Positions 1 to 64,000 of a DNA stretch of 64,000 bases are shown one piece after another. The translations under genes and the position numbers were made by a program. A model generated the notes under the pieces. The model was given only the letters and a program-made list of their open reading frames with translations, was not told the DNA's origin and did not search any database. The DNA lies in the NCBI RefSeq assembly GCF_000150275.1, contig NW_002060944.1:1660911-1724910 (forward strand). Reading direction: 5' to 3'. How positions within the stretch are numbered: the first letter of the stretch is position 1; the number at the start of each line of letters is the position of its first letter. Source of the DNA: Trichoplax adhaerens. Lineage: Eukaryota > Animalia > Placozoa.

Positions 1-367
1 TCCTTAGTTAATTTATAGGCATTAGTCTTTTATAAAAGTAGAAAAGATGTGTATTAGTTAATGTAATTTACACGGTCCATGAAACGGTAGATAACAGGCT
101 ATTCCTACAGCTGAATCCATTTTATTCGTGATTTCATGTTATAATTTTGAATTGAACAAGCGAAGGATTGCTAATTTTTTATGCCTTCTTTTCTGATTTA
201 AAATACTTTGTCAATTTAAGACTCCATATAAAATAATGAATCAATGTATGGAAGTCGATATTAATACTTTACAGTTTTATTTTTCCAGTACTAGTGGCAG
301 CGGAAACTGAGATCACTAAAATGAATCCATTTGATGAAACCATTTTAGCGGCCCCTGGCTGAAGATT

Positions 368-2980
368 CTACCGTATTGTATGACGTCCATTGCTAGATTT
401 ATGAATCTTTAGTATAGCCACCTTGGTAGGTTCATAATAAAATACTGATGCATTGAAGTACTCATGTAATACAGTAGCCTTGGTGTATCGCATATAGGCG
501 TAAATCTAAACAACTACGGTATGTAATGTGAATCTAATTATTCTTCCGCTAGTATACTCAATACATTAGTATTATTCCTAAGACATTGCCTCTAATGGTA
601 GGGTATATTCAGCACAATGAAAAGACAGTAATTTATCCAGCCTAAATGGAACTACGGAATCTAGTACCTTAGTATCCAGCTCACTTATAGCCAAGTTGAT
701 AGTGTTGATTGCGTGAGCTAAATTTTTTTCTAAACTTTGTATTTGATCTTCTATATTTCGATTGTTAGCTTTCCTATGCTCAGAGATATAAATACAAAAT
801 CAAATTTAGTTGTTTAGCGGGATGAGAAAAAGGAGCAATTTTTATCCGTAGTCTGATATAGATAATGCCATAGTATAATACTTTCTCTGCAAGATTTAAA
901 AGTTTTAATATAACAACCTTTCAGTGATTTCAGCTTTGACTATTTCAGTTATTTCCTGATCCGATGCTTCTGCTTCTTTTTCTAATAAGTTTATTGATTC
1001 TAACAACGAAGATATACTAGCTTGTTGTTTACGATACTCGCTCTAAAAACCATTATTCCAAATAATAATTCATAGCGAATTTTGAATATCAATGATTAGT
1101 ATATCACGCCTTTCTTATTCTACGGTATACAATTAAAACATATTATACGTGTATATGATTATAATTTATCTACCTGGTTCAAATCCTTAAAATCGCCTAA
1201 AGCTTTAGTGGTATAAGATTTTAGAGTGTTAAATTTTTTTTCGATTTGAGTAATCAGCATATTTTCAAAGTTATGGATGTCATCTTGTTGGACTTTAAGT
1301 GTCTTAGGTGGACAAAAATATTTTTACAAGATAAGCACATCTACAGTATATTCAAGTATTATGGAATTATAAAGATTCATAAGTTATAGACGGCGATAAG
1401 AAATTATAGTTGCAATTGCTTCTCATCAATCAAAGTGACAGATTAAATACTGTCTGCCCGTTTTTATTCCTTATTGATAACCTCAGCATAGCTTTCAGTG
1501 TTATTTTGAATTTCCTGCCTTAGATTGGATTCCATTTGTAAAATTTTACAGTTTTGTTCATTTGCGAAATTGATCAGCATTTTACTAAATCTTATTCTTT
1601 CTCGCTCTGTAGCATTAAAAATTTCCTGACTGACACTTCCTATAATGGCTCTCAGTCTTTCAATTTGTCCTCCATGCTGGTCAATTTTTGATTGTATTTC
1701 GGAGATCTTGCTGATAAATTTAAGATGGATAATTAGAGTTAAAGCTTATTACATAGCTACTGTAAGATGCTAACTGATATTTTAAAGGGGTAGCATAATT
1801 TTCAGATTAAAGTCTGATTGGCTTGGACTTAATGGGTAGACATATTTCTATATATATACCTGAAGTAAGGCTGTTCTACCTTTTGTAGCATTAATAAGTC
1901 AATATTAAGTCCTTACCTTAAGTCCTTATCAGTTCGAGCAGAAGTCGATAAAGTGTCAATCATCTTCTGAAAACGATCGCATCTAGAGTGAAATTCCTTC
2001 ATAAATATAAAAACTATTTACACTTTCAGAATATTTAATTTAAACTATGGAAACATCTACAGCAGTTGATATATAGTGTTAACAACGTAGCTTCCTATAC
2101 CGTGGGAATACTGTAACACTTGAAACATTACAAATCTAGAGACACAAAAACAGTAGTGATATGAATTAAAGGTTATCACTTAGAAGAGAACTTAAATGCG
2201 TAACAGAAGATGAAAAATATGATTTAATGAGGTTGAGTATCGGTATTTATAACCTGACACACCGCACATTATTACAGAAATAAAATTCAAACAATTGCAC
2301 TTTAATTTCTTTTAAGTTCAGTATATGAAATTTCGATTGTAATTAATTATTCCATCACCTTATTTAAAGTAGAAACTTCATCAAAGAAATGATTCCTATC
2401 TGAAGTTATTTTATTTTTAAGAACATAAAAATTTTCCTCTAGATCGCGTTGATGAGTTTGAACGTCGTGTAATTCTTTACGAAATGAATCTAAATTACGG
2501 CTGAAAGATTCTTTCGTGTATGATGCTTCTTGTTCCATAGTAGCCAGTCTATTTTTGAATGCATTTGGCTCAGCAGCATATTCATATCGTTTCACTTCGT
2601 TCAAAAATATTTGACGGTTTCGCTTTTCATCTAGCAAGTTATATTCGGTATTCTGCAATCTTTTTGTTAACTGCGCAACTTGATCAAGAGTATCTTTCGT
2701 AATCATTTGATAATCATGATTTTTATCCCGTAACTTACCACTAATACTATCAAAGATGGACTTAATATCATTTTGCAATTTTACTAAGCTTTGGTGTAAT
2801 GCTCTAGATACTATGTCTTGATTATTGATTCGAATTTCTAACTGAATTAGATGATTTCTGTTGTCACGAATTAGATCATGTAGGTGATAGTTCACTTCGT
2901 TGCCCCTAGCAGCATGAATTAAACGATCTTGATTGTTATCTTGATTCGTATGTAACAATGCAGGCAGTCTATCTCGCACT
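368..2980 (-). CDS. Multi-exon coiled-coil protein (CCDC154/FAM81-like character); 5' exons unresolved
   Basis: In-frame GT-AG exons at about 2980-2359, 1982-1917, 1711-1482, 1303-1174, 1042-918, 778-669 and a probable last exon 505-368. Heptad-rich E/K/Q/L sequence (QLEIRINNQDIVSRALHQSLVKLQNDIK; KISEIQSKIDQHGGQIERLR; EITEIVKAEITER). Family assignment is from recall and weak. Confidence 0.6.
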
Positions 2981-5615
2981 CTACAAATAAATGTAAATAT
3001 ATTATCTCTGAAAGTGGTAATATTCAGGAGGAAATTAACTTATCTGCAATCATAAGTTAAATACAATATTTACGAGTATAATTTGCTAAATATTAGTCTA
3101 CAGTACCGTTACAGTAGCAAAGATTAATAGAAAGAGCAATGATTTCGTATGTGTGTCTATCCTAGATTGGATTACAGTTATCTAATTAAGTTGCTTAGAC
3201 AAGATTGTTGAACAAAACACATATTTTCAACACCTGGATTAGAATCACATTACAGTATATTAAGGCCCATAGCTATACTACCATTACAATATTCGAAATA
3301 ATAGCGTGTATAAATACACTATCGTATAGGACTACTAATATTAGTATTACTACGTTAATATATACTTTATACTTAATGTTGTGATGACGATATTTGAGGT
3401 AAAGAAAACGCTAGCTTATGAGTCAAAACGAGAAAATCATATAGATTAAAGCTGGTACAGTTCGTTTCGTTTGGTCTTTTTCTATAGAAGTAACTAAACC
3501 AATACTTCTAGGGCAGCTATCAAGTTTATATTAAAATAAGTAGTACTATCAAAATACTAACAGTACAACTAAATTGCGTTTAAAATATCAAGTGTACGGT
3601 TAGAGTTATATATACATTCATCGTTATGATGGTGAACTTTCTAAGATTCAACTTATTTCTAATTGTATATAGTTTTCCTGTTTCGATAAGTCTTTCGGCC
3701 TACAATTCCAGATTTATATTACCAAATTTATAGGATTTTATTTTAAGACTACAACAACAAAAAACTTCGAGATTAATTTTTATGCCTTTCTAGATCTACT
3801 TACGTTATATTATTCCACATATCGCCTAGTATTAGCGTGATGTAGAAAGGATTAAGAAATTAAACTTTGCTGGTATAAATTAAAATGCTTTAAGAACCAA
3901 TATCAAGCGGATTCCGACTATAAAATATTAATCGGTCATTCATTATTAATTATTGGTACGTTTATGCATTCTTTTCCCATGTGAGGATAATGTCATTTGT
4001 ACAGTATATCACGATATGAATATTTTCCCTCACTTTTATAATTCAATGAGCTTCTAGTGTATGCATGTAAACCATGCTAGAAACAAGATGGAGGAACAGA
4101 AGCTTTACTGTAAACTGTAATATGAGCGATTGACAGAACATTGGAAGGAACTATACAAAAAGTTTACAATTGCTAACTTTATTTTAGCTAATACAGGGTT
4201 CGTAATATAGCTGGCGTTACTTCTGTAATAGCTATCGCATTTCTCTTCATGACCGGTCCATTTAACCTTCGTGGAGTCCACAATAAATCCAAACTAACTA
4301 TATTTAGTAAAACGAATTAAACTTCATTAAAATAAAATCCTAAACCCTAAACTGCCATAGTATCTGTAACTAAATTGGAATGAAAGTATTTTACCAGCGC
4401 TCAGACAAGTAATTACATCCATCAAACTACGTAAGTACTTCTTTCTAATGTAGTAGATATTAGTAATTTCGATGCTAAATAGGAATTAACCTTCACGCTA
4501 AACTTACAGTACTACAATCGCCAACATTTTGTAAATGTCACTTTAAAATTTTATTCATTCCTTTATTACCTGTAACGAACTACTGATGAAAAATTAGAAC
4601 ATTTAAATCTATCATTAGTTAACTATATGTATGCTTCGATATATCATATTAATATTCAAAGAACGGGATGATGATGGAAAAAAATTTATCGAACGGATCC
4701 TTATCATGATACAGAACCTCATAATGTAATGTACTGTACTTTTGTATCCTAATTACTGTAGCTACCTACATTTACAGGATTATAATTTGTATCTAGCAAT
4801 TATAACAATTTTCAGTTAATGTTTGTATGACCGTGGAAAATTGAAATTGTACGTTATTTACGTGAACGATTGAGTAATACAGTAATTAATACGCACTATT
4901 AATTATACGAAAATGTATTCCTTTGTCAGTATTACATTGACAATTCTAATGTACTATTCTGTTTTGCCGGTCGCCATATCGGTAATCGCGACTTTACATA
5001 AATACGCGTAAATTAAGTCAATATTATTAAATGTTGGTAATCTACGATACTTTAATACTGCTGCTGTTCCACTCGCTACAATGTATAAAATTTCCTGGCT
5101 CCCATTCCGTCAGTATAGCTTGTAAACGGTTGCTACTCTTAACAGTATCACAAACTATTGAGGCCTGCTAACTGGTTTAAAGTAAACAGAATAGGAAATA
5201 TTAATGAATGATACCCATTGTATTATAATTTATATTTATATAATATTATTCATTACCTAAACCCGTACGCATAAAATCATTATGGAAATTTCACCTAATT
5301 GAATTTAATATTAATCCGCGGTAGCAACAACATGGCAGTTGATCGTTATATAGTTTATTCCGAATGTCTAGTTACAGTGATTGTACTTGCGTACCTTAAT
5401 ATAACTATGACTGGTCTCACTCAAAGAATTGTTTTCATCCCAAAACGCAATGAAAGCCACATGATACATTGTATAGTAAAGTAAAGCTTATTGAAAGTTA
5501 TATATCAAATACTACATGTACTCGTACATATGAATTTCACCGCTTTTAACAGTCAACAAAACAAAACTTTCAGTTCAAATACTAGTTTGTTTTTTTAAGG
5601 GAATTTAAACCACTT

Positions 5616-5762
5616 TACTGTACTGTACAGTATTAATTAATTAATTCAGTGATAAATGTACAGTACTGTACAGTACAGTACAGTACAGTGTACAGTATGT
5701 ATTTTACAGTATAATGTACTGTACTCAGTGAGTGTACTGTACTGTACTGTACTGTACTGTAT
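5616..5762. repeat. TACAG/CTGTA pentamer array upstream of NUDT1
   Basis: gtacagtactgtacagtacagtacagtacagtgtacagt and gtactgtactgtactgtactgtactgta within about 230 bp of the ATG. Confidence 0.85.
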
Positions 5763-5842
5763 CATGGACTACGAGGTTCTTTTAATGCTAGACACCGACG
5801 TCCACATGCACAATTGCACATTGCAAAGGATGCAGCTTAAAA

Positions 5843-7302
5843 ATGTCTTTGGACAGTAAAATACAACCAGGAACTAACGCTAATGGTAAAAGGATTAAAC
5901 TGCTGACTTTAGCTTTCCTTTTCTCAGAGGGCCGCGATCAAATCTTACTAGGTATTCAAGCGACACGAACGCAAATATTGTAGCCTATTTACTACGTACT
6001 GAGTATATTGGCAACATAGCCGTTTTATTGAATTTCAATTTCATTCTCACTTTGCAAGAACTCGTACGTAGCTGTTTCATTAATATTTCAGGAAAGAAAA
6101 AGAGGGGTTTTGGAGAAGGCTGGTGGAATGGCTTTGGTGGAAAGGTAGTAGACGGTGAAACAATTGTAGAGGGCGCTAAAAGGTACATTTAAACAGTAGT
6201 TGTAATTAAGCCAAATTAATGGTGTTTCTTTCAAGGACTGCAACATCTTAATCATTAAATGGATACGAGTACTGCATACAGTATTAATTGCAATCATAAC
6301 CCACTAATAAAATTAACTAAAAATCGATCTAGCTTTTTAATGATATTATTTGCGCAGCACCTATGTGACTTATTAGACGTATGCGTACAGTACATCTACA
6401 ACTATTTACTTTGTAAAGTAAAGTTCGCTTGATATATAGTATAATATATGTAATAAAAATGCGTACGTTCTGAAAATCCACAGTCAACTTACAATCATCT
6501 TTTCAGGGAAGTACTAGAAGAATGTTCATTAAATGCTAGCAGTTTAGCGAAGAGAGGAATAATAGATTTTGAATTTGTTAATGATCCTGTCATTTTACAA
6601 GTTCACATCTTTGAAATTATCAAGTTCAGTGGACAACCGCTTGAATCGGAAGGTTAGAATTAGCAATTATTGCTCACCATCATCAGACCGCATATACTCG
6701 TATATCAGAGCTGACTTTTGCAATATTAATTCATCATATCATATAAATTACTTACTACTACTTTTGCAATCTTTAATATACAGCTGTAAATTAATGTACT
6801 TTTTAATCTTGATAATTATCACTGATTAAATCTATTGCATTAATATTTCAAAATATATGAATTACATGAAATTTAAGATGATACATTTAGATACATAATA
6901 TAATTGGTAGTGCTTCAGCACTATTTTAATATTAAGACAAATCTTACTATGGTGCATGATGCTGATGCTATCTTGCAGAGTTTGAAAGATAGTCCTCTTG
7001 TTGTATATGAATTGTTACGATGTAACTCGTTGACATTGGTAATGAATTAATGTAAATACTGTATACCTTTGCCTTTGTTAACGTGATTAAACCTATTTCT
7101 TTGTGAAGAAATGTTACCGAAATGGTTTAATGTCAATCAGATCCCCTTTGATAACATGTGGCCGGACGATAAGATGTGGTTTCCTTACTTGATTGAAAAG
7201 AAGTATTTTGAAGGTTATATACTCTTTGAAGGTCATACAAAGGTTCTTGATTGCAAGTTGGTATTAAAACATGATGGACAGGATGATAACAGCGCGGAAT
7301 AA
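5843..7302 (+). CDS. NUDT1: 8-oxo-dGTPase MTH1 (Nudix hydrolase 1)
   Basis: Exons 5843-5951, 6092-6182, 6507-6652, 7109-7302 splice in frame to ...[48 protein letters not shown]...[29 protein letters not shown]; Nudix box plus the MTH1-specific KKRGFG..WNGFGGK and MWPDD motifs. Confidence 0.95.
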
Positions 7303-8302
7303 TAATTCTTTTTATTTATTACAGCTTACGTTAACCTTGAATAAGGGTTTTACAAGTTCTAAATATTTGATCGTTCATACTGGAGCATTTTAATATCATA
7401 TTGCACAGAGCTTCCAATTCTAATACTGAACACCTACGTTTGACGTATGGTCATTTAATTGTACAGTAGTACACCATAATAAATGTAATGGTGCATAGCT
7501 ATACTAGCACAATTCAAAATATTTCATATATTTCTGTCTGGTATTCAGTATTATTTCCTGTGTATAGTTATTCATTTTGGTAAGTAACATTTTTAAGTGA
7601 AGATCAACGATTAATTTTACAAGTATTCTCCATAGAGATTGTTACATGCTGTTCCATCTCCTGCTAGTACAGTATATTATCAGATTTACGTATAGCCGAA
7701 AATTTCAATTGTATTTTAATTATTTTACAGCCTAGCATTTATAGTAAAATGACCATTATTTCAACATATGCTATATGCAACATTTACTGCTTTTCAACGC
7801 TAAATGACTGGAGTAGATGTTTGAAGTTCTATCATTTTTAGGTAGTACACACGCACCATTATAATCATTAATCTTAGTAAGATTAAGAAAGCGATAATCA
7901 TTGTATCAATATATGTATGATATATTTCTTTACATCATATAATTATAATCATTCCTAAAACGAGCTTTAATTTGAGCGTTGTAGTGCGATATTACGGTAC
8001 AGTAATAGATGTCAGTTCACGAAATATCACATAAATTCATCAATATAATGTCGCTGCTAAAATCTGAAGATGTTAAAATTAGTTATGATACTGTAATCGC
8101 TGCGCTTTACGGTACTCGTACGACACTCACCAAACTCATGAACTACAGTAGCTCAGCTAACAGACTATTGGCAACCACGACACTGCCCCGCCCACATCGT
8201 GAACTAGACAAAGTTGATATAGCTGACCGATTACTCTTATTTTACGTGCCTTTTAAATGGAAACGATCGGTTGTTTGGGTTAGTTAGCTATTTGTATCCG
8301 CA

Positions 8303-8692
8303 TACTGTACTGTTTCGTCACCGTTTCCGTTTCATATTTACATTAAGTTCAGAAATTTTCTGATATCAGTACTACTGTACTCTGTCTGTAGGCGTTCCGT
8401 TTATGGTATACAGTACAGTACTTTACGTACTGTACACTATAGCTGCTAAAATTTTTAGCACCATGAATCATGGCATATACGCGTATGCATATGAAAAGAA
8501 TCCATAAAGGATGGTAACACCATACTGTACAGTGTACAGTACATACATGTATGTAGGGAACGTGTGGAGTTAGATTTTGAAACTTCACTTCTCATGAACG
8601 TTAAGTGTTGTGGACTTCAAGTGAACTTCAAGTGGAGTTCGCTAAGTGTACACTGTACAGTATACTGTAGACCACTATTCAAGGGGCGTGGC
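8303..8692. promoter_or_regulatory. TACAG/CTGTA-rich upstream region of ABTB1 with GC-box (GGGGCGTGGC)
   Basis: Clusters of tactgtacagtgtacagtac; Sp/KLF-type GGGGCGTGGC at about 8683-8692, roughly 300 bp before the ABTB1 ATG. Confidence 0.5.
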
Positions 8693-8989
8693 GAGCCCTG
8701 TAAAATGGTTGAAAGATACTGTATTCATCTACAGTACTCTCCTGGGTTACTCCAGGATTTATATCAGCTCGAACCGGTAATTTTCTAGTAATGTAAAAGG
8801 AAAGCGTGCGCGACATTGCACCTCCAAGGCTCCAAGACAGTAACAACAAACGCAAAGAAGATTGCAGTGAGTAGTAAATTGATTATTCAACAAGATTAAA
8901 TTATATTTTTACTCATATTCTCGCTACAGTAGATAATACGCAAACCCTTAGGACAAAATTTTTTCCATTCTTAATTGAACCGTAACTAA

Positions 8990-11900
8990 ATGGCCACTAA
9001 AAATGTACAGCATACTGTACCTACGTATAAAACATTGAATCAAGACCAAGAAGCTCTTTTTCGAAGCTGTCGAACTGGCGATATAAGCAAGATCCAGTAA
9101 TGATTAACAATTAAATTAACGATTAACTGTAAATTAGAAACTTCATTACATTACGTTTTAAAGTAACACAGTATTTATTTATAACTTTATACTTAGCTAG
9201 AGTGATAATTATGCAACGTTATCGTGTGTGGGTAATCTCTTTTACGCAATGCCATGCTATACAGTATACTGTAGTATCGCATATATTATATATATACATA
9301 CGTATAATTAAATTAATTATATACTTATTTGCCAACTGGCAACATACGCACAGCAATTTACTGTGCTGGGCTGTTGTTTAATTACTATTCTTTTACGTTC
9401 GTGAAATACAGTAATTTAGCAGCTCTTTTAGGTCTAGTATATCAGGTAAATATTGTAACTTTTTCAAATTCTTTCATGACATTATTTAAAATTAGGTATT
9501 TATTCGAATATTGTGATATTGAAGTTAACTTAAGAGATGCATGGGACGCTACACCTCTGTAAGTAACGTAGGACTACAGTCCGTAATTAGCACATGTTTT
9601 AATTAATGCTGCTGGTGCTGTTGATCTACGTTACAATTGAATTTAGAGAAATTTAATAATTTGCCATTGTATAGTTTCATATTTACTGGTACTATCTTAA
9701 AATACTGTACAGTACCTTGAGCACAGTAGCTATACTTGTTATGGGGTTGCAGTACTAGCGTTCACGGTTAATTTCAGATAGGAACAGTGCGTATTTAGAA
9801 ATATTCACAGTTACTTACGCCAGGCCAAGGGCCACTAGAAGAAGGCCTTCTTCTTCTTATAGTAATTTTTGGCCAGGCTAATTCTCATTCAGACATGACG
9901 ATTTTACTTAGCGTTCGACATCTGAACTATATTGATTGATACTGTACTGTTAGATAGGTTTACGTCAGTGGATGTGCTGCAGTTATAACATGCAAGTATA
10001 TAATTGAAATGCAATTAACTTATGCAACACTTACCAAAATATGATTTATGTTTTAAATAGATACTATGCCTGTTTATGTGGTCACAAGGAAATAGTACAA
10101 ATATTGCTAGCAAACGGTAAATTTTAAATCTTTATCATAAAATCATTGAAGATAAGATAAATATATTTTGCTAGTATACAGTATATTGATTACTCACAGT
10201 AGCAACACTTTCTCAGAAGCAGGCGAAACTAAAGGGATTACGTTTAAATAGATTACTTTTTTATGGCATACTGTATGTACCCTGCAGAAACTTTGATTAA
10301 TGAGCTGATATTGTTAGCAACTGTTTCCTAGTTTATAAACTATACGCGAATTATGATCAATGTGTTCATCAATAAGAATTATTTAGATCCCCAGAAAGTT
10401 GATCCGTTGCTAAAGTATCTAATTTACTTAAAGGTATATCATTACTTTTTTACTGCTCTAAGAGTTCTTTTGATATTAGGAGCAAAGTGTAACGCCACCA
10501 CTTTTGATGGAGAACGCTGCCTTTACGCTGCGCTCTACGATGAAATCCGTAATCTTCTTCGTTCACGTCGCGCTATCACTAGCCATACAATGAGAAGAGA
10601 TGCTTACCATGAATTTCTTAGAAGGTACTGTATCCTTAACAATGTCTTTAATGCTTACATATCTAATGTCAATCTAAAATCTACTACTCATTGTCTAAAA
10701 GTTAACGCTGCAGGTGCTATGAGGAGGCACCGCATGCTGATTTTAAATTTAGGTTGCAAGATCGATTCATTGCCGTTCATAGATGTATATTAACAAACAG
10801 ATGCAGATACTTCTNNNNNNNNNNNNNNNNNNNNNNNNNNNNNNNNNNNNNNNNNNNNNNNNNNNNNNNNNNNNNNNNNNNNNNNNNNNNNNNNNNNNNN
10901 NNNNNNNNNNNNNNNNNNNNNNNNNNNNNNNNNNNNNNNNNNNNNNNNNNNNNNNNNNNNNNNNNNNNNNNNNNNNNNNNNNNNNNNNNNNTAAGTCAAT
11001 GAACATTTAACAATGTTACTCTAAAAAGTCCAAAGCTTGAAGTAAATTTTTCTCACATGGAAAGGTTACGTTGATGTTCTATTGGAAGAAGCGAGCAGTT
11101 TCTCTGAGCTAGCAAAGCAGTGTGGCCTCCAGGAATTAAGAAATCGTCTTATATCTGAATCGCAGCTTGCAATTAAATTCTGTAAGATTGGTAGCAATTA
11201 TACAATATTTACGGCAAGAAAAAGAAAGCCTTGATCTTAAATTACCATATCAATTTCTCCGATCTTGTACTCGTATATAGCGTTATCAAAGTCTCATTCT
11301 CAAGTTAATATGATAACGATAATGGAAGATGAGGGCCAAATTAGCGTACAGAACCACATGAAAATTCTTGTCAACAGACTTTTACCAAAAGAATTTAGAT
11401 CAGATCTTGTAATTTATATTCTCGCTAAAAGGGCAATTTTATACCTGTTTATTTTAAGGCTGTAAGAGTTAATATGTCTCCATGGTGCATATTATTATAA
11501 CAGGCTCTAGACTGGCTGTCGCCGAGTCATCATTTCAATGATATAAAGGATGAGCTATTTGATAACTTCGAACCATTAAACTCCATACTGCGTCCTGATC
11601 TAATATTCTGTGTTGGAGGTTATAAATTTTATGGGCATAAGGTAATTTAAAGAATTTTGTTAGTTTTAGACCATATGATCTACGAAAATTAATATTCTTT
11701 CAATTAATCGCGGATGGTTATATTATGAATTTTTTATCACTCAGGTGTTCTTTTGTGAACGTAGTGACTACTTTAAAGCCCTACTGCTAGGCAATTTTGC
11801 CGAATCAATTGTGAGCAATTGCTCTGAAGAAATTCCAGTCATTAACCTGAATGATTGCACACCTGATATTTTTAGTATTGTGATGGTATTCATCTATGCC

Positions 11901-12596
11901 GGCGATGTAAAGGTCAGTCGCCTGATTTAATTTGTTTTACTTTAACCAAGCGAATACAAACACTGCTGGTGAAGAGTACATAATGCAAGCCAATGTCACT
12001 AAAGTTTTCTACTTTTCAGATTCCATGTGACCTTACACAGGAAATATTATATGCTGCTGATAAATATCTTATTCCCGGATTAAAGAGGCATTGTTGTAAG
12101 GTGATAATTCAAAACTTACAAACGGACAACGTAATACAGTTATTAGAAACTGCCAGGTTATTGACTATGCCTAAACTGGAGCTGGAGTGTACACGGTTTA
12201 TTTCCAAACACCTACTTGAGGTCATTAGCAATTCCTTTATAAACATTACTTTATTGAACATTGTTTGATAGTCTTGAACGGAAATTGCGTCTATCCCGAT
12301 CACTTGCTGAACTACATACTAGAATAACTTTGCAAATTCTAATTATTACTTCATGACCGGATGTTGATTTTCTTTTTCCTTAGATGGTCGAACGCGATGA
12401 TTTTGCGAAAATAATCATCGATGATGCGACAAGTATAATTCAACGACAAGAAACAGATTCTATTCCCATAATCGATGAAGTCAGATATCATCTTGGAGAG
12501 GAAAGTCTACAGCAATCTTCCGAAAAATATAATGAGATTCTCTTGAAAAATAATGCCCTAGATAAGCTCTTGATGAATCTAAATATCGAATGTTAA
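8990..12596 (+). CDS. ABTB1: Ankyrin repeat and BTB/POZ domain protein 1 (BPOZ)
   Basis: Exons 8990-9096, 9496-9558, 10061-10116, 10480-10624, 10714-gap, then several more to the stop at 12596. LFRSCRTGD..YLFEYCDIEVNLRDAWDATPLYYACLCGH..GAKCNATTFDGERCLYAAL..RRDAY; BTB motifs HRCILTNRCRYF and HKVFFCERSDYFKALL; C-terminal RQETDSIPIIDEVRYH. Confidence 0.95.
10815..10991. other. Assembly gap (N run) inside ABTB1
   Basis: Run of n bases interrupting the exon for the first BTB domain. Confidence 1.
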
Positions 12597-13251
12597 ATAT
12601 CGTCCTTGTATTATAAAAAAATGCAAGAGCACAATATCAGTACAAATTATCTTCAAACACTAATAAAGTTTCATTCAATTCGAATGAGGATCTTTAATAG
12701 ATTAACAATGAAACTCGTCAAATGTTAGAATGTACAGAGGTAATGATGATAGCAAAATGTTAGTACAGTTAGTCCTTTCACTCCTTTGAAACAACTTATA
12801 AAAGGCCATATTCGAATAAAGCGCCATAAAAGTAACCATAATATGTTTTTACTATTATTGCTATTGAACCGTTAGAAGTTCAATTGAGAAGCTAAACCGT
12901 TTGATATCAAAGTAGGACTTTAAAAATTGATACAAGGAATCAGAAAGAGTTTCCAGTCATTCATATCAGCCTTTCAAACGGGAAACAACTGTCAGAATAT
13001 GTAGATTGGTAGCCATTACGGTTAAATCCTGTAGGATCAGAATGTCTACTAAATGGTGTGTTAAGAGCCCATGAATAGAAACAATTACCTTATACCTCAA
13101 TGTTGTATATACCCTATGATCAAAATTAATTCTGATGTCATTATGACACAAAAACGAGTACATTATTTGCAAATACTGTATAGCAATCAATAACGAATTT
13201 ACAAGAAATATTTGCGCATCAGTTCACCATGATAGCGCGCGGTCAAAAGAT

Positions 13252-14962
13252 TTAGAAAATATTATTATTTATAATCTTTCTCAAGGCCTCCATTTCCGAT
13301 AGTTTAAAATTATTGCCACCATTTTCCTTGAGCTTTCGTCGGTATTCGACATAATGATTATAAACAGTATCAACAGACTGCATTAGCAGTTGTGAACTAT
13401 GCAGTTTCATGAAATGACCCGGAGAGGGTCTACCATTGTTAAGGCCTCTCTCCCACAGCATTGCCCTTAAATCTACGTCCATCTACAAATTTCGCATGAA
13501 GAGAAAAGTTTAGGATTACATTATATGTTATTCATACAGAAAATACCACATAAACGTAATGAAATATAATATTAACATAGCTAACCTGTACACTTGACTT
13601 AATTGCATTTGTACAAACAGTTGGTTTATCGAATACTTTCGGAGATGATATGGCACTTTGAACATTGGAAAAGACATTAGTAGCGTACACGGCTGATGAG
13701 GTCTTTACCGATGACTGAAAAAATGTTTCAGTGACAGGTATACACTTATCCCTTGTAACATCAATTCTAGCAAATTTACTGCTGTCTTCGAAATGCAATC
13801 CCCAAGCATCTACTACCAAGCTACCACCTAGAGTTCTATTTCCGTTATAAGATGAGTTTTCTACAAAATTTGGAAAGAAAAAATCAGTAATCCACATTAT
13901 GCAGTTCAGAGATCGATCAAAAATTGGATAAACATCTAATCTAGAATTTTACGCATGTGCATGATATGGTAACAACTAGAAATTGCAAAGCGTCAAAAAT
14001 TTTTCCCCAACTATAATTCATCGTTTACTACTATTTGTATCCGTCATATACTATACGTGTATATCATCCGTAGCATGTGCAATCAGATAGATATCATTAG
14101 TATTATTTAAGCACACATTATTTTGTTGTGCAGTATCAATTTTATTCTGATATACTCGTATTTTAGACACAATTTACTGTATCCAGCGATTAAAACTTTT
14201 AAGTAGTCTTAGCCGTAGCTAAAAACTTACTTGGAACGCAGAAATCAGCAAATTTTCCTTTCAAAACGCTCATAGTACAATTGGTACCATATATATAATA
14301 GCTTATATTCTGAAATCAGTAATAAATTCCTAGTATTTTAGTATAACACCACAATTCAACATTATATTGTACGTGTTCTAACGTACTGTAGATTGCATAA
14401 CTGAAAAATTTGCGTACAGTATCCAAGCGTTATTAAGTTAATACAAGTAGTAGCAAAGAGCAACTAATTTATCTCGTAATTTTATTATTACGTAATTATA
14501 TAATACGTGATTAGCTCCTGCAGTTTTAATCTGTCACTAACGTAAGGAAGGCATACTGATAGATTGCTAAACTCACATTAACTACCAGTAAAATACGTGT
14601 CGTACATCAAAATTCAGTATACTTATTATTTTACACATAGTAATACGAGAATAATGGGATACAAAATCATTATACTGTACTCGTACCTTCCCCAAATCAT
14701 GTATCGTCGTTATGTTGACAGGATTCAAACTGTTTTCTTCATCGATCCTAACTCTCTTATTAATGGAGTCGTAATAAACAGATATCTTACCAGTCAAAAG
14801 ACTAACACCCAATCCCTTTTTTTGAGAAATGGAACTACCATCTTGTATTACAGTAGCCTGCCACTGCTTCGGTGTGCAGCAGGCATTTGGATTTGAGGCA
14901 TAACAAACCATACAGCAGCTTATAATCTGCAACGTCACCAAAACATGTAAACTAGTCGCCAT
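13252..14962 (-). CDS. Ependymin-related secreted protein E1
   Basis: Exons 14962-14687, 14309-14231, 13860-13586, 13482-13252. Signal peptide; CCTPKQWQ, YYDSINKRVR, C..FCVP, TLGG, CIPVTE, VFDKPTVC; 76-aa tail in exon 4. Confidence 0.88.
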
Positions 14963-15182
14963 ATTTTCAATACGTTTTCGACTTTTATGCTGTACTACAC
15001 TTTCTCCGTGATCGAATATGTAGTACTGTACCATACAGCAGGATCGACTTTACTCAGTTACCTCTAAACACGTAAACACTACTCTTTGGGCAGAGCAAAG
15101 TGCAGGTCACATGAGTTGGGAATGACGCTCTACTCATCGGTCATTACTGTAAAGCAGTACTTTTTACCGTGATCATGGACGA

Positions 15183-15770
15183 TAGTACAGTACAGTACAA
15201 TACTGTACAGAACAGTGTCAGTCACAGCCATAGAGGTAACGTAAGTTCTTACTGGTCACAGCTAGAAACCGACAAGGCAGTTGATGACTACGCGGTGTTA
15301 ACTAAGTGACGTCATAATCAAAAAATAGTCATGCGTATTATGAATTAACTAATTTCCCTGCATGACCAATTGACCATAGACATAGACTAAGTACAGTACA
15401 TTGTACTGTACATCTAGACTGGAAATTGCACAGGCGGACAGACTTTTGCATACGGTAGTGTACAATACTGTACAGTACAATGTACAATTGTACATACGCG
15501 GCCGAAATCTCCAAAAATCAGTTACTTAGTATAGATCTTCAGTATCTATTTTTCTCTATCATTTCTACTAATTCAAAACTTTATGGCCTTATATAGCTGC
15601 TTTCGAGCAGAACTTAGTAAAATAGAATGGATTTCAATGTAATATTATTTGCAAAATCGAGCATCCGCTTGATAACATTATGGGAAATGCCCGGCCGTCT
15701 AACTGTACAGTACTGTACAGTACAGTACAGTACATTGCGTACAAGTGTACAGTACACTGTACTATACACT
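15183..15770. repeat. TACAG/CTGTA arrays in the divergent E1/E2 intergenic region
   Basis: Clusters at about 15183-15215, 15390-15490 and 15700-15770 between the head-to-head ATGs at 14962 and 15913. Confidence 0.75.
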
Positions 15771-15912
15771 GATTATATTTCTTAATTAATTAATTAATTA
15801 TTATACTGTATAATTACTAATTATAGTCACTGCTCCAGTCTGCTGTAGTCTATCCTTTTAGTTCTTGGTGATTAGCGATACCGATTAACGCATTTTTCTC
15901 AAAGGTTCTGTC

Positions 15913-17505
15913 ATGAGAAGTCTTCTCCTTATTGTAGCCCTTTCCATTTATGGAGCGACAGCTCAAATTTGCTGCAGTCCTCCGCAGTTTCAAACAGTAA
16001 TCACAACCGATGATTATGTTGAAACTTCAAACACTAAGATTATGTCTCAAATTCAAATTCGGTTATATTACGACTACTCGAATCAGCGAATTCGAGTTGA
16101 TGAAAGTCCTGCTGGTATCAAAACTACAGTCATTATAGACTTCAACACGGTTAGTAATTCATATATAGTAAATAAAAAATGTGTGTTTGACGTTTCTTAA
16201 CAAACCCATCGAACCTCATGAGCTAACAAATAAATTCAATAATTATAATTCAATTAGTCACAAGCTCTTCGAAGTTAATTAATCGGATCGCCTGAAAATA
16301 TTATAGTACTCGTAATTTAAAATGCTTACCGACCTGTCGAGTTCGTACTGTGAATCTGTGATGCTTTCTTCAGTCACTGCACTATTAATTTATCTCTTTA
16401 TCATGGCAATAACATCGCGCCAGTGACATTAGCGATGCTGACACAGAGTACCCACCTGCTAGCCAGTAGTTTGATTCCGAAGTACATAAAAATTATTAAT
16501 AGATTAATAGATGTTGTATAATTAATTAGTAGCTGTCATAACTGTACTGTGCGACATTCCTTTTAGCTTACTCTAATGTTTCAATCGATCGTCAGACGAA
16601 TAATTACTTTATAATGAAGATATTTTTGACAATTTTCGACTTTTAGCACAAAACCTACATCATCACTAATGGACAATGTTTAACAACTACTATTGAAGCT
16701 CCTTTCAATCCTACCTGCATCCCAGGTTTGTTATTCATATTCGTCGATCTTAATTTTCGGTATGCCAGCTGTACGATAACGTTAAAGCAGTATTTGGGTT
16801 ATTTATTTTAAATATTCGAATTTGATCCTACAATTTCTTTGACATTTTCTTCCTGTTAATTTAAAAATCTACAACAAGAGTCGATTGCTATAGTAATATA
16901 TATAATTAAAGTATTTTGCTATTTAACATCGATCTACCTATCATTGCTAGGTAACGCATTATATAGTGGCATCTTGCAATTAGGTGGTCCTGATGGCATT
17001 ATAGCAAAATCATATCATTTCTCTACCGCCGATAGTACGATACAAACGGATTATATTATTTCTGAGAATTGCATTCCAGTACTCGAAGTATCGAAGGTGT
17101 CGCTGACTAATCCTACTACTGAAACAACATTCGTTACTCTGACTTACGGTAACACAACTATTGGTATACAAGATCCAAGTGTCTTCGATATACCCGCTAT
17201 CTGTTCTCAACATGCTTCAATGAAACTACCTGTAAGCGAAAAGGCACTTATTTCATACGTTTACTGTAACGGATAATCCTAAATCCTATGAATACAATTT
17301 CGAATGAATTACAGTATTAATTATAATATAATTATAAACAATATAGTATTTGCATTTAGTGTGATAGATTAAATTTAAATTCTTAAGAAAACTAACTGGC
17401 CTTTATTAACAATGCAACGATTGCAATTAGGGTTTCGATTTCTCTAATCACCTCCGCAGAAAACGAAGAGCCTCTTTTTACAAAAGTCTTACCAGCAACC
17501 AGTAA
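15913..17505 (+). CDS. Ependymin-related secreted protein E2
   Basis: Exons 15913-16149, 16647-16725, 16951-17231, 17431-17505. Signal peptide; CCSPPQFQ, YYDYSNQRIR, CIPG, LGG, CIPVLE, IGIQDPSVFDIPAIC; tail GFDFSNHLRRKRRASFYKSLTSNQ. Confidence 0.9.
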
Positions 17506-18852
17506 AATAGACATAGTATATTTGTAAATTATATAAACTTTATATTTTTATTGCTGATATCATACGAATACGGTACTGATGTCCGCAAAAAAGTTGTAGG
17601 TGGTATAGTGCAGCGCTGTACAATACTCCTGTATTTTTGCATTTCACTTAACTGTCGTGCCGTAAGTATAGGCACCAGAAGTATATATCTCTACTATACT
17701 ACTAGTAGTTAATAACTAAAATATAAGCAAGACTGCTAGCTGCACCCGCGTCAGCACACACGCTTAGATCGGCGAACTGTACGCTGCAATCAACATCTGC
17801 TGTATCTATTTTTAATTAAAAGAAAGCAGTTAATTTTCACGTTTGGTTTATCGTATAAAATTCCTAGAATTACGTCCGATTGTCCTTTTAATGGCTTAGT
17901 GTAGTGACTGTGGCTCAGCTTCTATTATGATCATGCGGTGCTGCGACTGTAACTGATAATGCGTAATGCAAAAATATATGTTATCACTGCGACGTTAGTA
18001 GTGCAATAATCCTTTCCTTCCTATAATTACATAGAATTGTAACGCTTATTTCTTTACGTGAAATAAAATCTTCTAAGTACATTAATATAATGACTGCACA
18101 TACTTGTATACTGGATATTTTATAAATCTAGTGAGTATCTTAGGATTAGTCTTGTTATCTACTATCTATTATCCGCCTGCTTTCTATCATCGCAATGATT
18201 ACAGTTGTACTACAGTGAGATACTATCAAACAGCTTTAAGCCTTTATAGTGTAACTATAGTGGACAGTACTTCTAGCAGCAGGAGACACTTCCCTGCGCG
18301 AAATGAGTAGTAGTACAGTGTGGATTGTCTCGATAGTATCAGCACTTTATATTGTCATAATAATACCAATACAGTATCAAGAAAAATCTGATACTTGACA
18401 CCTCTACCTGGGAACTGGCACATGATTAATTGACTTATAAGCGACATTACTGACCATTATTATTGTTATTATCACTAATAAATATTGCAAATAGAGGTTT
18501 TTGATCTTTTACTCATCTGAGTTCTCTCTTATATTCATATCAATTAGTGTTCCTCATATATCCAACATCTATACAATCTCATCTTTAATTGCTCGGAAAG
18601 CAATAAGTTAAGAGTGTCAGTTTCTGTTTGATCTTGAGTCTTGGAGAGCACTGTTGATGATCATAAATCATTTTGTTTATTTATTTATTTGCGGCCTGAT
18701 TCTTCAGCGTTCGGTCTCAGTCAATTTATCATCTATACCGCTGAAGCCCTATTGATAAAAAGAGATTTTTTTTACCTCTATGGCTGAAACCTTAGCATCT
18801 TAGTAGTTTAACAGTGAATATTATAAAGAGACACATCGCCATCGACACGTCG

Positions 18853-19188
18853 ATGGGCTCTGGTTCAGTTCAACTTTTAGCTGAAACTGCTTTCTGTTAA
18901 CCGGAAATATAGTACTTTACCATGGATGCTTACGGTACAGTACAGTGTTATGATTATGCTTTTACGCAGGCACGAGACCTATGCGAGATCTCTTCATAAG
19001 CCTAATAAGCATAATCTATTCATGGGCCCTCGTTCAGTCCAACCTTTAGCTGGAACTGCTTTCTGTTAACCAGAAATACTGTACTGTACCCATAGATGCT
19101 CACAGTGTTCTGATAAAACTTTAAAGTTAAAACTTTCACGCAGGCACGAGACCTACTGTATGCGCGATGATGAGATCTATTCATAAGC
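18853..19188 (+). repeat. Imperfect tandem duplication, two units with about 170 bp period
   Basis: atgggc..gttcagt.caac.tttagctg.aactgctttctgttaacc.gaaata...acgcaggcacgagaccta...gagatct.ttcataagc occurs at about 18853-19001 and 19022-19188. Confidence 0.9.
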
Positions 19189-19239
19189 GCGGTCCGTACT
19201 AATTCAACCAGTCAGTTACTCAACTTACTCATATTGTAA

Positions 19240-19487
19240 AGTACAGTACTACAGTATTAAAATACGAACAATACAGTACAGTACAATAAAAAGTCACGCT
19301 GAGGTCACATTTTCGGCAACCTAGCAACCTTTTTAGCAACTAGTTCAAATCCATAGTACTGTACTGTACTGTACCGTACATGTACTGTATATCAATCAAG
19401 TAATCGTATAAAAATTACAGTACTGTACAGTACAATACAGGAAAGCCCATCGAGAAAATACTGTACTGTACCAACTTGTACTGTAGT
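19240..19487. repeat. TACAG/CTGTA array upstream of E3
   Basis: Dense tacagtacagtac / tactgtactgtactgtac runs ending about 160 bp before the E3 ATG. Confidence 0.8.
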
Positions 19488-19643
19488 GCACTCATTGCTA
19501 TTGCCACTGAATACTGATAAAGTGCACACTAAAAAAGTTACGCAATTACTTTACGCACTAGCTGCACTCCAACTCAGAGGTTCCGCTGCAAACATCGATT
19601 CTAAAAATTTGATTAACGACAGAATATTTACGTTTGAGAAACT

Positions 19644-22025
19644 ATGCTACCATCGCTACCATCAATCGCTATTATCTTAGCTATTACAGCTGCAACTCAT
19701 GCCTTTCCAATATGTAAAATTCCGATGGAAATCCAAGGCACGATACAAACATTGAACGTTATGCAAGCGAATAAAGATGCAAAGCCCAACTTATCTGCTC
19801 AATCGTACAAATTTACACAAGATTTTAAGTCGAAAAGAATTCGTTTAGATGGTCAAGTAAATGGAATAAATACAACAATCATTGAAGACTTCGTTGAGGT
19901 ATTCAGACAGATTTATCATAATAACATATAAGAAATTATAGCAAGTATGATAATATATATAATTAATTTATACTTGCTTCTGAGATACGAGGTAATAGCG
20001 AACCGTAGTCCCGCAGTCATATGCATAGTTGCATACTATATATATATTATATACTGTATATACTGTATATCACATTTACACAGCAGCTTCACGAATGAAG
20101 TTCTTATCAAGTTGAAATATTAATAGAAATACAGTATTTGATAAATTCTTTAGAATTGGCCAAAAGAGTGAATACAGATCAATGTATAGCAACATTTTCG
20201 GAGCCGTACTGTACAGACAAAATAAATCAATGTAAATAGTATTTTACGTATACAGTGTAATACAGGCATATATTACATTGGGCACGATCGAAATTGGAGT
20301 TTTTAATTAATAGACAATGATCATTGCTATAAATTTTTAATTTTTAATTATTTTATTCAGTTTAAGCAGTATAGTCTATAGAACGATGGCCAATTCTACT
20401 GATCTTTATTTCAGCTATCATACCAAATTAACACACTTTAGAAGATGTAACATTATGATCTTATATAGAAGATGCCTAGTATAGTAATATCCTAATATAC
20501 GAATACTTATCATATACCGTTTAAGTACTGTATTGTATTACATTCATAATGTACGACATCATGACTACATATAGACGACATGCTATACATATAAAGACAT
20601 TATCTCAATCCCATCTAAAACCTATAAATACCCTTGTACGCTAACTCGTTAGTCAGTTCCTACATTCCTGCTATCTCAAATACCTTATCTATAACAACCA
20701 TATCATTGTTAGCCTGTAACTTGTATCTCAATAAAATCCTTTATACCTTCTATCATCGTCTACCTTAAAATACTTTACGCTACTTAAAGAAGATATCATT
20801 ACAGAAGATACGCTATAAACAAATTCCGACAGTCACGCTTTTTAATATAGTACCGAATAGACATTATGCTATTTTATGTTAACTAATGCGATAATCAATT
20901 TATATTGTAACAAAAAAGCACAAGATCTATACAATCATTAACAATGGAAAGAAATGCGTCACTGGTAATTTAACAATTTCGTTTCCGGATGCCAAGGCTT
21001 TAAGTAAGAGTTGATAATTATACAAGATGCGTATTCAAGATTTGAGCTAGTTTATCATTCAAAATGACCGCTGACTGCGGCGATACATGTGGCTTATGGA
21101 ACGTATACTTTATAGCAATAAAGAAATTTAAAATTTGAGACCATTACTGTTCTAAGCGTAGCGAGCGGACCCAGCTCCTAGTAGAGCCTTAAAACTAAAA
21201 CATTTTTAGCTCCAAAAATTTATTATTTTACCCTTAATACTCAAAAAAAATGGAATTTTATCATTAATTACAGGGTTACTAGATACTATTAAATTCATAC
21301 AAGCCGTCATCTCGCATACAGCGTAAGGTGATTTCAATGCTATATAATATTTTTTCTTTTATTATATAACTTCAGAAAATGCCACCTACCTTGGAATGCA
21401 CACTGTTGGAGGTTCATTAGCTGTATACATATATCGGTTCTCATTGGCTAATATATCAGCAACTGTTGAAGTAGCAAAGAAAACCTGTTTGCCTGTCGTT
21501 GAAGCAGCAGAAATTAAATTTGGTAAATTGGTTCTTCATTCAGCAATATCATTCTTAGATATGAAACCGAAGATCAGCAATCCAAATATTTTAAAGATTC
21601 CTTCCATTTGTTCTCAACACGCGACAAGAACCGAAAATGTAAATAAGCTATCGTAACGACATATCACAAAATACATATATACCAATGCAAATATATTATG
21701 TTTACGTCCAGTAATTGATTGAGTTTATCTCAGTAATATTTTTAATATACGTATGAATTACTATAAAATGTAAATTTAAGTCAATTCCTTAGTTATAATT
21801 TAGAAGAAAACAGTTAACTCAGTTTAATTTTGGTTAGTCAACTCATGCTGTTATTGCTGTAATAATGCGGTTACAAATATAACGATACTGAATTATATTT
21901 TAAGGAGGTTTCTTGGATGTTAATTTTCTCGTTTTCTGCTGACATCGCAATTATAGATGATTGACCACCTTCATTACGTGAGATTGCAAGCGGCTACTCC
22001 AGTGCATAAGCCAGAATCCTCTTAG
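19644..22025 (+). CDS. Ependymin-related secreted protein E3 (4-Cys type)
   Basis: Exons 19644-19898, 20919-21003, 21376-21638, 21957-22025. Signal peptide; CKIP, QDFKSKRIR, KCVTG, TVGG, CLPVVE, ILKIPSIC; tail MIDHLHYVRLQAATPVHKPESS. Confidence 0.82.
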
Positions 22026-23714
22026 CTTATGAACTATACCTTGGACTATTAGAGATTTAGTTCTAAAAGTAGTTTAAGTAAACATAAAATTCTGGGTATT
22101 CACCATCATCCTCGTACAAGGTTAATTCTTACAAGATGTCTAGGTTCGCGTGTGGATTCCCTACATTTTTAACTAGTCCATGGCTCGCGCCGTGATGATC
22201 ATTACTTATACTGAATAATTACTGCAACTGCGAAGAAAGCTAGAAGTAACTATGCATTTTACCATATAGAAGTGTAATGCAAAATTTTGCAACATTATAG
22301 CAAATACATAAAGCTATCATGCATTTTGGATTGATATTATGTTACCGAAGTAAAATGTAATAAAAGTATGCAGCAGTTTGCACATGCTACATTGGCTCAG
22401 TAGAATACTTTGATTTATGTTTTGAGATATATGACACCATCAACTGTTCCTATTCTGCTTATCACCACTCTTTGTCTTTAAACGATGTTGATATAATGAC
22501 TATCGACAATAATTAATATAAAGGTATTCAAGGTTTTAAAATGTCTTACTGCTTTATGCAACATTTTCAAGATTTCGATTCTTGATTACTATTTTATAGG
22601 GTTATGTCAGCAGCTGCAGCTTTAATCCTTTAGCCCGCTAAGCTTCAGGATTCTCACAATAGCGGATTTTACTGACGCTTAGCTTTTATTGTAAAGGTTA
22701 AAATTCTATAAGAAGAACCATAGTAAAGCATTTGACCGGTGATTTGCTAAAATCATAAAGCCGTTAGCTCAAATGGTCTCTAATTACATACAAGAGTTAG
22801 TCTAGCGACCTTCTGTTCATTACACGTTAAATCTAACGGTCTTAATAAATGCGTGCAATGCATGACCATCGCGATTGATAAGTAACTAATCATACTACTA
22901 TGCGCGTACATTACAATATTGCACCAGTACATGTTATATGTTATACTGTGCTAGCATGCTGATACAAATCGATACCTTTTACAATTCTAGTCGAAGCACC
23001 ACTTGTGTGATTGCATATTTTATAATAAGGAGATCAGGATAAAACTAAAGTTAAAGTTATATGAATTTAAACTTTGATAAAAAACCAAATCTCTTCATAG
23101 AGATCCACATTAGGTCGTGCCACTTCTCATAGTTGAAAATCAAACCCTGAGCGCGTGTCAAATATCAATAAAATGAAAAACTAATAATGTACGTAGTTAA
23201 GTTGATGTTTAATAGATATATAAGATAACAAAGGCGATTGATATTCAAGGATCTAAAGATAGAGAGCATTCTGTGAAATACCTTAAAATTAATCTCATTT
23301 TGCCTAATGTAATTCTACTCCAGATAGCTCATTCATCGGTTAAACTAAGGATCACCAGATACTTTGTATAAAGTATTTAGCAGCCCATAATTAATACTCA
23401 AATTGAAACCTTCATCTCAAACTAGATTGCGGCATATTAATTGGATTTATTGAGTTTGTGTACGGTATTTAACAGTCAATTGATATTACAAATTTGAGCA
23501 AATATCAGGATTATCAGTCGAATCATTATACTTGAGTAAATTATTAAAAATGTACTAGTTGCTCGAATTTAGGTAATAGAGCATTGCTGACTAATAATAC
23601 CCTTTCGGACAGTAGCCTAACACTCATGTAACATATAGATTTAGTTATAATTTTATAGAGGATACAATAAGTACAATACTAGTAACTTATTCTTGTACTA
23701 TCTATAAAACACTA

Positions 23715-24762
23715 TTAATCTTCAGAATTTATGATATCACGTTGGTAATTTTGACTTGCTTTAAGGGCTCCTAAACCTTCAAGTAGAAATGAAGCACATA
23801 TGTAATTTCCCATAATGCGGTAACAGCGAAAGAAAGAGTCGCAACATTTTAGTCCATCACTGCAATCAGCATTGCTTTCATGACAAGTAATCTGTGAATA
23901 GAAAATCACAAATGTTCAAAGTTAATTAAATCAGGTGCAAAAAATGTTTATCGGCAGAGATTTAAAAATAGATACTGTATTTTATTATAATGGTAATATC
24001 GGTAATACGCGAAGGCAAAATCATATCATTCACCGTTTTACGTAATTATATTCAGCATCTAAAGCATCACCGCTGTTATTTTTGCGCAAAATATCTAAGC
24101 TATCCAATAATATTATCTTGCTATTTATTTCAAATTCTGAAACCCCTTATATGTTTAATATGTTACCTAACAACCTTCATTATGTCGACTAATTTTATTA
24201 TAACTTAATTATTAAGAGTAGGAACATAACAAAAATTCCTGAAGCGTAATGTATCCATAATACAGTTGATTTAAAAGAATAGTCAATGTAAATCTTTAGC
24301 GAAAGTGCTTTATTGATATTCAGTTTAATAAGAAACGATAGCGTAAGAAGAATAGACAATGCTTAAGATTAACATATCAGCGTGCTTCGGGAATTGATTC
24401 CAGGAGGACTCTCTTAGGTAAAATATATGTAAGTAATAAATGCTTACTATAGGACGACTGATAAAATATTTCTATGCAGTAAATTCCTTTTTTCATAGTA
24501 ATGCAAGCATGATAAATGGTAAACTTACGGTCTTATTATTTCCAGAATGATCAGCATCGTTAGCAAGAGTTGTTTCCTCCGTCTCCTCCTCTTTGTTGTT
24601 TGGGGCGCCCTGCGATTGTTCTTTGACTGGCTGATCTTCTCGTTGCCGAAATGGATTGAATGAAAACCTAATATCACTTATGTCAATAATTCTTCGACAT
24701 TGGATTTGAATCATACTGGCAAATATTAAAGTAAATATTAAAATTTTCGTATCGACCTTCAT
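23715..24762 (-). CDS. Small secreted precursor with inhibitor-cystine-knot-like (C-C-CC-C-C) domain
   Basis: Exons 24762-24529 and 23891-23715 join in phase 0 (NNKT|ITCH). Hydrophobic signal MKVDTKILIFTLIFASMIQIQC, acidic spacer KEEETEETT, then CHESNADCSDGLKCCDSFFRCYRIMGNYIC and a 26-aa extension. Confidence 0.75.
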
Positions 24763-25737
24763 CTTTTCTCGTAACTCCTGAAAACATAGTTAGAGCCAAT
24801 ATTTAGTATGTCACAGTATACTAGATTGCATTGCCCATATATAATCATTTAACATCAGCGGCCTTGATTATATATATTATCTTACGTATGTTATTTTTTA
24901 TATTCCTAAATTTGTAAGCTTCATATGTGATTACTTATAAAAATTCACTATAAATGCATTTTATGCTTATTTTATGTCCCAGTTGCAGTTATTAGCGAAG
25001 CCAAATTGTCCTCATTTTACCTTTACAATAGTTTATATGTCGATACACTGTAATACTGTATCTTTCTATCCCCATGATACTGAATTCTAAGGAAATAATC
25101 TCAATTTTTTAATTTTATGGGAATAGTAATAGTGGCAATGGACTTGCAATCTATTCGTACTTCGAATTAACCATCATACTTAGTAAATCATCACCCTCAG
25201 AAATGGCAAAAGTCTCTGAAGCGGCAAAATTTCTGTTACATCGAATGCACACTTTTGTTGCATACGCAAATGATTTCTTGTATTAGTTAAGTAAACTAAG
25301 ATATGTTCTATTGATTTATGACTATATGACTATAATAGCCTTTAATCTTCTTATTTAAAGGCTATAGACGATATATCCGTATATACGGATGCATTATAAA
25401 TGAAGGAGCAAATGGTATAAATTTATAAATACCACTCAGGGAAATTTAGGCGACAAGTGCTATTCTATTCTATCAGCTTAATGTCGCGGAAACAGCAAAT
25501 AGTTTTAATAATTATATCAACATAACTAAACCAACATAATATTATGCAATTAATTTATTCTATGTACTACGGTGTAATAGTAATTAGATTACATAAATTA
25601 ATATAATACCACGTAAGAAAGATAAAACAGTGAAATTATGTGGCACTAGCAAATAGTTACACGAAGAGTTACATAAATATTCTATTTCGAAAGATTCTCT
25701 ATCATAGCTTGTTATAAAAAAATGAAGTATTTCTTAC

Positions 25738-25850
25738 CCTAAAGCCTATGAATCAATACTGTTTCGTAAAATCGAACAGTTAAGAGGAGCCACAAAGGTT
25801 GTTGCTTTGTAAGTATTCATCAAAATTATCTGTTAAAGGGGTATATATAG
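25738..25850 (-). promoter_or_regulatory. Probable TATA box and non-coding first exon of the knottin-like gene
   Basis: Minus-strand CTATATATAC at 25841-25850, a donor GG|GTAAGAA near 25737, and an acceptor TTTTCAG near 24778 just before the ATG. Confidence 0.45.
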
Positions 25851-28800
25851 CTTCTTTTGCTAACCGTCTCAATGAAGAATTCTTAATAATAAAAGTAAAT
25901 GCTGCTACGACTAATACTAGCAAGGTAAAATTAATTAAATCCGGAAATAACACAGTTTCGACAGATTAAAATATTTACATAAGATGGCACCTGTCAAATT
26001 GAAATTACAATAATCATGATTAAGCAATTACATAAACGCGTAGGAGACATTGAGCAAATTTCTATGCTTTTATCATATTCTTTATCTCAGAATCTCGTAA
26101 AAGTTTCGAGGTAGTAAATATTTGCTATATGCTTAAATCGTACAGCACCCCTCTTAACCTAAAGAATCCAATAGTTGTTTTAGGACGTGAATGATTGCAT
26201 CGTTTGAAATATTTTATGACCAATAAAGGAGTATTCTAACTTTTTGTCAAGAAATTGCGTTGTTGAAAATGACAGAGAAAAATGAACATCTTATAATTTA
26301 CCTTAATAAAATATCAGCTACGTGATGGCGATATTCAAGACCTATTTTTAACTTTGTGGGTTTATTTATCATTGCTGAAGGCAGAAGCCGGACTCTGATT
26401 TATTAAATGCGGATAATTGTTGAGTAACATATGTGTAATATCTTTTTATATACATTGCGATGCGATCAATGTACGATTACGAAGATTTAAATTAAGAAGT
26501 TTACGTATGATGATGCATTATGGCATTTCGAATATTTGATGGTCTTTTTTGTTTCTTTATAATCTCATTGATTTAGTTGATTAAATTTTTAATTTTTAAC
26601 TAAAGATAAAACAAGAGCTTTTCCTTACATTTATATGAAATGGACCATCTGCTCCTTTGCCAAGTCAATCTGTTATAAAGCGTGCTTGATTCAAACAGAA
26701 CGCCAGAAATTGATATTGTGCTCTCGTTAATCCGTTTATTGAGTCAATATAAAATAACCTTCTACATGATGCCAAATATAGTTACCACTTAAAGTTATTC
26801 TCTAATCACACATAAGACCGTAAATATTTAATTAACACTATCATTCAAACTGATTCTTTCATAAGTTATTCAGTAATATACAGTATATCGTAAACTATAA
26901 TACTATTGGTGAAAATATTGGATACTGTATCGTATATTTAAATATGCGATACAGTATCCAATATTTTCAAGCAAGGTTACTGCTGTTGGAATAAATGCAT
27001 GTACTGTAGGTTGTAGAACAATAGCTTCATTTATTTGTAATGTACAACATTTACATATACGGTCTAAGCTGAATCGTACCAAAAAGGAAACTACTCTATA
27101 TTTCAATTTTATTCACTTTGAATTAACCATCCACACAGCTAAACAATTCACTCAACAAATTTGTAATGATATCGCAACTGTTCTTCTCAGATTCTTCCTT
27201 AGGAGTACGGCACATATAAACAACAAACGTACAGTACGGTTTTGAACCGCAGATGGAAGTTACTAATCACAGTTCCTAGGTGCTCTTAGTATGAATTGAC
27301 ATCGTAAGCACTTATTATCGTATCATTCACACTTATCCTAAGAGAAGTATGCTAAAAACTTGTTTCAATTCAATTACAGTAGTTACATGTTATCTGAACA
27401 GATTTTAATATTACAGGATCGAGTTAACACTTTTGAAACATAATTATAGAATATATTAATAATACGAGTATAAGTTTCGAAATACTAGTAAATTTAGTAT
27501 TTTAGTGTGCACTTGATATTAAGTCAATATTGAACAATACTGAGGTATATTTCGAATTAATTGCTGCAAATGAACAATTCGTATAAATTCTGATTTCATA
27601 TCGGTAGTCACTACCGCAGTAATCGTATCTTTTAGATAAACTTTCCTGCGGGTACGTCTTTTACTTGCCTACGATATGTTGTATGTCACATATTCTGCTA
27701 GATTATGACTACTCGTATCTGAACTTATCACAGCTGTGCTTCTCTATTTCTGATTAGTGCTATTTTAAGCTGCGTCGTATTTTATACTCAAAAATTAATT
27801 ACAGTAATTAATATCTTTAATTGCATAACAAGAAACCTATATCTGATTGTGACGAATACAATAGCAGGTTACTATTGTAGCAAAACGGTCATTCCACTAT
27901 TTCGAATTAATTATAATGATAAAATTTAATTTAATATAGTCTTTATCAATCATATATTATTTGATTGTTAAATGTCGTTCCTTTGAATTGAACTGATTCT
28001 CGCTTATACAATACCATAGCCAAAATCTATTTACAAGGAGTAAATAGTTGTAACGTTGTAACGATATATGTCTCTTAAAACAATACTGCATCCAAATTAT
28101 CATAAAATTCCTTGAATTAAGTCAGTTTCACGGACACACTTGAAATAATTACCACACTGTAATACTTGAGTACTAAATTCCTTTCGTAAATTTGTTTTCT
28201 GAATAGTATAATGCGCACTTTCTAATTTTTACCTCTTCCTTATAACATAGCATTTCAGAGTAATTTAATTTCGAGCCGGGTAAAAACAGCTGCTTTTAAG
28301 CTAGGATAGAAATCTAATTTAACGTGAGGCTGTAAGACACTGTATAGACATTTCTACTCAGACTACTGTACGAGTGTACGCAGCAGACAAACTGCGTTCA
28401 TTCAAGTGTATTCATCCACTTACGTCTTATTGATCTTATTTGTTTCACTACCGTATTTCGAGCTGAAGACAGAGTCTCACAACATCTTCCACAGAATTTC
28501 ATGGCTGATTGACAATGAAATAGAATTAATGAATGAATTATAAATATTATTTAACCGTGAACTACAGTCGGAGCTAGGTATAGTACAATAGCTTCGCTCT
28601 AACAAGAAACTGATTCATTTTTTTATTTTTGGTAAAATATTCTTTTTCAAATAGTACAGTACATATTCACTTTTCGTAATATATCTTGTAGTTTTAAAGA
28701 GTTGACACATGTGGCAATTCCACGGTTTTCTGTCATTATTGAAGCAGTCTTTAAAACTGGGGACTTCTTATCTTAACAAGACTTTGTCCATTCGTCTGAC

Positions 28801-29096
28801 TCTCCGATTCGTCCGTCTCTCCTTCCTTTCCCTACGGACAAAGTTTTATAAGTTTTAGTAAAGGTGTTATTATTATTTATCATGTACAGTTTATTAATGA
28901 CGGTGAGAAGTCGGAAGACAGTAAACATACAGTCATGGTACACATTCGATGTACACTGTATAGTGTACAGTATGAATAAAATGATGTCATCATTCGTCCA
29001 ATAACTAGTGCAGTGAAAGCTCATCTGCAGTACAACCTGTACATGAAAGTTAATGAGAGACACTAGAGGAATCCATTGGAAAAACTCTCGTTCAAC

Positions 29097-30787
29097 ATGA
29101 AGACTCGTGTACAATTCATCTTTTTGACCTTGTTGGTTTTCTTGGAGATATCAAGCGCATGTACACACCCTAAGCAACTACAGGGTATTTTAGCAGATGC
29201 AATAGCGACTAAAAAAATGCAACCAGGCGCCAAATTAGACTTACTAGAACTTGGAATCCGTTATTATTACGACTCTGTACTGCAGAAGATTCGTCTTGAC
29301 GAAAATATCGATGGAACCCGAATTACAGTTATTCAAGATTATAAACGGGTACAACATCCAAATACACGTATTTTGTGCAATAGCTGCTCGAAATTATAAC
29401 GTATACGTACGTATAATACGGATATACATTTGGCTCAATTTTCCGACGATTTCGTCAGAAAAGTGTTCGTGTGCCAAGCTGATTGGCTGGTAGTGAACGT
29501 CGTTCTTATCAATGTTGTCAATTTCTTTCTCACACTCTGTAAGAAATTTGTAAATCGGCGAGCGCTTAGGGAAGACAGGATCATTATAAATCAGTATGAG
29601 ACCGCATCGATTGATTAAATAGATCTTACGTGATTACAGTACTTAGGGAATCGTATTAATATTGATCGCTTTTATTTGACAATGCGCGTGCAATAGTAAC
29701 TGTTTCAAGTCGAGAAATCAGAAAAGTTACAGGTGCATCATGCAGTCTTATGAAAAAGTAAATCTATACCCGTATACCTGATTGATATTTTTTGATTTTA
29801 TCCTTATTACGAGATGTATTTCCCTTTCCCAGTTTGAGTGCTGATTGATCTCACCGTCAATCCAATCGAATTAACCTAATTATTAGTCTTTGGTACATAC
29901 CTGTAGTAATAAGTTAACGAATCTGTACCGTGTTCGTACACATTAATTGTAAGTATACTAGTCTTTTACTCCGTTGCGTTGCCGACGGATCGGACTCATA
30001 ACGTTAGCTTGGATCAAATCCAATAGATGGACTAACGATTTTTAAATTATGCATCATATACAAATGGGCTTTAATTGATAAGCAATTCAACTATTCTCTC
30101 CTTTAACTCTTGTTTTTAGCACAAGTCTTACACTATCATCAATGGTGATAAATGTACAAGCTCTAACTTAACACAACGCTTTCCAGATTACCCACCACGT
30201 AAGTATTTGGCTGTGTGAACATTTAGCATCATTCATTTTCTAATCTTATTCTATTGTGATCAGTACTAAATAACTTTACCAAGTGGGACTTAAAATTCTG
30301 GTTTAAGCATTTAAGCGTCATTTATTGGCTTAACTCATTGTTATATTATTTCAAAAATCTAGAAGATATAAAATCACTCGGAACTTTTGAATTTGGAGGA
30401 TCAAGGAATAAAATTCAAGTCGATGGCTATTCATTCATTTTTCAGGGCACATCTGTTCAACTTTTCTTTAACTCAAAGAATTGTATTCCAGTAGCTGAAA
30501 CTGCATATATTCAAATGCCGAATCAATTGTCTTTATCAGCTATTGCATTTTCCAATATGACCGCAAGTATCACAGATCCTTCCGTATTTAACCTACCTCC
30601 CGTATGTTCCGAATTCGCCACAACGACTCTTGAGGTTAGTAATAACAACAACAGAAGTGTATGTTAACCTTGATAAAAGCACTAGCTGTATGCCTCTAAA
30701 ATCGGTTTGCTCTTTTTTTTACAGAGGTTCGATCCTATCCACCATGCTAGGTTAAGATTTGCTGAAAGACATGTACGCTTACACTAA
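29097..30787 (+). CDS. Ependymin-related secreted protein E4 (4-Cys type)
   Basis: Exons 29097-29348, 30120-30198, 30363-30634, 30725-30787. Signal peptide; CTHPKQLQG, YYYDSVLQKIR, KCTSS, FGG, CIPVAE, ITDPSVFNLPPVC; His/Arg-rich tail RFDPIHHARLRFAERHVRLH. Confidence 0.88.
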
Positions 30788-33714
30788 CAGCTTGGATTAG
30801 AAGAAAACATATCCTAGATGTCCTGTATCCCATAATTCCGTTATACGCGACCAGTATTGATAAGAGAAAGGATTAGTCTATAGGCATTTCGTTATTCTAC
30901 ATTTTATGTTGTAATTAAGAAGTTACTTAATTAACTGTAAATTACATTAATAAATGAACTTCTATTCTTCTTGTTATCTCAAAATCGAATTTTTATTATT
31001 ACAAGACTCACTTCCTATTGATAAATCTAAAAAATCACTTTTCCAGTGTTAAATAAACGGTTTCCAAAAATTTGCTAGCAATCACCAACAGTTAGGTCGT
31101 ATTCACAATCTACTCCAGATTCATTGCTCCGTTCCTTCTATAGTAACAGGAGTATAAACGTGAAACTAGACAATCAGCTTGTAGCAGTTCTTTCTTGAAC
31201 TGTAAAGGCTGCTTGATAGGAAGGGAAGCTATTTTTATACTATTTGTTTACGAATTAAATATTGTCAACAAGGTTCTACGAGTCACATTGGTATAGATAG
31301 GTAGGAATATACTGTATCTTAAGTTTATATTAACAAAGTTCTTACTCTTATTTCGGGCTTTAACCAGCTATTATGCATAATACGCGGGATTCGGGCTTTA
31401 GCCGTAACATTAACCTTAAGATAATAATAACGTACAGCGAATGGACAGGATGTTAAGTCAGTGAGGTTATGAAGCAGAAATTAGTATTATTTATAGCAGT
31501 GTTTTGCATCTTACTTCTTATTCACTCCGAAATTCGAAACGAATTAGGCTCTCCCAATCGCAAAACACTGATTTGTAGCTTATAAAACGACATACGAGTA
31601 TGTAGAGAGCATAGCTGCACAATTAAAATAACGCATTCCTGTCTACTGTAAGTACTATACTGTATATCAAGTGATTGTAAAGCTGTAGCTAGGAACTATA
31701 GGTGCCGTAAATGACTACATACGACTATCTATATTTGAAATGTATAATACAAATCAAAGGTCTGAATTTAGAGACCTCCACGGTCTGATCCGGATCAATT
31801 AAATTTTTTGATAAAAAGATTTAGAACGATGATAAACGCGTACATTCCTCATTACGTGACGTGGACCACGATTTTACTCATACACTATTTACTACCATGC
31901 TTACTGCAATGCGATACATTAGTTTTAAGATATACAAGAAGACATGCACGATAGCACATTTTCCGACGCATTAGTTTGCCTTATTAACTCCTTTGTGGCA
32001 TTGAATCTGTCAGCTGTAGGGTTATATATTCTTGATGAGCAGGTAGCGTTTAATTGACAATTAAAGTTAGGAGACGATACATAGATAAGTTACCTTCGTG
32101 GTGATGAGATTAAGGACAAGCAGCGAGAGCAATGTAATCTACGTGTATGTGTATTCATACGTTACTCATTCACAGTCCAATCTTGAGAACTAATCTACTG
32201 TTGCAGTAAGTTTTGTATATCTACTGTATCGTTATTATTTGCAGGTTTACTAAACAGCATACAGTTGATGACTAGTACAGTCACAATATCAGAGATGCGA
32301 TAGGATATTCCGTTGGTACGCGTATGATGTAAGTGACAGAGAGCCAATATTTGGACTAATTAATGTAATTAGTTATCAGAACATTATGACTGTTCACGTA
32401 CTGTACCAACAAGTTCTCAGAGCTAGAGCAAGCCCATTACTTCATATGTCAGATAAACTACTATATGATACCGGGTACCGTACATCGCAAAAAAAACTCA
32501 GATACGGAGACTGTTGCTGGATTTATTTGCAGTCTGAACGTGGAATTCGCGTAGCTCGCATTTTTTGAGTTGAAAACTAGCACGAATTTAATGAAGCTAA
32601 CGAAAATTTACATACATATATACTGGCAATAAGATAATTAATAAGAAAAAAATCACTTTATATATATATTACGAAATCGAAATCTAGAGGTACCGAACTA
32701 ATAGCAATATAAACAATAATCACGAAAGTAAATTACATGCTTCATAGATTTATTAAATTAAGTATCTTTTTTACAATTCACCAACCCGTTAATATTATAT
32801 AACATATATATTACTGCCAGTGGCCGATTATGGATTTGGCCGTAACTTATATATAATCCAGACAATCGTAAGTCAGCACGACTAATTCAGCACATTGATA
32901 GATTCTCCTCGTTGTAGTCCTTTAATAATAACTTTTGCACTGTATGTTGCCAATCAAAGTTCTGCTAATATTAGGTATGCCATAACACGTAATACAATAT
33001 GGTACGTAATATTTATGTAAAACTCGTTAATATTCTACGACAATAATTTGAGCAATGCAACAAATTTAAATAAAGTACTTCAACGATAAAGTTTTAGATA
33101 TTTTTTGTCGCTGAAGAAATCCAACAACAGGTTTCTGAAACTGATCAATATTAAAATATTTCATCCTTATCGTATTCGCATATCTACAGATTTTACTACT
33201 TGTTTCGTAAGCGATTGCAAGAATCCTCTATAAGGCAGTTACTAGTTTTATGACTCCTAAAATCTAACATCTTCTATAGTAGTACTGTTATGATATCTTC
33301 CCGTATTGTTCTGGTCGAAACATTACGAACCGTAATTTACGGTCAATATGTAAATTTTATTAAACGTTACTATAATAAGAACTTTTCATTATTATTATGT
33401 AAATCAACTGCCACGGTGTTAATACAATACTATACCATCAATGTGAAACAGGTTGTCAAGTAAACGATAGACGTCAACCAGGATTTCAAAAAATCATGAT
33501 TAATGATTAATTACAATAATAAAGCGTTGTATTACTTACCTATTAATAACATTACTATACTACTTATAATATTCCTTTTTAACAATATTAGCATTATTTC
33601 CGGTCAGCTAATTGGGTTGACGGCAACTAGTTGCCAGCTTCATTGACAATTTTTGAAATAGGCAAAATATTGGAACTCGCGGAGAAGAAAAACTAGAGCA
33701 TCACCAATACAGTT

Positions 33715-35823
33715 ATGCGTTATATCCTTGTTTTGGCAACATTAATCACCATGGCTCTAGGCTGTTGCCTGCCAGAAAGATTTCTAGTTAACATTGATAC
33801 TTATAACCCACGCATTCGTAGTAATCTTAATCTTACAAGTCATTCAATGATATATGCTTATGATTCCATTAATAACAAGATAATGGTGAAGTATTCAGAG
33901 AGCAAGAAAATCATTTATGATTATCTAAATGTATGTTTTCTAATGACTAGCGATATGTAATGATTGTAAATTATGTAACAGTTACTCTAGTTTACTTAAT
34001 TCATCATAAATTCAACTGGGGTGCTTGGTAGTCCATTAGTGCAAGTATCTTATAGCTTTAAACTAAACCCATACTCATGGATCACTAATTACTCTGAAAA
34101 TTTAGTAATTCATATTCCTACGCACGTATTAAGCAGAATCGTATTAACATTACGCCACTACAGAGATCATAATAATTCCAGTCGATAACTTCTTATGTTA
34201 GTCATTCAAATCGACAGTATATCACTGTAATAAAATTTAAATCCAAAGAAAATATCAGTGGATATTAATAGCTTTTACTACAATTTATTGGAAGTCTATT
34301 GTTAACGAATTATTATATATACATCTGGCAAAACATCATCAGCCATCTTACAAGTTTCTATAGCTTCCTATTACATTTTTCATATACTTTAGTCGGCAAT
34401 ACTATTGCAATTATCATGATAGATATGATATCTCTACTAGTATAGGTCTCTATTAACTTCAATAACTATTTAAATCAGTTAATCTGCTAACGTTACAATC
34501 ACTAAGACTATTCAGGAATACTGCTTTAAAGTTTTGCTCTATTTTGGAAATAGGGTTTCCTGTATAATCAAGTCAATGCCACACACTGCATCAGTTCCAG
34601 GATATCCACCAGGAATTTACAGAAAATCTGCCTATCTATACGTAAGAGCAAGATAAAGTGTTTTCAACCTTAGAATTAGATTATCTACCAGAAATCTCCC
34701 TTACAGTAATGGATAATATACAATAGACAAGCTAATATTTTTTATTTTTTCGTATTTACTGCTCTTCAATATGAATATATACTGAACTCAACTTAAAAAT
34801 TTCCAATATGAGAAGCTTAGCCATTTTTCACACATCCATATTTCTCTCACCTTTTTTATATATCAAAAATAAATATATATATATTCAATATTCATAAGCT
34901 TCAGTGAGTGTGTACGAATAACATCTCAAATAGCAATTAGCACTGTCTAGTACCGTATCTTTTCATCTTCACTACTTTAAATAAGATGAAAAATTATAAC
35001 TGTATCTCAAAAATCTATTACAAAATAATATCAACTCAATTAGAAATAATCAACCGATAGAGGTGTAATTGCAACACATACTTCTACTTTGTAGTAAACA
35101 ATAGTGCGATGGGCCACTACAATCTCGGTGCCGGTAAACTGCCTTTCACGGCGTACGGAAAACGAACTGTTTCTGCCAATGTGGCCCGCGGATGGATATA
35201 TACAATATCGGAAGGCTGTTTGCCATTGACTACAACATCTTACTCAAATGATGTCAAACGCGGATACGCCTCTACAGCTGTATGGACTAACATGAAATTG
35301 CAATTTAATAGCTCTGTCTTATTCCGTCCATCTCAATCTTGTCAATCAACCGCAAGTTCTACGCGTCACATTAATGTAAGTCATTTATTTTATTATTGGC
35401 CACTAGTATATGCTGATATTTGCGATCTGTTAGCGAACTGCTTAAAGGGTTCGTTAATCTGTGAAATATTATACCGGCTTTTGGAGAAAATATAACAGCA
35501 TACAGTAGCTACTATCGATTATTCATTAATGTACAATTGTTTCCTAGGAATTTGATTTGATGAAAGACATTCACAGTAAATCTAGTCAACCGTTAGATGA
35601 GAAAAAAACTAAATTTATAAGTAGAATAAATAAATTCATGGATAAAGTTGAGATGGAACGTCAGCAAGAAAACCTTCGTTATCTAGAAGAAATGAAGCAG
35701 CGCCAGGAAAAGTATCGTATGCAGCAGGAACTAGAGACATACGAACGTTTAGCAGAATCAGAACTCAGGGAAGAAGACGGTAACTATGAAGATGATGATG
35801 ATGAGGATTTGAATTGGGAATAA
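33715..35823 (+). CDS. Ependymin-related secreted protein E5 (cationic core, long acidic tail)
   Basis: Exons 33715-33930, 34554-34641, 35095-35375, 35548-35823. Signal peptide; CCLPERF, YAYDSINNK, GHYNLGAGKLPF, CLPL, LFRPSQSC; tail ends EEDGNYEDDDDEDLNWE. Confidence 0.82.
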
Positions 35824-37796
35824 ATTATATCAACGAAAATCTTTCCAAGCTACCGCGTCCCATTTTGCAGCATCTATATAAAATTAATGGTCATATAATC
35901 TACTTATCGCTAGTTAAACCTTGTCTAACTGATCCTTTCATCGTTGACAAGAAAACTGAATGGTCTATATAGTGATGATATCTTACACTTATATTTAACG
36001 TATCACTGCACCTATCGTAATTAATCTAGCTTTCTAATTCATTTCCCTTGAGATTATTAATTTACTTAGTATGTTAGCTCTGTAACAATAAGTTGTTTAA
36101 CTCATGATCAACACTTGAGTTATTACAACAATTCGATAGTTTCCATTTAATAATGAATCATTCAATAAAAAAGCAAGGTAGTCAACTCTTATCTCAAAGG
36201 CTAAATTTTTCGAATAAATTTATCGTGGCATAACTCGCTCTACGTAAAACACTTGTATTTCAGACACTAAAATTTGGTCTGATCAAGGCCATGAAATAAT
36301 AACACCATAACATCAATCAAATGTACTGTTCAATGACTTTTTACAGCCATTCTAACTACACTATAAATGTAAGGATAAAGTATGTAAAGTTAGCAAAAGT
36401 CATCACCAAAATTTATTTATTTTAACAATCTTCGACTCATTCTCAACGATGTAATATTATAACACGAAACTTTCTTATAATTAACTGAGAATATAGTATT
36501 GAATACAGTTCATTCAATAAAGGACTTGATCGATCTGACAATGACTAGTAAGCAATCATGTAATACTTCAATTAATATACTATAATTAGCGACGTTAGGA
36601 GCCTTATTTGCGATTAAATTTTGTACTATAAATTTTATCGTGAAATATCTATACAACATCAACAGTATGTGAATTATTTCCATTCACTCAGAAGTGAATT
36701 AAAAATACAATAGGGCAAGAGCGTAAAGTATTTCAGAAAAGGAGTTCTTATTACCGCCTCATTCAGTCATTGAACGAATCTAAGGTTATGAACTAAATAA
36801 TTACACTAAAGGAATAAATTAATTGTTATAAATGAGTTTAGAATCTCCGAAGAAGGTTCACCCTTCATGATAATGATGTCTTTAAGGGGCATTTAATAAT
36901 AGCTTGGTAAGAAGGCGGCTCGATTTGAGTTTGTTATATTAAGAAGTCTCTTCAATTATCGTCTTATATTATTGTTTTTCACTATTATTATTTTGTTTAA
37001 TCTTAAATTGACGATACACGTCATAACTATACGAAAATAATAGCAGGCGGTATGTTGTACTGACTTCTTTCGTAAAGCTAGTTAGATAATGGAATCTTCG
37101 TTTCGTAAACAATTAATAGAATATCAGTGGTTTAGCTATACGCTCACGTTCGTATGAATAGTTATTATAATTGACAATCACAACCTAAAGGCCATAAATC
37201 AATTAACTTAATTACCCCGGTGAGATTAATCTTAAAACGTTTCGCATAACACTTTTTAAGATTTAAAATTAAATAGTTCAAATTACAGTAACTGCAGTTG
37301 CTAATTTTATCGCCGTTTAATTAAGAGATCAATATTATTAATTCTTCATTGGTTTACTATATATAATTTATATGCCAGTCTAAAGTAGGATAAACATGTA
37401 TCTACATGAGCAATGAATTAGCCGGCATTACTTTATTGCGTAAAAATTTGTAAGAGTGGAGTCAGTAGCTCATACCCACCCTACCTGACGGCTCAGTAAG
37501 GTGCTAAAGACAATATCCTTCTTGTCAGAAAGATCTTCTTTTAGGCAGTTGAGATAATAATAATTATGAGCTAAAAGACAAAGCATTGACAAGCATTAAG
37601 GCAATCTAAAGGTCATTGAATGTGCACAGCATTAGATAGCATAGAAATAAAATGGGAATTTGACAATAAGATGATAGAGAATAGTTTACGAGTTATTCAC
37701 AAGATTGCCTTAAGCGGTTTATACGTCTATGTTAATTATTCATATCGGCAACTAAGACTCCACCCCTATTATCTCTACGGTTTTTTGTCAATCTAG

Positions 37797-37806
37797 CTAT
37801 ATAAAT
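37797..37806 (+). promoter_or_regulatory. TATA box of E6
   Basis: CTATATAAAT about 120 bp upstream of the ATG at 37922. Confidence 0.45.
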
Positions 37807-37921
37807 AACCTAAGCGCCCTAAATTAAGGCAATCAAATATTTCGCTATATCTCACTCAACGATTTAGCAGTTTTGAGAATTACTCTTAAGTCTTGTTGTT
37901 GTTACTGTATCAAAATACGCC

Positions 37922-38982
37922 ATGATTCGCTATATTTTTGTCGTTGCCATTTTTATCTCTCTAGCTTCATGTTGCTGCTATCCAAACCAATTTCATGCTT
38001 ATGTTGGTTACATGTCTAATTATAAATATGGCAATACTGCACAACACACATCATCAGCAATGCAAATATGGTACGACCACTGCAATAATCGAGCCAGATA
38101 TGATTATCCCAAATATAAACTCTCTTACATCTACAACTATCAAATGGTTAGATAACGGATAGAACCTACAAAATCATAACCACTGATAATATTGTATAGT
38201 GTATTGATTCAAGAGGCGATTCATATTTTCTAGGGAGAATACGTTTATATGCAAAACGGTACTTGCCGTGCTTACACATTACGTGGTAATCTGACCAAAT
38301 TGTGTACTCCAAGTAAGACATATTGTATCACCATTGCCTGTAAAAGTTGAATTATTATAACATGTGCCGTACATTCAAGTAATAAACTGATATTGCTGAT
38401 TTTAGAGCATAACTATTAATCTATTATCTTTTTATAATGAACTTCCTAATAGAGGGGTCACATTTGATCAATTTGGGTACCTACAACTTTGGAGCCGGAA
38501 AATTGCCTTTCCATGTCTCTGGCTACTTTAGAAATTATAAAACTGGCAGTTATGGATCAATATATTCTTATTCTACAGATTGTGTACCTCTAGCAAGTGG
38601 TGGATACTCCAAAAATAAAAGAGGTTATTCAGTCTGGGGAAGTTCTTGGGTAAATATGACGATTGGAATAAGTAATCTAGGTGTTTTTGATAAACCGAAG
38701 AATTGCAAAGGATTTACCCGAGGAATAGTTAACCAGGTTCATATATTCTCGATATTTCAACGTTATAATATCTGTCAGTTTAATTATAAATGTTATTGTA
38801 TACAATAATTTAGCCTACATTACCAACTATTCAATTAATATTATCTTACATTATACAAAATTATTGCATGACAGGAATTGGACTTGATGGATGTCATCAA
38901 CAGATCTTTCAAAAAGGATGTTAGTACAGAAAAGGGCGAAAAATTCTCCAATATCATCGAAAATGTTTTCAGTAATATTTAG
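37922..38982 (+). CDS. Ependymin-related secreted protein E6 (cationic, Tyr/Gly/Ser-rich)
   Basis: Exons 37922-38146, 38234-38312, 38453-38736, 38875-38982. Signal peptide; CCCYPNQF, WYDHCNNRAR, CTP, GTYNFGAGKLPF, CVPL, IGISNLGVFDKPKNC; tail ELDLMDVINRSFKK... Confidence 0.87.
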
Positions 38983-41238
38983 ATGTGACTATATATGTCT
39001 CTATTTGCCAGTCACTATGCGTATTATTCGATAAACGTTATGAAATTTTATAACTTTATCAGTTAATAGCATATGTTAAAAGCAGCGAGTATCTTTAGTA
39101 TTGATTCATCTACATAAATTTTTGGGCTAGATAGTAGATTTTAGGCCTGATTTCTCCTAATTAATAATCGTCTATTTCGTAACTTGCGCATTGAAATTCA
39201 TCTGCTGACTGTTATAACTACCACAGCATTTCAATATTTAAAATGTATCGTACATCCATGACATTCGCTAAATAAAAATTCTGTCGTTGTCAACTTGTTT
39301 AGCATTGATGATGTTGCGTTCAATCTCGCTATAAATCGTTTTAGCGAAAAAGTAAATCGTAAACTTCTCTAATTTATGAGAATTTTCAAATTAATTCAAT
39401 TCTAGATTACCTATTTACTTTATCACATCACAAAGTCATGCTGAAATAGTGCACGAGATGGACTAGTAGGACTAGTATGAAGATCTACAATCGATAGCTA
39501 CTCGGAAGTTCAATGCGAATATAAGACTTCATTTATTGGGTTATAAAATAAAGTAATACTTGTACAAAGATAAAGTAAAATCAGACTAAACCTTACATAG
39601 TTTAAGAATATAATTTATTTAAAGCTGCGCTCAAATAGTGAATTTTCATATTAATTTACTTCGTAATAACCTTATTTCTCTTATAGTCTAATCATGTATT
39701 AAATATTTCATTAAAATATCAATTTAGAATTTCATACTTTTTCGAATTCACAAATAATTATTGTATTATTATATGTACTGTCTTTATCCCAGTCATATCT
39801 ACACATCCTGAACGCAAAGTAATTAAATGAAGGAAGTAATCAGTCCCACCGGACATTGGATACCAAAAAATCAATAGACTAAGTGAATTGAAAGAAAGCT
39901 ATTATTTTATGTCTTTGTTTTGTGCTTGCCAACAGGTTTGCGTTAACAACTATATTTGCATAATGTCTATTCATTTATTTAATCTCGCATAGAAAAATAC
40001 TATCTCTACAATCTTAAATGAAGCTAGAATGAGTTTTCAGCTTAACGTTCCTACATTTCATCCATTACTAGTTGACAACTATTTTATTTTTTAGCGAAAA
40101 TGGCATAAAAATTGTGCTGTACACTACTACTCTACATTATAACTAAATTAATTTAGCTGACGTCAATCATTCTATGATATAATATCTGAATTCAATGTCT
40201 ACTATTAACAAAATATAACATCGATGTGCAAGTATAAATAAAAGTAGGGAAAAAGAAGCGTAAAATTCGTTATTGAATAGACTTCATACATCAATCAATA
40301 ACATGAGTATCCGTTATATTCCAGACTTGAAAAAGACTAGTTGAAAATTCACAGCTATTAATATGAATGACTACTCGACGAAATCAATTATTATTATTTC
40401 GTGAGTAATATTAACTATCATTCTGTGAACGTGATATTGTGTATTGTGATCTCATAGTTACTTCCTCTTGGCTACAAAATAAATTCTTTTATTATCCTAT
40501 TTCATTAATTATAATTATGACTTATAAAGCATCCACAATAGTTTTTATTTCAATTAATTTAATGGAAATAGAATATATTTTGCTAGTACAATTTTAGGTA
40601 GCAATTTCTGTTGATATGGAGAACATGACGTTCTATATTATATCTCTTTCTGTTTAAAACACTCTCTAGGAAGAATATCAATTGATTATCCATAAAATAG
40701 TGTAAGAGAATTCAGACAATTTGGAAATACAAACGAGCTTTTAGTCTCCACATAGTTAATATTTTATTACTAAGAGATAAATGTTTTTAAGATTTATTAA
40801 TAACTGTCATTTATTAATTGATGTCAATCAAGGCACTTTGACGGTAATCATCTGATTCTCCTCGGAGCAATAAATCATCACACACAATAACTTATTGTGG
40901 CGGTAGCGTACATTAAATTTTTCTGAATTCATTATCTTTAAGATCAGCTAATGCACTACTATTAAAAGCAAGCAATATCTATTCATGTCTAAATCATTTA
41001 AATAGTTCATTAAAAGTTATAATGCGTCAGTATTTTTTACATAAATGACGTATTAGCACAATTGATAGTGGTAACAGTAATTGTTAGTTAACGTACTAAA
41101 TGGTGCATTTAATACACCCAAGTCAATTATGATCATCCTTCAACAACCTGTAGTGAACAATAGATGATCTATTGCCAAGTAACGCCTTTACTAAACCCCG
41201 TCAACGTTGATGGTGAATAATAGAATCAATTTAAAAGA

Positions 41239-41246
41239 TATAAAAG
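41239..41246 (+). promoter_or_regulatory. TATA box of E7
   Basis: TATAAAAG about 100 bp upstream of the ATG at 41342. Confidence 0.5.
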
Positions 41247-41341
41247 CCTGATTTTCTAGAGACGAGCAGATTTTTCTTAATCGTTGTGTAATTTTGCTAT
41301 AGAACGTGATTTAACGTTAGAGATTTCTGGAAATCGCAAAC

Positions 41342-42690
41342 ATGATGATGCGTCAATTGCTTACTTTAACCGCACTTTTTGCTTTATCGTCGGCTTGTTG
41401 CCTTCCTAGGCAATACTCAGTTTTGCTTGCTAGTGGTACTTTTAATAAATATTCCTCATCGATATCGCAATACGGCGCAATTAATAAGGTTTATTATGAC
41501 CAGTGCAATCAAAGAATTCGATACAATAATCCAACAGCGGGATTTTCGTTTATCACTGATTATGGAAGCGTAAGTTTTAAAAACAGGAAATATGTTGTAT
41601 CTTCATAAAATTTCATACGATCTATTCCATATTAGAGTTGATAGAAACCAATTACGAATCGATTTAATTATTAAAAAAGAGATACAGTATCAATAAACTT
41701 CAGTTATACACAATAATAGACTATGTGGCCATTAAGATCTAAATTTCTGATTCATATTACTGATGGTAGAACGAATATCATTCTATCCGTAATGGCACAT
41801 GCACTACATTTAAATTAAGAGGCAGTCTGAAAAGGACTTGTACACCAAGTAAGTATTAAAGATATCCTTATAAAATTATTCTGTAATTTATATGATAAAG
41901 AATTGTATAGTATCATCCTTATAATATACTGGTTCTGTACATTCTTACGTAAGTAAGCCAATTTTAATATTAAATGAAGTAAAACCATTCTCAATTAATG
42001 CTACTTCGCTAGGCTCTTTTCACTACATGAAAACACTGAATTTTGGTGCCGGTGCCCTTCCTTTTGATATTTTATCTTACAAGAGATTTGGTTCTACATA
42101 TAGTTCTGGTGCTTCCTATTTCATATCGAATCCTGGTTGTATTCCTATTTCCTATTCTGGCTTTTACAAGAGCAAAACCCGTAGTTCACTCCACGGCGTA
42201 GTTTGGCTAAATTTCACTATTGGCATCTCTGATTTGAGCGTCTTCAACGCTCCTAAATTTTGTAGAAGTACAAGAACTTTAAAATCAATGGAGGTAATGG
42301 ATATTTTATTTTAATATATCTGTAAGCATTAATAAAATGATTCGTACCAATTCTACTGTACTATTTCAGGTAGTCATATAGCTATGCAGCAATTTAATAT
42401 TATTTGTAAATTGCTAGTTCCGATTAAGTATTAAGTATTAATATGATATTTGCTATATTATTCAGAACTTCGATATATGGGATTTCATTGCAAAAGATTT
42501 TGGCCAAGAAACTAAAAATCCAGAAGAAATGTTTAACACCATGCACAAAGAAACTGAACAGGAAGAACGCAAGCCTGAAAATAAAGTAGAAATCAAACCA
42601 GAACGGAACGATGACTTTGATGGTAAGAAATTCCTTCGCGAAAATTTTGGTTTGGGAGACTTCGATTTTGAGGATAGCGACGACGAATGA
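41342..42690 (+). CDS. Ependymin-related secreted protein E7 (cationic core, acidic tail)
   Basis: Exons 41342-41569, 41770-41848, 42013-42293, 42466-42690. Signal peptide; CCLPRQY, YYDQCNQRIR, CTP, NFGAGALPF, CIPI, IGISDLSVFNAPKFC; tail ends GDFDFEDSDDE. Confidence 0.88.
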
Positions 42691-45600
42691 ACATCGTGCC
42701 AGTGGAAAGCTCGATTTTGATTTAAATTAAGAGTAGAAAATAGTACGTTGCTAAAATTACACTGCTATATGGTGAATTTTACTTTAAGATTTCATTCCGT
42801 TTTCGATGGTTTAATTACTGGTCTATACCAAATAATCACCTAGTCATAGCGTATATACTCGTAATAATAGGAAAGTTTAATTATCTAATCTAGTCTCTAT
42901 GTTAATCATTTCATGTCTGTTAATACTATATGATACTACATTAACTATATCAGGCTAGTAATTAAAGTATTCCAATCATTAAACTTCATCAATAAAGCAG
43001 ATATTTTTAAAAGCGTGAAATTTTACTTTGGACTAATTACCTTCCAGTTGGCTCAACTGATACAATGTTATTGCTCTAGCTTCATTCCTGAGTAATCATA
43101 ATGAACTTCGGAAATAGATATATATATACCCACATATTAAGGTTTATTAACTCACAAATTTAGTGATGCATGACACCATCTGAACAATAGAAGTAAATAA
43201 TTGATTGCAAGTGTTGGATCTAAAAATTTTCAGCAAAATATCACACCCTATAGTCTTAGCAGATCCTTGGGGATTACAATATCATTTATTTTTTTTCTTT
43301 TATAAAGTAGGGTTAAATGCGCAAAGAGTGGAAACAGTAGCAATAATTCATACATAGGTCAATAGAATTTTATTTCTTCAATTGAGCTGCTGGCCGTCTT
43401 AGCGCCTTAATATAGACGCATAGCATGGTAGCTATAGGATAGAGACGAATCAAATATAGTGCAAAAGAATTACAAAAGCATAGTACTTTATTTCAATTGA
43501 ACTAATAGAAAAATTTACGCCGTACAAAATAAATTTTCCGTAGTACTTTACTAAATAAATACCTTCACGAAATAATTACCAGTGAATTACAGTAGAATGT
43601 ACTCGTCATATTTGTATATGGACATACTACCTAGTGTGTAACACTCTTCAAAAATCATTCTATTATGTTTATTTTCAATTTTTTATTACAGTGGACTTTC
43701 TGTAGCAAGATCTTAAAATTTCGTATTAATAGCTAATATCGTGCTAAGGTATTTTTATCTCTACAATCTTAAATACTCTTATGAAACATTTTATACTTGG
43801 CTATCATTTGATATAGGAATTTACTTAGTGAATCATACCTTATTGCTTGGATTCTAAGCATAACTGCTTCCCTTGATAAATCATCTAAGTAAATCCAAGT
43901 TAAATCACTGTTTCTGCATGCCCGCCTAGCTATTACAAATGCACCCATTTTTACTGTTAGATAGTATTATTTTGTGTTATTTAAGCCAACAATAATTTAA
44001 CTAAAGTAGGAGTATCGCACTGTATTAGAGAATTAGTAATTAATTCATCCATTATAGTACCACATTAGTAATGGCGACATTTATTGAATAGAGAATTAAA
44101 TAACTGGTTGACGTCTCACAAAAGCTGCACTTCTATTTTCTTAGAAGAATCGGTCTTTGATGCGAACTGAAAAGTATAACAATTATCGCTGTTAGATAAA
44201 CAAACCTGTTGATAACAATCAAAAATTTAAATAAACTGGAGTTCATTCATTTTCCAACTTCAATCCGGCTCAGGATGTGACTGGATATGTATTATGATAA
44301 TGATGGTGTTATTGGTGTATCACACGGTATCAATAAAATGAAATTCTAATAACGATCGTCAGCAATTAACTACAATACTGCTAAACATGTCCATTAGAAT
44401 AGAAGAGTCAACCCAATCCAACATCAGTGGAGTTTGCTAATTACTTTGTTTAAACGGAAAGATTGCCTTAAAGTATAATTTGATTTCTACTAAAATTTAT
44501 AAAAGATATATTTGCAGATATCGTATTAACTAAAGCCTATAAAATTGTCTTAGTGTGGCAACTAGACCAACTCCTACTTAATTAAGCACGGTAATATGTA
44601 TTATTAGTGGTAAAGGCTGAACTGAAGTACTCAAAATTATACGTAGATGTTAGGGTGTTACCTTACCGTAAGAATAGCTTAATATTACAGTAGTAGCTAA
44701 TATAGTAAATATCGATAATTGTAGCGCTAGATAAGTAATGCCTTAATGCGAGTATTATTTGTGATTAGCTGTTACGTATTTAATATTGATTGCTATTGTG
44801 TGTAGGTTGTAGTAAGATAATTTAAGTTCTAGCTCACGATATTTGATACGCCAATAATATTTAGAGTAGGACTACGTATGGATAATATATTAAAATTATT
44901 TAGTAATAGGAAAAGTATCTTAGGATCTGTCTCAGTCATCAAAATAACTTAGATGTGAATGGGTAGTTTATGATAACATTTTGTTTTGGACTTTTTAGAA
45001 GTATGAACTACTACTTTAGGAATTATTATTGTTAGTAATAACCTAAGTTATTATGATATTATGATGATATAGTAATATGTTACAAGTAAGTATCGAGAAC
45101 TAAGGAGCTTGACAGGGCTTACAGTCGAAGTGGATTTATACATGAAATTATTTATTACCTCAAATGTCTATATTTGATAATTCAATCGTAATAACATGTT
45201 TGTTATTAAAATATGTTGATAGCATAGTAAATGTGTTTATAACTACTGAAAGAGTATATAAGAAGGACTGTGATCAATAAAAGGTGATTCAAGTTAAGGC
45301 TAAGTTGTGTAATAGTTTTATGCCGTATATTGTGGTAAGCGAGTTTATACTTCGCAAGTTACTACATCGTAGGCTAGGGAATTAGTTCTGCAGATTAAAG
45401 TAAAGTTTATTATAAATACTGTGTTGTTTTCTTGTGTCGCAAGGGTAGTTATGGCAGTACTGCGACCATTTTAGTCGGATATGCCATCCCTAATATGGTA
45501 TAATAACTAGACTATGCTTGTTTACAAGTTAGCCGGTTCCTATATGAACAGGACGAAATCGAGTAAGTGTTGTGACTGTGGCAATAAAAGTTCTGTCTTT

Positions 45601-48600
45601 ACGACCCTTTGCTGTGCATTTGAGTCGGTAGTTTACTTATAGACTTTACTGTACGTTCCCTTGCCGTAGAGTCAATTTATGACAGTGTAATTTAAAACAT
45701 TAATGCACCTAATCTTATCGATCACGATTATTTAAAAGAGATATTATTAATTATCTAGCTTTATCTCTCCTGCTCTAAGAATATAATTTTGATAACTCGT
45801 ATATTGATATGTTAGTATCAAATATGAACCGATATAGACAGTAAACATTCACGTATTTCCACCGATAAGTTGCCGAGCAGATAATTAAGACCCGTAAATG
45901 CACTGTATATGATAGCATTGTACGATTATCATGTACTTGGTGTATATACAGCAACTACAAGTATTTGGAAGTTATGTAAGCATTTTAATCCTTGTCTATC
46001 AAAGCATTTCCTTACTTATTTTCATAGCCTACATTGTCTATAAACCTTCACCAAGCTGTTATTCTTTACTCTGTTTTCTAACCTTATTAATACGTTACAT
46101 GTTCTATATAGTACTTCAGGATAAGAAGTAATATCTATCTAATCTCTTTGATTATCATATGTGTCGATAATGCGGTGTAATTTTAATGCAAAGTCTTCAG
46201 TAACAGTCATTTAAGAGCTACGGTGGTCAGTGATGATTAATTCACTACTATAAAATCACAATGTATATTAGCAAACTCGCTAGATATAGTGATCGTTCAT
46301 TTCGAATGGGTTTTCGACCCATTCATGATAGCAACTTTATCTGATATGGTTAATGCATGGAGTACTAGAAATTTTTGTACTTCATAGTTAACGGTTTTGT
46401 ACCGATATAATACTGTATACTAATGCTATTCGTTGTACAGTAGCTGCCCAGTAGGCCTTTCGAAAGGCAATTCTTAGGTGTTTCAAAGGTACTGCTATAT
46501 TTTTATTAGACCTTACGGTATATTAGGGTTATAATCCTTAGAAGCAACTCAAAGTAAGTGCTTTGCGTTAAACTAGTAAACTTTTAAGGAAGTACACGTA
46601 GTCCGTGACAACACTCAAGACCGGCCGTAAAGTAGCGCAAGGTGAGTTTACTGTATTTAGTAAAAATGCTATCCTACACAAAACAAAAGCTAAAATGTCC
46701 GTACAAATCCCATTGGAAGAAGACTAAGACAGTACTGCAGGCTAGTCTTAAGTGTGTAATAATGTCTTACTGTAGCATACGCGTATAATTCCATAAAAAA
46801 CAACTTAATTAATATTTAGGTTAAAAATTGAAGTGAATACTGTAATAAATATTTAGTACCTCATAGAGGTATGAAATGAAAATACTATACTTCGATCATA
46901 TACAATTACTGAGAGCCCTTAATGAGATTACTGACTCGTATTATTGGGAATTTACACCTAGTCTTTAGGGCTTGACCTAGAAGTAGTGTATGGTAGTTAA
47001 CACTAGTTTGAATACTGATCAGTGAATAAATTGTACTAATATACCGGATGTTTGTTCTCCATAGTAATCAAGTAGTCATTGAATTGAAATACAGAAGAAT
47101 ACGCTTATATAAGGGAATATACCAAGGTAGAACAACAACAAAGAAAACAAGCAAAGGAGAACAGTGACGGAAAGTCTGAGAAGTAGATGAAGAGTTACAG
47201 CTACAGTGCAGTTATGGCCGGTCGTATAATATACTGTACACTAGAGATGATGAGAGAGATGGGGTAATTCAGTTACTCAGGTTTGTTAAAATTGAAAAGT
47301 TGTCGCCAATTTTAATAAACTTTTGTCACGTCTCTATGTCAGATAAAAATAGATACGGATGGGTAGATAGAGCATAAGTAAATATTCAATTGGAGCTATC
47401 TAGATGCTGGATGATAGTGCGAACTTATTGTGATAGATTGATTATTCTTTGTAGTCGTTCCGTTGGAGCAAATGCAACTTACACCTAGAATAGCCGTTGA
47501 CCGAGTGACCCAGTTATTACAGTCAATTTACGGTAGAATTCCTAAATTGACCTTATTCACCTCGATATCTTAGCCTTACGGTCTTGAAGTCAGTAAGATT
47601 TCGTCTTGTTCCGGTCACGAAGAAATAGGACGTTGTTATTAGGAAAGAGTAAGCATGGAAAGTACGCGTACTTACTATACTTATTTCTGATTGGTGTATC
47701 ATAATGATACGTATTACAGTAAATCAGTACTCTATGCCTATTCAAGGAGGAACCAGAACCACTAAAACACTAAGCAGTCCTTGGAGAATTTGTAATTCTT
47801 AAATAGCTCCTAATATAATATTTTGTTTTCCTTATATGTAAACTGCTCGTTGAGATCACAAGATAATTACTGACGAAATCTTACATGCACAGCCCTAATA
47901 ATTATAATTTAAAATTCATATACTGTAAGTATTAAGAATTCTGGCTATTCCATTTCGCAATAACATGCTGTTTCTGATTTTATCATATTCAAAATAGTTT
48001 ACTCATTAAACAGACCAATTGAGAACGCATTTATAAATTTAGCTTTAATTTCCTAATAACCAAATCTAACTGACAATATTTACAGTATAACATTATTATC
48101 AAATTCGACACCTATTAATAATATGCGTCCGGTGGACTCCATGAAGAATAGTATTAGTACAGCATTGATGCTGTTACTAAAGAGCGGTATAACTTAGAGT
48201 ATAGGATATAAGATAATTTTTCTAACATTTCGTATAAACAACTTGGACAATTCTATTTCGGAACTGGAATGGTAACTTCATTAATATTGCTATAACTATT
48301 AACCACCTTAGCGTGTACCGGTACTCAAGATTGTAGTGAGTGAAGTATGTAGTCTTATTCCGTAAACGCCTGCAAATACTAGGAAATAGTTAATTGATTA
48401 ATTATGTTAATTATATTGACGTAACTTATAAATAAGCATGTAAGAGTATCACAAATTTACCATCGTCTTTTGCCGTTAACGACTCTGAGATATTTAGCGT
48501 TTCTGTTCAGAATTGCTTGATACTGTGTACTGCATTCAGTAATAAGGTTTAACTATGATTTCATACTAAGGAATTTGCAATAGTTGCAATATGAACAAAA

Positions 48601-49259
48601 TGCAATAACCGTGTACCCTGACGTAAAGAAAAATTCTGAGATAAATTGATTTTAAAGTAGTTCAGTGCAATTTATGATTAAGAATTTCTAGCTCACCCAA
48701 ATATCCCTGTAAGCATGAGGAAGTTAACATCGTGTAATATACTTACTTGTACGTGTACATTTGTTCTTTATTGTCAAGGGCTAATTTCACATCTAGCTTT
48801 AAACGTAATGTGGTTAAAGACACACTATCATCATAAATACATTTTAAGTTACTATCCGAAGATCTAGAAACTTTATTTTTCAGTCGCTGGATAGATACTT
48901 AATGATTATAAATTTTCTGTCTTGTACGAGTTGATTACTTATTTTTTATTGTATCTTACCAGTAGCTCTGTAAAGTAGCAGTCAATGTATTTGATGTAAC
49001 GCATCGGAAGTGAATCTTTAAACTGAAATAGAGCTGTACTATTTGACCCTCAAAACAATGGTGATGCATAACGTCAGAGATTTACAAAGTTGCCGTACAT
49101 TATATTAAGTAGGTAGTTGTAACGAAGTGACTTCTACTAACTAATTCTGATCTTATTTTCGTCAGATAATATACTTTAGTATTTGTTGAGAATACCGTTA
49201 TCTATGGCGCTATACATTTCCTTTATAGATAATTGCATAATTTTATAATATTATCAATA

Positions 49260-49500
49260 GACTGATAAATAGTGTTTATGTGGATTTACTATAAATCGAC
49301 TAATTTTTCGGTAAAGACTGGGTTTTATTTTACTCTAAGGGAGACTAGTGGTATTACTGTTTCTCCTGATGATCGGAGATCGTCAGTATTTATAACCGTG
49401 CTGTAGGTAGATGTTGTGGAGGACAAATTTGGCAATAGACTCTTAGTATTAGTTTGCTTACAGTAGTTTTAACTTTTCGTCACTACAAATTTCAATATGC
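49260..49500 (+). repeat. Diverged dispersed repeat, inverted copy of STK19 intron 1 sequence (about 59000-59242)
   Basis: taagggagactagtggtattactgtttctcctgatgatcggagatcgtcagta..tgtaggtagat..ggacaaa matches minus-strand taagagagactggtggtgttactgttcctcataatgataggagatcgtcagta..tgtaggtagat..ggacaaa. Confidence 0.75.
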
Positions 49501-52452
49501 AATCGTGGTAGGAAATAGTAGCATGCAATATCCAAACAACAAGCAGTGTTCGTAGCATTACATACTGTACAGTAGTTGTGAATATAAAATAACTTACATG
49601 GTACTTACCGTGTTTAGAGTCTTATGAAATTCAAAGCTTATTTCATACTACTTACAGTATACATGATATTAATTTTGTTATTATTCTAGCTGTTACATTT
49701 ATAATAATATTCATATTTTTGTTCTTTTACGTATCCTAGAAAATTTTACGTGCAAATTGTTATTGATTTCTGATAATTATAAGCAAAAATTGACCAAAAT
49801 AATTATTTAAGATACTAATCATTAAAATCGCTCGCGTATTTCCTTGGAGGCCAATGCTAAGAAGAATTATCGTACAAGTTATTTTAAATTCCCAGATAAC
49901 GTGAGCAAGCAGCAGTTATGCTTTTACGTAAATTATTCTTTACATTCATTTTTTTCTTCCGACCTCTATAATATATAATTATATACGTATCTCATGCTGG
50001 TACTGATCTGATACCAGTATTGTACAATAGCTCTCTAGCGAGGCTACAAATTGCGATGCAACCACTACGGATACAAATAATCATACAATAATATACTCTA
50101 TAATAAGAGGTACTAACAATCTGTAATTGTCAAAAGTGCTTCATAAGGGATATATTAAATTGAACATTGAAGCTTAACGAAATTGTTGGTAACTATAGAA
50201 TAAAAATCGTCACAGTACAATTTTGTGAGTTGATTGTAACTTACGTTAAGTTACGTTAAACAGAGTATCTGATATTTAGATTGGCCTGGATAGACATTAT
50301 ACCTTAAACTTCCCAATACGAGGATTTTGTTTATTTGCAGGTATTCTGTATCTATGACGTTACAATGAAAGATTAACAATGTAGTTTGCGCATTGTTATG
50401 TATTGGCTGAGTAATATCTTACCATTAATACTATCCTTACTGTCTTTCTATACATTACACACATCACACTACCGTATACCTACGCAGTAATTTAGTACAC
50501 ATATGCTATAAATTTCGACCTATAATTGCATATGTCTGAAAGATCATTACTGAACTGTTCTGAGTAAGATATTACGATTTTCGTTATTAACATATAAAAA
50601 TAGTTTGGATAGAAAAGGGAATTAAGTTTACTAAAGTTACCATAGGAATTAGTTAAAAGATATTTATTTACTGAATATTTTATTCGTTAGTATTATCAGA
50701 ACTCATCCACACGGCATGGTGTACTGGTTCGTCTACTGGTATAAATTAATTACAATATAGCCACATTAATTAAACACATTATCTGGTCTCTTTACTTGCA
50801 GAACTACTTTATTTATTATATATTTCTGAATATCATTTCAATTTTCTAGGCGATTCTATTTCTCATAGTCAATAATTCTATTAATGTATTATTCCTTCCT
50901 AAGTAATTTGTACCTACAAAATATGGTAATATCGTAAAAAAATTTTAATATATGGCAATCATTGTCACAGATAATTAATAGTAGATTATAGCAATATGTC
51001 AAAGATGGGAAATCTCTCTCGAAAAGAATAGGTTTGAAATTATTTAGTAATTACATTAGCGTCGAACCTGTCTCTTTATAAATTACAGTAGATTAAATTA
51101 TGGGTGGTAATGATTTAAGATACTATCAACCGAAATAAATAATATCAATCAAGATTCAGAACGCTGCTGTTATAAATTTAATACATAATTTACCACATTT
51201 CCTCTTATTAATAATTATTGTGAAGGATTTATTAATTAATTATGATTCGTCTAGAATTTATAATTTATCAATAGTACATATTAATGTAATGGACTATAAT
51301 GCTTATGGCCTTCATGTATCGATATCCGTTACCATTAAGAGAATTTTCAGGATAAGCATATATATACACTAATCTCATAATTAAATCAAAATTTATACAA
51401 AAATATATTTGCTCCACACATTTTTATAACCATTACGCTGCTTTCAGATCAAATTTTGCATATATAACAATTCGTGTTATCGGATTTGGTGAGAATAGAT
51501 ACACTGTAGTTAGCATATGAGTATGACTTCGTACTCGTGATCTGTGCAAATCCCATATATTGCTACTAGCCTGTATTAAATTCTGAATTTATTTTTTGAT
51601 AATAAAGCTACTGTATAACTCATTTTCAATCAATAAAATTTGTATATCTATTAAGCTCACTCTTATTGCAGTAAGTTCTATGATTATTTCATTAGGGAGT
51701 ACTACAGCACAATATCGTATTGGGTACAATATAAAGTTATTAAAAAACTGTGCCACGTAACTATGCAACTGTGAAAATCTGTACTGATCAGTCTATAAGA
51801 AAGCAGTAAATTCTCATTACTCTATTTCAATGCCGATTCCATGAACAGGCATAATTTTTGTACTATGATATTTTGGCATAAATTTAATGCTTACAAGACT
51901 GTATTAGTACTTACTGTATCAAATCAACTGTTTTCACGTGTTTTTACTTAGTGCTTCCTGTTAATAATTACGATATAACGGTAGCTGATACATTTACACT
52001 TATAGCAGTTCTTTACTTACTTTACTGTAGTAGTATAACTGGCGATATAAAACAAAAAACTCATAAGATGCACCTTTGTTATCTTTATTCGACTGAATTA
52101 ATGATGTTGACTTTTCATACAAAGACTGATTAGCATGACTATAGAATAAGGGTGTAATCAGGTTATGAGCTTTCGAGGTTTATTATTAAAATCAAGGTCA
52201 TGACTTTAATAATTCAATTTTAGTTGCTATTAAGATAATATAGCTCTTATTATTACTGATGATCGACAATATGCCCATATGTTCATATTTAGATTAAAAC
52301 AAAAAGCCTTCTTCGGTACTTTGTCAAAACAAGAACTAAAGAATCTTCGTCCCTGTGTCATTTACATACCATAGTTTCGTCGACCAAATCAAAATTTTGA
52401 CGATAATTGAAAGTTGCTGCCCAAATTTTATTATTGAAATCTGAAATTAGCC

Positions 52453-53442
52453 ATGGCCTATATCTTTTTAGCTATTGTAGGGGGCTTTGGTGCTACTTTA
52501 TGTCTTGCTATAGCGATTTTCACACTAAGTAGGCGTAAGTTACGATCACCAAATTTTGCATCCTTTTTAAGTTTGTGTATTAACGGTATATTCTTTGGAA
52601 GCTTGTATTTAATACCAAGATATGCCTCAGATTTTTCCCGTAATACTGCTATAATTTGCCACATACTACCACGGCTAGGTCAAGCACTTTTGCTTAATGT
52701 TGGTCTTCATGTTTCTATTATGACAATTGAACGGTACATCGCTATCGTTTACCCGTTTAGATACGAACGACTTTTTACTCGTACAGTAGTCGTAATTGTT
52801 ATTTTCTTTTTATGGTTTCTTGTTGTTGGTTTACAACTAATTGTTAGTGGAATTGAATATGCTCAAATCAATCAGACTATCGTCGACAAGTGTGCCTACA
52901 GTAGAGGATTCGGGAATACTAGCAACCTCATAAATGCTGGTTTTACCGTTGCACTAAGCTGTTTGACATTTATCGTTTTAGTTTACGTTTATGCACGTGT
53001 ATTAATCATAATATCACATCACCATCGGAAGATTCGTCGACATCTTACTCCATCAGACGCCGATAGTAATGTAGTTAGAACTCGTAAAAAGGCAATTTTA
53101 CAAGCTGGTCTACTATTCGGAGTCTATCTGGTCTTTTTTTTGCCCTTTATTCTCGTTACCGTTCTTTTGCCAAGCTTGCCATTCAGTATGTCACTATTTG
53201 ATTTTTATGTACATGTTCTACGAAATATGGCATTTGTTTTTCCGTTCATTCAACCTTTGCTGTATTTAATATTTACAGCAAATATTCGTAAAGAATTAAA
53301 GCATGTTTTATGTAGCAGTAGCCTGAAAAGCGCAATTCTTGTTAGTAACTCTAATACCGCCTTCGTTACTATTGAAAAAACTAGCATTAACCAATATGCG
53401 ACAAGGTCTGGTCTTCTCCAGAGTACTCAAACTCAAATATAA
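52453..53442 (+). CDS. Intronless rhodopsin-family (class A) orphan GPCR
   Basis: 329-aa ORF with seven hydrophobic segments, RKLRSP in ICL1, TIERYIAIVYPFRY (E/DRY), TM5 VYVYARV, TM6 FFLPF, TM7 QPLLY followed by helix 8. Confidence 0.92.
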   Translation: MAYIFLAIVGGFGATLCLAIAIFTLSRRKLRSPNFASFLSLCINGIFFGSLYLIPRYASDFSRNTAIICHILPRLGQALLLNVGLHVSIMTIERYIAIVYPFRYERLFTRTVVVIVIFFLWFLVVGLQLIVSGIEYAQINQTIVDKCAYSRGFGNTSNLINAGFTVALSCLTFIVLVYVYARVLIIISHHHRKIRRHLTPSDADSNVVRTRKKAILQAGLLFGVYLVFFLPFILVTVLLPSLPFSMSLFDFYVHVLRNMAFVFPFIQPLLYLIFTANIRKELKHVLCSSSLKSAILVSNSNTAFVTIEKTSINQYATRSGLLQSTQTQI

Positions 53443-56400
53443 GGATTTTAATTACGAATTATAAAATTACTTGCAATTTTAAAAATTCTTAGTTATGCTA
53501 TCATTAAAAATTATACAGTATATAAGTGGTATTCGTTATTTACTCTTACTGTGACAAATGTAGTATTATCGATTTATAACGTAAAATCGTTTCATAATTG
53601 ACACTATTAAGAATAATCATGGGTACTTTGCAACATGTCATTACTTTTCTTTGTTACCTAAGCCTGAAAGCCAATGGCTATTATAATTACAACTGCTATT
53701 AGTGGACTGTAGCCGTCTGCCTACGAGACTGTTCTCGAAATCACTCATATGATCGGTAAACTACGATTATAATTATAATAAATTTCTCTGAAATTTTCAT
53801 AGTTGCATTGTCTTGGTTTAATAATCTTACTTGGAAAGACAATGTGAAAACTTCATGTTTGGTTATTATAGCAACAAGAATGTCGCTTCAGTGTATATAT
53901 CAGTGATCGATGGGGTTAATCATGGCATGCAAGTTAAGATCTTTCCGTGAGATAGATCTCTCTTGTCCGTATATTTTCTCATAACACTGCTGGTACTGAA
54001 CAGAAGAGCACTATCAACTTTCGAATCTGTCTGATATCACTTGGCTTCTCTGTCAAAGAATCTTCATCAACAACATCATAAATTTCGTATAAAGACTGCT
54101 TATAAGAGATTCAAGATTTTTGATCAAGATTATAATTTAATCATAAATCCAATAACCACATAACGGTGGTTTCTTACTAAGCCAATTAAAGAATAACAAC
54201 GCCCTTTACATATCACTATGATATTACATGATTTTTCAGACTTAGGCGGCAAAAATTAAGTCCGCTCTATCTAGCAATTATCATAGTACAATTCGGTAGA
54301 AGTATGTTTGCTGTCGTAAAGCATAATCGTTCATAGAAGATTACAGGTACTTCTTAACTCAAAATTGCATCGAATGTAACGCAATTCAGCAAAAAGATAT
54401 TGATAACGTCCTATATGTACGTGCTGGAATATTTTTTATTGCACTAGGAACATACGATTATGTGCAAGCAATCAACATTCTACTACATGGAGTATCTTGT
54501 GGCATGCGTTACACTTTGAGGACAGCAAATACAGATCTCATTTTTCAAATATGAACAAATGAACTGATACAAACCTGTAAATTTTAAATGTAGAGCACTA
54601 CAGTATACACATAAGCCAAAATACGAACACTTCGAATTAATTGTTTCCAGACTAATAATAGTATTTCACTAACTATTCATACCTCGTTCGCTATTGTTGT
54701 AATGACAGCTTCTTCAAAATACGATTATTATTGTACAAGAAGATATCAATCACCGTAAAGACAATTGGATAATAACTCTTCAGGATGTCCGATCTTTAAT
54801 ACGAGCAAAAAGGGCTAGGTTACCATCAATTTCTGCGATCAATCTAAATTATTTAAGAAAATATCTTTCTGGCACATAGTAACTAACAAACATTGATAAA
54901 TATTAATTAATATAAGATTTAGCGTTCGCTAATTACTTTTTTTCCCATGAGAGTATGCAAACTCTATAAAATGGATTAAATTCTCATGTACTTATATATG
55001 CATATATTTTTTCAAACACGAGGAGAATTTATACAGGCACATTCTACCAATACGTTAAAACAATTGGATTAACATTGCGACCTTTAACGTCCGTGACCGC
55101 TGGTTGGAAATTTACTGATCTAGAATAACTATCAAATGTATACTGCACCTTCGGCCGCTGAAAAAGTGGCACACCTTCGAAATTAAATAAACAGTATTTT
55201 ATTGACTTTGGTTTTAATTTTTTTTGGGTGATCGTATTCTGTATTTTAATTTGTTTCTATATATCTGTATGCTGAATAGATAATTTCAACAAGTTTAACT
55301 ATGGTGACAATTAATTACGGCTGCAATAATAATAATCGACTGAAACGGTATTTAATTTTCAAACATCCTGCATAATCGCTATGAATTTACACTGCTGTAT
55401 TACTATAAGGAGTTTTAATAAATACATACATATAGAATGTATACGATGCTGATATTAGCGATCCGCTATACAGGATTAATAGCAATTGAATTCCTAAGTT
55501 GACTAAAACAAGAGAAGAATTCGCACGGTCTGTAGTAGGTAGTCACAACAACAGTTATCAACCGTGATTCACTATTACGATGCGATCTAGCCTTAAACCA
55601 GTATAGGTTCAACATGTAAAGTGATTCATTATCTAATTGCATATAATTTCTACGGCGTAGTCAGTACTATCAATATTCAGTATCTTTTTGCTTTAAGAAT
55701 ACAGATTGAAATTCTCTTTCACTGTCATATCCTTTCAAAAAAATCATATTTCGGAAGTAATCTTGTCGCCGCTACAAGTACTATTATAATACTTAATTGT
55801 TGTTATCCGGTAACTTTCTTTTCCGCCTAAAAATGTGAGTACGTATATAAGTCCTTATAAGTAATTATAACTAAATTGGTTGTATATGATACTATTCGAT
55901 AGGTTCTCACAACCTACTAAGAACACAACAAAACGAGTTCTTTCATTTCAGGTTGTGTCACAGTAAGTTTTTAAATACATATGCCCAGAATTTTGATGGC
56001 CTAAAATACGTTACTGTATAGTGTATAGCAATTATATGAATAGCCATACCGCAAGCGTTGATGATTAAACATCTTTTGTAAGAATTCTATCACCATACTA
56101 GAGGGATATAGACGAGCGTTACCCTTTGAGGGATTACATGAGTACAGTAAAAGTCATTATTTATAAAATACTGATTTCTACGACCAAGTATGATCAAATA
56201 CTGTAGGACAGAACAGAGTAAATTAGCTTTCTCTGGTACAGGCCTTATACAGTATACTGTACGTTGCACAATAGCACACAGGAACGTTTACACGAAGAAG
56301 TATCATGAAGAAGGTTTCGATTAGTAGTTTTGTGATAATTCTTGTCTAAAGCGACAAATACAGTCTACAATAACATATTCAGCTCTTTAAGTAGCACAAT

Positions 56401-57412
56401 CATTTACTTCTATAATTATGAAGCTACACAGATACAGGAACAGTACAGTAGTTTAGGGTTTTAGTTTATGGGTTCGAAATACGATCTCTTCCTGTTACGC
56501 TTCAAAAACTATTTTCAAAGAAATTATAATGTAATTTAAAGCAATTACATAAGTAATGACTTTATTTAGATAGAATGAAAGTAAAAAATCAGGAATCCTT
56601 ATCATTAATATTTTTGTACAGTGATAAGTTACCGTGATATTATCATATCGACTAATTTCAGAAATAGAACTTATGGATCACTTTAAAATTTAAGGATAAA
56701 TTTGTAAAGACAAGTTTCAAACATACATGGCCATAGCTAAAGTATAATATAGTATAATACAGTAGTTGTCACAAAAGAAATACCGTATCACTGAAAGAAG
56801 ATTTATAGCTCCATACTTACAGTCTTAAACAAATTAAATTAATTGTGAGAGTACAGAAGCGTACCTTTTGTAATTAGTATATTTACTTAAAAGCTTAGAT
56901 AAAATCTGTATTCTAACAGGAATATAAAATGAAAAATAAATTTATCGAATTCAACAGAAGTAAAATATCGTAATAACAAGGTCGAACCCCATTACATAAC
57001 TAAAATTGTATGCAAGTCAAAATATGCGTTTAATGAATAGCAAGTAACATATTAATCATGTATTAGAGAGAGAAATCGCTATATTTAAGATCAGTAAATG
57101 TCAGAATAACAAATTCGATAGGTAAAGGTATCATATCTGATCCAATTTCAAATATAGACAATTTCAGAAAGTCGTTAATTAAAATTCCATTTAAAACTCG
57201 TTGGGGAAGATTCTCGCATAAACTGATTAAAAGCCTTCGTATAAGTCATGACTTGTCTAGTATCAACATTCTATTTAATATAAATCAAATTTATCAAGTA
57301 CTCATATAAGGTACGGAATTGACTCGAGTCATCAAATTGCTGTACGTGTAATGCTGAGTCGATAACATACCTGGCTTTTAATGCCTAGTAGCAAGTGAAA
57401 ATGAAATCAATT

Positions 57413-59741
57413 TTATTTCCTAAAAGACGTATTTAGGCGGAGGAGACTTCCCGATGTCGTTGCTATGCTAGAAGTTATTGGAAAATATATCATTGACATT
57501 AATACAGTAGGACTAGATATAGCAGTAAATATATGCTATTTACCACTTGACAATTTCTTTTCCAATCACATCATGAATGCAGAAACTAGCACCAAGACAA
57601 CAACTTTTCAATGATGAATGCTTTTGTAAGTCCTAATAAGAATTATTGCTTTCGTTAAGTATACTTACACTGAAATTTAACCTGCCGATGGATAAAAACA
57701 ACCTCCTATATAGAATTCAATTAGCGATTATACAACCTGTTCTAAAATTTCTTTATATTTTCTTTTCTTGAGGATTTTTATAACGCATTCGCGTCCTAAT
57801 ATCGTAAGAAAATTTACGGGCACTGTTTATGCTTATATTTTGTATAATTCTAGCTAAATTACAAAGTTCTCAGAGAATGACCTCGCATACCCGTATAGTA
57901 TGCTGTATACGCTCTCGAATAAAATTCTCCTAACCTCTAATAAAGTGCTTCATAAACTGCCCTGCATTAGGTATTGCTATCCACCAACTATCGACGTCTC
58001 TAATCGTTAAGGTTCCAATACTCATCAGGTAACTGTTAAATTATGCCAGGCATTAATTGATCATAAACAAATTGAGTCTGCTGGTGTCTCAAGTTTTAAC
58101 TTAAGTTAAAATATACAAGTAAATGGGTTAGTAACTAGGTATTCTTTTCATTTATTACTTACGTCAAGTCCTGCTCAGACAGCCCGATTTTATCAAATAA
58201 AGTTTCCCTATTTATACTGACATCAGTACATTTCGGCAAGACGCAATGAAGAAATTTGTCTAAGAATCAAGCATTACATGAAGTTATAGCAGATATAGCT
58301 TACATCAAAATAGCATTTCTGCTACGCTTTACCGTATATCGTACCTATACTTGTGTACTAAATACACTAAATGCCATATCTTAAGTAATACAATCTAGAG
58401 TCTAACACAATATATGAATATAAATATAATCTCCGTCTAGCTATCATTACATATGGATGATTTATTTTCTTTGGTTATTAATTTTTTGATGCAATCTGTG
58501 TAGTCTTCTGTGGTCAGGATCGAAAATTCGTCAGCCCCTTCACCAAGTTTGAACATACGGATAACATTTCGAATACGAAGATCGTTCTCGAGAGCGAAAG
58601 AATAGAAATACAGTAAGACGCATACTATATACGAGCGTATGTACAATGTACATACGTACTGCATGCGCATATTTGTTATTCATGATATCATCTTGCTATT
58701 GAAATCAATTTTTCGGATCAAGGCTTGATTCAATTTTCTAGCTATTTATAAACCCTATAAAAGGTATAATCTACATACATTAATTTAATTTCTAGGATTT
58801 ACCAGCTGGCGATCAACCAAAGTTTTGTCGGAGATTATGCGATAAATTTGATGTTTGAATACAATAATTGGGTATGGACGTGATTTACGAGTATACGCGC
58901 CATGTCCTTTAGTACAGTCTTTCAAATACTGGATGGCAGCAATTATGTCATGCAAACTATCGTCATCTATTGAGAATGAATATTAAATTAATTAAAAATT
59001 TCATAGTTGAAATTGTAAAAACGCGAGAAAAATATAACTATTCAGTAAACTAAATCGATGAGGCTACACTGTCGGGTTTGTCCTTCCTGAAATCTACCTA
59101 CATGTAATACGACTCTAAAGTGGCTTACTGACGATCTCCTATCATTATGAGGAACAGTAACACCACCAGTCTCTCTTAAACAAAACTGAACCCAAGCTTT
59201 ATTGAAAAACAGTCAGTTTACGTAAACATTAGTTATCAGTACTATACGTGGAAGATAAGCATTAGATAGTGAAAGCAATGGGGGAAAAGTCGCTTCATGA
59301 CACGACACCAATCAAAATATTAACATTTGTAATCAACGAGTGATTTTTCATTCTCGTATTAGGCTTCGGGTATACTTTAATCGCGCTGATTCTGTAGCTG
59401 ACAAATTTAGAACAACAGTATACGCGTATGCGAAATTGAATGAATCGGATAGATGAAATTGTATGTTGAGTATTCCATCTTACAGTACACTGTCGAATGA
59501 GGAACTTCTAAGAGAAATCCTCTTAGAAATTCTAGTCTGGTACATACTGTAGACCAGTATTAATTTAAATAATTATAATTTATCTAACTACAGTATTTAC
59601 AGTTAGCCGTAAATTAAAAAACGAATAAGTAATCATAAATAGAGAGCTTCAAGTTATTGGTTACTGCTACTGACTTAAGCAAAATTCCAGATCATTTTCG
59701 TCGGTTTCGTTAGGTACTTTTTTGCGTCTCTTCCTTACCAT
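57413..59741 (-). CDS. STK19: STK19 (winged-helix transcription-coupled repair factor)
   Basis: Exons about 59741-59675, 58966-58803, 58587-58450, 58259-58163, 58033-57935, 57795-57737, 57632-57545, 57467-57413 give PIIVFKHQIYRIISDKTLVDRQL..IRMFKLG..TEDY..KFLHCVLPKC..GTLTIRDVDSWWIAIPNAGQFMKHFIRGRE..KYKEIL..IHDVIG..IATTSGSLLRL, matching recalled STK19 motifs. Confidence 0.92.
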
Positions 59742-59959
59742 TTCTTGACTAGTAACTACCCCTTGAGTTGATAAGCAGCGTTTAAGCTGTAACACTGACT
59801 TCATCGAAGAATACGAAGTATTCATAAGTAATAATTAATTATAGTTCATACAAGAATATTTTTGTTATAATGGCGAAAATTTGATTTCAAATGTTTTGGA
59901 CATTATTAACAGAGTGCAGTGCTCATAAATGCCAAACGGATTGGTACTGAATCTGCGTA

Positions 59960-60510
59960 CTACAGTATGTTGCTGTATTGAAAATGTGATGGTGAATTGC
60001 GCAGTGTACAGTACGGTTTCAGATATGCAAAATAGTCAAAATGGCCCAAGAAAAGGTCAAGTACTGTAATTGTTTGCATTTTTAGAAAAGTACGAGCAAG
60101 TACAGTACTATGTACCGTACTATAGTAGTACTGTACTGTACACTGTACACTGTACAGTACAGTACGGTGTGATAACAATACAGTACAGTACAATACACGT
60201 TAAATCAGATGCAGTACTGTACACTGAGTGTGCGCTGTACAGTACAGTACAGTTAAAGTGAATTGATAGGCGCCGTACTATAAAGTACTGACAGTACAGT
60301 ACAGTATTTGAACGCGAGTATAATCATGTCATCATTTTTAGTATTCTGTACTGTACACACTGAGTGTCCAGTATTGAACGACCGTTACCAGTCGCTCTTT
60401 CCTTTCAGTTCGACTTGCTAGAACTCAAGTTACTGTGGAAGTCCCGAGCAGACGTGTACAAGTACTGTACTGTACTGCACTGTACTGTACTGTAGTGTAC
60501 TGTCTGATAC
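59960..60510. repeat. Dense TACAG/CTGTA array in the STK19/MGRN1 divergent promoter
   Basis: Multiple tactgtactgtacactgtacactgtacagtacagtac runs between the ATGs at 59741 (-) and 60781 (+). Confidence 0.85.
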
Positions 60511-60780
60511 TCATACTGTATCATTATTTACTTGTATTTTCTTTTACTGTATTTATATCGGTTAAAAGACTACTGTATAAATCATACGAAGTAGAGCACT
60601 CGTATAAAAATATGTGTCGCTAAAAAATTATTGTCATTCACTTCACCTATATTTCGTGATCGCGTACTTTTAAAGGCTTAAAAAGAAGTCAAAAATTGTG
60701 TTATATTGCAAGCGTACTGAGAACGCCTTGGTTGAAAGAAAGAAACATAACTGTATGATGGTAATGTGCTGACTGTTAGG

Positions 60781-63700
60781 ATGGGAATCTTACAAAGTCG
60801 CCCGATTAGCCAAGACGAAGAAGCCAACCAAGGAGGCAATCGACTAAATAAATCGAACTCTGGATCAGGTACGTTAGTCGAGATTCTTTATTACGAACGC
60901 ACCTATGTTTTAAATCTAGATACCTAATAAAGAACATTAGTGTTCCTCTGTTCCTGATAACTTTACCCTGCTATAAATTTAAAAATTTTAATCCATAAAA
61001 TATTATTCCTAACCAAGAAAAATACGGTGGAGTACAGTAAACGAATATGTACTAGCAATGGAGCATTATCAGCATAGTACAGTACAGTATAGACAATATT
61101 TAGCAAACGTTCTGTACAAAGCATAGAAAACGCTACATTAATTAAAATGATGTACTAATATTATAAATTGTAACAAAATGCTGATCACCATTTTTTCATT
61201 CGAAATTATGATGCTGCACATTACTGTATTGTCTACGTTAGAGACTGTAATTAGTATTGCAAATCGACGTCTAGTAACTCGATGATGGGCCTCCACGAGC
61301 CAGTTGCCATATCACATAAATTATGTTTGAGTCTTTTCGAGTTAAAGTTATATTTATTTACTGTCAATTAATCTAATCTCCGTTTGTTCATAATAGTTAA
61401 AAGCATTCAATATGTACAGTACATGTAGTACTGGATTGAGCGATACTGGTTAATTGCTATACTGGATAGTGTACAGTTATACAGTACAGTGCATACCGTG
61501 CATATACAGTACGTGTTTTGGTACCATACTGTAAAATGTGTAAATTACTTTATACTGTACTGTATTGTACACTACATACAGTACAGTAGTCGTACACCTT
61601 CGCACTGTACAAAAATGCAGCAACAATATTTTTATCGTTGTACGTCGTGATTTACAAATTACAGTCAAAGATATTACAGTATTTTAGATATCAGGTATTA
61701 GAACTGCAGTATTCATCATCGCTAACAAACCTTTTTTGTATCAACTAGGATGTTACTTTGGCAACCATTTCGTACTAGGTGGAGAAAGATTCGAAACTAA
61801 TCAGCCTGAAGGTTTCCTTTTTGGAAATTCCAACGATCTAAGATTCTTGGGAAATCATCCTACTCCGGTATGCTTAAATTGAAATATTTACTTGTATACT
61901 TAATTTATATCTGTTCAGCTCTGTCAAGGAATTTCGTTCTTCTAACTCTCTAGTTTCTATGTAGTAAGTATTGTTAATAGATGACAGGCTGCAATACAGA
62001 TTTCACTATTCCGAATTAACGACAAATATATATATACACAAAATTCTCTAGTTTCCTTATCGCGTTCCGAAATCTAATGAACCAAATAAAGCCCTACGAA
62101 GTTTAATACATGTCAGGAAGGATTCTTTAAAATTAAGCAGGTAGGACAGTGTTAGATCAATATTTGCTATTGATTTATAGCCCCCCGTAAAAGGTCTTTG
62201 ATAATTTCTTGGTAGTTTTGACTTGACGATATAGTTTTAGTATAATGTACGAAGGAAAGATCTCAACTTCATTGTAAAGTTGATAAATTAAGTATATGAT
62301 AAGAATTTCTAGATACTGAACTCTAATTCCGAAACTGATAGTATCGTTAGTAGCCTTTAGTGATATTAAGCGGTTTAGCTAAATTTTATCTATTAATAAA
62401 ACATTAATCTTCGTTAATTTTTAGATGCACAGAGACAGATAGGGATCAAAATAACAGATACCACCTTGAATTTACCTTCGATGCTGATATCAATTGCGCG
62501 ATTAGAATTTTTTACATCGCAAAAGAGGAAATATCTAATGGAAATCTGATGTAATTTTTAGCCTATACTACCATACCTTCGCATATATTATTTAATTAAT
62601 ACTAATCTAAATTTATTATGGGTGATACACAGATACACACCGAAATCTCAAAATTTGGCGTCTCCCAAGTTTTACTATGAAAAGGGATCGAATCAACATT
62701 TTAATCAGTCTAGAAAACATTCTATCAATCTTCATGATCTCGAAAATGATGAGGTAACTACCGTAATTGTGTCGACATGGCTACTGCTGTACTTGCAGTC
62801 ATATACAACATTGGATTAACACGCGCGCTATTTTTACTTCAAATAGCTTACTGTTTCAATACCCATGGGCGACAAAGGGAATATCGTCTATCCTGTAGTT
62901 ATTCAAATAGATTCTGACGACAATGAAGGTAAAATTAATGGCTACTAGAAATGATAAATACATTTTCATCTTGAGTGTTATTCAACAATGGTGTACTACA
63001 CCATTGTATGGTTAGGCTTAGTTTATATCTGTTAGATAGCAATGATATTGTTTGTATTTTATAGACCTTGTTAATCATTCTCAAGTGACGTTTGCAACTT
63101 TTGAGAAAGTAAGTTTTTAATAAATTAGCTATGATAAATCTAGCTTTGTAAAATTTTTATCTCTTCGTGAATTCTCAATATCTTGCTATTTGAAATAGCT
63201 CCAAGGCGACATATATACTGTGAAGCCCCTGAAACAGAAGCAGATGGTAAGTTATTAAATGTAAATTTACTTGTTTTGATGTTTAAAAATTGTATATCAG
63301 TTTACGTAAGCTGGTAAGCCCTTGTCTACCATATGTGTATTAAAATTCATCAGTCCATACCGAACATGTCAAATTAAAAGTTTTGTTATAACAGGTTGAT
63401 GGAATTTGGTTCTTAATCCAAGAAATTTACGGCATAGAGAATAAAAATATTCGTGAGGATGAGGAAACCGGAGATGCTACGGGTGATCAAATAGACGATG
63501 CGTCCGATGATTGTGTCGTTTGCTTAAGCAAGAAAAGAAATACAATCATTCTTCCTTGTAGACACCTGTGTTTATGTAGTGAATGTGGTAAATAAATTTC
63601 ACGACAATTCGTGTATAGAATGTAAAGGAATCTGATAGTATGCTAATGAACAATTTGCCGTCTATCCCATAATAGCTGATTCTCTACGTTACCAGTCTAA

Positions 63701-63881
63701 CAATTGTCCAATTTGCCGATCACGTAAGTAATTGCTTTATTTGAAATATCACTTAACTCTGAAATTAGTTAATTGACAATAATTTAATGTACACGATTAT
63801 CGTAAATATTTTCGCATAGCATTTCGGGCATTACTTGGCATTCAGGCTTATCGCCACAAAAGTGAAATTAAGAATAAGCAG
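60781..63881 (+). CDS. MGRN1: Mahogunin/RNF157-type RING E3 ubiquitin ligase (3' end beyond window)
   Basis: MGILQS (myristoylation-type start); [106 protein letters not shown], spread over many short GT-AG exons. Confidence 0.95.
61415..61610. repeat. TACAG/CTGTA array in MGRN1 intron 1
   Basis: Repeated tacagtacagt / tactgtactgta units. Confidence 0.7.
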
Positions 63882-64000
63882 GTTCGCTTACATCAACCTT
63901 ACTTAGCTCCTAATTCTGTGCTAGTAGCATGCTAGTTTATAACCTAATACTGCTTTAAACCAAATTTACAACGCTAGAAATCTCGTAATAATCGCAATGG

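Follow-up and report, generated by a model that had tools for sequence, protein, structure and literature searches.

A tandem array of seven diverged ependymin-related genes with a variable last exon in Trichoplax adhaerens

Seven genes standing in tandem at positions 13252-42690 of the window (the whole 64,000-nucleotide stretch of Trichoplax adhaerens DNA analysed here) are very probably old members of the ependymin-related protein (EPDR) family, paralogues that have diverged strongly from one another, encoding secreted-type proteins with an EPDR1/LolA-like fold and ending in an exon that is not foreign to that family. The scaffold that carries them measures 9.7 Mb; the first gene (g1) lies on the minus strand and the other six (g2 to g7) on the plus strand (Table 1). 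The evidence comes from splice models, Pfam and profile searches, predicted structures, comparison with orthologous fragments from other sources and the public record of these loci.

Gene models and family membership

Four-exon models built from the sequence bear out the gene structure proposed in the initial annotation, namely seven four-exon genes with intron phases 0/1/0 and a 79-nt second exon in five of the seven. All 21 introns are GT-AG, their phases are 0/1/0 in every gene, and internal stops are absent. Further EPDR copies within the window were sought with tblastn and rejected, the search yielding no more than a weak match, resembling a relic, at 23467-23580 (E 0.14).

Table 1. Coordinates, exon structure and correspondence to existing models of the seven genes (positions are those of the window)
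Feature	Locus tag	Protein (aa)	Span	Strand	Exons	Exon 4 contribution (aa)	Correspondence or basis
g1	TRIADDRAFT_53030	286	13252..14962	-	14962-14687, 14309-14231 (79 nt), 13860-13586, 13482-13252	76	Letter-for-letter equal to public protein P0155
g2	TRIADDRAFT_53031	223 as modelled here	15913..17505	+	15913-16149, 16647-16725 (79 nt), 16951-17231, candidate tail exon 17431-17505	24	Tail exon chosen by motif only
g3	TRIADDRAFT_53032		19644..22633	+	19644-19898, 20919-21003 (85 nt), 21376-21638, then tail (a) or (b)		
g3 tail (a), candidate			21957-22025	+		22	Begins MIDHL; chosen by motif only
g3 tail (b), public five-exon form		234	22053-22121 plus last exon	+	22053-22121, last exon of 10 codons ending at ~22633		Public model
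g4	TRIADDRAFT_53034	221	29097..30787	+	29097-29348, 30120-30198 (79 nt), 30363-30634, 30725-30787	20	Equal to Tadh_53034, McDougall 2018 supplement
g5	TRIADDRAFT_53035		33715..35823	+	33715-33930, 34554-34641 (88 nt), 35095-35375, 35548-35823	91	Trichoplax sp. H2 orthologue of 286 aa
g6	TRIADDRAFT_53036	231	37922..38982	+	37922-38146, 38234-38312 (79 nt), 38453-38736, 38875-38982	35	Letter-for-letter equal to public protein P0001
g7	TRIADDRAFT_63614	270	41342..42690	+	41342-41569, 41770-41848 (79 nt), 42013-42293, 42466-42690	74	Letter-for-letter equal to public protein P0002

The assignment to the Ependymin family, made at first from the letters alone, is confirmed by matches of Pfam Ependymin (PF00811) to the exon 3 frame of all seven genes (E 7.8e-12 to 5.5e-3; 1.1e-9 for g1, 2.5e-8 for g2, 9.1e-5 for g3 and 3.2e-7 for g4). 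Measured against the PF00811 gathering score of 32.3 bits, exon 3 alone lies above the cut-off in g1 (38.9 bits) and g2 (34.5 bits) and below it in g4 (31.0 bits), g3 (23.1 bits) and g5 (17.3 bits). Full-length proteins score 81.3 bits for g7 (E 8.8e-23) and 41.6 bits for g6 (E 1.7e-10), and the public proteins of g1 (P0155) and g3 (P0156) carry precomputed PF00811 matches. The full-length orthologue of g5 gave no PF00811 match at E <= 0.1, so the membership of g5 rests on its fold, its gene structure and its position in the array. A profile made from the seven exon 3 peptides also retrieved a solved EPDR1 structure (6e7o, E 5e-10); a phmmer search of the solved structures with g7 by itself found nothing, and only the profile search succeeded.

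The EPDR cysteine motifs named in the initial annotation are likewise present throughout. All seven genes encode the N-terminal Cys, the exon 2 Cys, the Cys of C-[IVL]-P and the final Cys, whose alignment columns either never vary or are conserved to at least 90% across 100 family members, and all seven have cysteines at the positions of both family-wide pairs (human C42/C172 and C113/C210), for which disulfides are predicted. An extra cysteine pair occurs in g1, g2, g5, g6 and g7 and is missing from g3 and g4. In g3 and g4 two cysteines were lost together, the second of the N-terminal doublet and the last one in exon 2, and this joint loss suggests that the two residues bond with each other. 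Inspected by eye, every N-terminus starts with charge, continues in a hydrophobic stretch of 10-14 residues and has small residues ahead of the first Cys, as a signal peptide would.

Predicted fold and dimer

Structure prediction covered g7 and the orthologue of g5, two of the seven genes, with both models built on an alignment of EPDR family members, and in each case it returned the EPDR1/LolA-like fold that had been expected. The AlphaFold core of g7 has pLDDT >90, and its best Foldseek matches are EPDR1 and the sponge protein EPD-BCP1 (E ~1e-9), with values for 6jla, 6e8n and 6jld of E 7.6e-10 to 8e-9 and a TM score by target of 0.61-0.72. The model of the g5 orthologue matches the sponge structure 8i34 (E 7e-9, TM by target 0.67-0.69) and EPDR1 (E ~1e-7).

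A homodimer is also predicted for the g5 orthologue, with a score of 0.56 against 0.01 for the best control, a result that may reflect model memory of the solved EPDR1 dimers. Among reference proteins, 21 of 30 solved as same-chain pairs attained that mark and none of 23 solved as single chains did; across the dimer runs, contact agreement was at least 27% and partner pLDDT at least 64. The confident interface is formed by core strands and does not involve the tail. The g5 tail was considered as well as a means of coiled-coil dimerisation, an idea rejected because the confident contacts of the dimer model are confined to the core.

Age and divergence of the expansion

Both the strong divergence and the old age claimed for the array are upheld. 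Paralogues share 16-38% identity over exon 3, and orthologous fragments from other sources pair one-to-one with single paralogues, at 51-80% identity to the partner and 30-44% to the next-best copy. The array belongs to an expansion specific to placozoans that comprises at least 14 EPDR loci; in a tree whose support is modest, a branch with an SH-aLRT of 92 has the placozoan EPDRs on one side. An eighth gene (Tadh_52118) has introns 1 and 2 in common with the array and lacks the tail exon.

The tail exon

A separate phase-0 last exon after the final Cys, as initially described, is corroborated by orthologous fragments from other sources, in which the exon 3 donor occupies the identical position. 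Every proposed tail exon opens with a hydrophobic-Asp-hydrophobic motif, which was defined after the sequences had been seen; in g5 of Trichoplax sp. H2 the Asp is Asn. The motif is also present in intronless Trichoplax EPDRs and in some EPDRs from outside the Placozoa.

It is possible, though on balance doubtful, that at least one of the two tail exons chosen by motif only (17431-17505 in g2, 21957-22025 in g3) is wrong, and that splicing in fact proceeds to a different acceptor or takes in additional exons. Such an error would fit the public g3 model P0156, which uses 22053-22121 and a fifth exon, as well as the weak pyrimidine tracts at the chosen acceptors and a motif-only chance probability of about 0.09 for g2 and 0.04 for g3. 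We nevertheless prefer the chosen exons because all tail exons that match public models open with the motif, and in g2 and g3 only the chosen candidates do; the sequence into which the public g2 model reads through is, moreover, not conserved in the orthologous fragments, which diverge exactly at the donor.

Beyond the motif, the tails are variable in length and charge (net charge -13 to +5) and predicted to be helical or disordered, with a confident 59-residue helix in g5 and low confidence in g7 (pLDDT about 50-68). Family members carry a median of 25 aa after the last Cys, so the g2, g3 and g4 tails are ordinary, and by this comparison of sequence lengths only g1, g5 and g7, and less so g6, have unusually long ones. 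Searches of the tails against Pfam found nothing, and protein-atlas look-ups with the g1 and g5 tails either came back empty or matched generic long helices only. For the tails of g7 and g5, word-based protein searches gave no candidates, a result that is uninformative given their length limits and word requirement.

The initial annotation went further and read the tails as interchangeable functional modules that tune secreted lipid-binding effectors in external digestion, defence or signalling. The range of lengths (20-91 aa) and charges, the confident helix of g5, the open frames kept in all copies and the existence of orthologues elsewhere are what such modules might leave behind, but we consider this reading unlikely because there is no sign of exon exchange, the tails share a start motif, and intronless paralogues carry homologous, contiguous tails; the missing Pfam and atlas relatives and the low-confidence tail of g7 also argue against it. 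The claim of modular, interchangeable tails is therefore not supported: they open with a motif conserved in the family, the tail region is contiguous in intronless paralogues, and the lengths in g2 to g4 are ordinary.

A narrower alternative is that the acidic tail of g5 and g7 (weakly also of g6) is a charge-neutralising pro-piece that masks a cationic, membrane-active core until proteolysis near a T-R-x-I/L site before the tail. Net charges of +12 (g5) and +14 (g7) in the core against -12 and -13 in the tail are suggestive, as are the R-S-T-R that directly follows the last Cys of g7 and the T-R-x-[IL] common to g5, g6 and g7. We regard this as very unlikely, however, since charges fail to cancel in g1, g3, g4 and g6 and the tail is absent from the confident contacts of the dimer model. 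To our knowledge, membrane activity is not known for any EPDR. If the pro-piece were real, g5 and g7 would be effectors with a latent activity on membranes, serving for instance to lyse algal prey or microbes, a role with no known precedent among EPDRs.

The reading that we favour over both alternatives keeps the last exon within the family. Each gene would encode a signal-peptide-bearing, disulfide-bonded protein with an EPDR1/LolA-like half-barrel, in whose groove, we infer by analogy with solved EPDR1 and sponge EPD-BCP1, a hydrophobic ligand may be held. The protein would probably be a homodimer, acting either extracellularly or within the secretory or endolysosomal pathway. Its last exon would be no foreign module, opening instead with a short, amphipathic hydrophobic-Asp-hydrophobic element that is common among placozoan EPDRs, occurs in some other non-vertebrate EPDRs, and would take the place of the C-terminal rim loop (L12) in EPDR1. 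Past this element would follow an extension under weak constraint, charged and either helical or disordered, which has become long in g1, g5 and g7 and, less markedly, in g6.

Prior annotation and what is new

We caution against the interpretation, offered initially, that automated annotation could miss the array. This is wrong because the genes are present in public models and in a published survey: JGI/NCBI models exist for all seven, the family survey of McDougall 2018 (PMC6280359) includes six of the seven, and Wei 2019 (PMC6363788) noted 13 Trichoplax EPDR genes, so that the expansion was already on record. With all seven genes in public annotation and six in a published survey, the array is real but largely known; what is new is modest and descriptive, namely the variable tail exon at the C-terminus. 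The existing models differ in completeness. For g5, the public T. adhaerens model TRIADDRAFT_53035 is a partial of 180 aa; our model contains P0003 and matches P0152, a protein of Trichoplax sp. H2, at all residues but one. The public g2 model is truncated, beginning at an internal Met and running through the exon 3 donor. The public g3 protein P0156, encoded on contigs of T. adhaerens and Trichoplax sp. H2 alike, equals our model over residues 1-201 and differs thereafter. Only g7 bears the label 'expressed protein', and literature searches on the locus tags and on Trichoplax with EPDR found no expression study.

The additions to public knowledge are accordingly small: a corrected four-exon model of g2, an alternative tail for g3, the retention of the pre-tail splice donor in orthologous fragments from other sources, a last-exon start motif that recurs in the majority of the remaining Trichoplax EPDRs, among them those without introns, and in some EPDRs of other animals, and the joint loss of two cysteines in g3 and g4. 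They leave the view of the EPDR family unchanged. The function of EPDRs is still poorly understood, and the placozoan expansion is among the larger ones outside bilaterians; the array will gain interest only if expression or biochemical data link particular copies or tails to function.

Comparison with known systems

Vertebrate EPDR1/MERP (6e7o, 6e8n, 6jla, 6jld, 6jl9) resembles the array proteins in PF00811 membership, LolA-like fold, the positions of the family-wide cysteine pairs, an N-terminal signal sequence (in the array, by eye) and a symmetric homodimer (in the array, predicted). It differs in sequence (~15-20% identity) and in its vertebrate-specific C88/C222 pair, which has no counterpart in the array, whereas five of the seven array genes have another extra pair. 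Human EPDR1 has 14 residues after the last Cys against 30-102 in the array proteins, whose last part is encoded by a separate exon.

The g5 orthologue finds its best structural match in sponge EPD-BCP1 (8i34), like the array proteins a non-bilaterian EPDR, which g7 also matches closely (TM 0.72). The sponge protein is a carotenoprotein whose ligands are astaxanthin and mytiloxanthin and which gives the animal its colour (PMC10470211), but it shares only ~13-18% identity with the array, and its chain of 175 residues lacks long tails.

Closer to home, the Trichoplax EPDRs Tadh_63667, 62545 and 53531 have the hydrophobic-Asp-hydrophobic element 10-13 residues past the last Cys but, unlike the array genes, are intronless with contiguous tails, whereas Tadh_52118 has introns 1 and 2 and a 79-nt exon 2 as in the array and ends in exon 3; these four genes are placed either elsewhere on this scaffold, at a distance of 3.5 Mb, or on different scaffolds. 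Secreted EPDR genes that were duplicated in tandem within one lineage, and whose copies diverged strongly, are also reported for Amphimedon, Branchiostoma and Acanthaster in McDougall 2018, but those expansions are independent and belong to other phyla, and the available text of the survey describes for them no dedicated variable last exon like the one that closes the array genes of Trichoplax.

Gene structure and annotation of the array

The window is eukaryotic and AT-rich (G+C ~32%), and its ORF listing shows seven places with paired open frames at 13.2-42.7 kb, in all seven of which the downstream (exon 3) frame matches Pfam PF00811, Ependymin (E 7.8e-12 to 5.5e-3). Models of the seven ependymin-related (EPDR) genes, g1-g7, were rebuilt from the sequence: each has four exons with intron phases 0/1/0, 21 of 21 introns are GT-AG, and G+C is 30-46% in exons versus 22-36% in introns. 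In g1, g2, g4, g6 and g7 exon 2 measures 79 nt, while that of g3 has 85 nt and that of g5 88 nt. The last exon contributes between 20 and 91 residues. g1, on the minus strand, stands head to head with g2. Every countable detail of the initial annotation's description (exon count, phases, exon 2 lengths and tail lengths) is borne out. Identity among paralogues in exon 3 is only 16-38%. The second cysteine of the N-terminal doublet and the last cysteine of exon 2 are both gone from g3 and g4 and both kept in the other five genes, a joint loss that suggests a bond between these two residues.

The seven-gene locus itself is already known. Searching 1.8 billion representative proteins with a profile built from all seven exon 3 peptides gave 266 matches at E <= 0.001, the best three being the T. 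adhaerens proteins of g6, g7 and g5 (XP_002109225, XP_002109226 and XP_002109224, respectively); XP_002109226 (TRIADDRAFT_63614) is entered as 'expressed protein', and one of the Trichoplax sp. H2 counterparts of the top matches carries the name 'Ependymin-related protein 1'. McDougall et al. 2018 give ten T. adhaerens EPDRs in their sequence supplement, and six of these are array genes (53030, 53031, 53032, 53034, 53036 and 63614; PMC6280359). Wei et al. 2019 report 13 Trichoplax genes of the 'Basal-1' EPDR clade and describe this as a rapid expansion (PMC6363788). The concern that automated annotation could miss the array therefore had no basis, though two of the public models are cut short.

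Gene models, their public counterparts (P numbers are working identifiers of public proteins) and net charges
Gene	Model (aa)	Public counterpart	Core charge	Tail charge
g1	286	Identical to P0155 (TRIADDRAFT_53030)	+6	+3
g2	223 (candidate tail exon)	Tadh_53031 begins at an internal Met and runs through the exon 3 donor	-7	+5 (candidate tail exon)
g3	223 (candidate tail exon)	Tadh_53032 / P0156 (234 aa) uses a different acceptor and a fifth exon	+9	0 (candidate tail exon)
g4	221	Same as Tadh_53034	0	+3
g5	286	One residue from H2 protein P0152; T. adhaerens public model is a 180-aa partial contained in ours	+12	-12
g6	231	Identical to P0001	+14	-2
g7	270	Identical to P0002	+14	-13

Between g3 and g4 lies a stretch whose peptide resembles the end of exon 1 fused to g4 exon 2 (QDY..HYT..KCTS.SNL), with two in-frame stops (tblastn E 0.14; score above all 2000 shuffles, uncorrected for a whole-window search). 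It may be a decayed EPDR relic, intronless since the exon 1-like and exon 2-like parts adjoin directly. The 7 kb array gap also holds a two-part, secreted-looking gene, one ORF of which resembles a signal peptide with an acidic pro-region while the other is cysteine-rich; neither ORF has a Pfam match.

Coordinates of features (window positions unless a contig is named)
Feature	Position	Strand	Remarks
Candidate g2 tail exon	17431-17505		Start GFDFS
Candidate g3 tail exon	21957-22025		Start MIDHL
Possible EPDR relic	23467-23580	+
Small cysteine-rich two-part gene	23715-24762	-	ORFs 24493-24762 (signal peptide-like) and 23715-23909 (Cys-rich)
Rhodopsin-family GPCR	52453-53442	+	Single-exon ORF, 329 aa; PF00001, E 9.2e-17
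EPDR loci L001, L002, L003	G000:C1413, ~5.21, 5.32, 5.42 Mb		Intronless, contiguous tails
EPDR locus L005	G000:C1303		Intronless, contiguous tail
EPDR gene Tadh_52118 (L004)	G000:C1414:7490500-7495500		Exons 1685-1942, 2052-2130, ~2764-3065

Fold and predicted dimer

Family and fold of the array genes, as initially proposed, are confirmed. Besides the Pfam matches, the exon 3 profile finds a solved EPDR1 structure at the sequence level (6e7o, E 5e-10). When g7 was folded with a 100-sequence family alignment, the core reached pLDDT >90 and the tail ~50-68, and Foldseek ranked mouse, human and frog EPDR1 and the sponge carotenoprotein EPD-BCP1 at the top (E ~1e-9, TM by target 0.61-0.72), with bacterial LolA and VioE next. 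The most diverged copy, g5, gives no full-length Pfam match; its H2 orthologue folds as well as g7 and matches 8i34 and EPDR1, the alignments in both cases being made up of EPDR relatives. By inference, the array proteins would have the hydrophobic-ligand groove usual for EPDRs.

A two-copy prediction for the g5 orthologue scored 0.56 against 0.01 for the best control, a pass that may be memory because EPDR1 dimers have been solved. Of the 30 proteins solved as one-chain pairs 21 reached the dimer mark; of the 23 solved as single chains, none did. Contact agreement between runs was >=27% and partner pLDDT >=64, and the predicted interface is symmetric, formed by core strands 110-117, 140-146 and 165-170 with the tail outside. 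The pass points to likeness rather than binding.

Age of the expansion

A whole-genome six-frame Pfam search returned twelve matches, five within the window; counting g5 and g6 as well, the genome holds at least 14 EPDR loci. The loci at 3.5 Mb distance on the array's scaffold, like those on a small contig, lack introns, a single frame encoding signal peptide, core and tail; in L001, L002, L003 and L005 there are 30-56 aa past the last cysteine. One protein is encoded by both L001 and L002, ~200 kb apart and beside assembly gaps, and the 14 kb contig C1303 carries three EPDR copies; either recent duplication or redundancy in the assembly may account for this. Tadh_52118, on another scaffold, is an eighth intron-bearing gene that has introns 1 and 2 in common with the array, as well as the exon 2 of 79 nt; its stop lies inside exon 3, 14 residues past the last cysteine, and it lacks a tail exon.

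Logan and ENA assemblies contain unnamed ORF fragments, presumably of other placozoans, that pair one to one with g2, g3, g4, g5 and g7 at 51-80% identity, versus 30-44% for the second-best paralogue; g6 has a match in a further fragment (tblastn, 61% over 61 aa). The duplications are therefore older than the split from those sources, in line with the age initially proposed. A quick maximum-likelihood tree places every placozoan sequence on one side of a branch (SH-aLRT 92), g5 grouping with g6 and g7, and g1 with the intronless copies, with modest support throughout. The array is best read as an old tandem expansion, specific to placozoans, of predicted secreted EPDR proteins that have the fold typical of the family. 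Of the roles initially suggested for the locus, digestion, defence or signalling, none drew support from these results.

The tail exon

All the orthologous fragments cease to resemble the Trichoplax protein exactly at the modelled exon 3 end, beyond which a Val codon (GTx) is followed by unrelated sequence; because similarity breaks precisely there, the exon 3 donor is, on this sequence comparison, real. Tail exons that match public models open with hydrophobic-Asp-hydrophobic (MDVDL, RFDPI, EFDLM, ELDLM, NFDIW). The g2 and g3 tail exons are the sole candidates with such a start within 450 nt of the donor, and the pattern, defined post hoc and with a background frequency of 1.5%, lends them weak support. 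Intronless Trichoplax EPDRs have the same motif equally far past the last cysteine (DFDYL, GLDPL), a looser pattern occurs in 22 of 100 family representatives, and similar elements occur in cnidarian and annelid sequences of the published supplement (PMC6280359). The initial annotation took the tails to be interchangeable, yet no exchange between genes was seen; the extension would instead be inherited, with a conserved element at its start and the rest free to vary.

Judged by net charge across the seven genes, cancelling of core by tail is limited to g5 and g7. The g5 tail is predicted, from the H2 orthologue, as a confident 59-residue helix with an acidic end, and that of g7 as short, low-confidence helices. 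No relatives of the long tail parts were detected in Pfam, protein-atlas look-ups with the g1 and g5 tails gave either no match or only generic long helices, and a word-based protein search, hampered by length limits and its word requirement, gave no candidates for the g7 and g5 tails.

The tail exon is a modest descriptive addition to an already known locus. Many EPDRs have an extension past the last cysteine (median 25 residues in 100 family representatives), so those of g2, g3 and g4 (30-34) are ordinary, whereas in the gene models that of g6 (45) is moderately long and those of g1, g5 and g7 (85-102) are long; human EPDR1, by comparison, has 14 (C210 of 224).

What the first reader, a model, noticed from the sequence alone, without database searches (positions are those of the whole stretch)
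33715..42690. Cationic EPDR cores paired with charge-cancelling acidic tails behind a shared T-R-x-(I/L) motif
Hand counts (K+R minus D+E, mature region): E5 core about +12, tail about -12; E7 core about +14, tail about -13; E6 core about +14, short tail about -2 (exception). All three carry T-R-x-(I/L) between the last Cys and the tail (STRHIN, FTRGIV, STRTLK), which fits the SKI-1/S1P R-x-hydrophobic-x cleavage consensus. Known: thionins and class II plant defensins use an acidic C-terminal propeptide to mask a cationic membrane-active domain. Inference: E5-E7 may be pro-forms of membrane-binding or antimicrobial/lytic proteins activated by tail removal, a role I do not know for ependymins.
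Basis: partly seen in the sequence, partly recalled or inferred. Interest (0 to 1): 0.85.

Follow-up and report, generated by a model that had tools for sequence, protein, structure and literature searches.

The report
Placozoan ependymin genes with acidic tails
Three neighbouring, expressed Trichoplax genes encode secreted, strongly basic ependymin-type lipid-binding proteins, and two carry a C-terminal acidic tail that cancels the core's charge almost exactly; whether that tail is cut off to activate the protein is untested and has no support here.

Summary
The window is Trichoplax adhaerens. E5, E6 and E7 are four-exon ependymin-related (EPDR, LolA-fold) genes. T-R-x-(I/L) lies between the last Cys and the tail exon in all three.

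RNA contigs from four studies confirm every E5 and E6 splice junction, including core-to-tail. E7 matches public protein TRIADDRAFT_63614 ("expressed protein").

The interpretation, an acidic propeptide removed at an S1P-type site to release a lytic core, gains no support.
- The motif sits at the last element of the EPDR fold. It is part of an older segment also seen in E3 (ATRTEN) and E4 (ATTTLE), whose modelled tails are not acidic.
- It reads KRHN in a more distant E5-like orthologue fragment.
- Every tail begins with a family-wide amphipathic "FD" helix.
- E5's tail is mostly a 60-residue charged helix predicted with confidence.
- Relatives have very basic cores without acidic tails, and the reverse.

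In favour of charge compensation, core and tail charge are inversely ranked across nine Trichoplax paralogues (rho -0.95; four tail models lack RNA support).

My best reading is that the tail stays attached and sets the pI to 7.1-7.7, within the pH swing of the feeding groove. Cleavage is not excluded.

The parts
33715..33930 (+). E5 exon 1: signal peptide (MRYILVLATLITMALG) and N-terminal part of the EPDR core, starting at the CC pair
   Evidence: Model. Junction 33930->34554 is present in RNA contigs of four runs.
34554..34641 (+). E5 exon 2 (88 nt, two conserved Cys; ends in phase 1)
   Evidence: junction 34641->35095.
35095..35375 (+). E5 exon 3: C-terminal half of the EPDR core, ending ...CQSTASSTRHIN
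   Evidence: Weak Pfam Ependymin match (17.3 bits). AF2 fold match Z 14.0-14.6 through P0021.
35361..35372 (+). E5 T-R-H-I motif
   Evidence: It aligns with E6 TRGI in BLASTP.
35548..35823 (+). E5 exon 4: 91-aa tail, net -12, plus stop codon
   Evidence: Junction 35375->35548 in four runs; one 1535-nt contig spans the mRNA from exon 1 to the 3'UTR. Charges.
35548..35574 (+). E5 tail-initial amphipathic helix EFDLMKDIH (the family-wide 'FD' element)
   Evidence: hydrophobic moment 1.7; AF2 helix 199-207.
35599..35778 (+). E5 long charged helix (residues 213-272; 34 of its 60 residues are E, K, R or Q)
   Evidence: AF2 on P0021: one helix, pLDDT 76-97 over most of it. No significant heptad periodicity.
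35770..35820 (+). E5 acidic tip EEDGNYEDDDDEDLNWE; most of the tail's negative charge lies in the last ~30 residues
37922..38146 (+). E6 exon 1 (signal peptide and N-terminal core)
38234..38312 (+). E6 exon 2 (79 nt)
38453..38736 (+). E6 exon 3, ending ...CKGFTRGIVNQ (TRGI at 38716-38727)
   Evidence: Pfam Ependymin 41.6 bits on P0002.
38875..38982 (+). E6 exon 4: 35-aa tail, net -2. It is homologous to the first ~35 residues of the E5 tail and stops where E5's long helix begins.
   Evidence: The transcript continues as 3'UTR to about 39285 with no further joint.
41342..41569 (+). E7 exon 1 (signal peptide and N-terminal core)
   Evidence: Identical to P0001 = TRIADDRAFT_63614.
41770..41848 (+). 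E7 exon 2 (79 nt)
42013..42293 (+). E7 exon 3, ending ...CRSTRTLKSME (TRTL at 42270-42281)
   Evidence: Pfam Ependymin 81.3 bits. Predicted beta-strand at residues 187-193.
42466..42690 (+). E7 exon 4: 74-aa tail, net -13. It starts NFDIWDFIA and ends DFDFEDSDDE (42658-42687), followed by the stop codon.
   Evidence: (low pLDDT beyond residue 230).

Best explanation
E5, E6 and E7 are tandem duplicates encoding secreted ependymin-related proteins of Trichoplax adhaerens. Each has a LolA-type beta-sheet core with a hydrophobic ligand groove, as in human EPDR1, and the cores are unusually basic (pI 9.4-9.6). A separate fourth exon adds a short amphipathic helix (E/N-F/L-D-L/I-M/W-x-x-I) that other basal EPDRs also have. 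After that helix comes a lineage-specific extension: in E5 a 60-residue highly charged helix with an Asp/Glu tip, in E7 a less ordered acidic stretch, and in E6 nothing. I think the tail most likely stays on the secreted protein and tunes its electrostatics. It lowers the pI from about 9.6 to 7.1 (E5) and 7.7 (E7). The protein would then be near neutral or slightly negative in sea water (pH 8.1-8.5) and become positive (+3 at pH 6, about +10 at pH 5) when the feeding groove is acidified. That would favour binding of the basic lipid-binding core to anionic membranes, mucus or prey surfaces. E6, which lacks the acidic part, would be positive at all these pH values. Shown here: the gene structure, the transcripts, the fold, the charges and the tail anatomy. 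Inferred: secretion (from the signal-like N-terminus and the family), the pH switch, and any lipid or membrane target.
For: Organism and public models. Splicing of the tail onto the core in mRNA. EPDR/LolA fold: Pfam and AF2 with structural alignment, Z 13.5-14.6 to sponge EPD-BCP1 and human EPDR1. Charges and pI. Charge against pH. The feeding groove falls from pH 8.5 to a mean minimum of 6.0 (PMC12855814). Human EPDR1 (pI 5.27) binds anionic liposomes only at acidic pH, when it is net positive (PMC6363788). The start of the tail is conserved in intronless Trichoplax EPDRs (DFDYLKYF) and in other species' EPDRs. E5's tail is a confidently predicted long helix rather than a floppy propiece. 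Across nine Trichoplax paralogues, core and tail net charges are inversely ranked: (-7,+5), (0,+3), (+6,+3), (+7,0), (+10,0), (+11,0), (+12,-12), (+14,-2), (+14,-13); rho -0.95. The basic character of exon 3 is kept in more distant orthologue fragments. The Ependymin Pfam family is enriched in the ventral/pan-epithelial gene module of the four-species placozoan cell atlas. That result is for the family, not for these genes.
Against: Nothing here measures binding, pH dependence or the state of the protein in vivo. Asp and Glu stay charged at pH 6, so the calculated shift over the measured pH range is only about 5-6 charge units, much of it from His and from Cys that are probably in disulfides. 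The inverse ranking rests on related, non-independent paralogues, and the tail exons of E1-E4 are my own models without RNA support. It does not hold outside Trichoplax: rho is -0.31 (p 0.27) once other species' EPDRs are added. E6 is the exception. The E5 and E7 tails cannot be aligned beyond their first residues, so the match in charge could be a coincidence of two low-complexity tails. The cell type expressing these three genes is unknown.
Confidence: 0.4

Rival explanations
1. The acidic tail is a C-terminal propeptide that masks a cationic, membrane-active EPDR core. An S1P/SKI-1-like protease cuts it off after T-R-x-(I/L)-x and releases an antimicrobial or algal-lytic protein.
For: Core and tail charges cancel almost exactly in E5 and E7. 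The motif lies exactly at the boundary between the fold and the tail. It is kept in the E6-like and E7-like fragments of a more distant placozoan. E7's RTLK resembles known S1P sites (my knowledge). Net-positive EPDR1 binds anionic membranes. A placozoan secreted lysozyme is matured by limited proteolysis.
Against: The motif segment predates the acidic tails (E3 ATRTEN and E4 ATTTLE, with neutral or basic modelled tails), and its hydrophobic column is family-wide. The E5-like orthologue reads KRHN. E6 would have Val at P1 and has no acidic mask, yet carries the most basic whole protein. Other EPDRs have cores of +16 to +21 with non-acidic long tails. E5's tail is a long, confidently predicted helix. 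No lytic activity is known for any EPDR. Whether Trichoplax has S1P was not tested.
Confidence: 0.13
2. There is no functional coupling. Exon 4 is a modular, fast-evolving extension on a conserved helix, and two paralogues happen to have acidic, low-complexity ends whose size matches the core charge by chance or through weak selection on solubility.
For: The E5 and E7 tails cannot be aligned. E6 lacks the acidic part. Tails in relatives vary from 9 to 91 residues and from -13 to +5. No tail homologue turned up in the protein search, and the tails match no Pfam family.
Against: Cancellation is within one or two charges in both E5 and E7. Core and tail charge are inversely ranked over nine paralogues.
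Confidence: 0.3
3. The acidic tips bind cations or act in packaging. They would bind Ca2+ or basic partners (for example E6, or the cores of neighbouring molecules) and so condense the proteins in secretory granules, or bind mineral.
For: Asp/Glu clusters with aromatic residues lie at the extreme C-termini (EDDDDEDLNWE, DFDFEDSDDE). A block arrangement of one basic and one acidic part is what self-associating secretory proteins often show (my knowledge).
Against: There is no direct evidence of any kind. The core-tail docking test gave no verdict.
Confidence: 0.1

Closest known systems
Vertebrate EPDR1 / MERP1 (PDB 6E7O, 6E8N, 6JLD, 6JL9)
   Same: Same fold (Z 13.5-14.1), the Pfam Ependymin domain in E6 and E7, an N-terminal signal-like peptide and a conserved Cys framework. 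Binding of EPDR1 to anionic liposomes depends on the protein being net positive.
   Different: EPDR1 is acidic (pI 5.27) and ends a few residues after the fold. E5-E7 have cores of pI 9.4-9.6 and tails of 35-91 residues encoded by a separate exon. Sequence identity is under 20%.
Basal-1 clade invertebrate EPDRs, including the 13 Trichoplax genes counted by Wei et al. 2019 (PMC6363788), and sponge EPD-BCP1 (8I34)
   Same: E5-E7 belong to this expansion. The best structural match is 8I34_B (Z 14.3-14.6). The 'FD' helix after the last Cys is shared with other members.
   Different: The library searched holds no description of charge-balanced acidic tails, or of an inverse relation between core and tail charge.
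Acidic propeptides of cationic membrane-active proteins: thionins, class II plant defensins, eosinophil proMBP (from my knowledge)
   Same: A basic domain is joined to an acidic extension of about equal and opposite charge, giving a near-neutral precursor.
   Different: Those cores are small Cys-rich peptides or a lectin-type domain with shown toxicity, and their cleavage is demonstrated. Here the core is a 180-residue lipid-binding fold, and neither cleavage nor toxicity is shown.
Uncleaved acidic tails that regulate a basic domain within one molecule, such as HMGB1 (from my knowledge)
   Same: A C-terminal Asp/Glu run on a basic protein could modulate binding to polyanions without being removed.
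   Different: HMGB1 is an intracellular DNA-binding protein. No contact between tail and core is shown here.
S1P/SKI-1 substrates (consensus R-x-hydrophobic-x, from my knowledge)
   Same: RHIN, RGIV and RTLK fit the letter of the consensus. RTLK resembles known sites.
   Different: The consensus is loose: R-x-[ILVMF] arises in such a stretch in 6-13% of shuffles. Conservation is imperfect, and neither the enzyme nor the cleavage was tested.

Membership tests
Ependymin-related proteins (Pfam PF00811; LolA-like fold) | Match to the Pfam Ependymin model above its gathering score (32.3 bits) | tested here: met
   E7 scores 81.3 bits and E6 41.6 bits. E5 does not reach the cut-off (exon 3 alone 17.3 bits; no hit for P0021). 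E5 is nevertheless homologous to E6 (BLASTP E 2e-23) and to E7 (4e-11).
Ependymin-related proteins (Pfam PF00811; LolA-like fold) | LolA-type curved beta-sheet fold | tested here: met
   AF2 models of E7 (core pLDDT 77-93) and of E5 via P0021 align to 8I34_B, 6E7O and 6JLD at Z 13.5-14.6 over 155-168 residues. The input alignments contained EPDRs.
Ependymin-related proteins (Pfam PF00811; LolA-like fold) | Secreted: N-terminal signal peptide and conserved Cys pattern | tested here: inconclusive
   A hydrophobic N-terminus of 16-18 residues precedes the CC pair, and six to eight Cys are present. No signal-peptide predictor was available.
Acidic-propeptide precursors of cationic membrane-active proteins (thionin, class II defensin, proMBP type) | Acidic extension with charge about equal and opposite to a cationic domain | tested here: met
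   E5 +12/-12 and E7 +14/-13. E6 does not meet it (+14/-2).
Acidic-propeptide precursors of cationic membrane-active proteins (thionin, class II defensin, proMBP type) | Proteolytic removal of the extension in vivo | not testable with these tools
   No proteomic data on these proteins were found.
Acidic-propeptide precursors of cationic membrane-active proteins (thionin, class II defensin, proMBP type) | Membrane-permeabilising or antimicrobial activity of the mature domain | not testable with these tools
   The only published analogy is that human EPDR1 binds anionic liposomes when net positive.
S1P/SKI-1 substrates | R-x-hydrophobic-x motif at an accessible domain boundary, conserved in orthologues | tested here: inconclusive
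   The motif is present at the end of the fold in all three. It is kept as TRAL and TRGI but reads KRHN in the E5-like fragment. The segment is older than the acidic tails.
S1P/SKI-1 substrates | Presence of the protease and cleavage at the site | not tested
   The genome was not searched for S1P, and no cleavage data exist.

The most novel reading that the evidence does not exclude
E5 and E7 are charge-neutralised pro-forms of cationic LolA-fold lipid binders. In the acidified feeding groove, loss of the acidic tail (or its neutralisation) lets the basic core bind prey membranes and extract or disrupt their lipids. That would give ependymins a role in external digestion or defence. The inverse relation between core and tail charge across the whole array would then reflect a general exon-4 'counter-ion' module.
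Probability: 0.12. Interest if true: 0.7.

Novelty: new variant of a known kind. Interest (0 to 1): 0.4.

Why it matters
Ependymin-related proteins are widespread in animals and their function is still poorly understood. Placozoans digest prey externally with few cell types, and the molecule that lyses algae is not known. A set of paralogues with the same fold but different core and tail charges is a natural series for testing how charge controls membrane or ligand binding by an EPDR. If the tail proves to be a removable or pH-sensitive mask, this would be the first regulatory mechanism described for the family. If not, the locus is simply a diversifying secreted-protein array.

Tried and rejected
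- **Orthologue loci:** The loci behind the more distant orthologue fragments P0004, P0005 and P0007 could not be fetched, so their tail exons remain unseen.
- **Homology searches that came back blank:** a search with the E5 tail exon, a search with E7 that found only itself, and a profile of 13 EPDRs that found nothing new.
- **Metagenome scan:** a scan with the exon-3 profile found no relative.
- **Core-tail docking:** Complex prediction on E7 residues 19-196 against 197-270 gave no verdict. I do not count it either way.
- **Cathepsin propeptide idea:** structural rows in the protein atlas hinted that the tail might resemble the I29 propeptide of EPDR-cathepsin fusions. Pfam found no I29 or any other family in the tails, so I dropped this.
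- **Coiled coil in the E5 tail:** heptad periodicity was not significant (z 0.7), so I describe it only as a long charged helix.
- **Literature:** no paper in the library names these genes. No supplement of the placozoan secretory-cell paper or the lysozyme proteomics paper lists them. The cell-atlas supplement gives only a family-level enrichment.
- **Joined models:** the joined E5 model of this window was not sent to any search tool. Full-length searches and folds used the public proteins P0001, P0002 and P0021. Exons were joined only inside scripts, to count charges.


Full report
**What the window is.** The assembly has 105.6 Mb in 1414 contigs. The E7 protein is identical to TRIADDRAFT_63614 of Trichoplax adhaerens. 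The window carries a seven-gene array of ependymin-related (EPDR) genes. E5, E6 and E7 are the last three.

Each of the three genes has four coding exons with GT-AG introns in phases 0/1/0. Exon 1 holds a signal-like peptide and the N-terminal core. Exon 2 is 79-88 nt with two Cys. Exon 3 is 281-284 nt and ends a few residues after the last Cys. Exon 4 is the tail. Net charge (K+R-D-E) of mature core and tail is:

| Gene | Core | Tail | Core pI | Whole-protein pI |
|---|---|---|---|---|
| E5 | +12 | -12 | 9.6 | 7.1 |
| E6 | +14 | -2 | 9.4 | 9.2 |
| E7 | +14 | -13 | 9.6 | 7.7 |

TRHI, TRGI and TRTL are present where stated. By shuffling, such a motif is expected in that short stretch only 0.1-0.6% of the time. 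The looser R-x-hydrophobic pattern is expected 6-13% of the time.

**Are the tails part of the mRNA?** Contigs of four runs from four studies were laid on 33700-39690. They carry all three junctions of E5 (33930->34554, 34641->35095, 35375->35548) and of E6 (38146->38234, 38312->38453, 38736->38875). One 1535-nt contig runs through E5 from exon 1 into the 3'UTR. E6 transcripts end near 39285 with no further joint, so the short E6 tail is genuine.

Its model equals the public protein named "expressed protein", and it equals the Trichoplax sp. H2 protein P0020 apart from one core residue (R to H). The public H1 model of E5 (P0003, 180 aa) lacks exons 1-2. The H2 protein P0021 (286 aa) equals my E5 model except for D198N. 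I used P0021 as the full-length stand-in for E5. The joined window model itself was sent to no search tool.

**What the core is.** E7 and E6 pass Pfam Ependymin (81.3 and 41.6 bits). E5 does not, but it is homologous to E6 (E 2e-23) and to E7 (4e-11). AF2 models of E7 and of P0021 give the curved beta-sheet of the LolA superfamily. Z is 14.3-14.6 to sponge EPD-BCP1 and 13.5-14.1 to human EPDR1. These alignments end at model residue 192-193. T-R-x-(I/L) therefore sits on the last structural element of the fold, at the boundary with the tail. In E7 it is a predicted strand (187-193). In E5 it is coil.

**What the tail is.**
- All three tails start with an amphipathic helix: EFDLMKDI, ELDLMDVI and NFDIWDFI (hydrophobic moment 1.7-1.9).
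- The same element follows the last Cys in the intronless Trichoplax EPDRs (DFDYLKYF). It also appears in EPDRs of other species, and in my models of E1, E2, E3 and E4 (MDVDLRAM, GFDFSNHL, MIDHLHYV, RFDPIHHA).
- After this helix the tails differ. E5 has one 60-residue helix (213-272, pLDDT up to 97). It contains 14 E, 7 K, 7 R and 6 Q, shows no significant heptad periodicity, and is followed by EEDGNYEDDDDEDLNWE.
- E7 has weaker helices and ends DFDFEDSDDE.
- E6 is homologous to the first ~35 residues of the E5 tail and stops where E5's long helix begins.
- The E5 and E7 tails cannot be aligned. They match no Pfam family and no protein in the searched database.
- In both E5 and E7, most of the negative charge lies in the last 30 residues.

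**Is T-R-x-(I/L) a processing site?** The stretches between the last Cys and the end of exon 3 across the array are:

| Gene | Segment |
|---|---|
| E1 | CTNAIKSSVQ |
| E2 | CSQHASMKLP |
| E3 | CSQHATRTEN |
| E4 | CSEFATTTLE |
| E5 | CQSTASSTRHIN |
| E6 | CKGFTRGIVNQ |
| E7 | CRSTRTLKSME |

The T-R and the hydrophobic residue are thus pieces of an older shared segment, found also in genes whose modelled tails are neutral or basic. The hydrophobic column is conserved in distant EPDRs and in human EPDR1.

Fragments from a more distant placozoan (55-79% identical) keep TRAL (E7-like) and TRGI (E6-like) but read KRHN in the E5-like copy. From my knowledge of S1P, RTLK is a good fit, RHIN is unusual, and Val at P1 (E6) is disfavoured. 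None of this excludes cleavage at the domain boundary, but it gives no positive support for it.

**Is charge cancellation a rule?** Outside Trichoplax it is not. Relatives show cores of +16 and +21 with long tails of +2 and +3, and a core of +1 with a tail of -9. The overall rho is -0.31 (p 0.27).

Inside the genome the picture is more interesting. The nine paralogues give (core, tail) of (-7,+5), (0,+3), (+6,+3), (+7,0), (+10,0), (+11,0), (+12,-12), (+14,-2) and (+14,-13). Rho is -0.95. Three caveats apply:
- The paralogues are related, so the points are not independent.
- Two of the points are near-identical copies.
- The tail exons of E1-E4 are my own models. They are supported only by conserved donor position, phase and the FD motif, not by RNA.

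**Context from the literature.**
- Wei et al. 2019 counted 13 EPDR genes in Trichoplax. They showed that human EPDR1 (pI 5.27) binds liposomes only when these carry anionic lipid and the pH is acidic, that is, when the protein is net positive.
- Berndt et al. 2026 measured pulses of acidification in the feeding groove, from pH 8.5 to a mean minimum of 6.0. They also showed that the secreted lysozyme PLys is matured by limited proteolysis by unknown proteases.
- In the four-species cell atlas the Ependymin domain is enriched in the ventral/pan-epithelial module. This is not specific to these genes.
- Calculated net charge of full-length E5 and E7 goes from about -2 to -3 at pH 8.1-8.5 to about +3 at pH 6 and about +10 at pH 5. 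The cores alone are +9 to +18 throughout. Free-Cys pKa values make the alkaline figures slightly too negative.

**Verdict.** The genes are known, annotated members of a known family. The new points are the anatomy of the tail exon and the charge relation. The propeptide-and-lysis reading cannot be decided here, and the details tested lean against the S1P part. I prefer an attached tail that tunes charge (confidence 0.4).

Noticed in passing
window 13252-31000 (E1 on the minus strand, 13252-14962; E2 15913-17505; E3 19644-22022; E4 29097-30787): The four upstream EPDR paralogues can each be modelled with a fourth exon in phase 0 that starts with an FD-type motif. E2 pairs an acidic core (-7) with a basic tail (GFDFSNHLRRKRRASFYKSLTSNQ, +5). 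E4 has a basic His/Arg-rich tail. Together with E5-E7 this gives an inverse ranking of core and tail charge. These tail exons have no RNA support here.
   Followed up: partly
L006 (G000:C1413:5318127-5321339) and L007-L009 (G000:C1303, three tandem copies): A second, intronless EPDR subfamily of about 258 aa. It has basic cores (+7 to +11) and a 45-residue neutral tail starting DFDYLKYF. An orthologue fragment, P0017, exists elsewhere.
   Followed up: partly
window 34226-34390 (E5 intron 1): RNA contigs from two runs match only about 50-150 nt here and continue into unrelated sequence on both sides. This looks like a short repeat that is transcribed from other loci.
   Followed up: no
window 38484 and 38610 (E6 exon 3): All four runs read T where the assembly has C. 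Both changes are synonymous (Tyr112, Ser154), so the sequenced cultures differ from the reference at these sites.
   Followed up: yes
window 39102-39162 (E6 3'UTR): One contig of run X7 joins opposite strands here. It may be an assembly artefact at an inverted repeat.
   Followed up: no
window 52453-53442 (+): A single-exon 329-aa rhodopsin-family GPCR (Pfam 7tm_1, 61.8 bits).
   Followed up: partly
window 10353-12596 (+), with a run of N at about 10800-11000: Exons of a BTB/BACK-domain gene (BTB 32.3 bits), interrupted by an assembly gap.
   Followed up: partly
window 24493-24762 (-): An 89-aa ORF with a signal-like N-terminus and an acidic Glu/Asp-rich middle, lying inside the EPDR array. 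It has no Pfam match. Another note of this scan (s1-805216) flags it.
   Followed up: no
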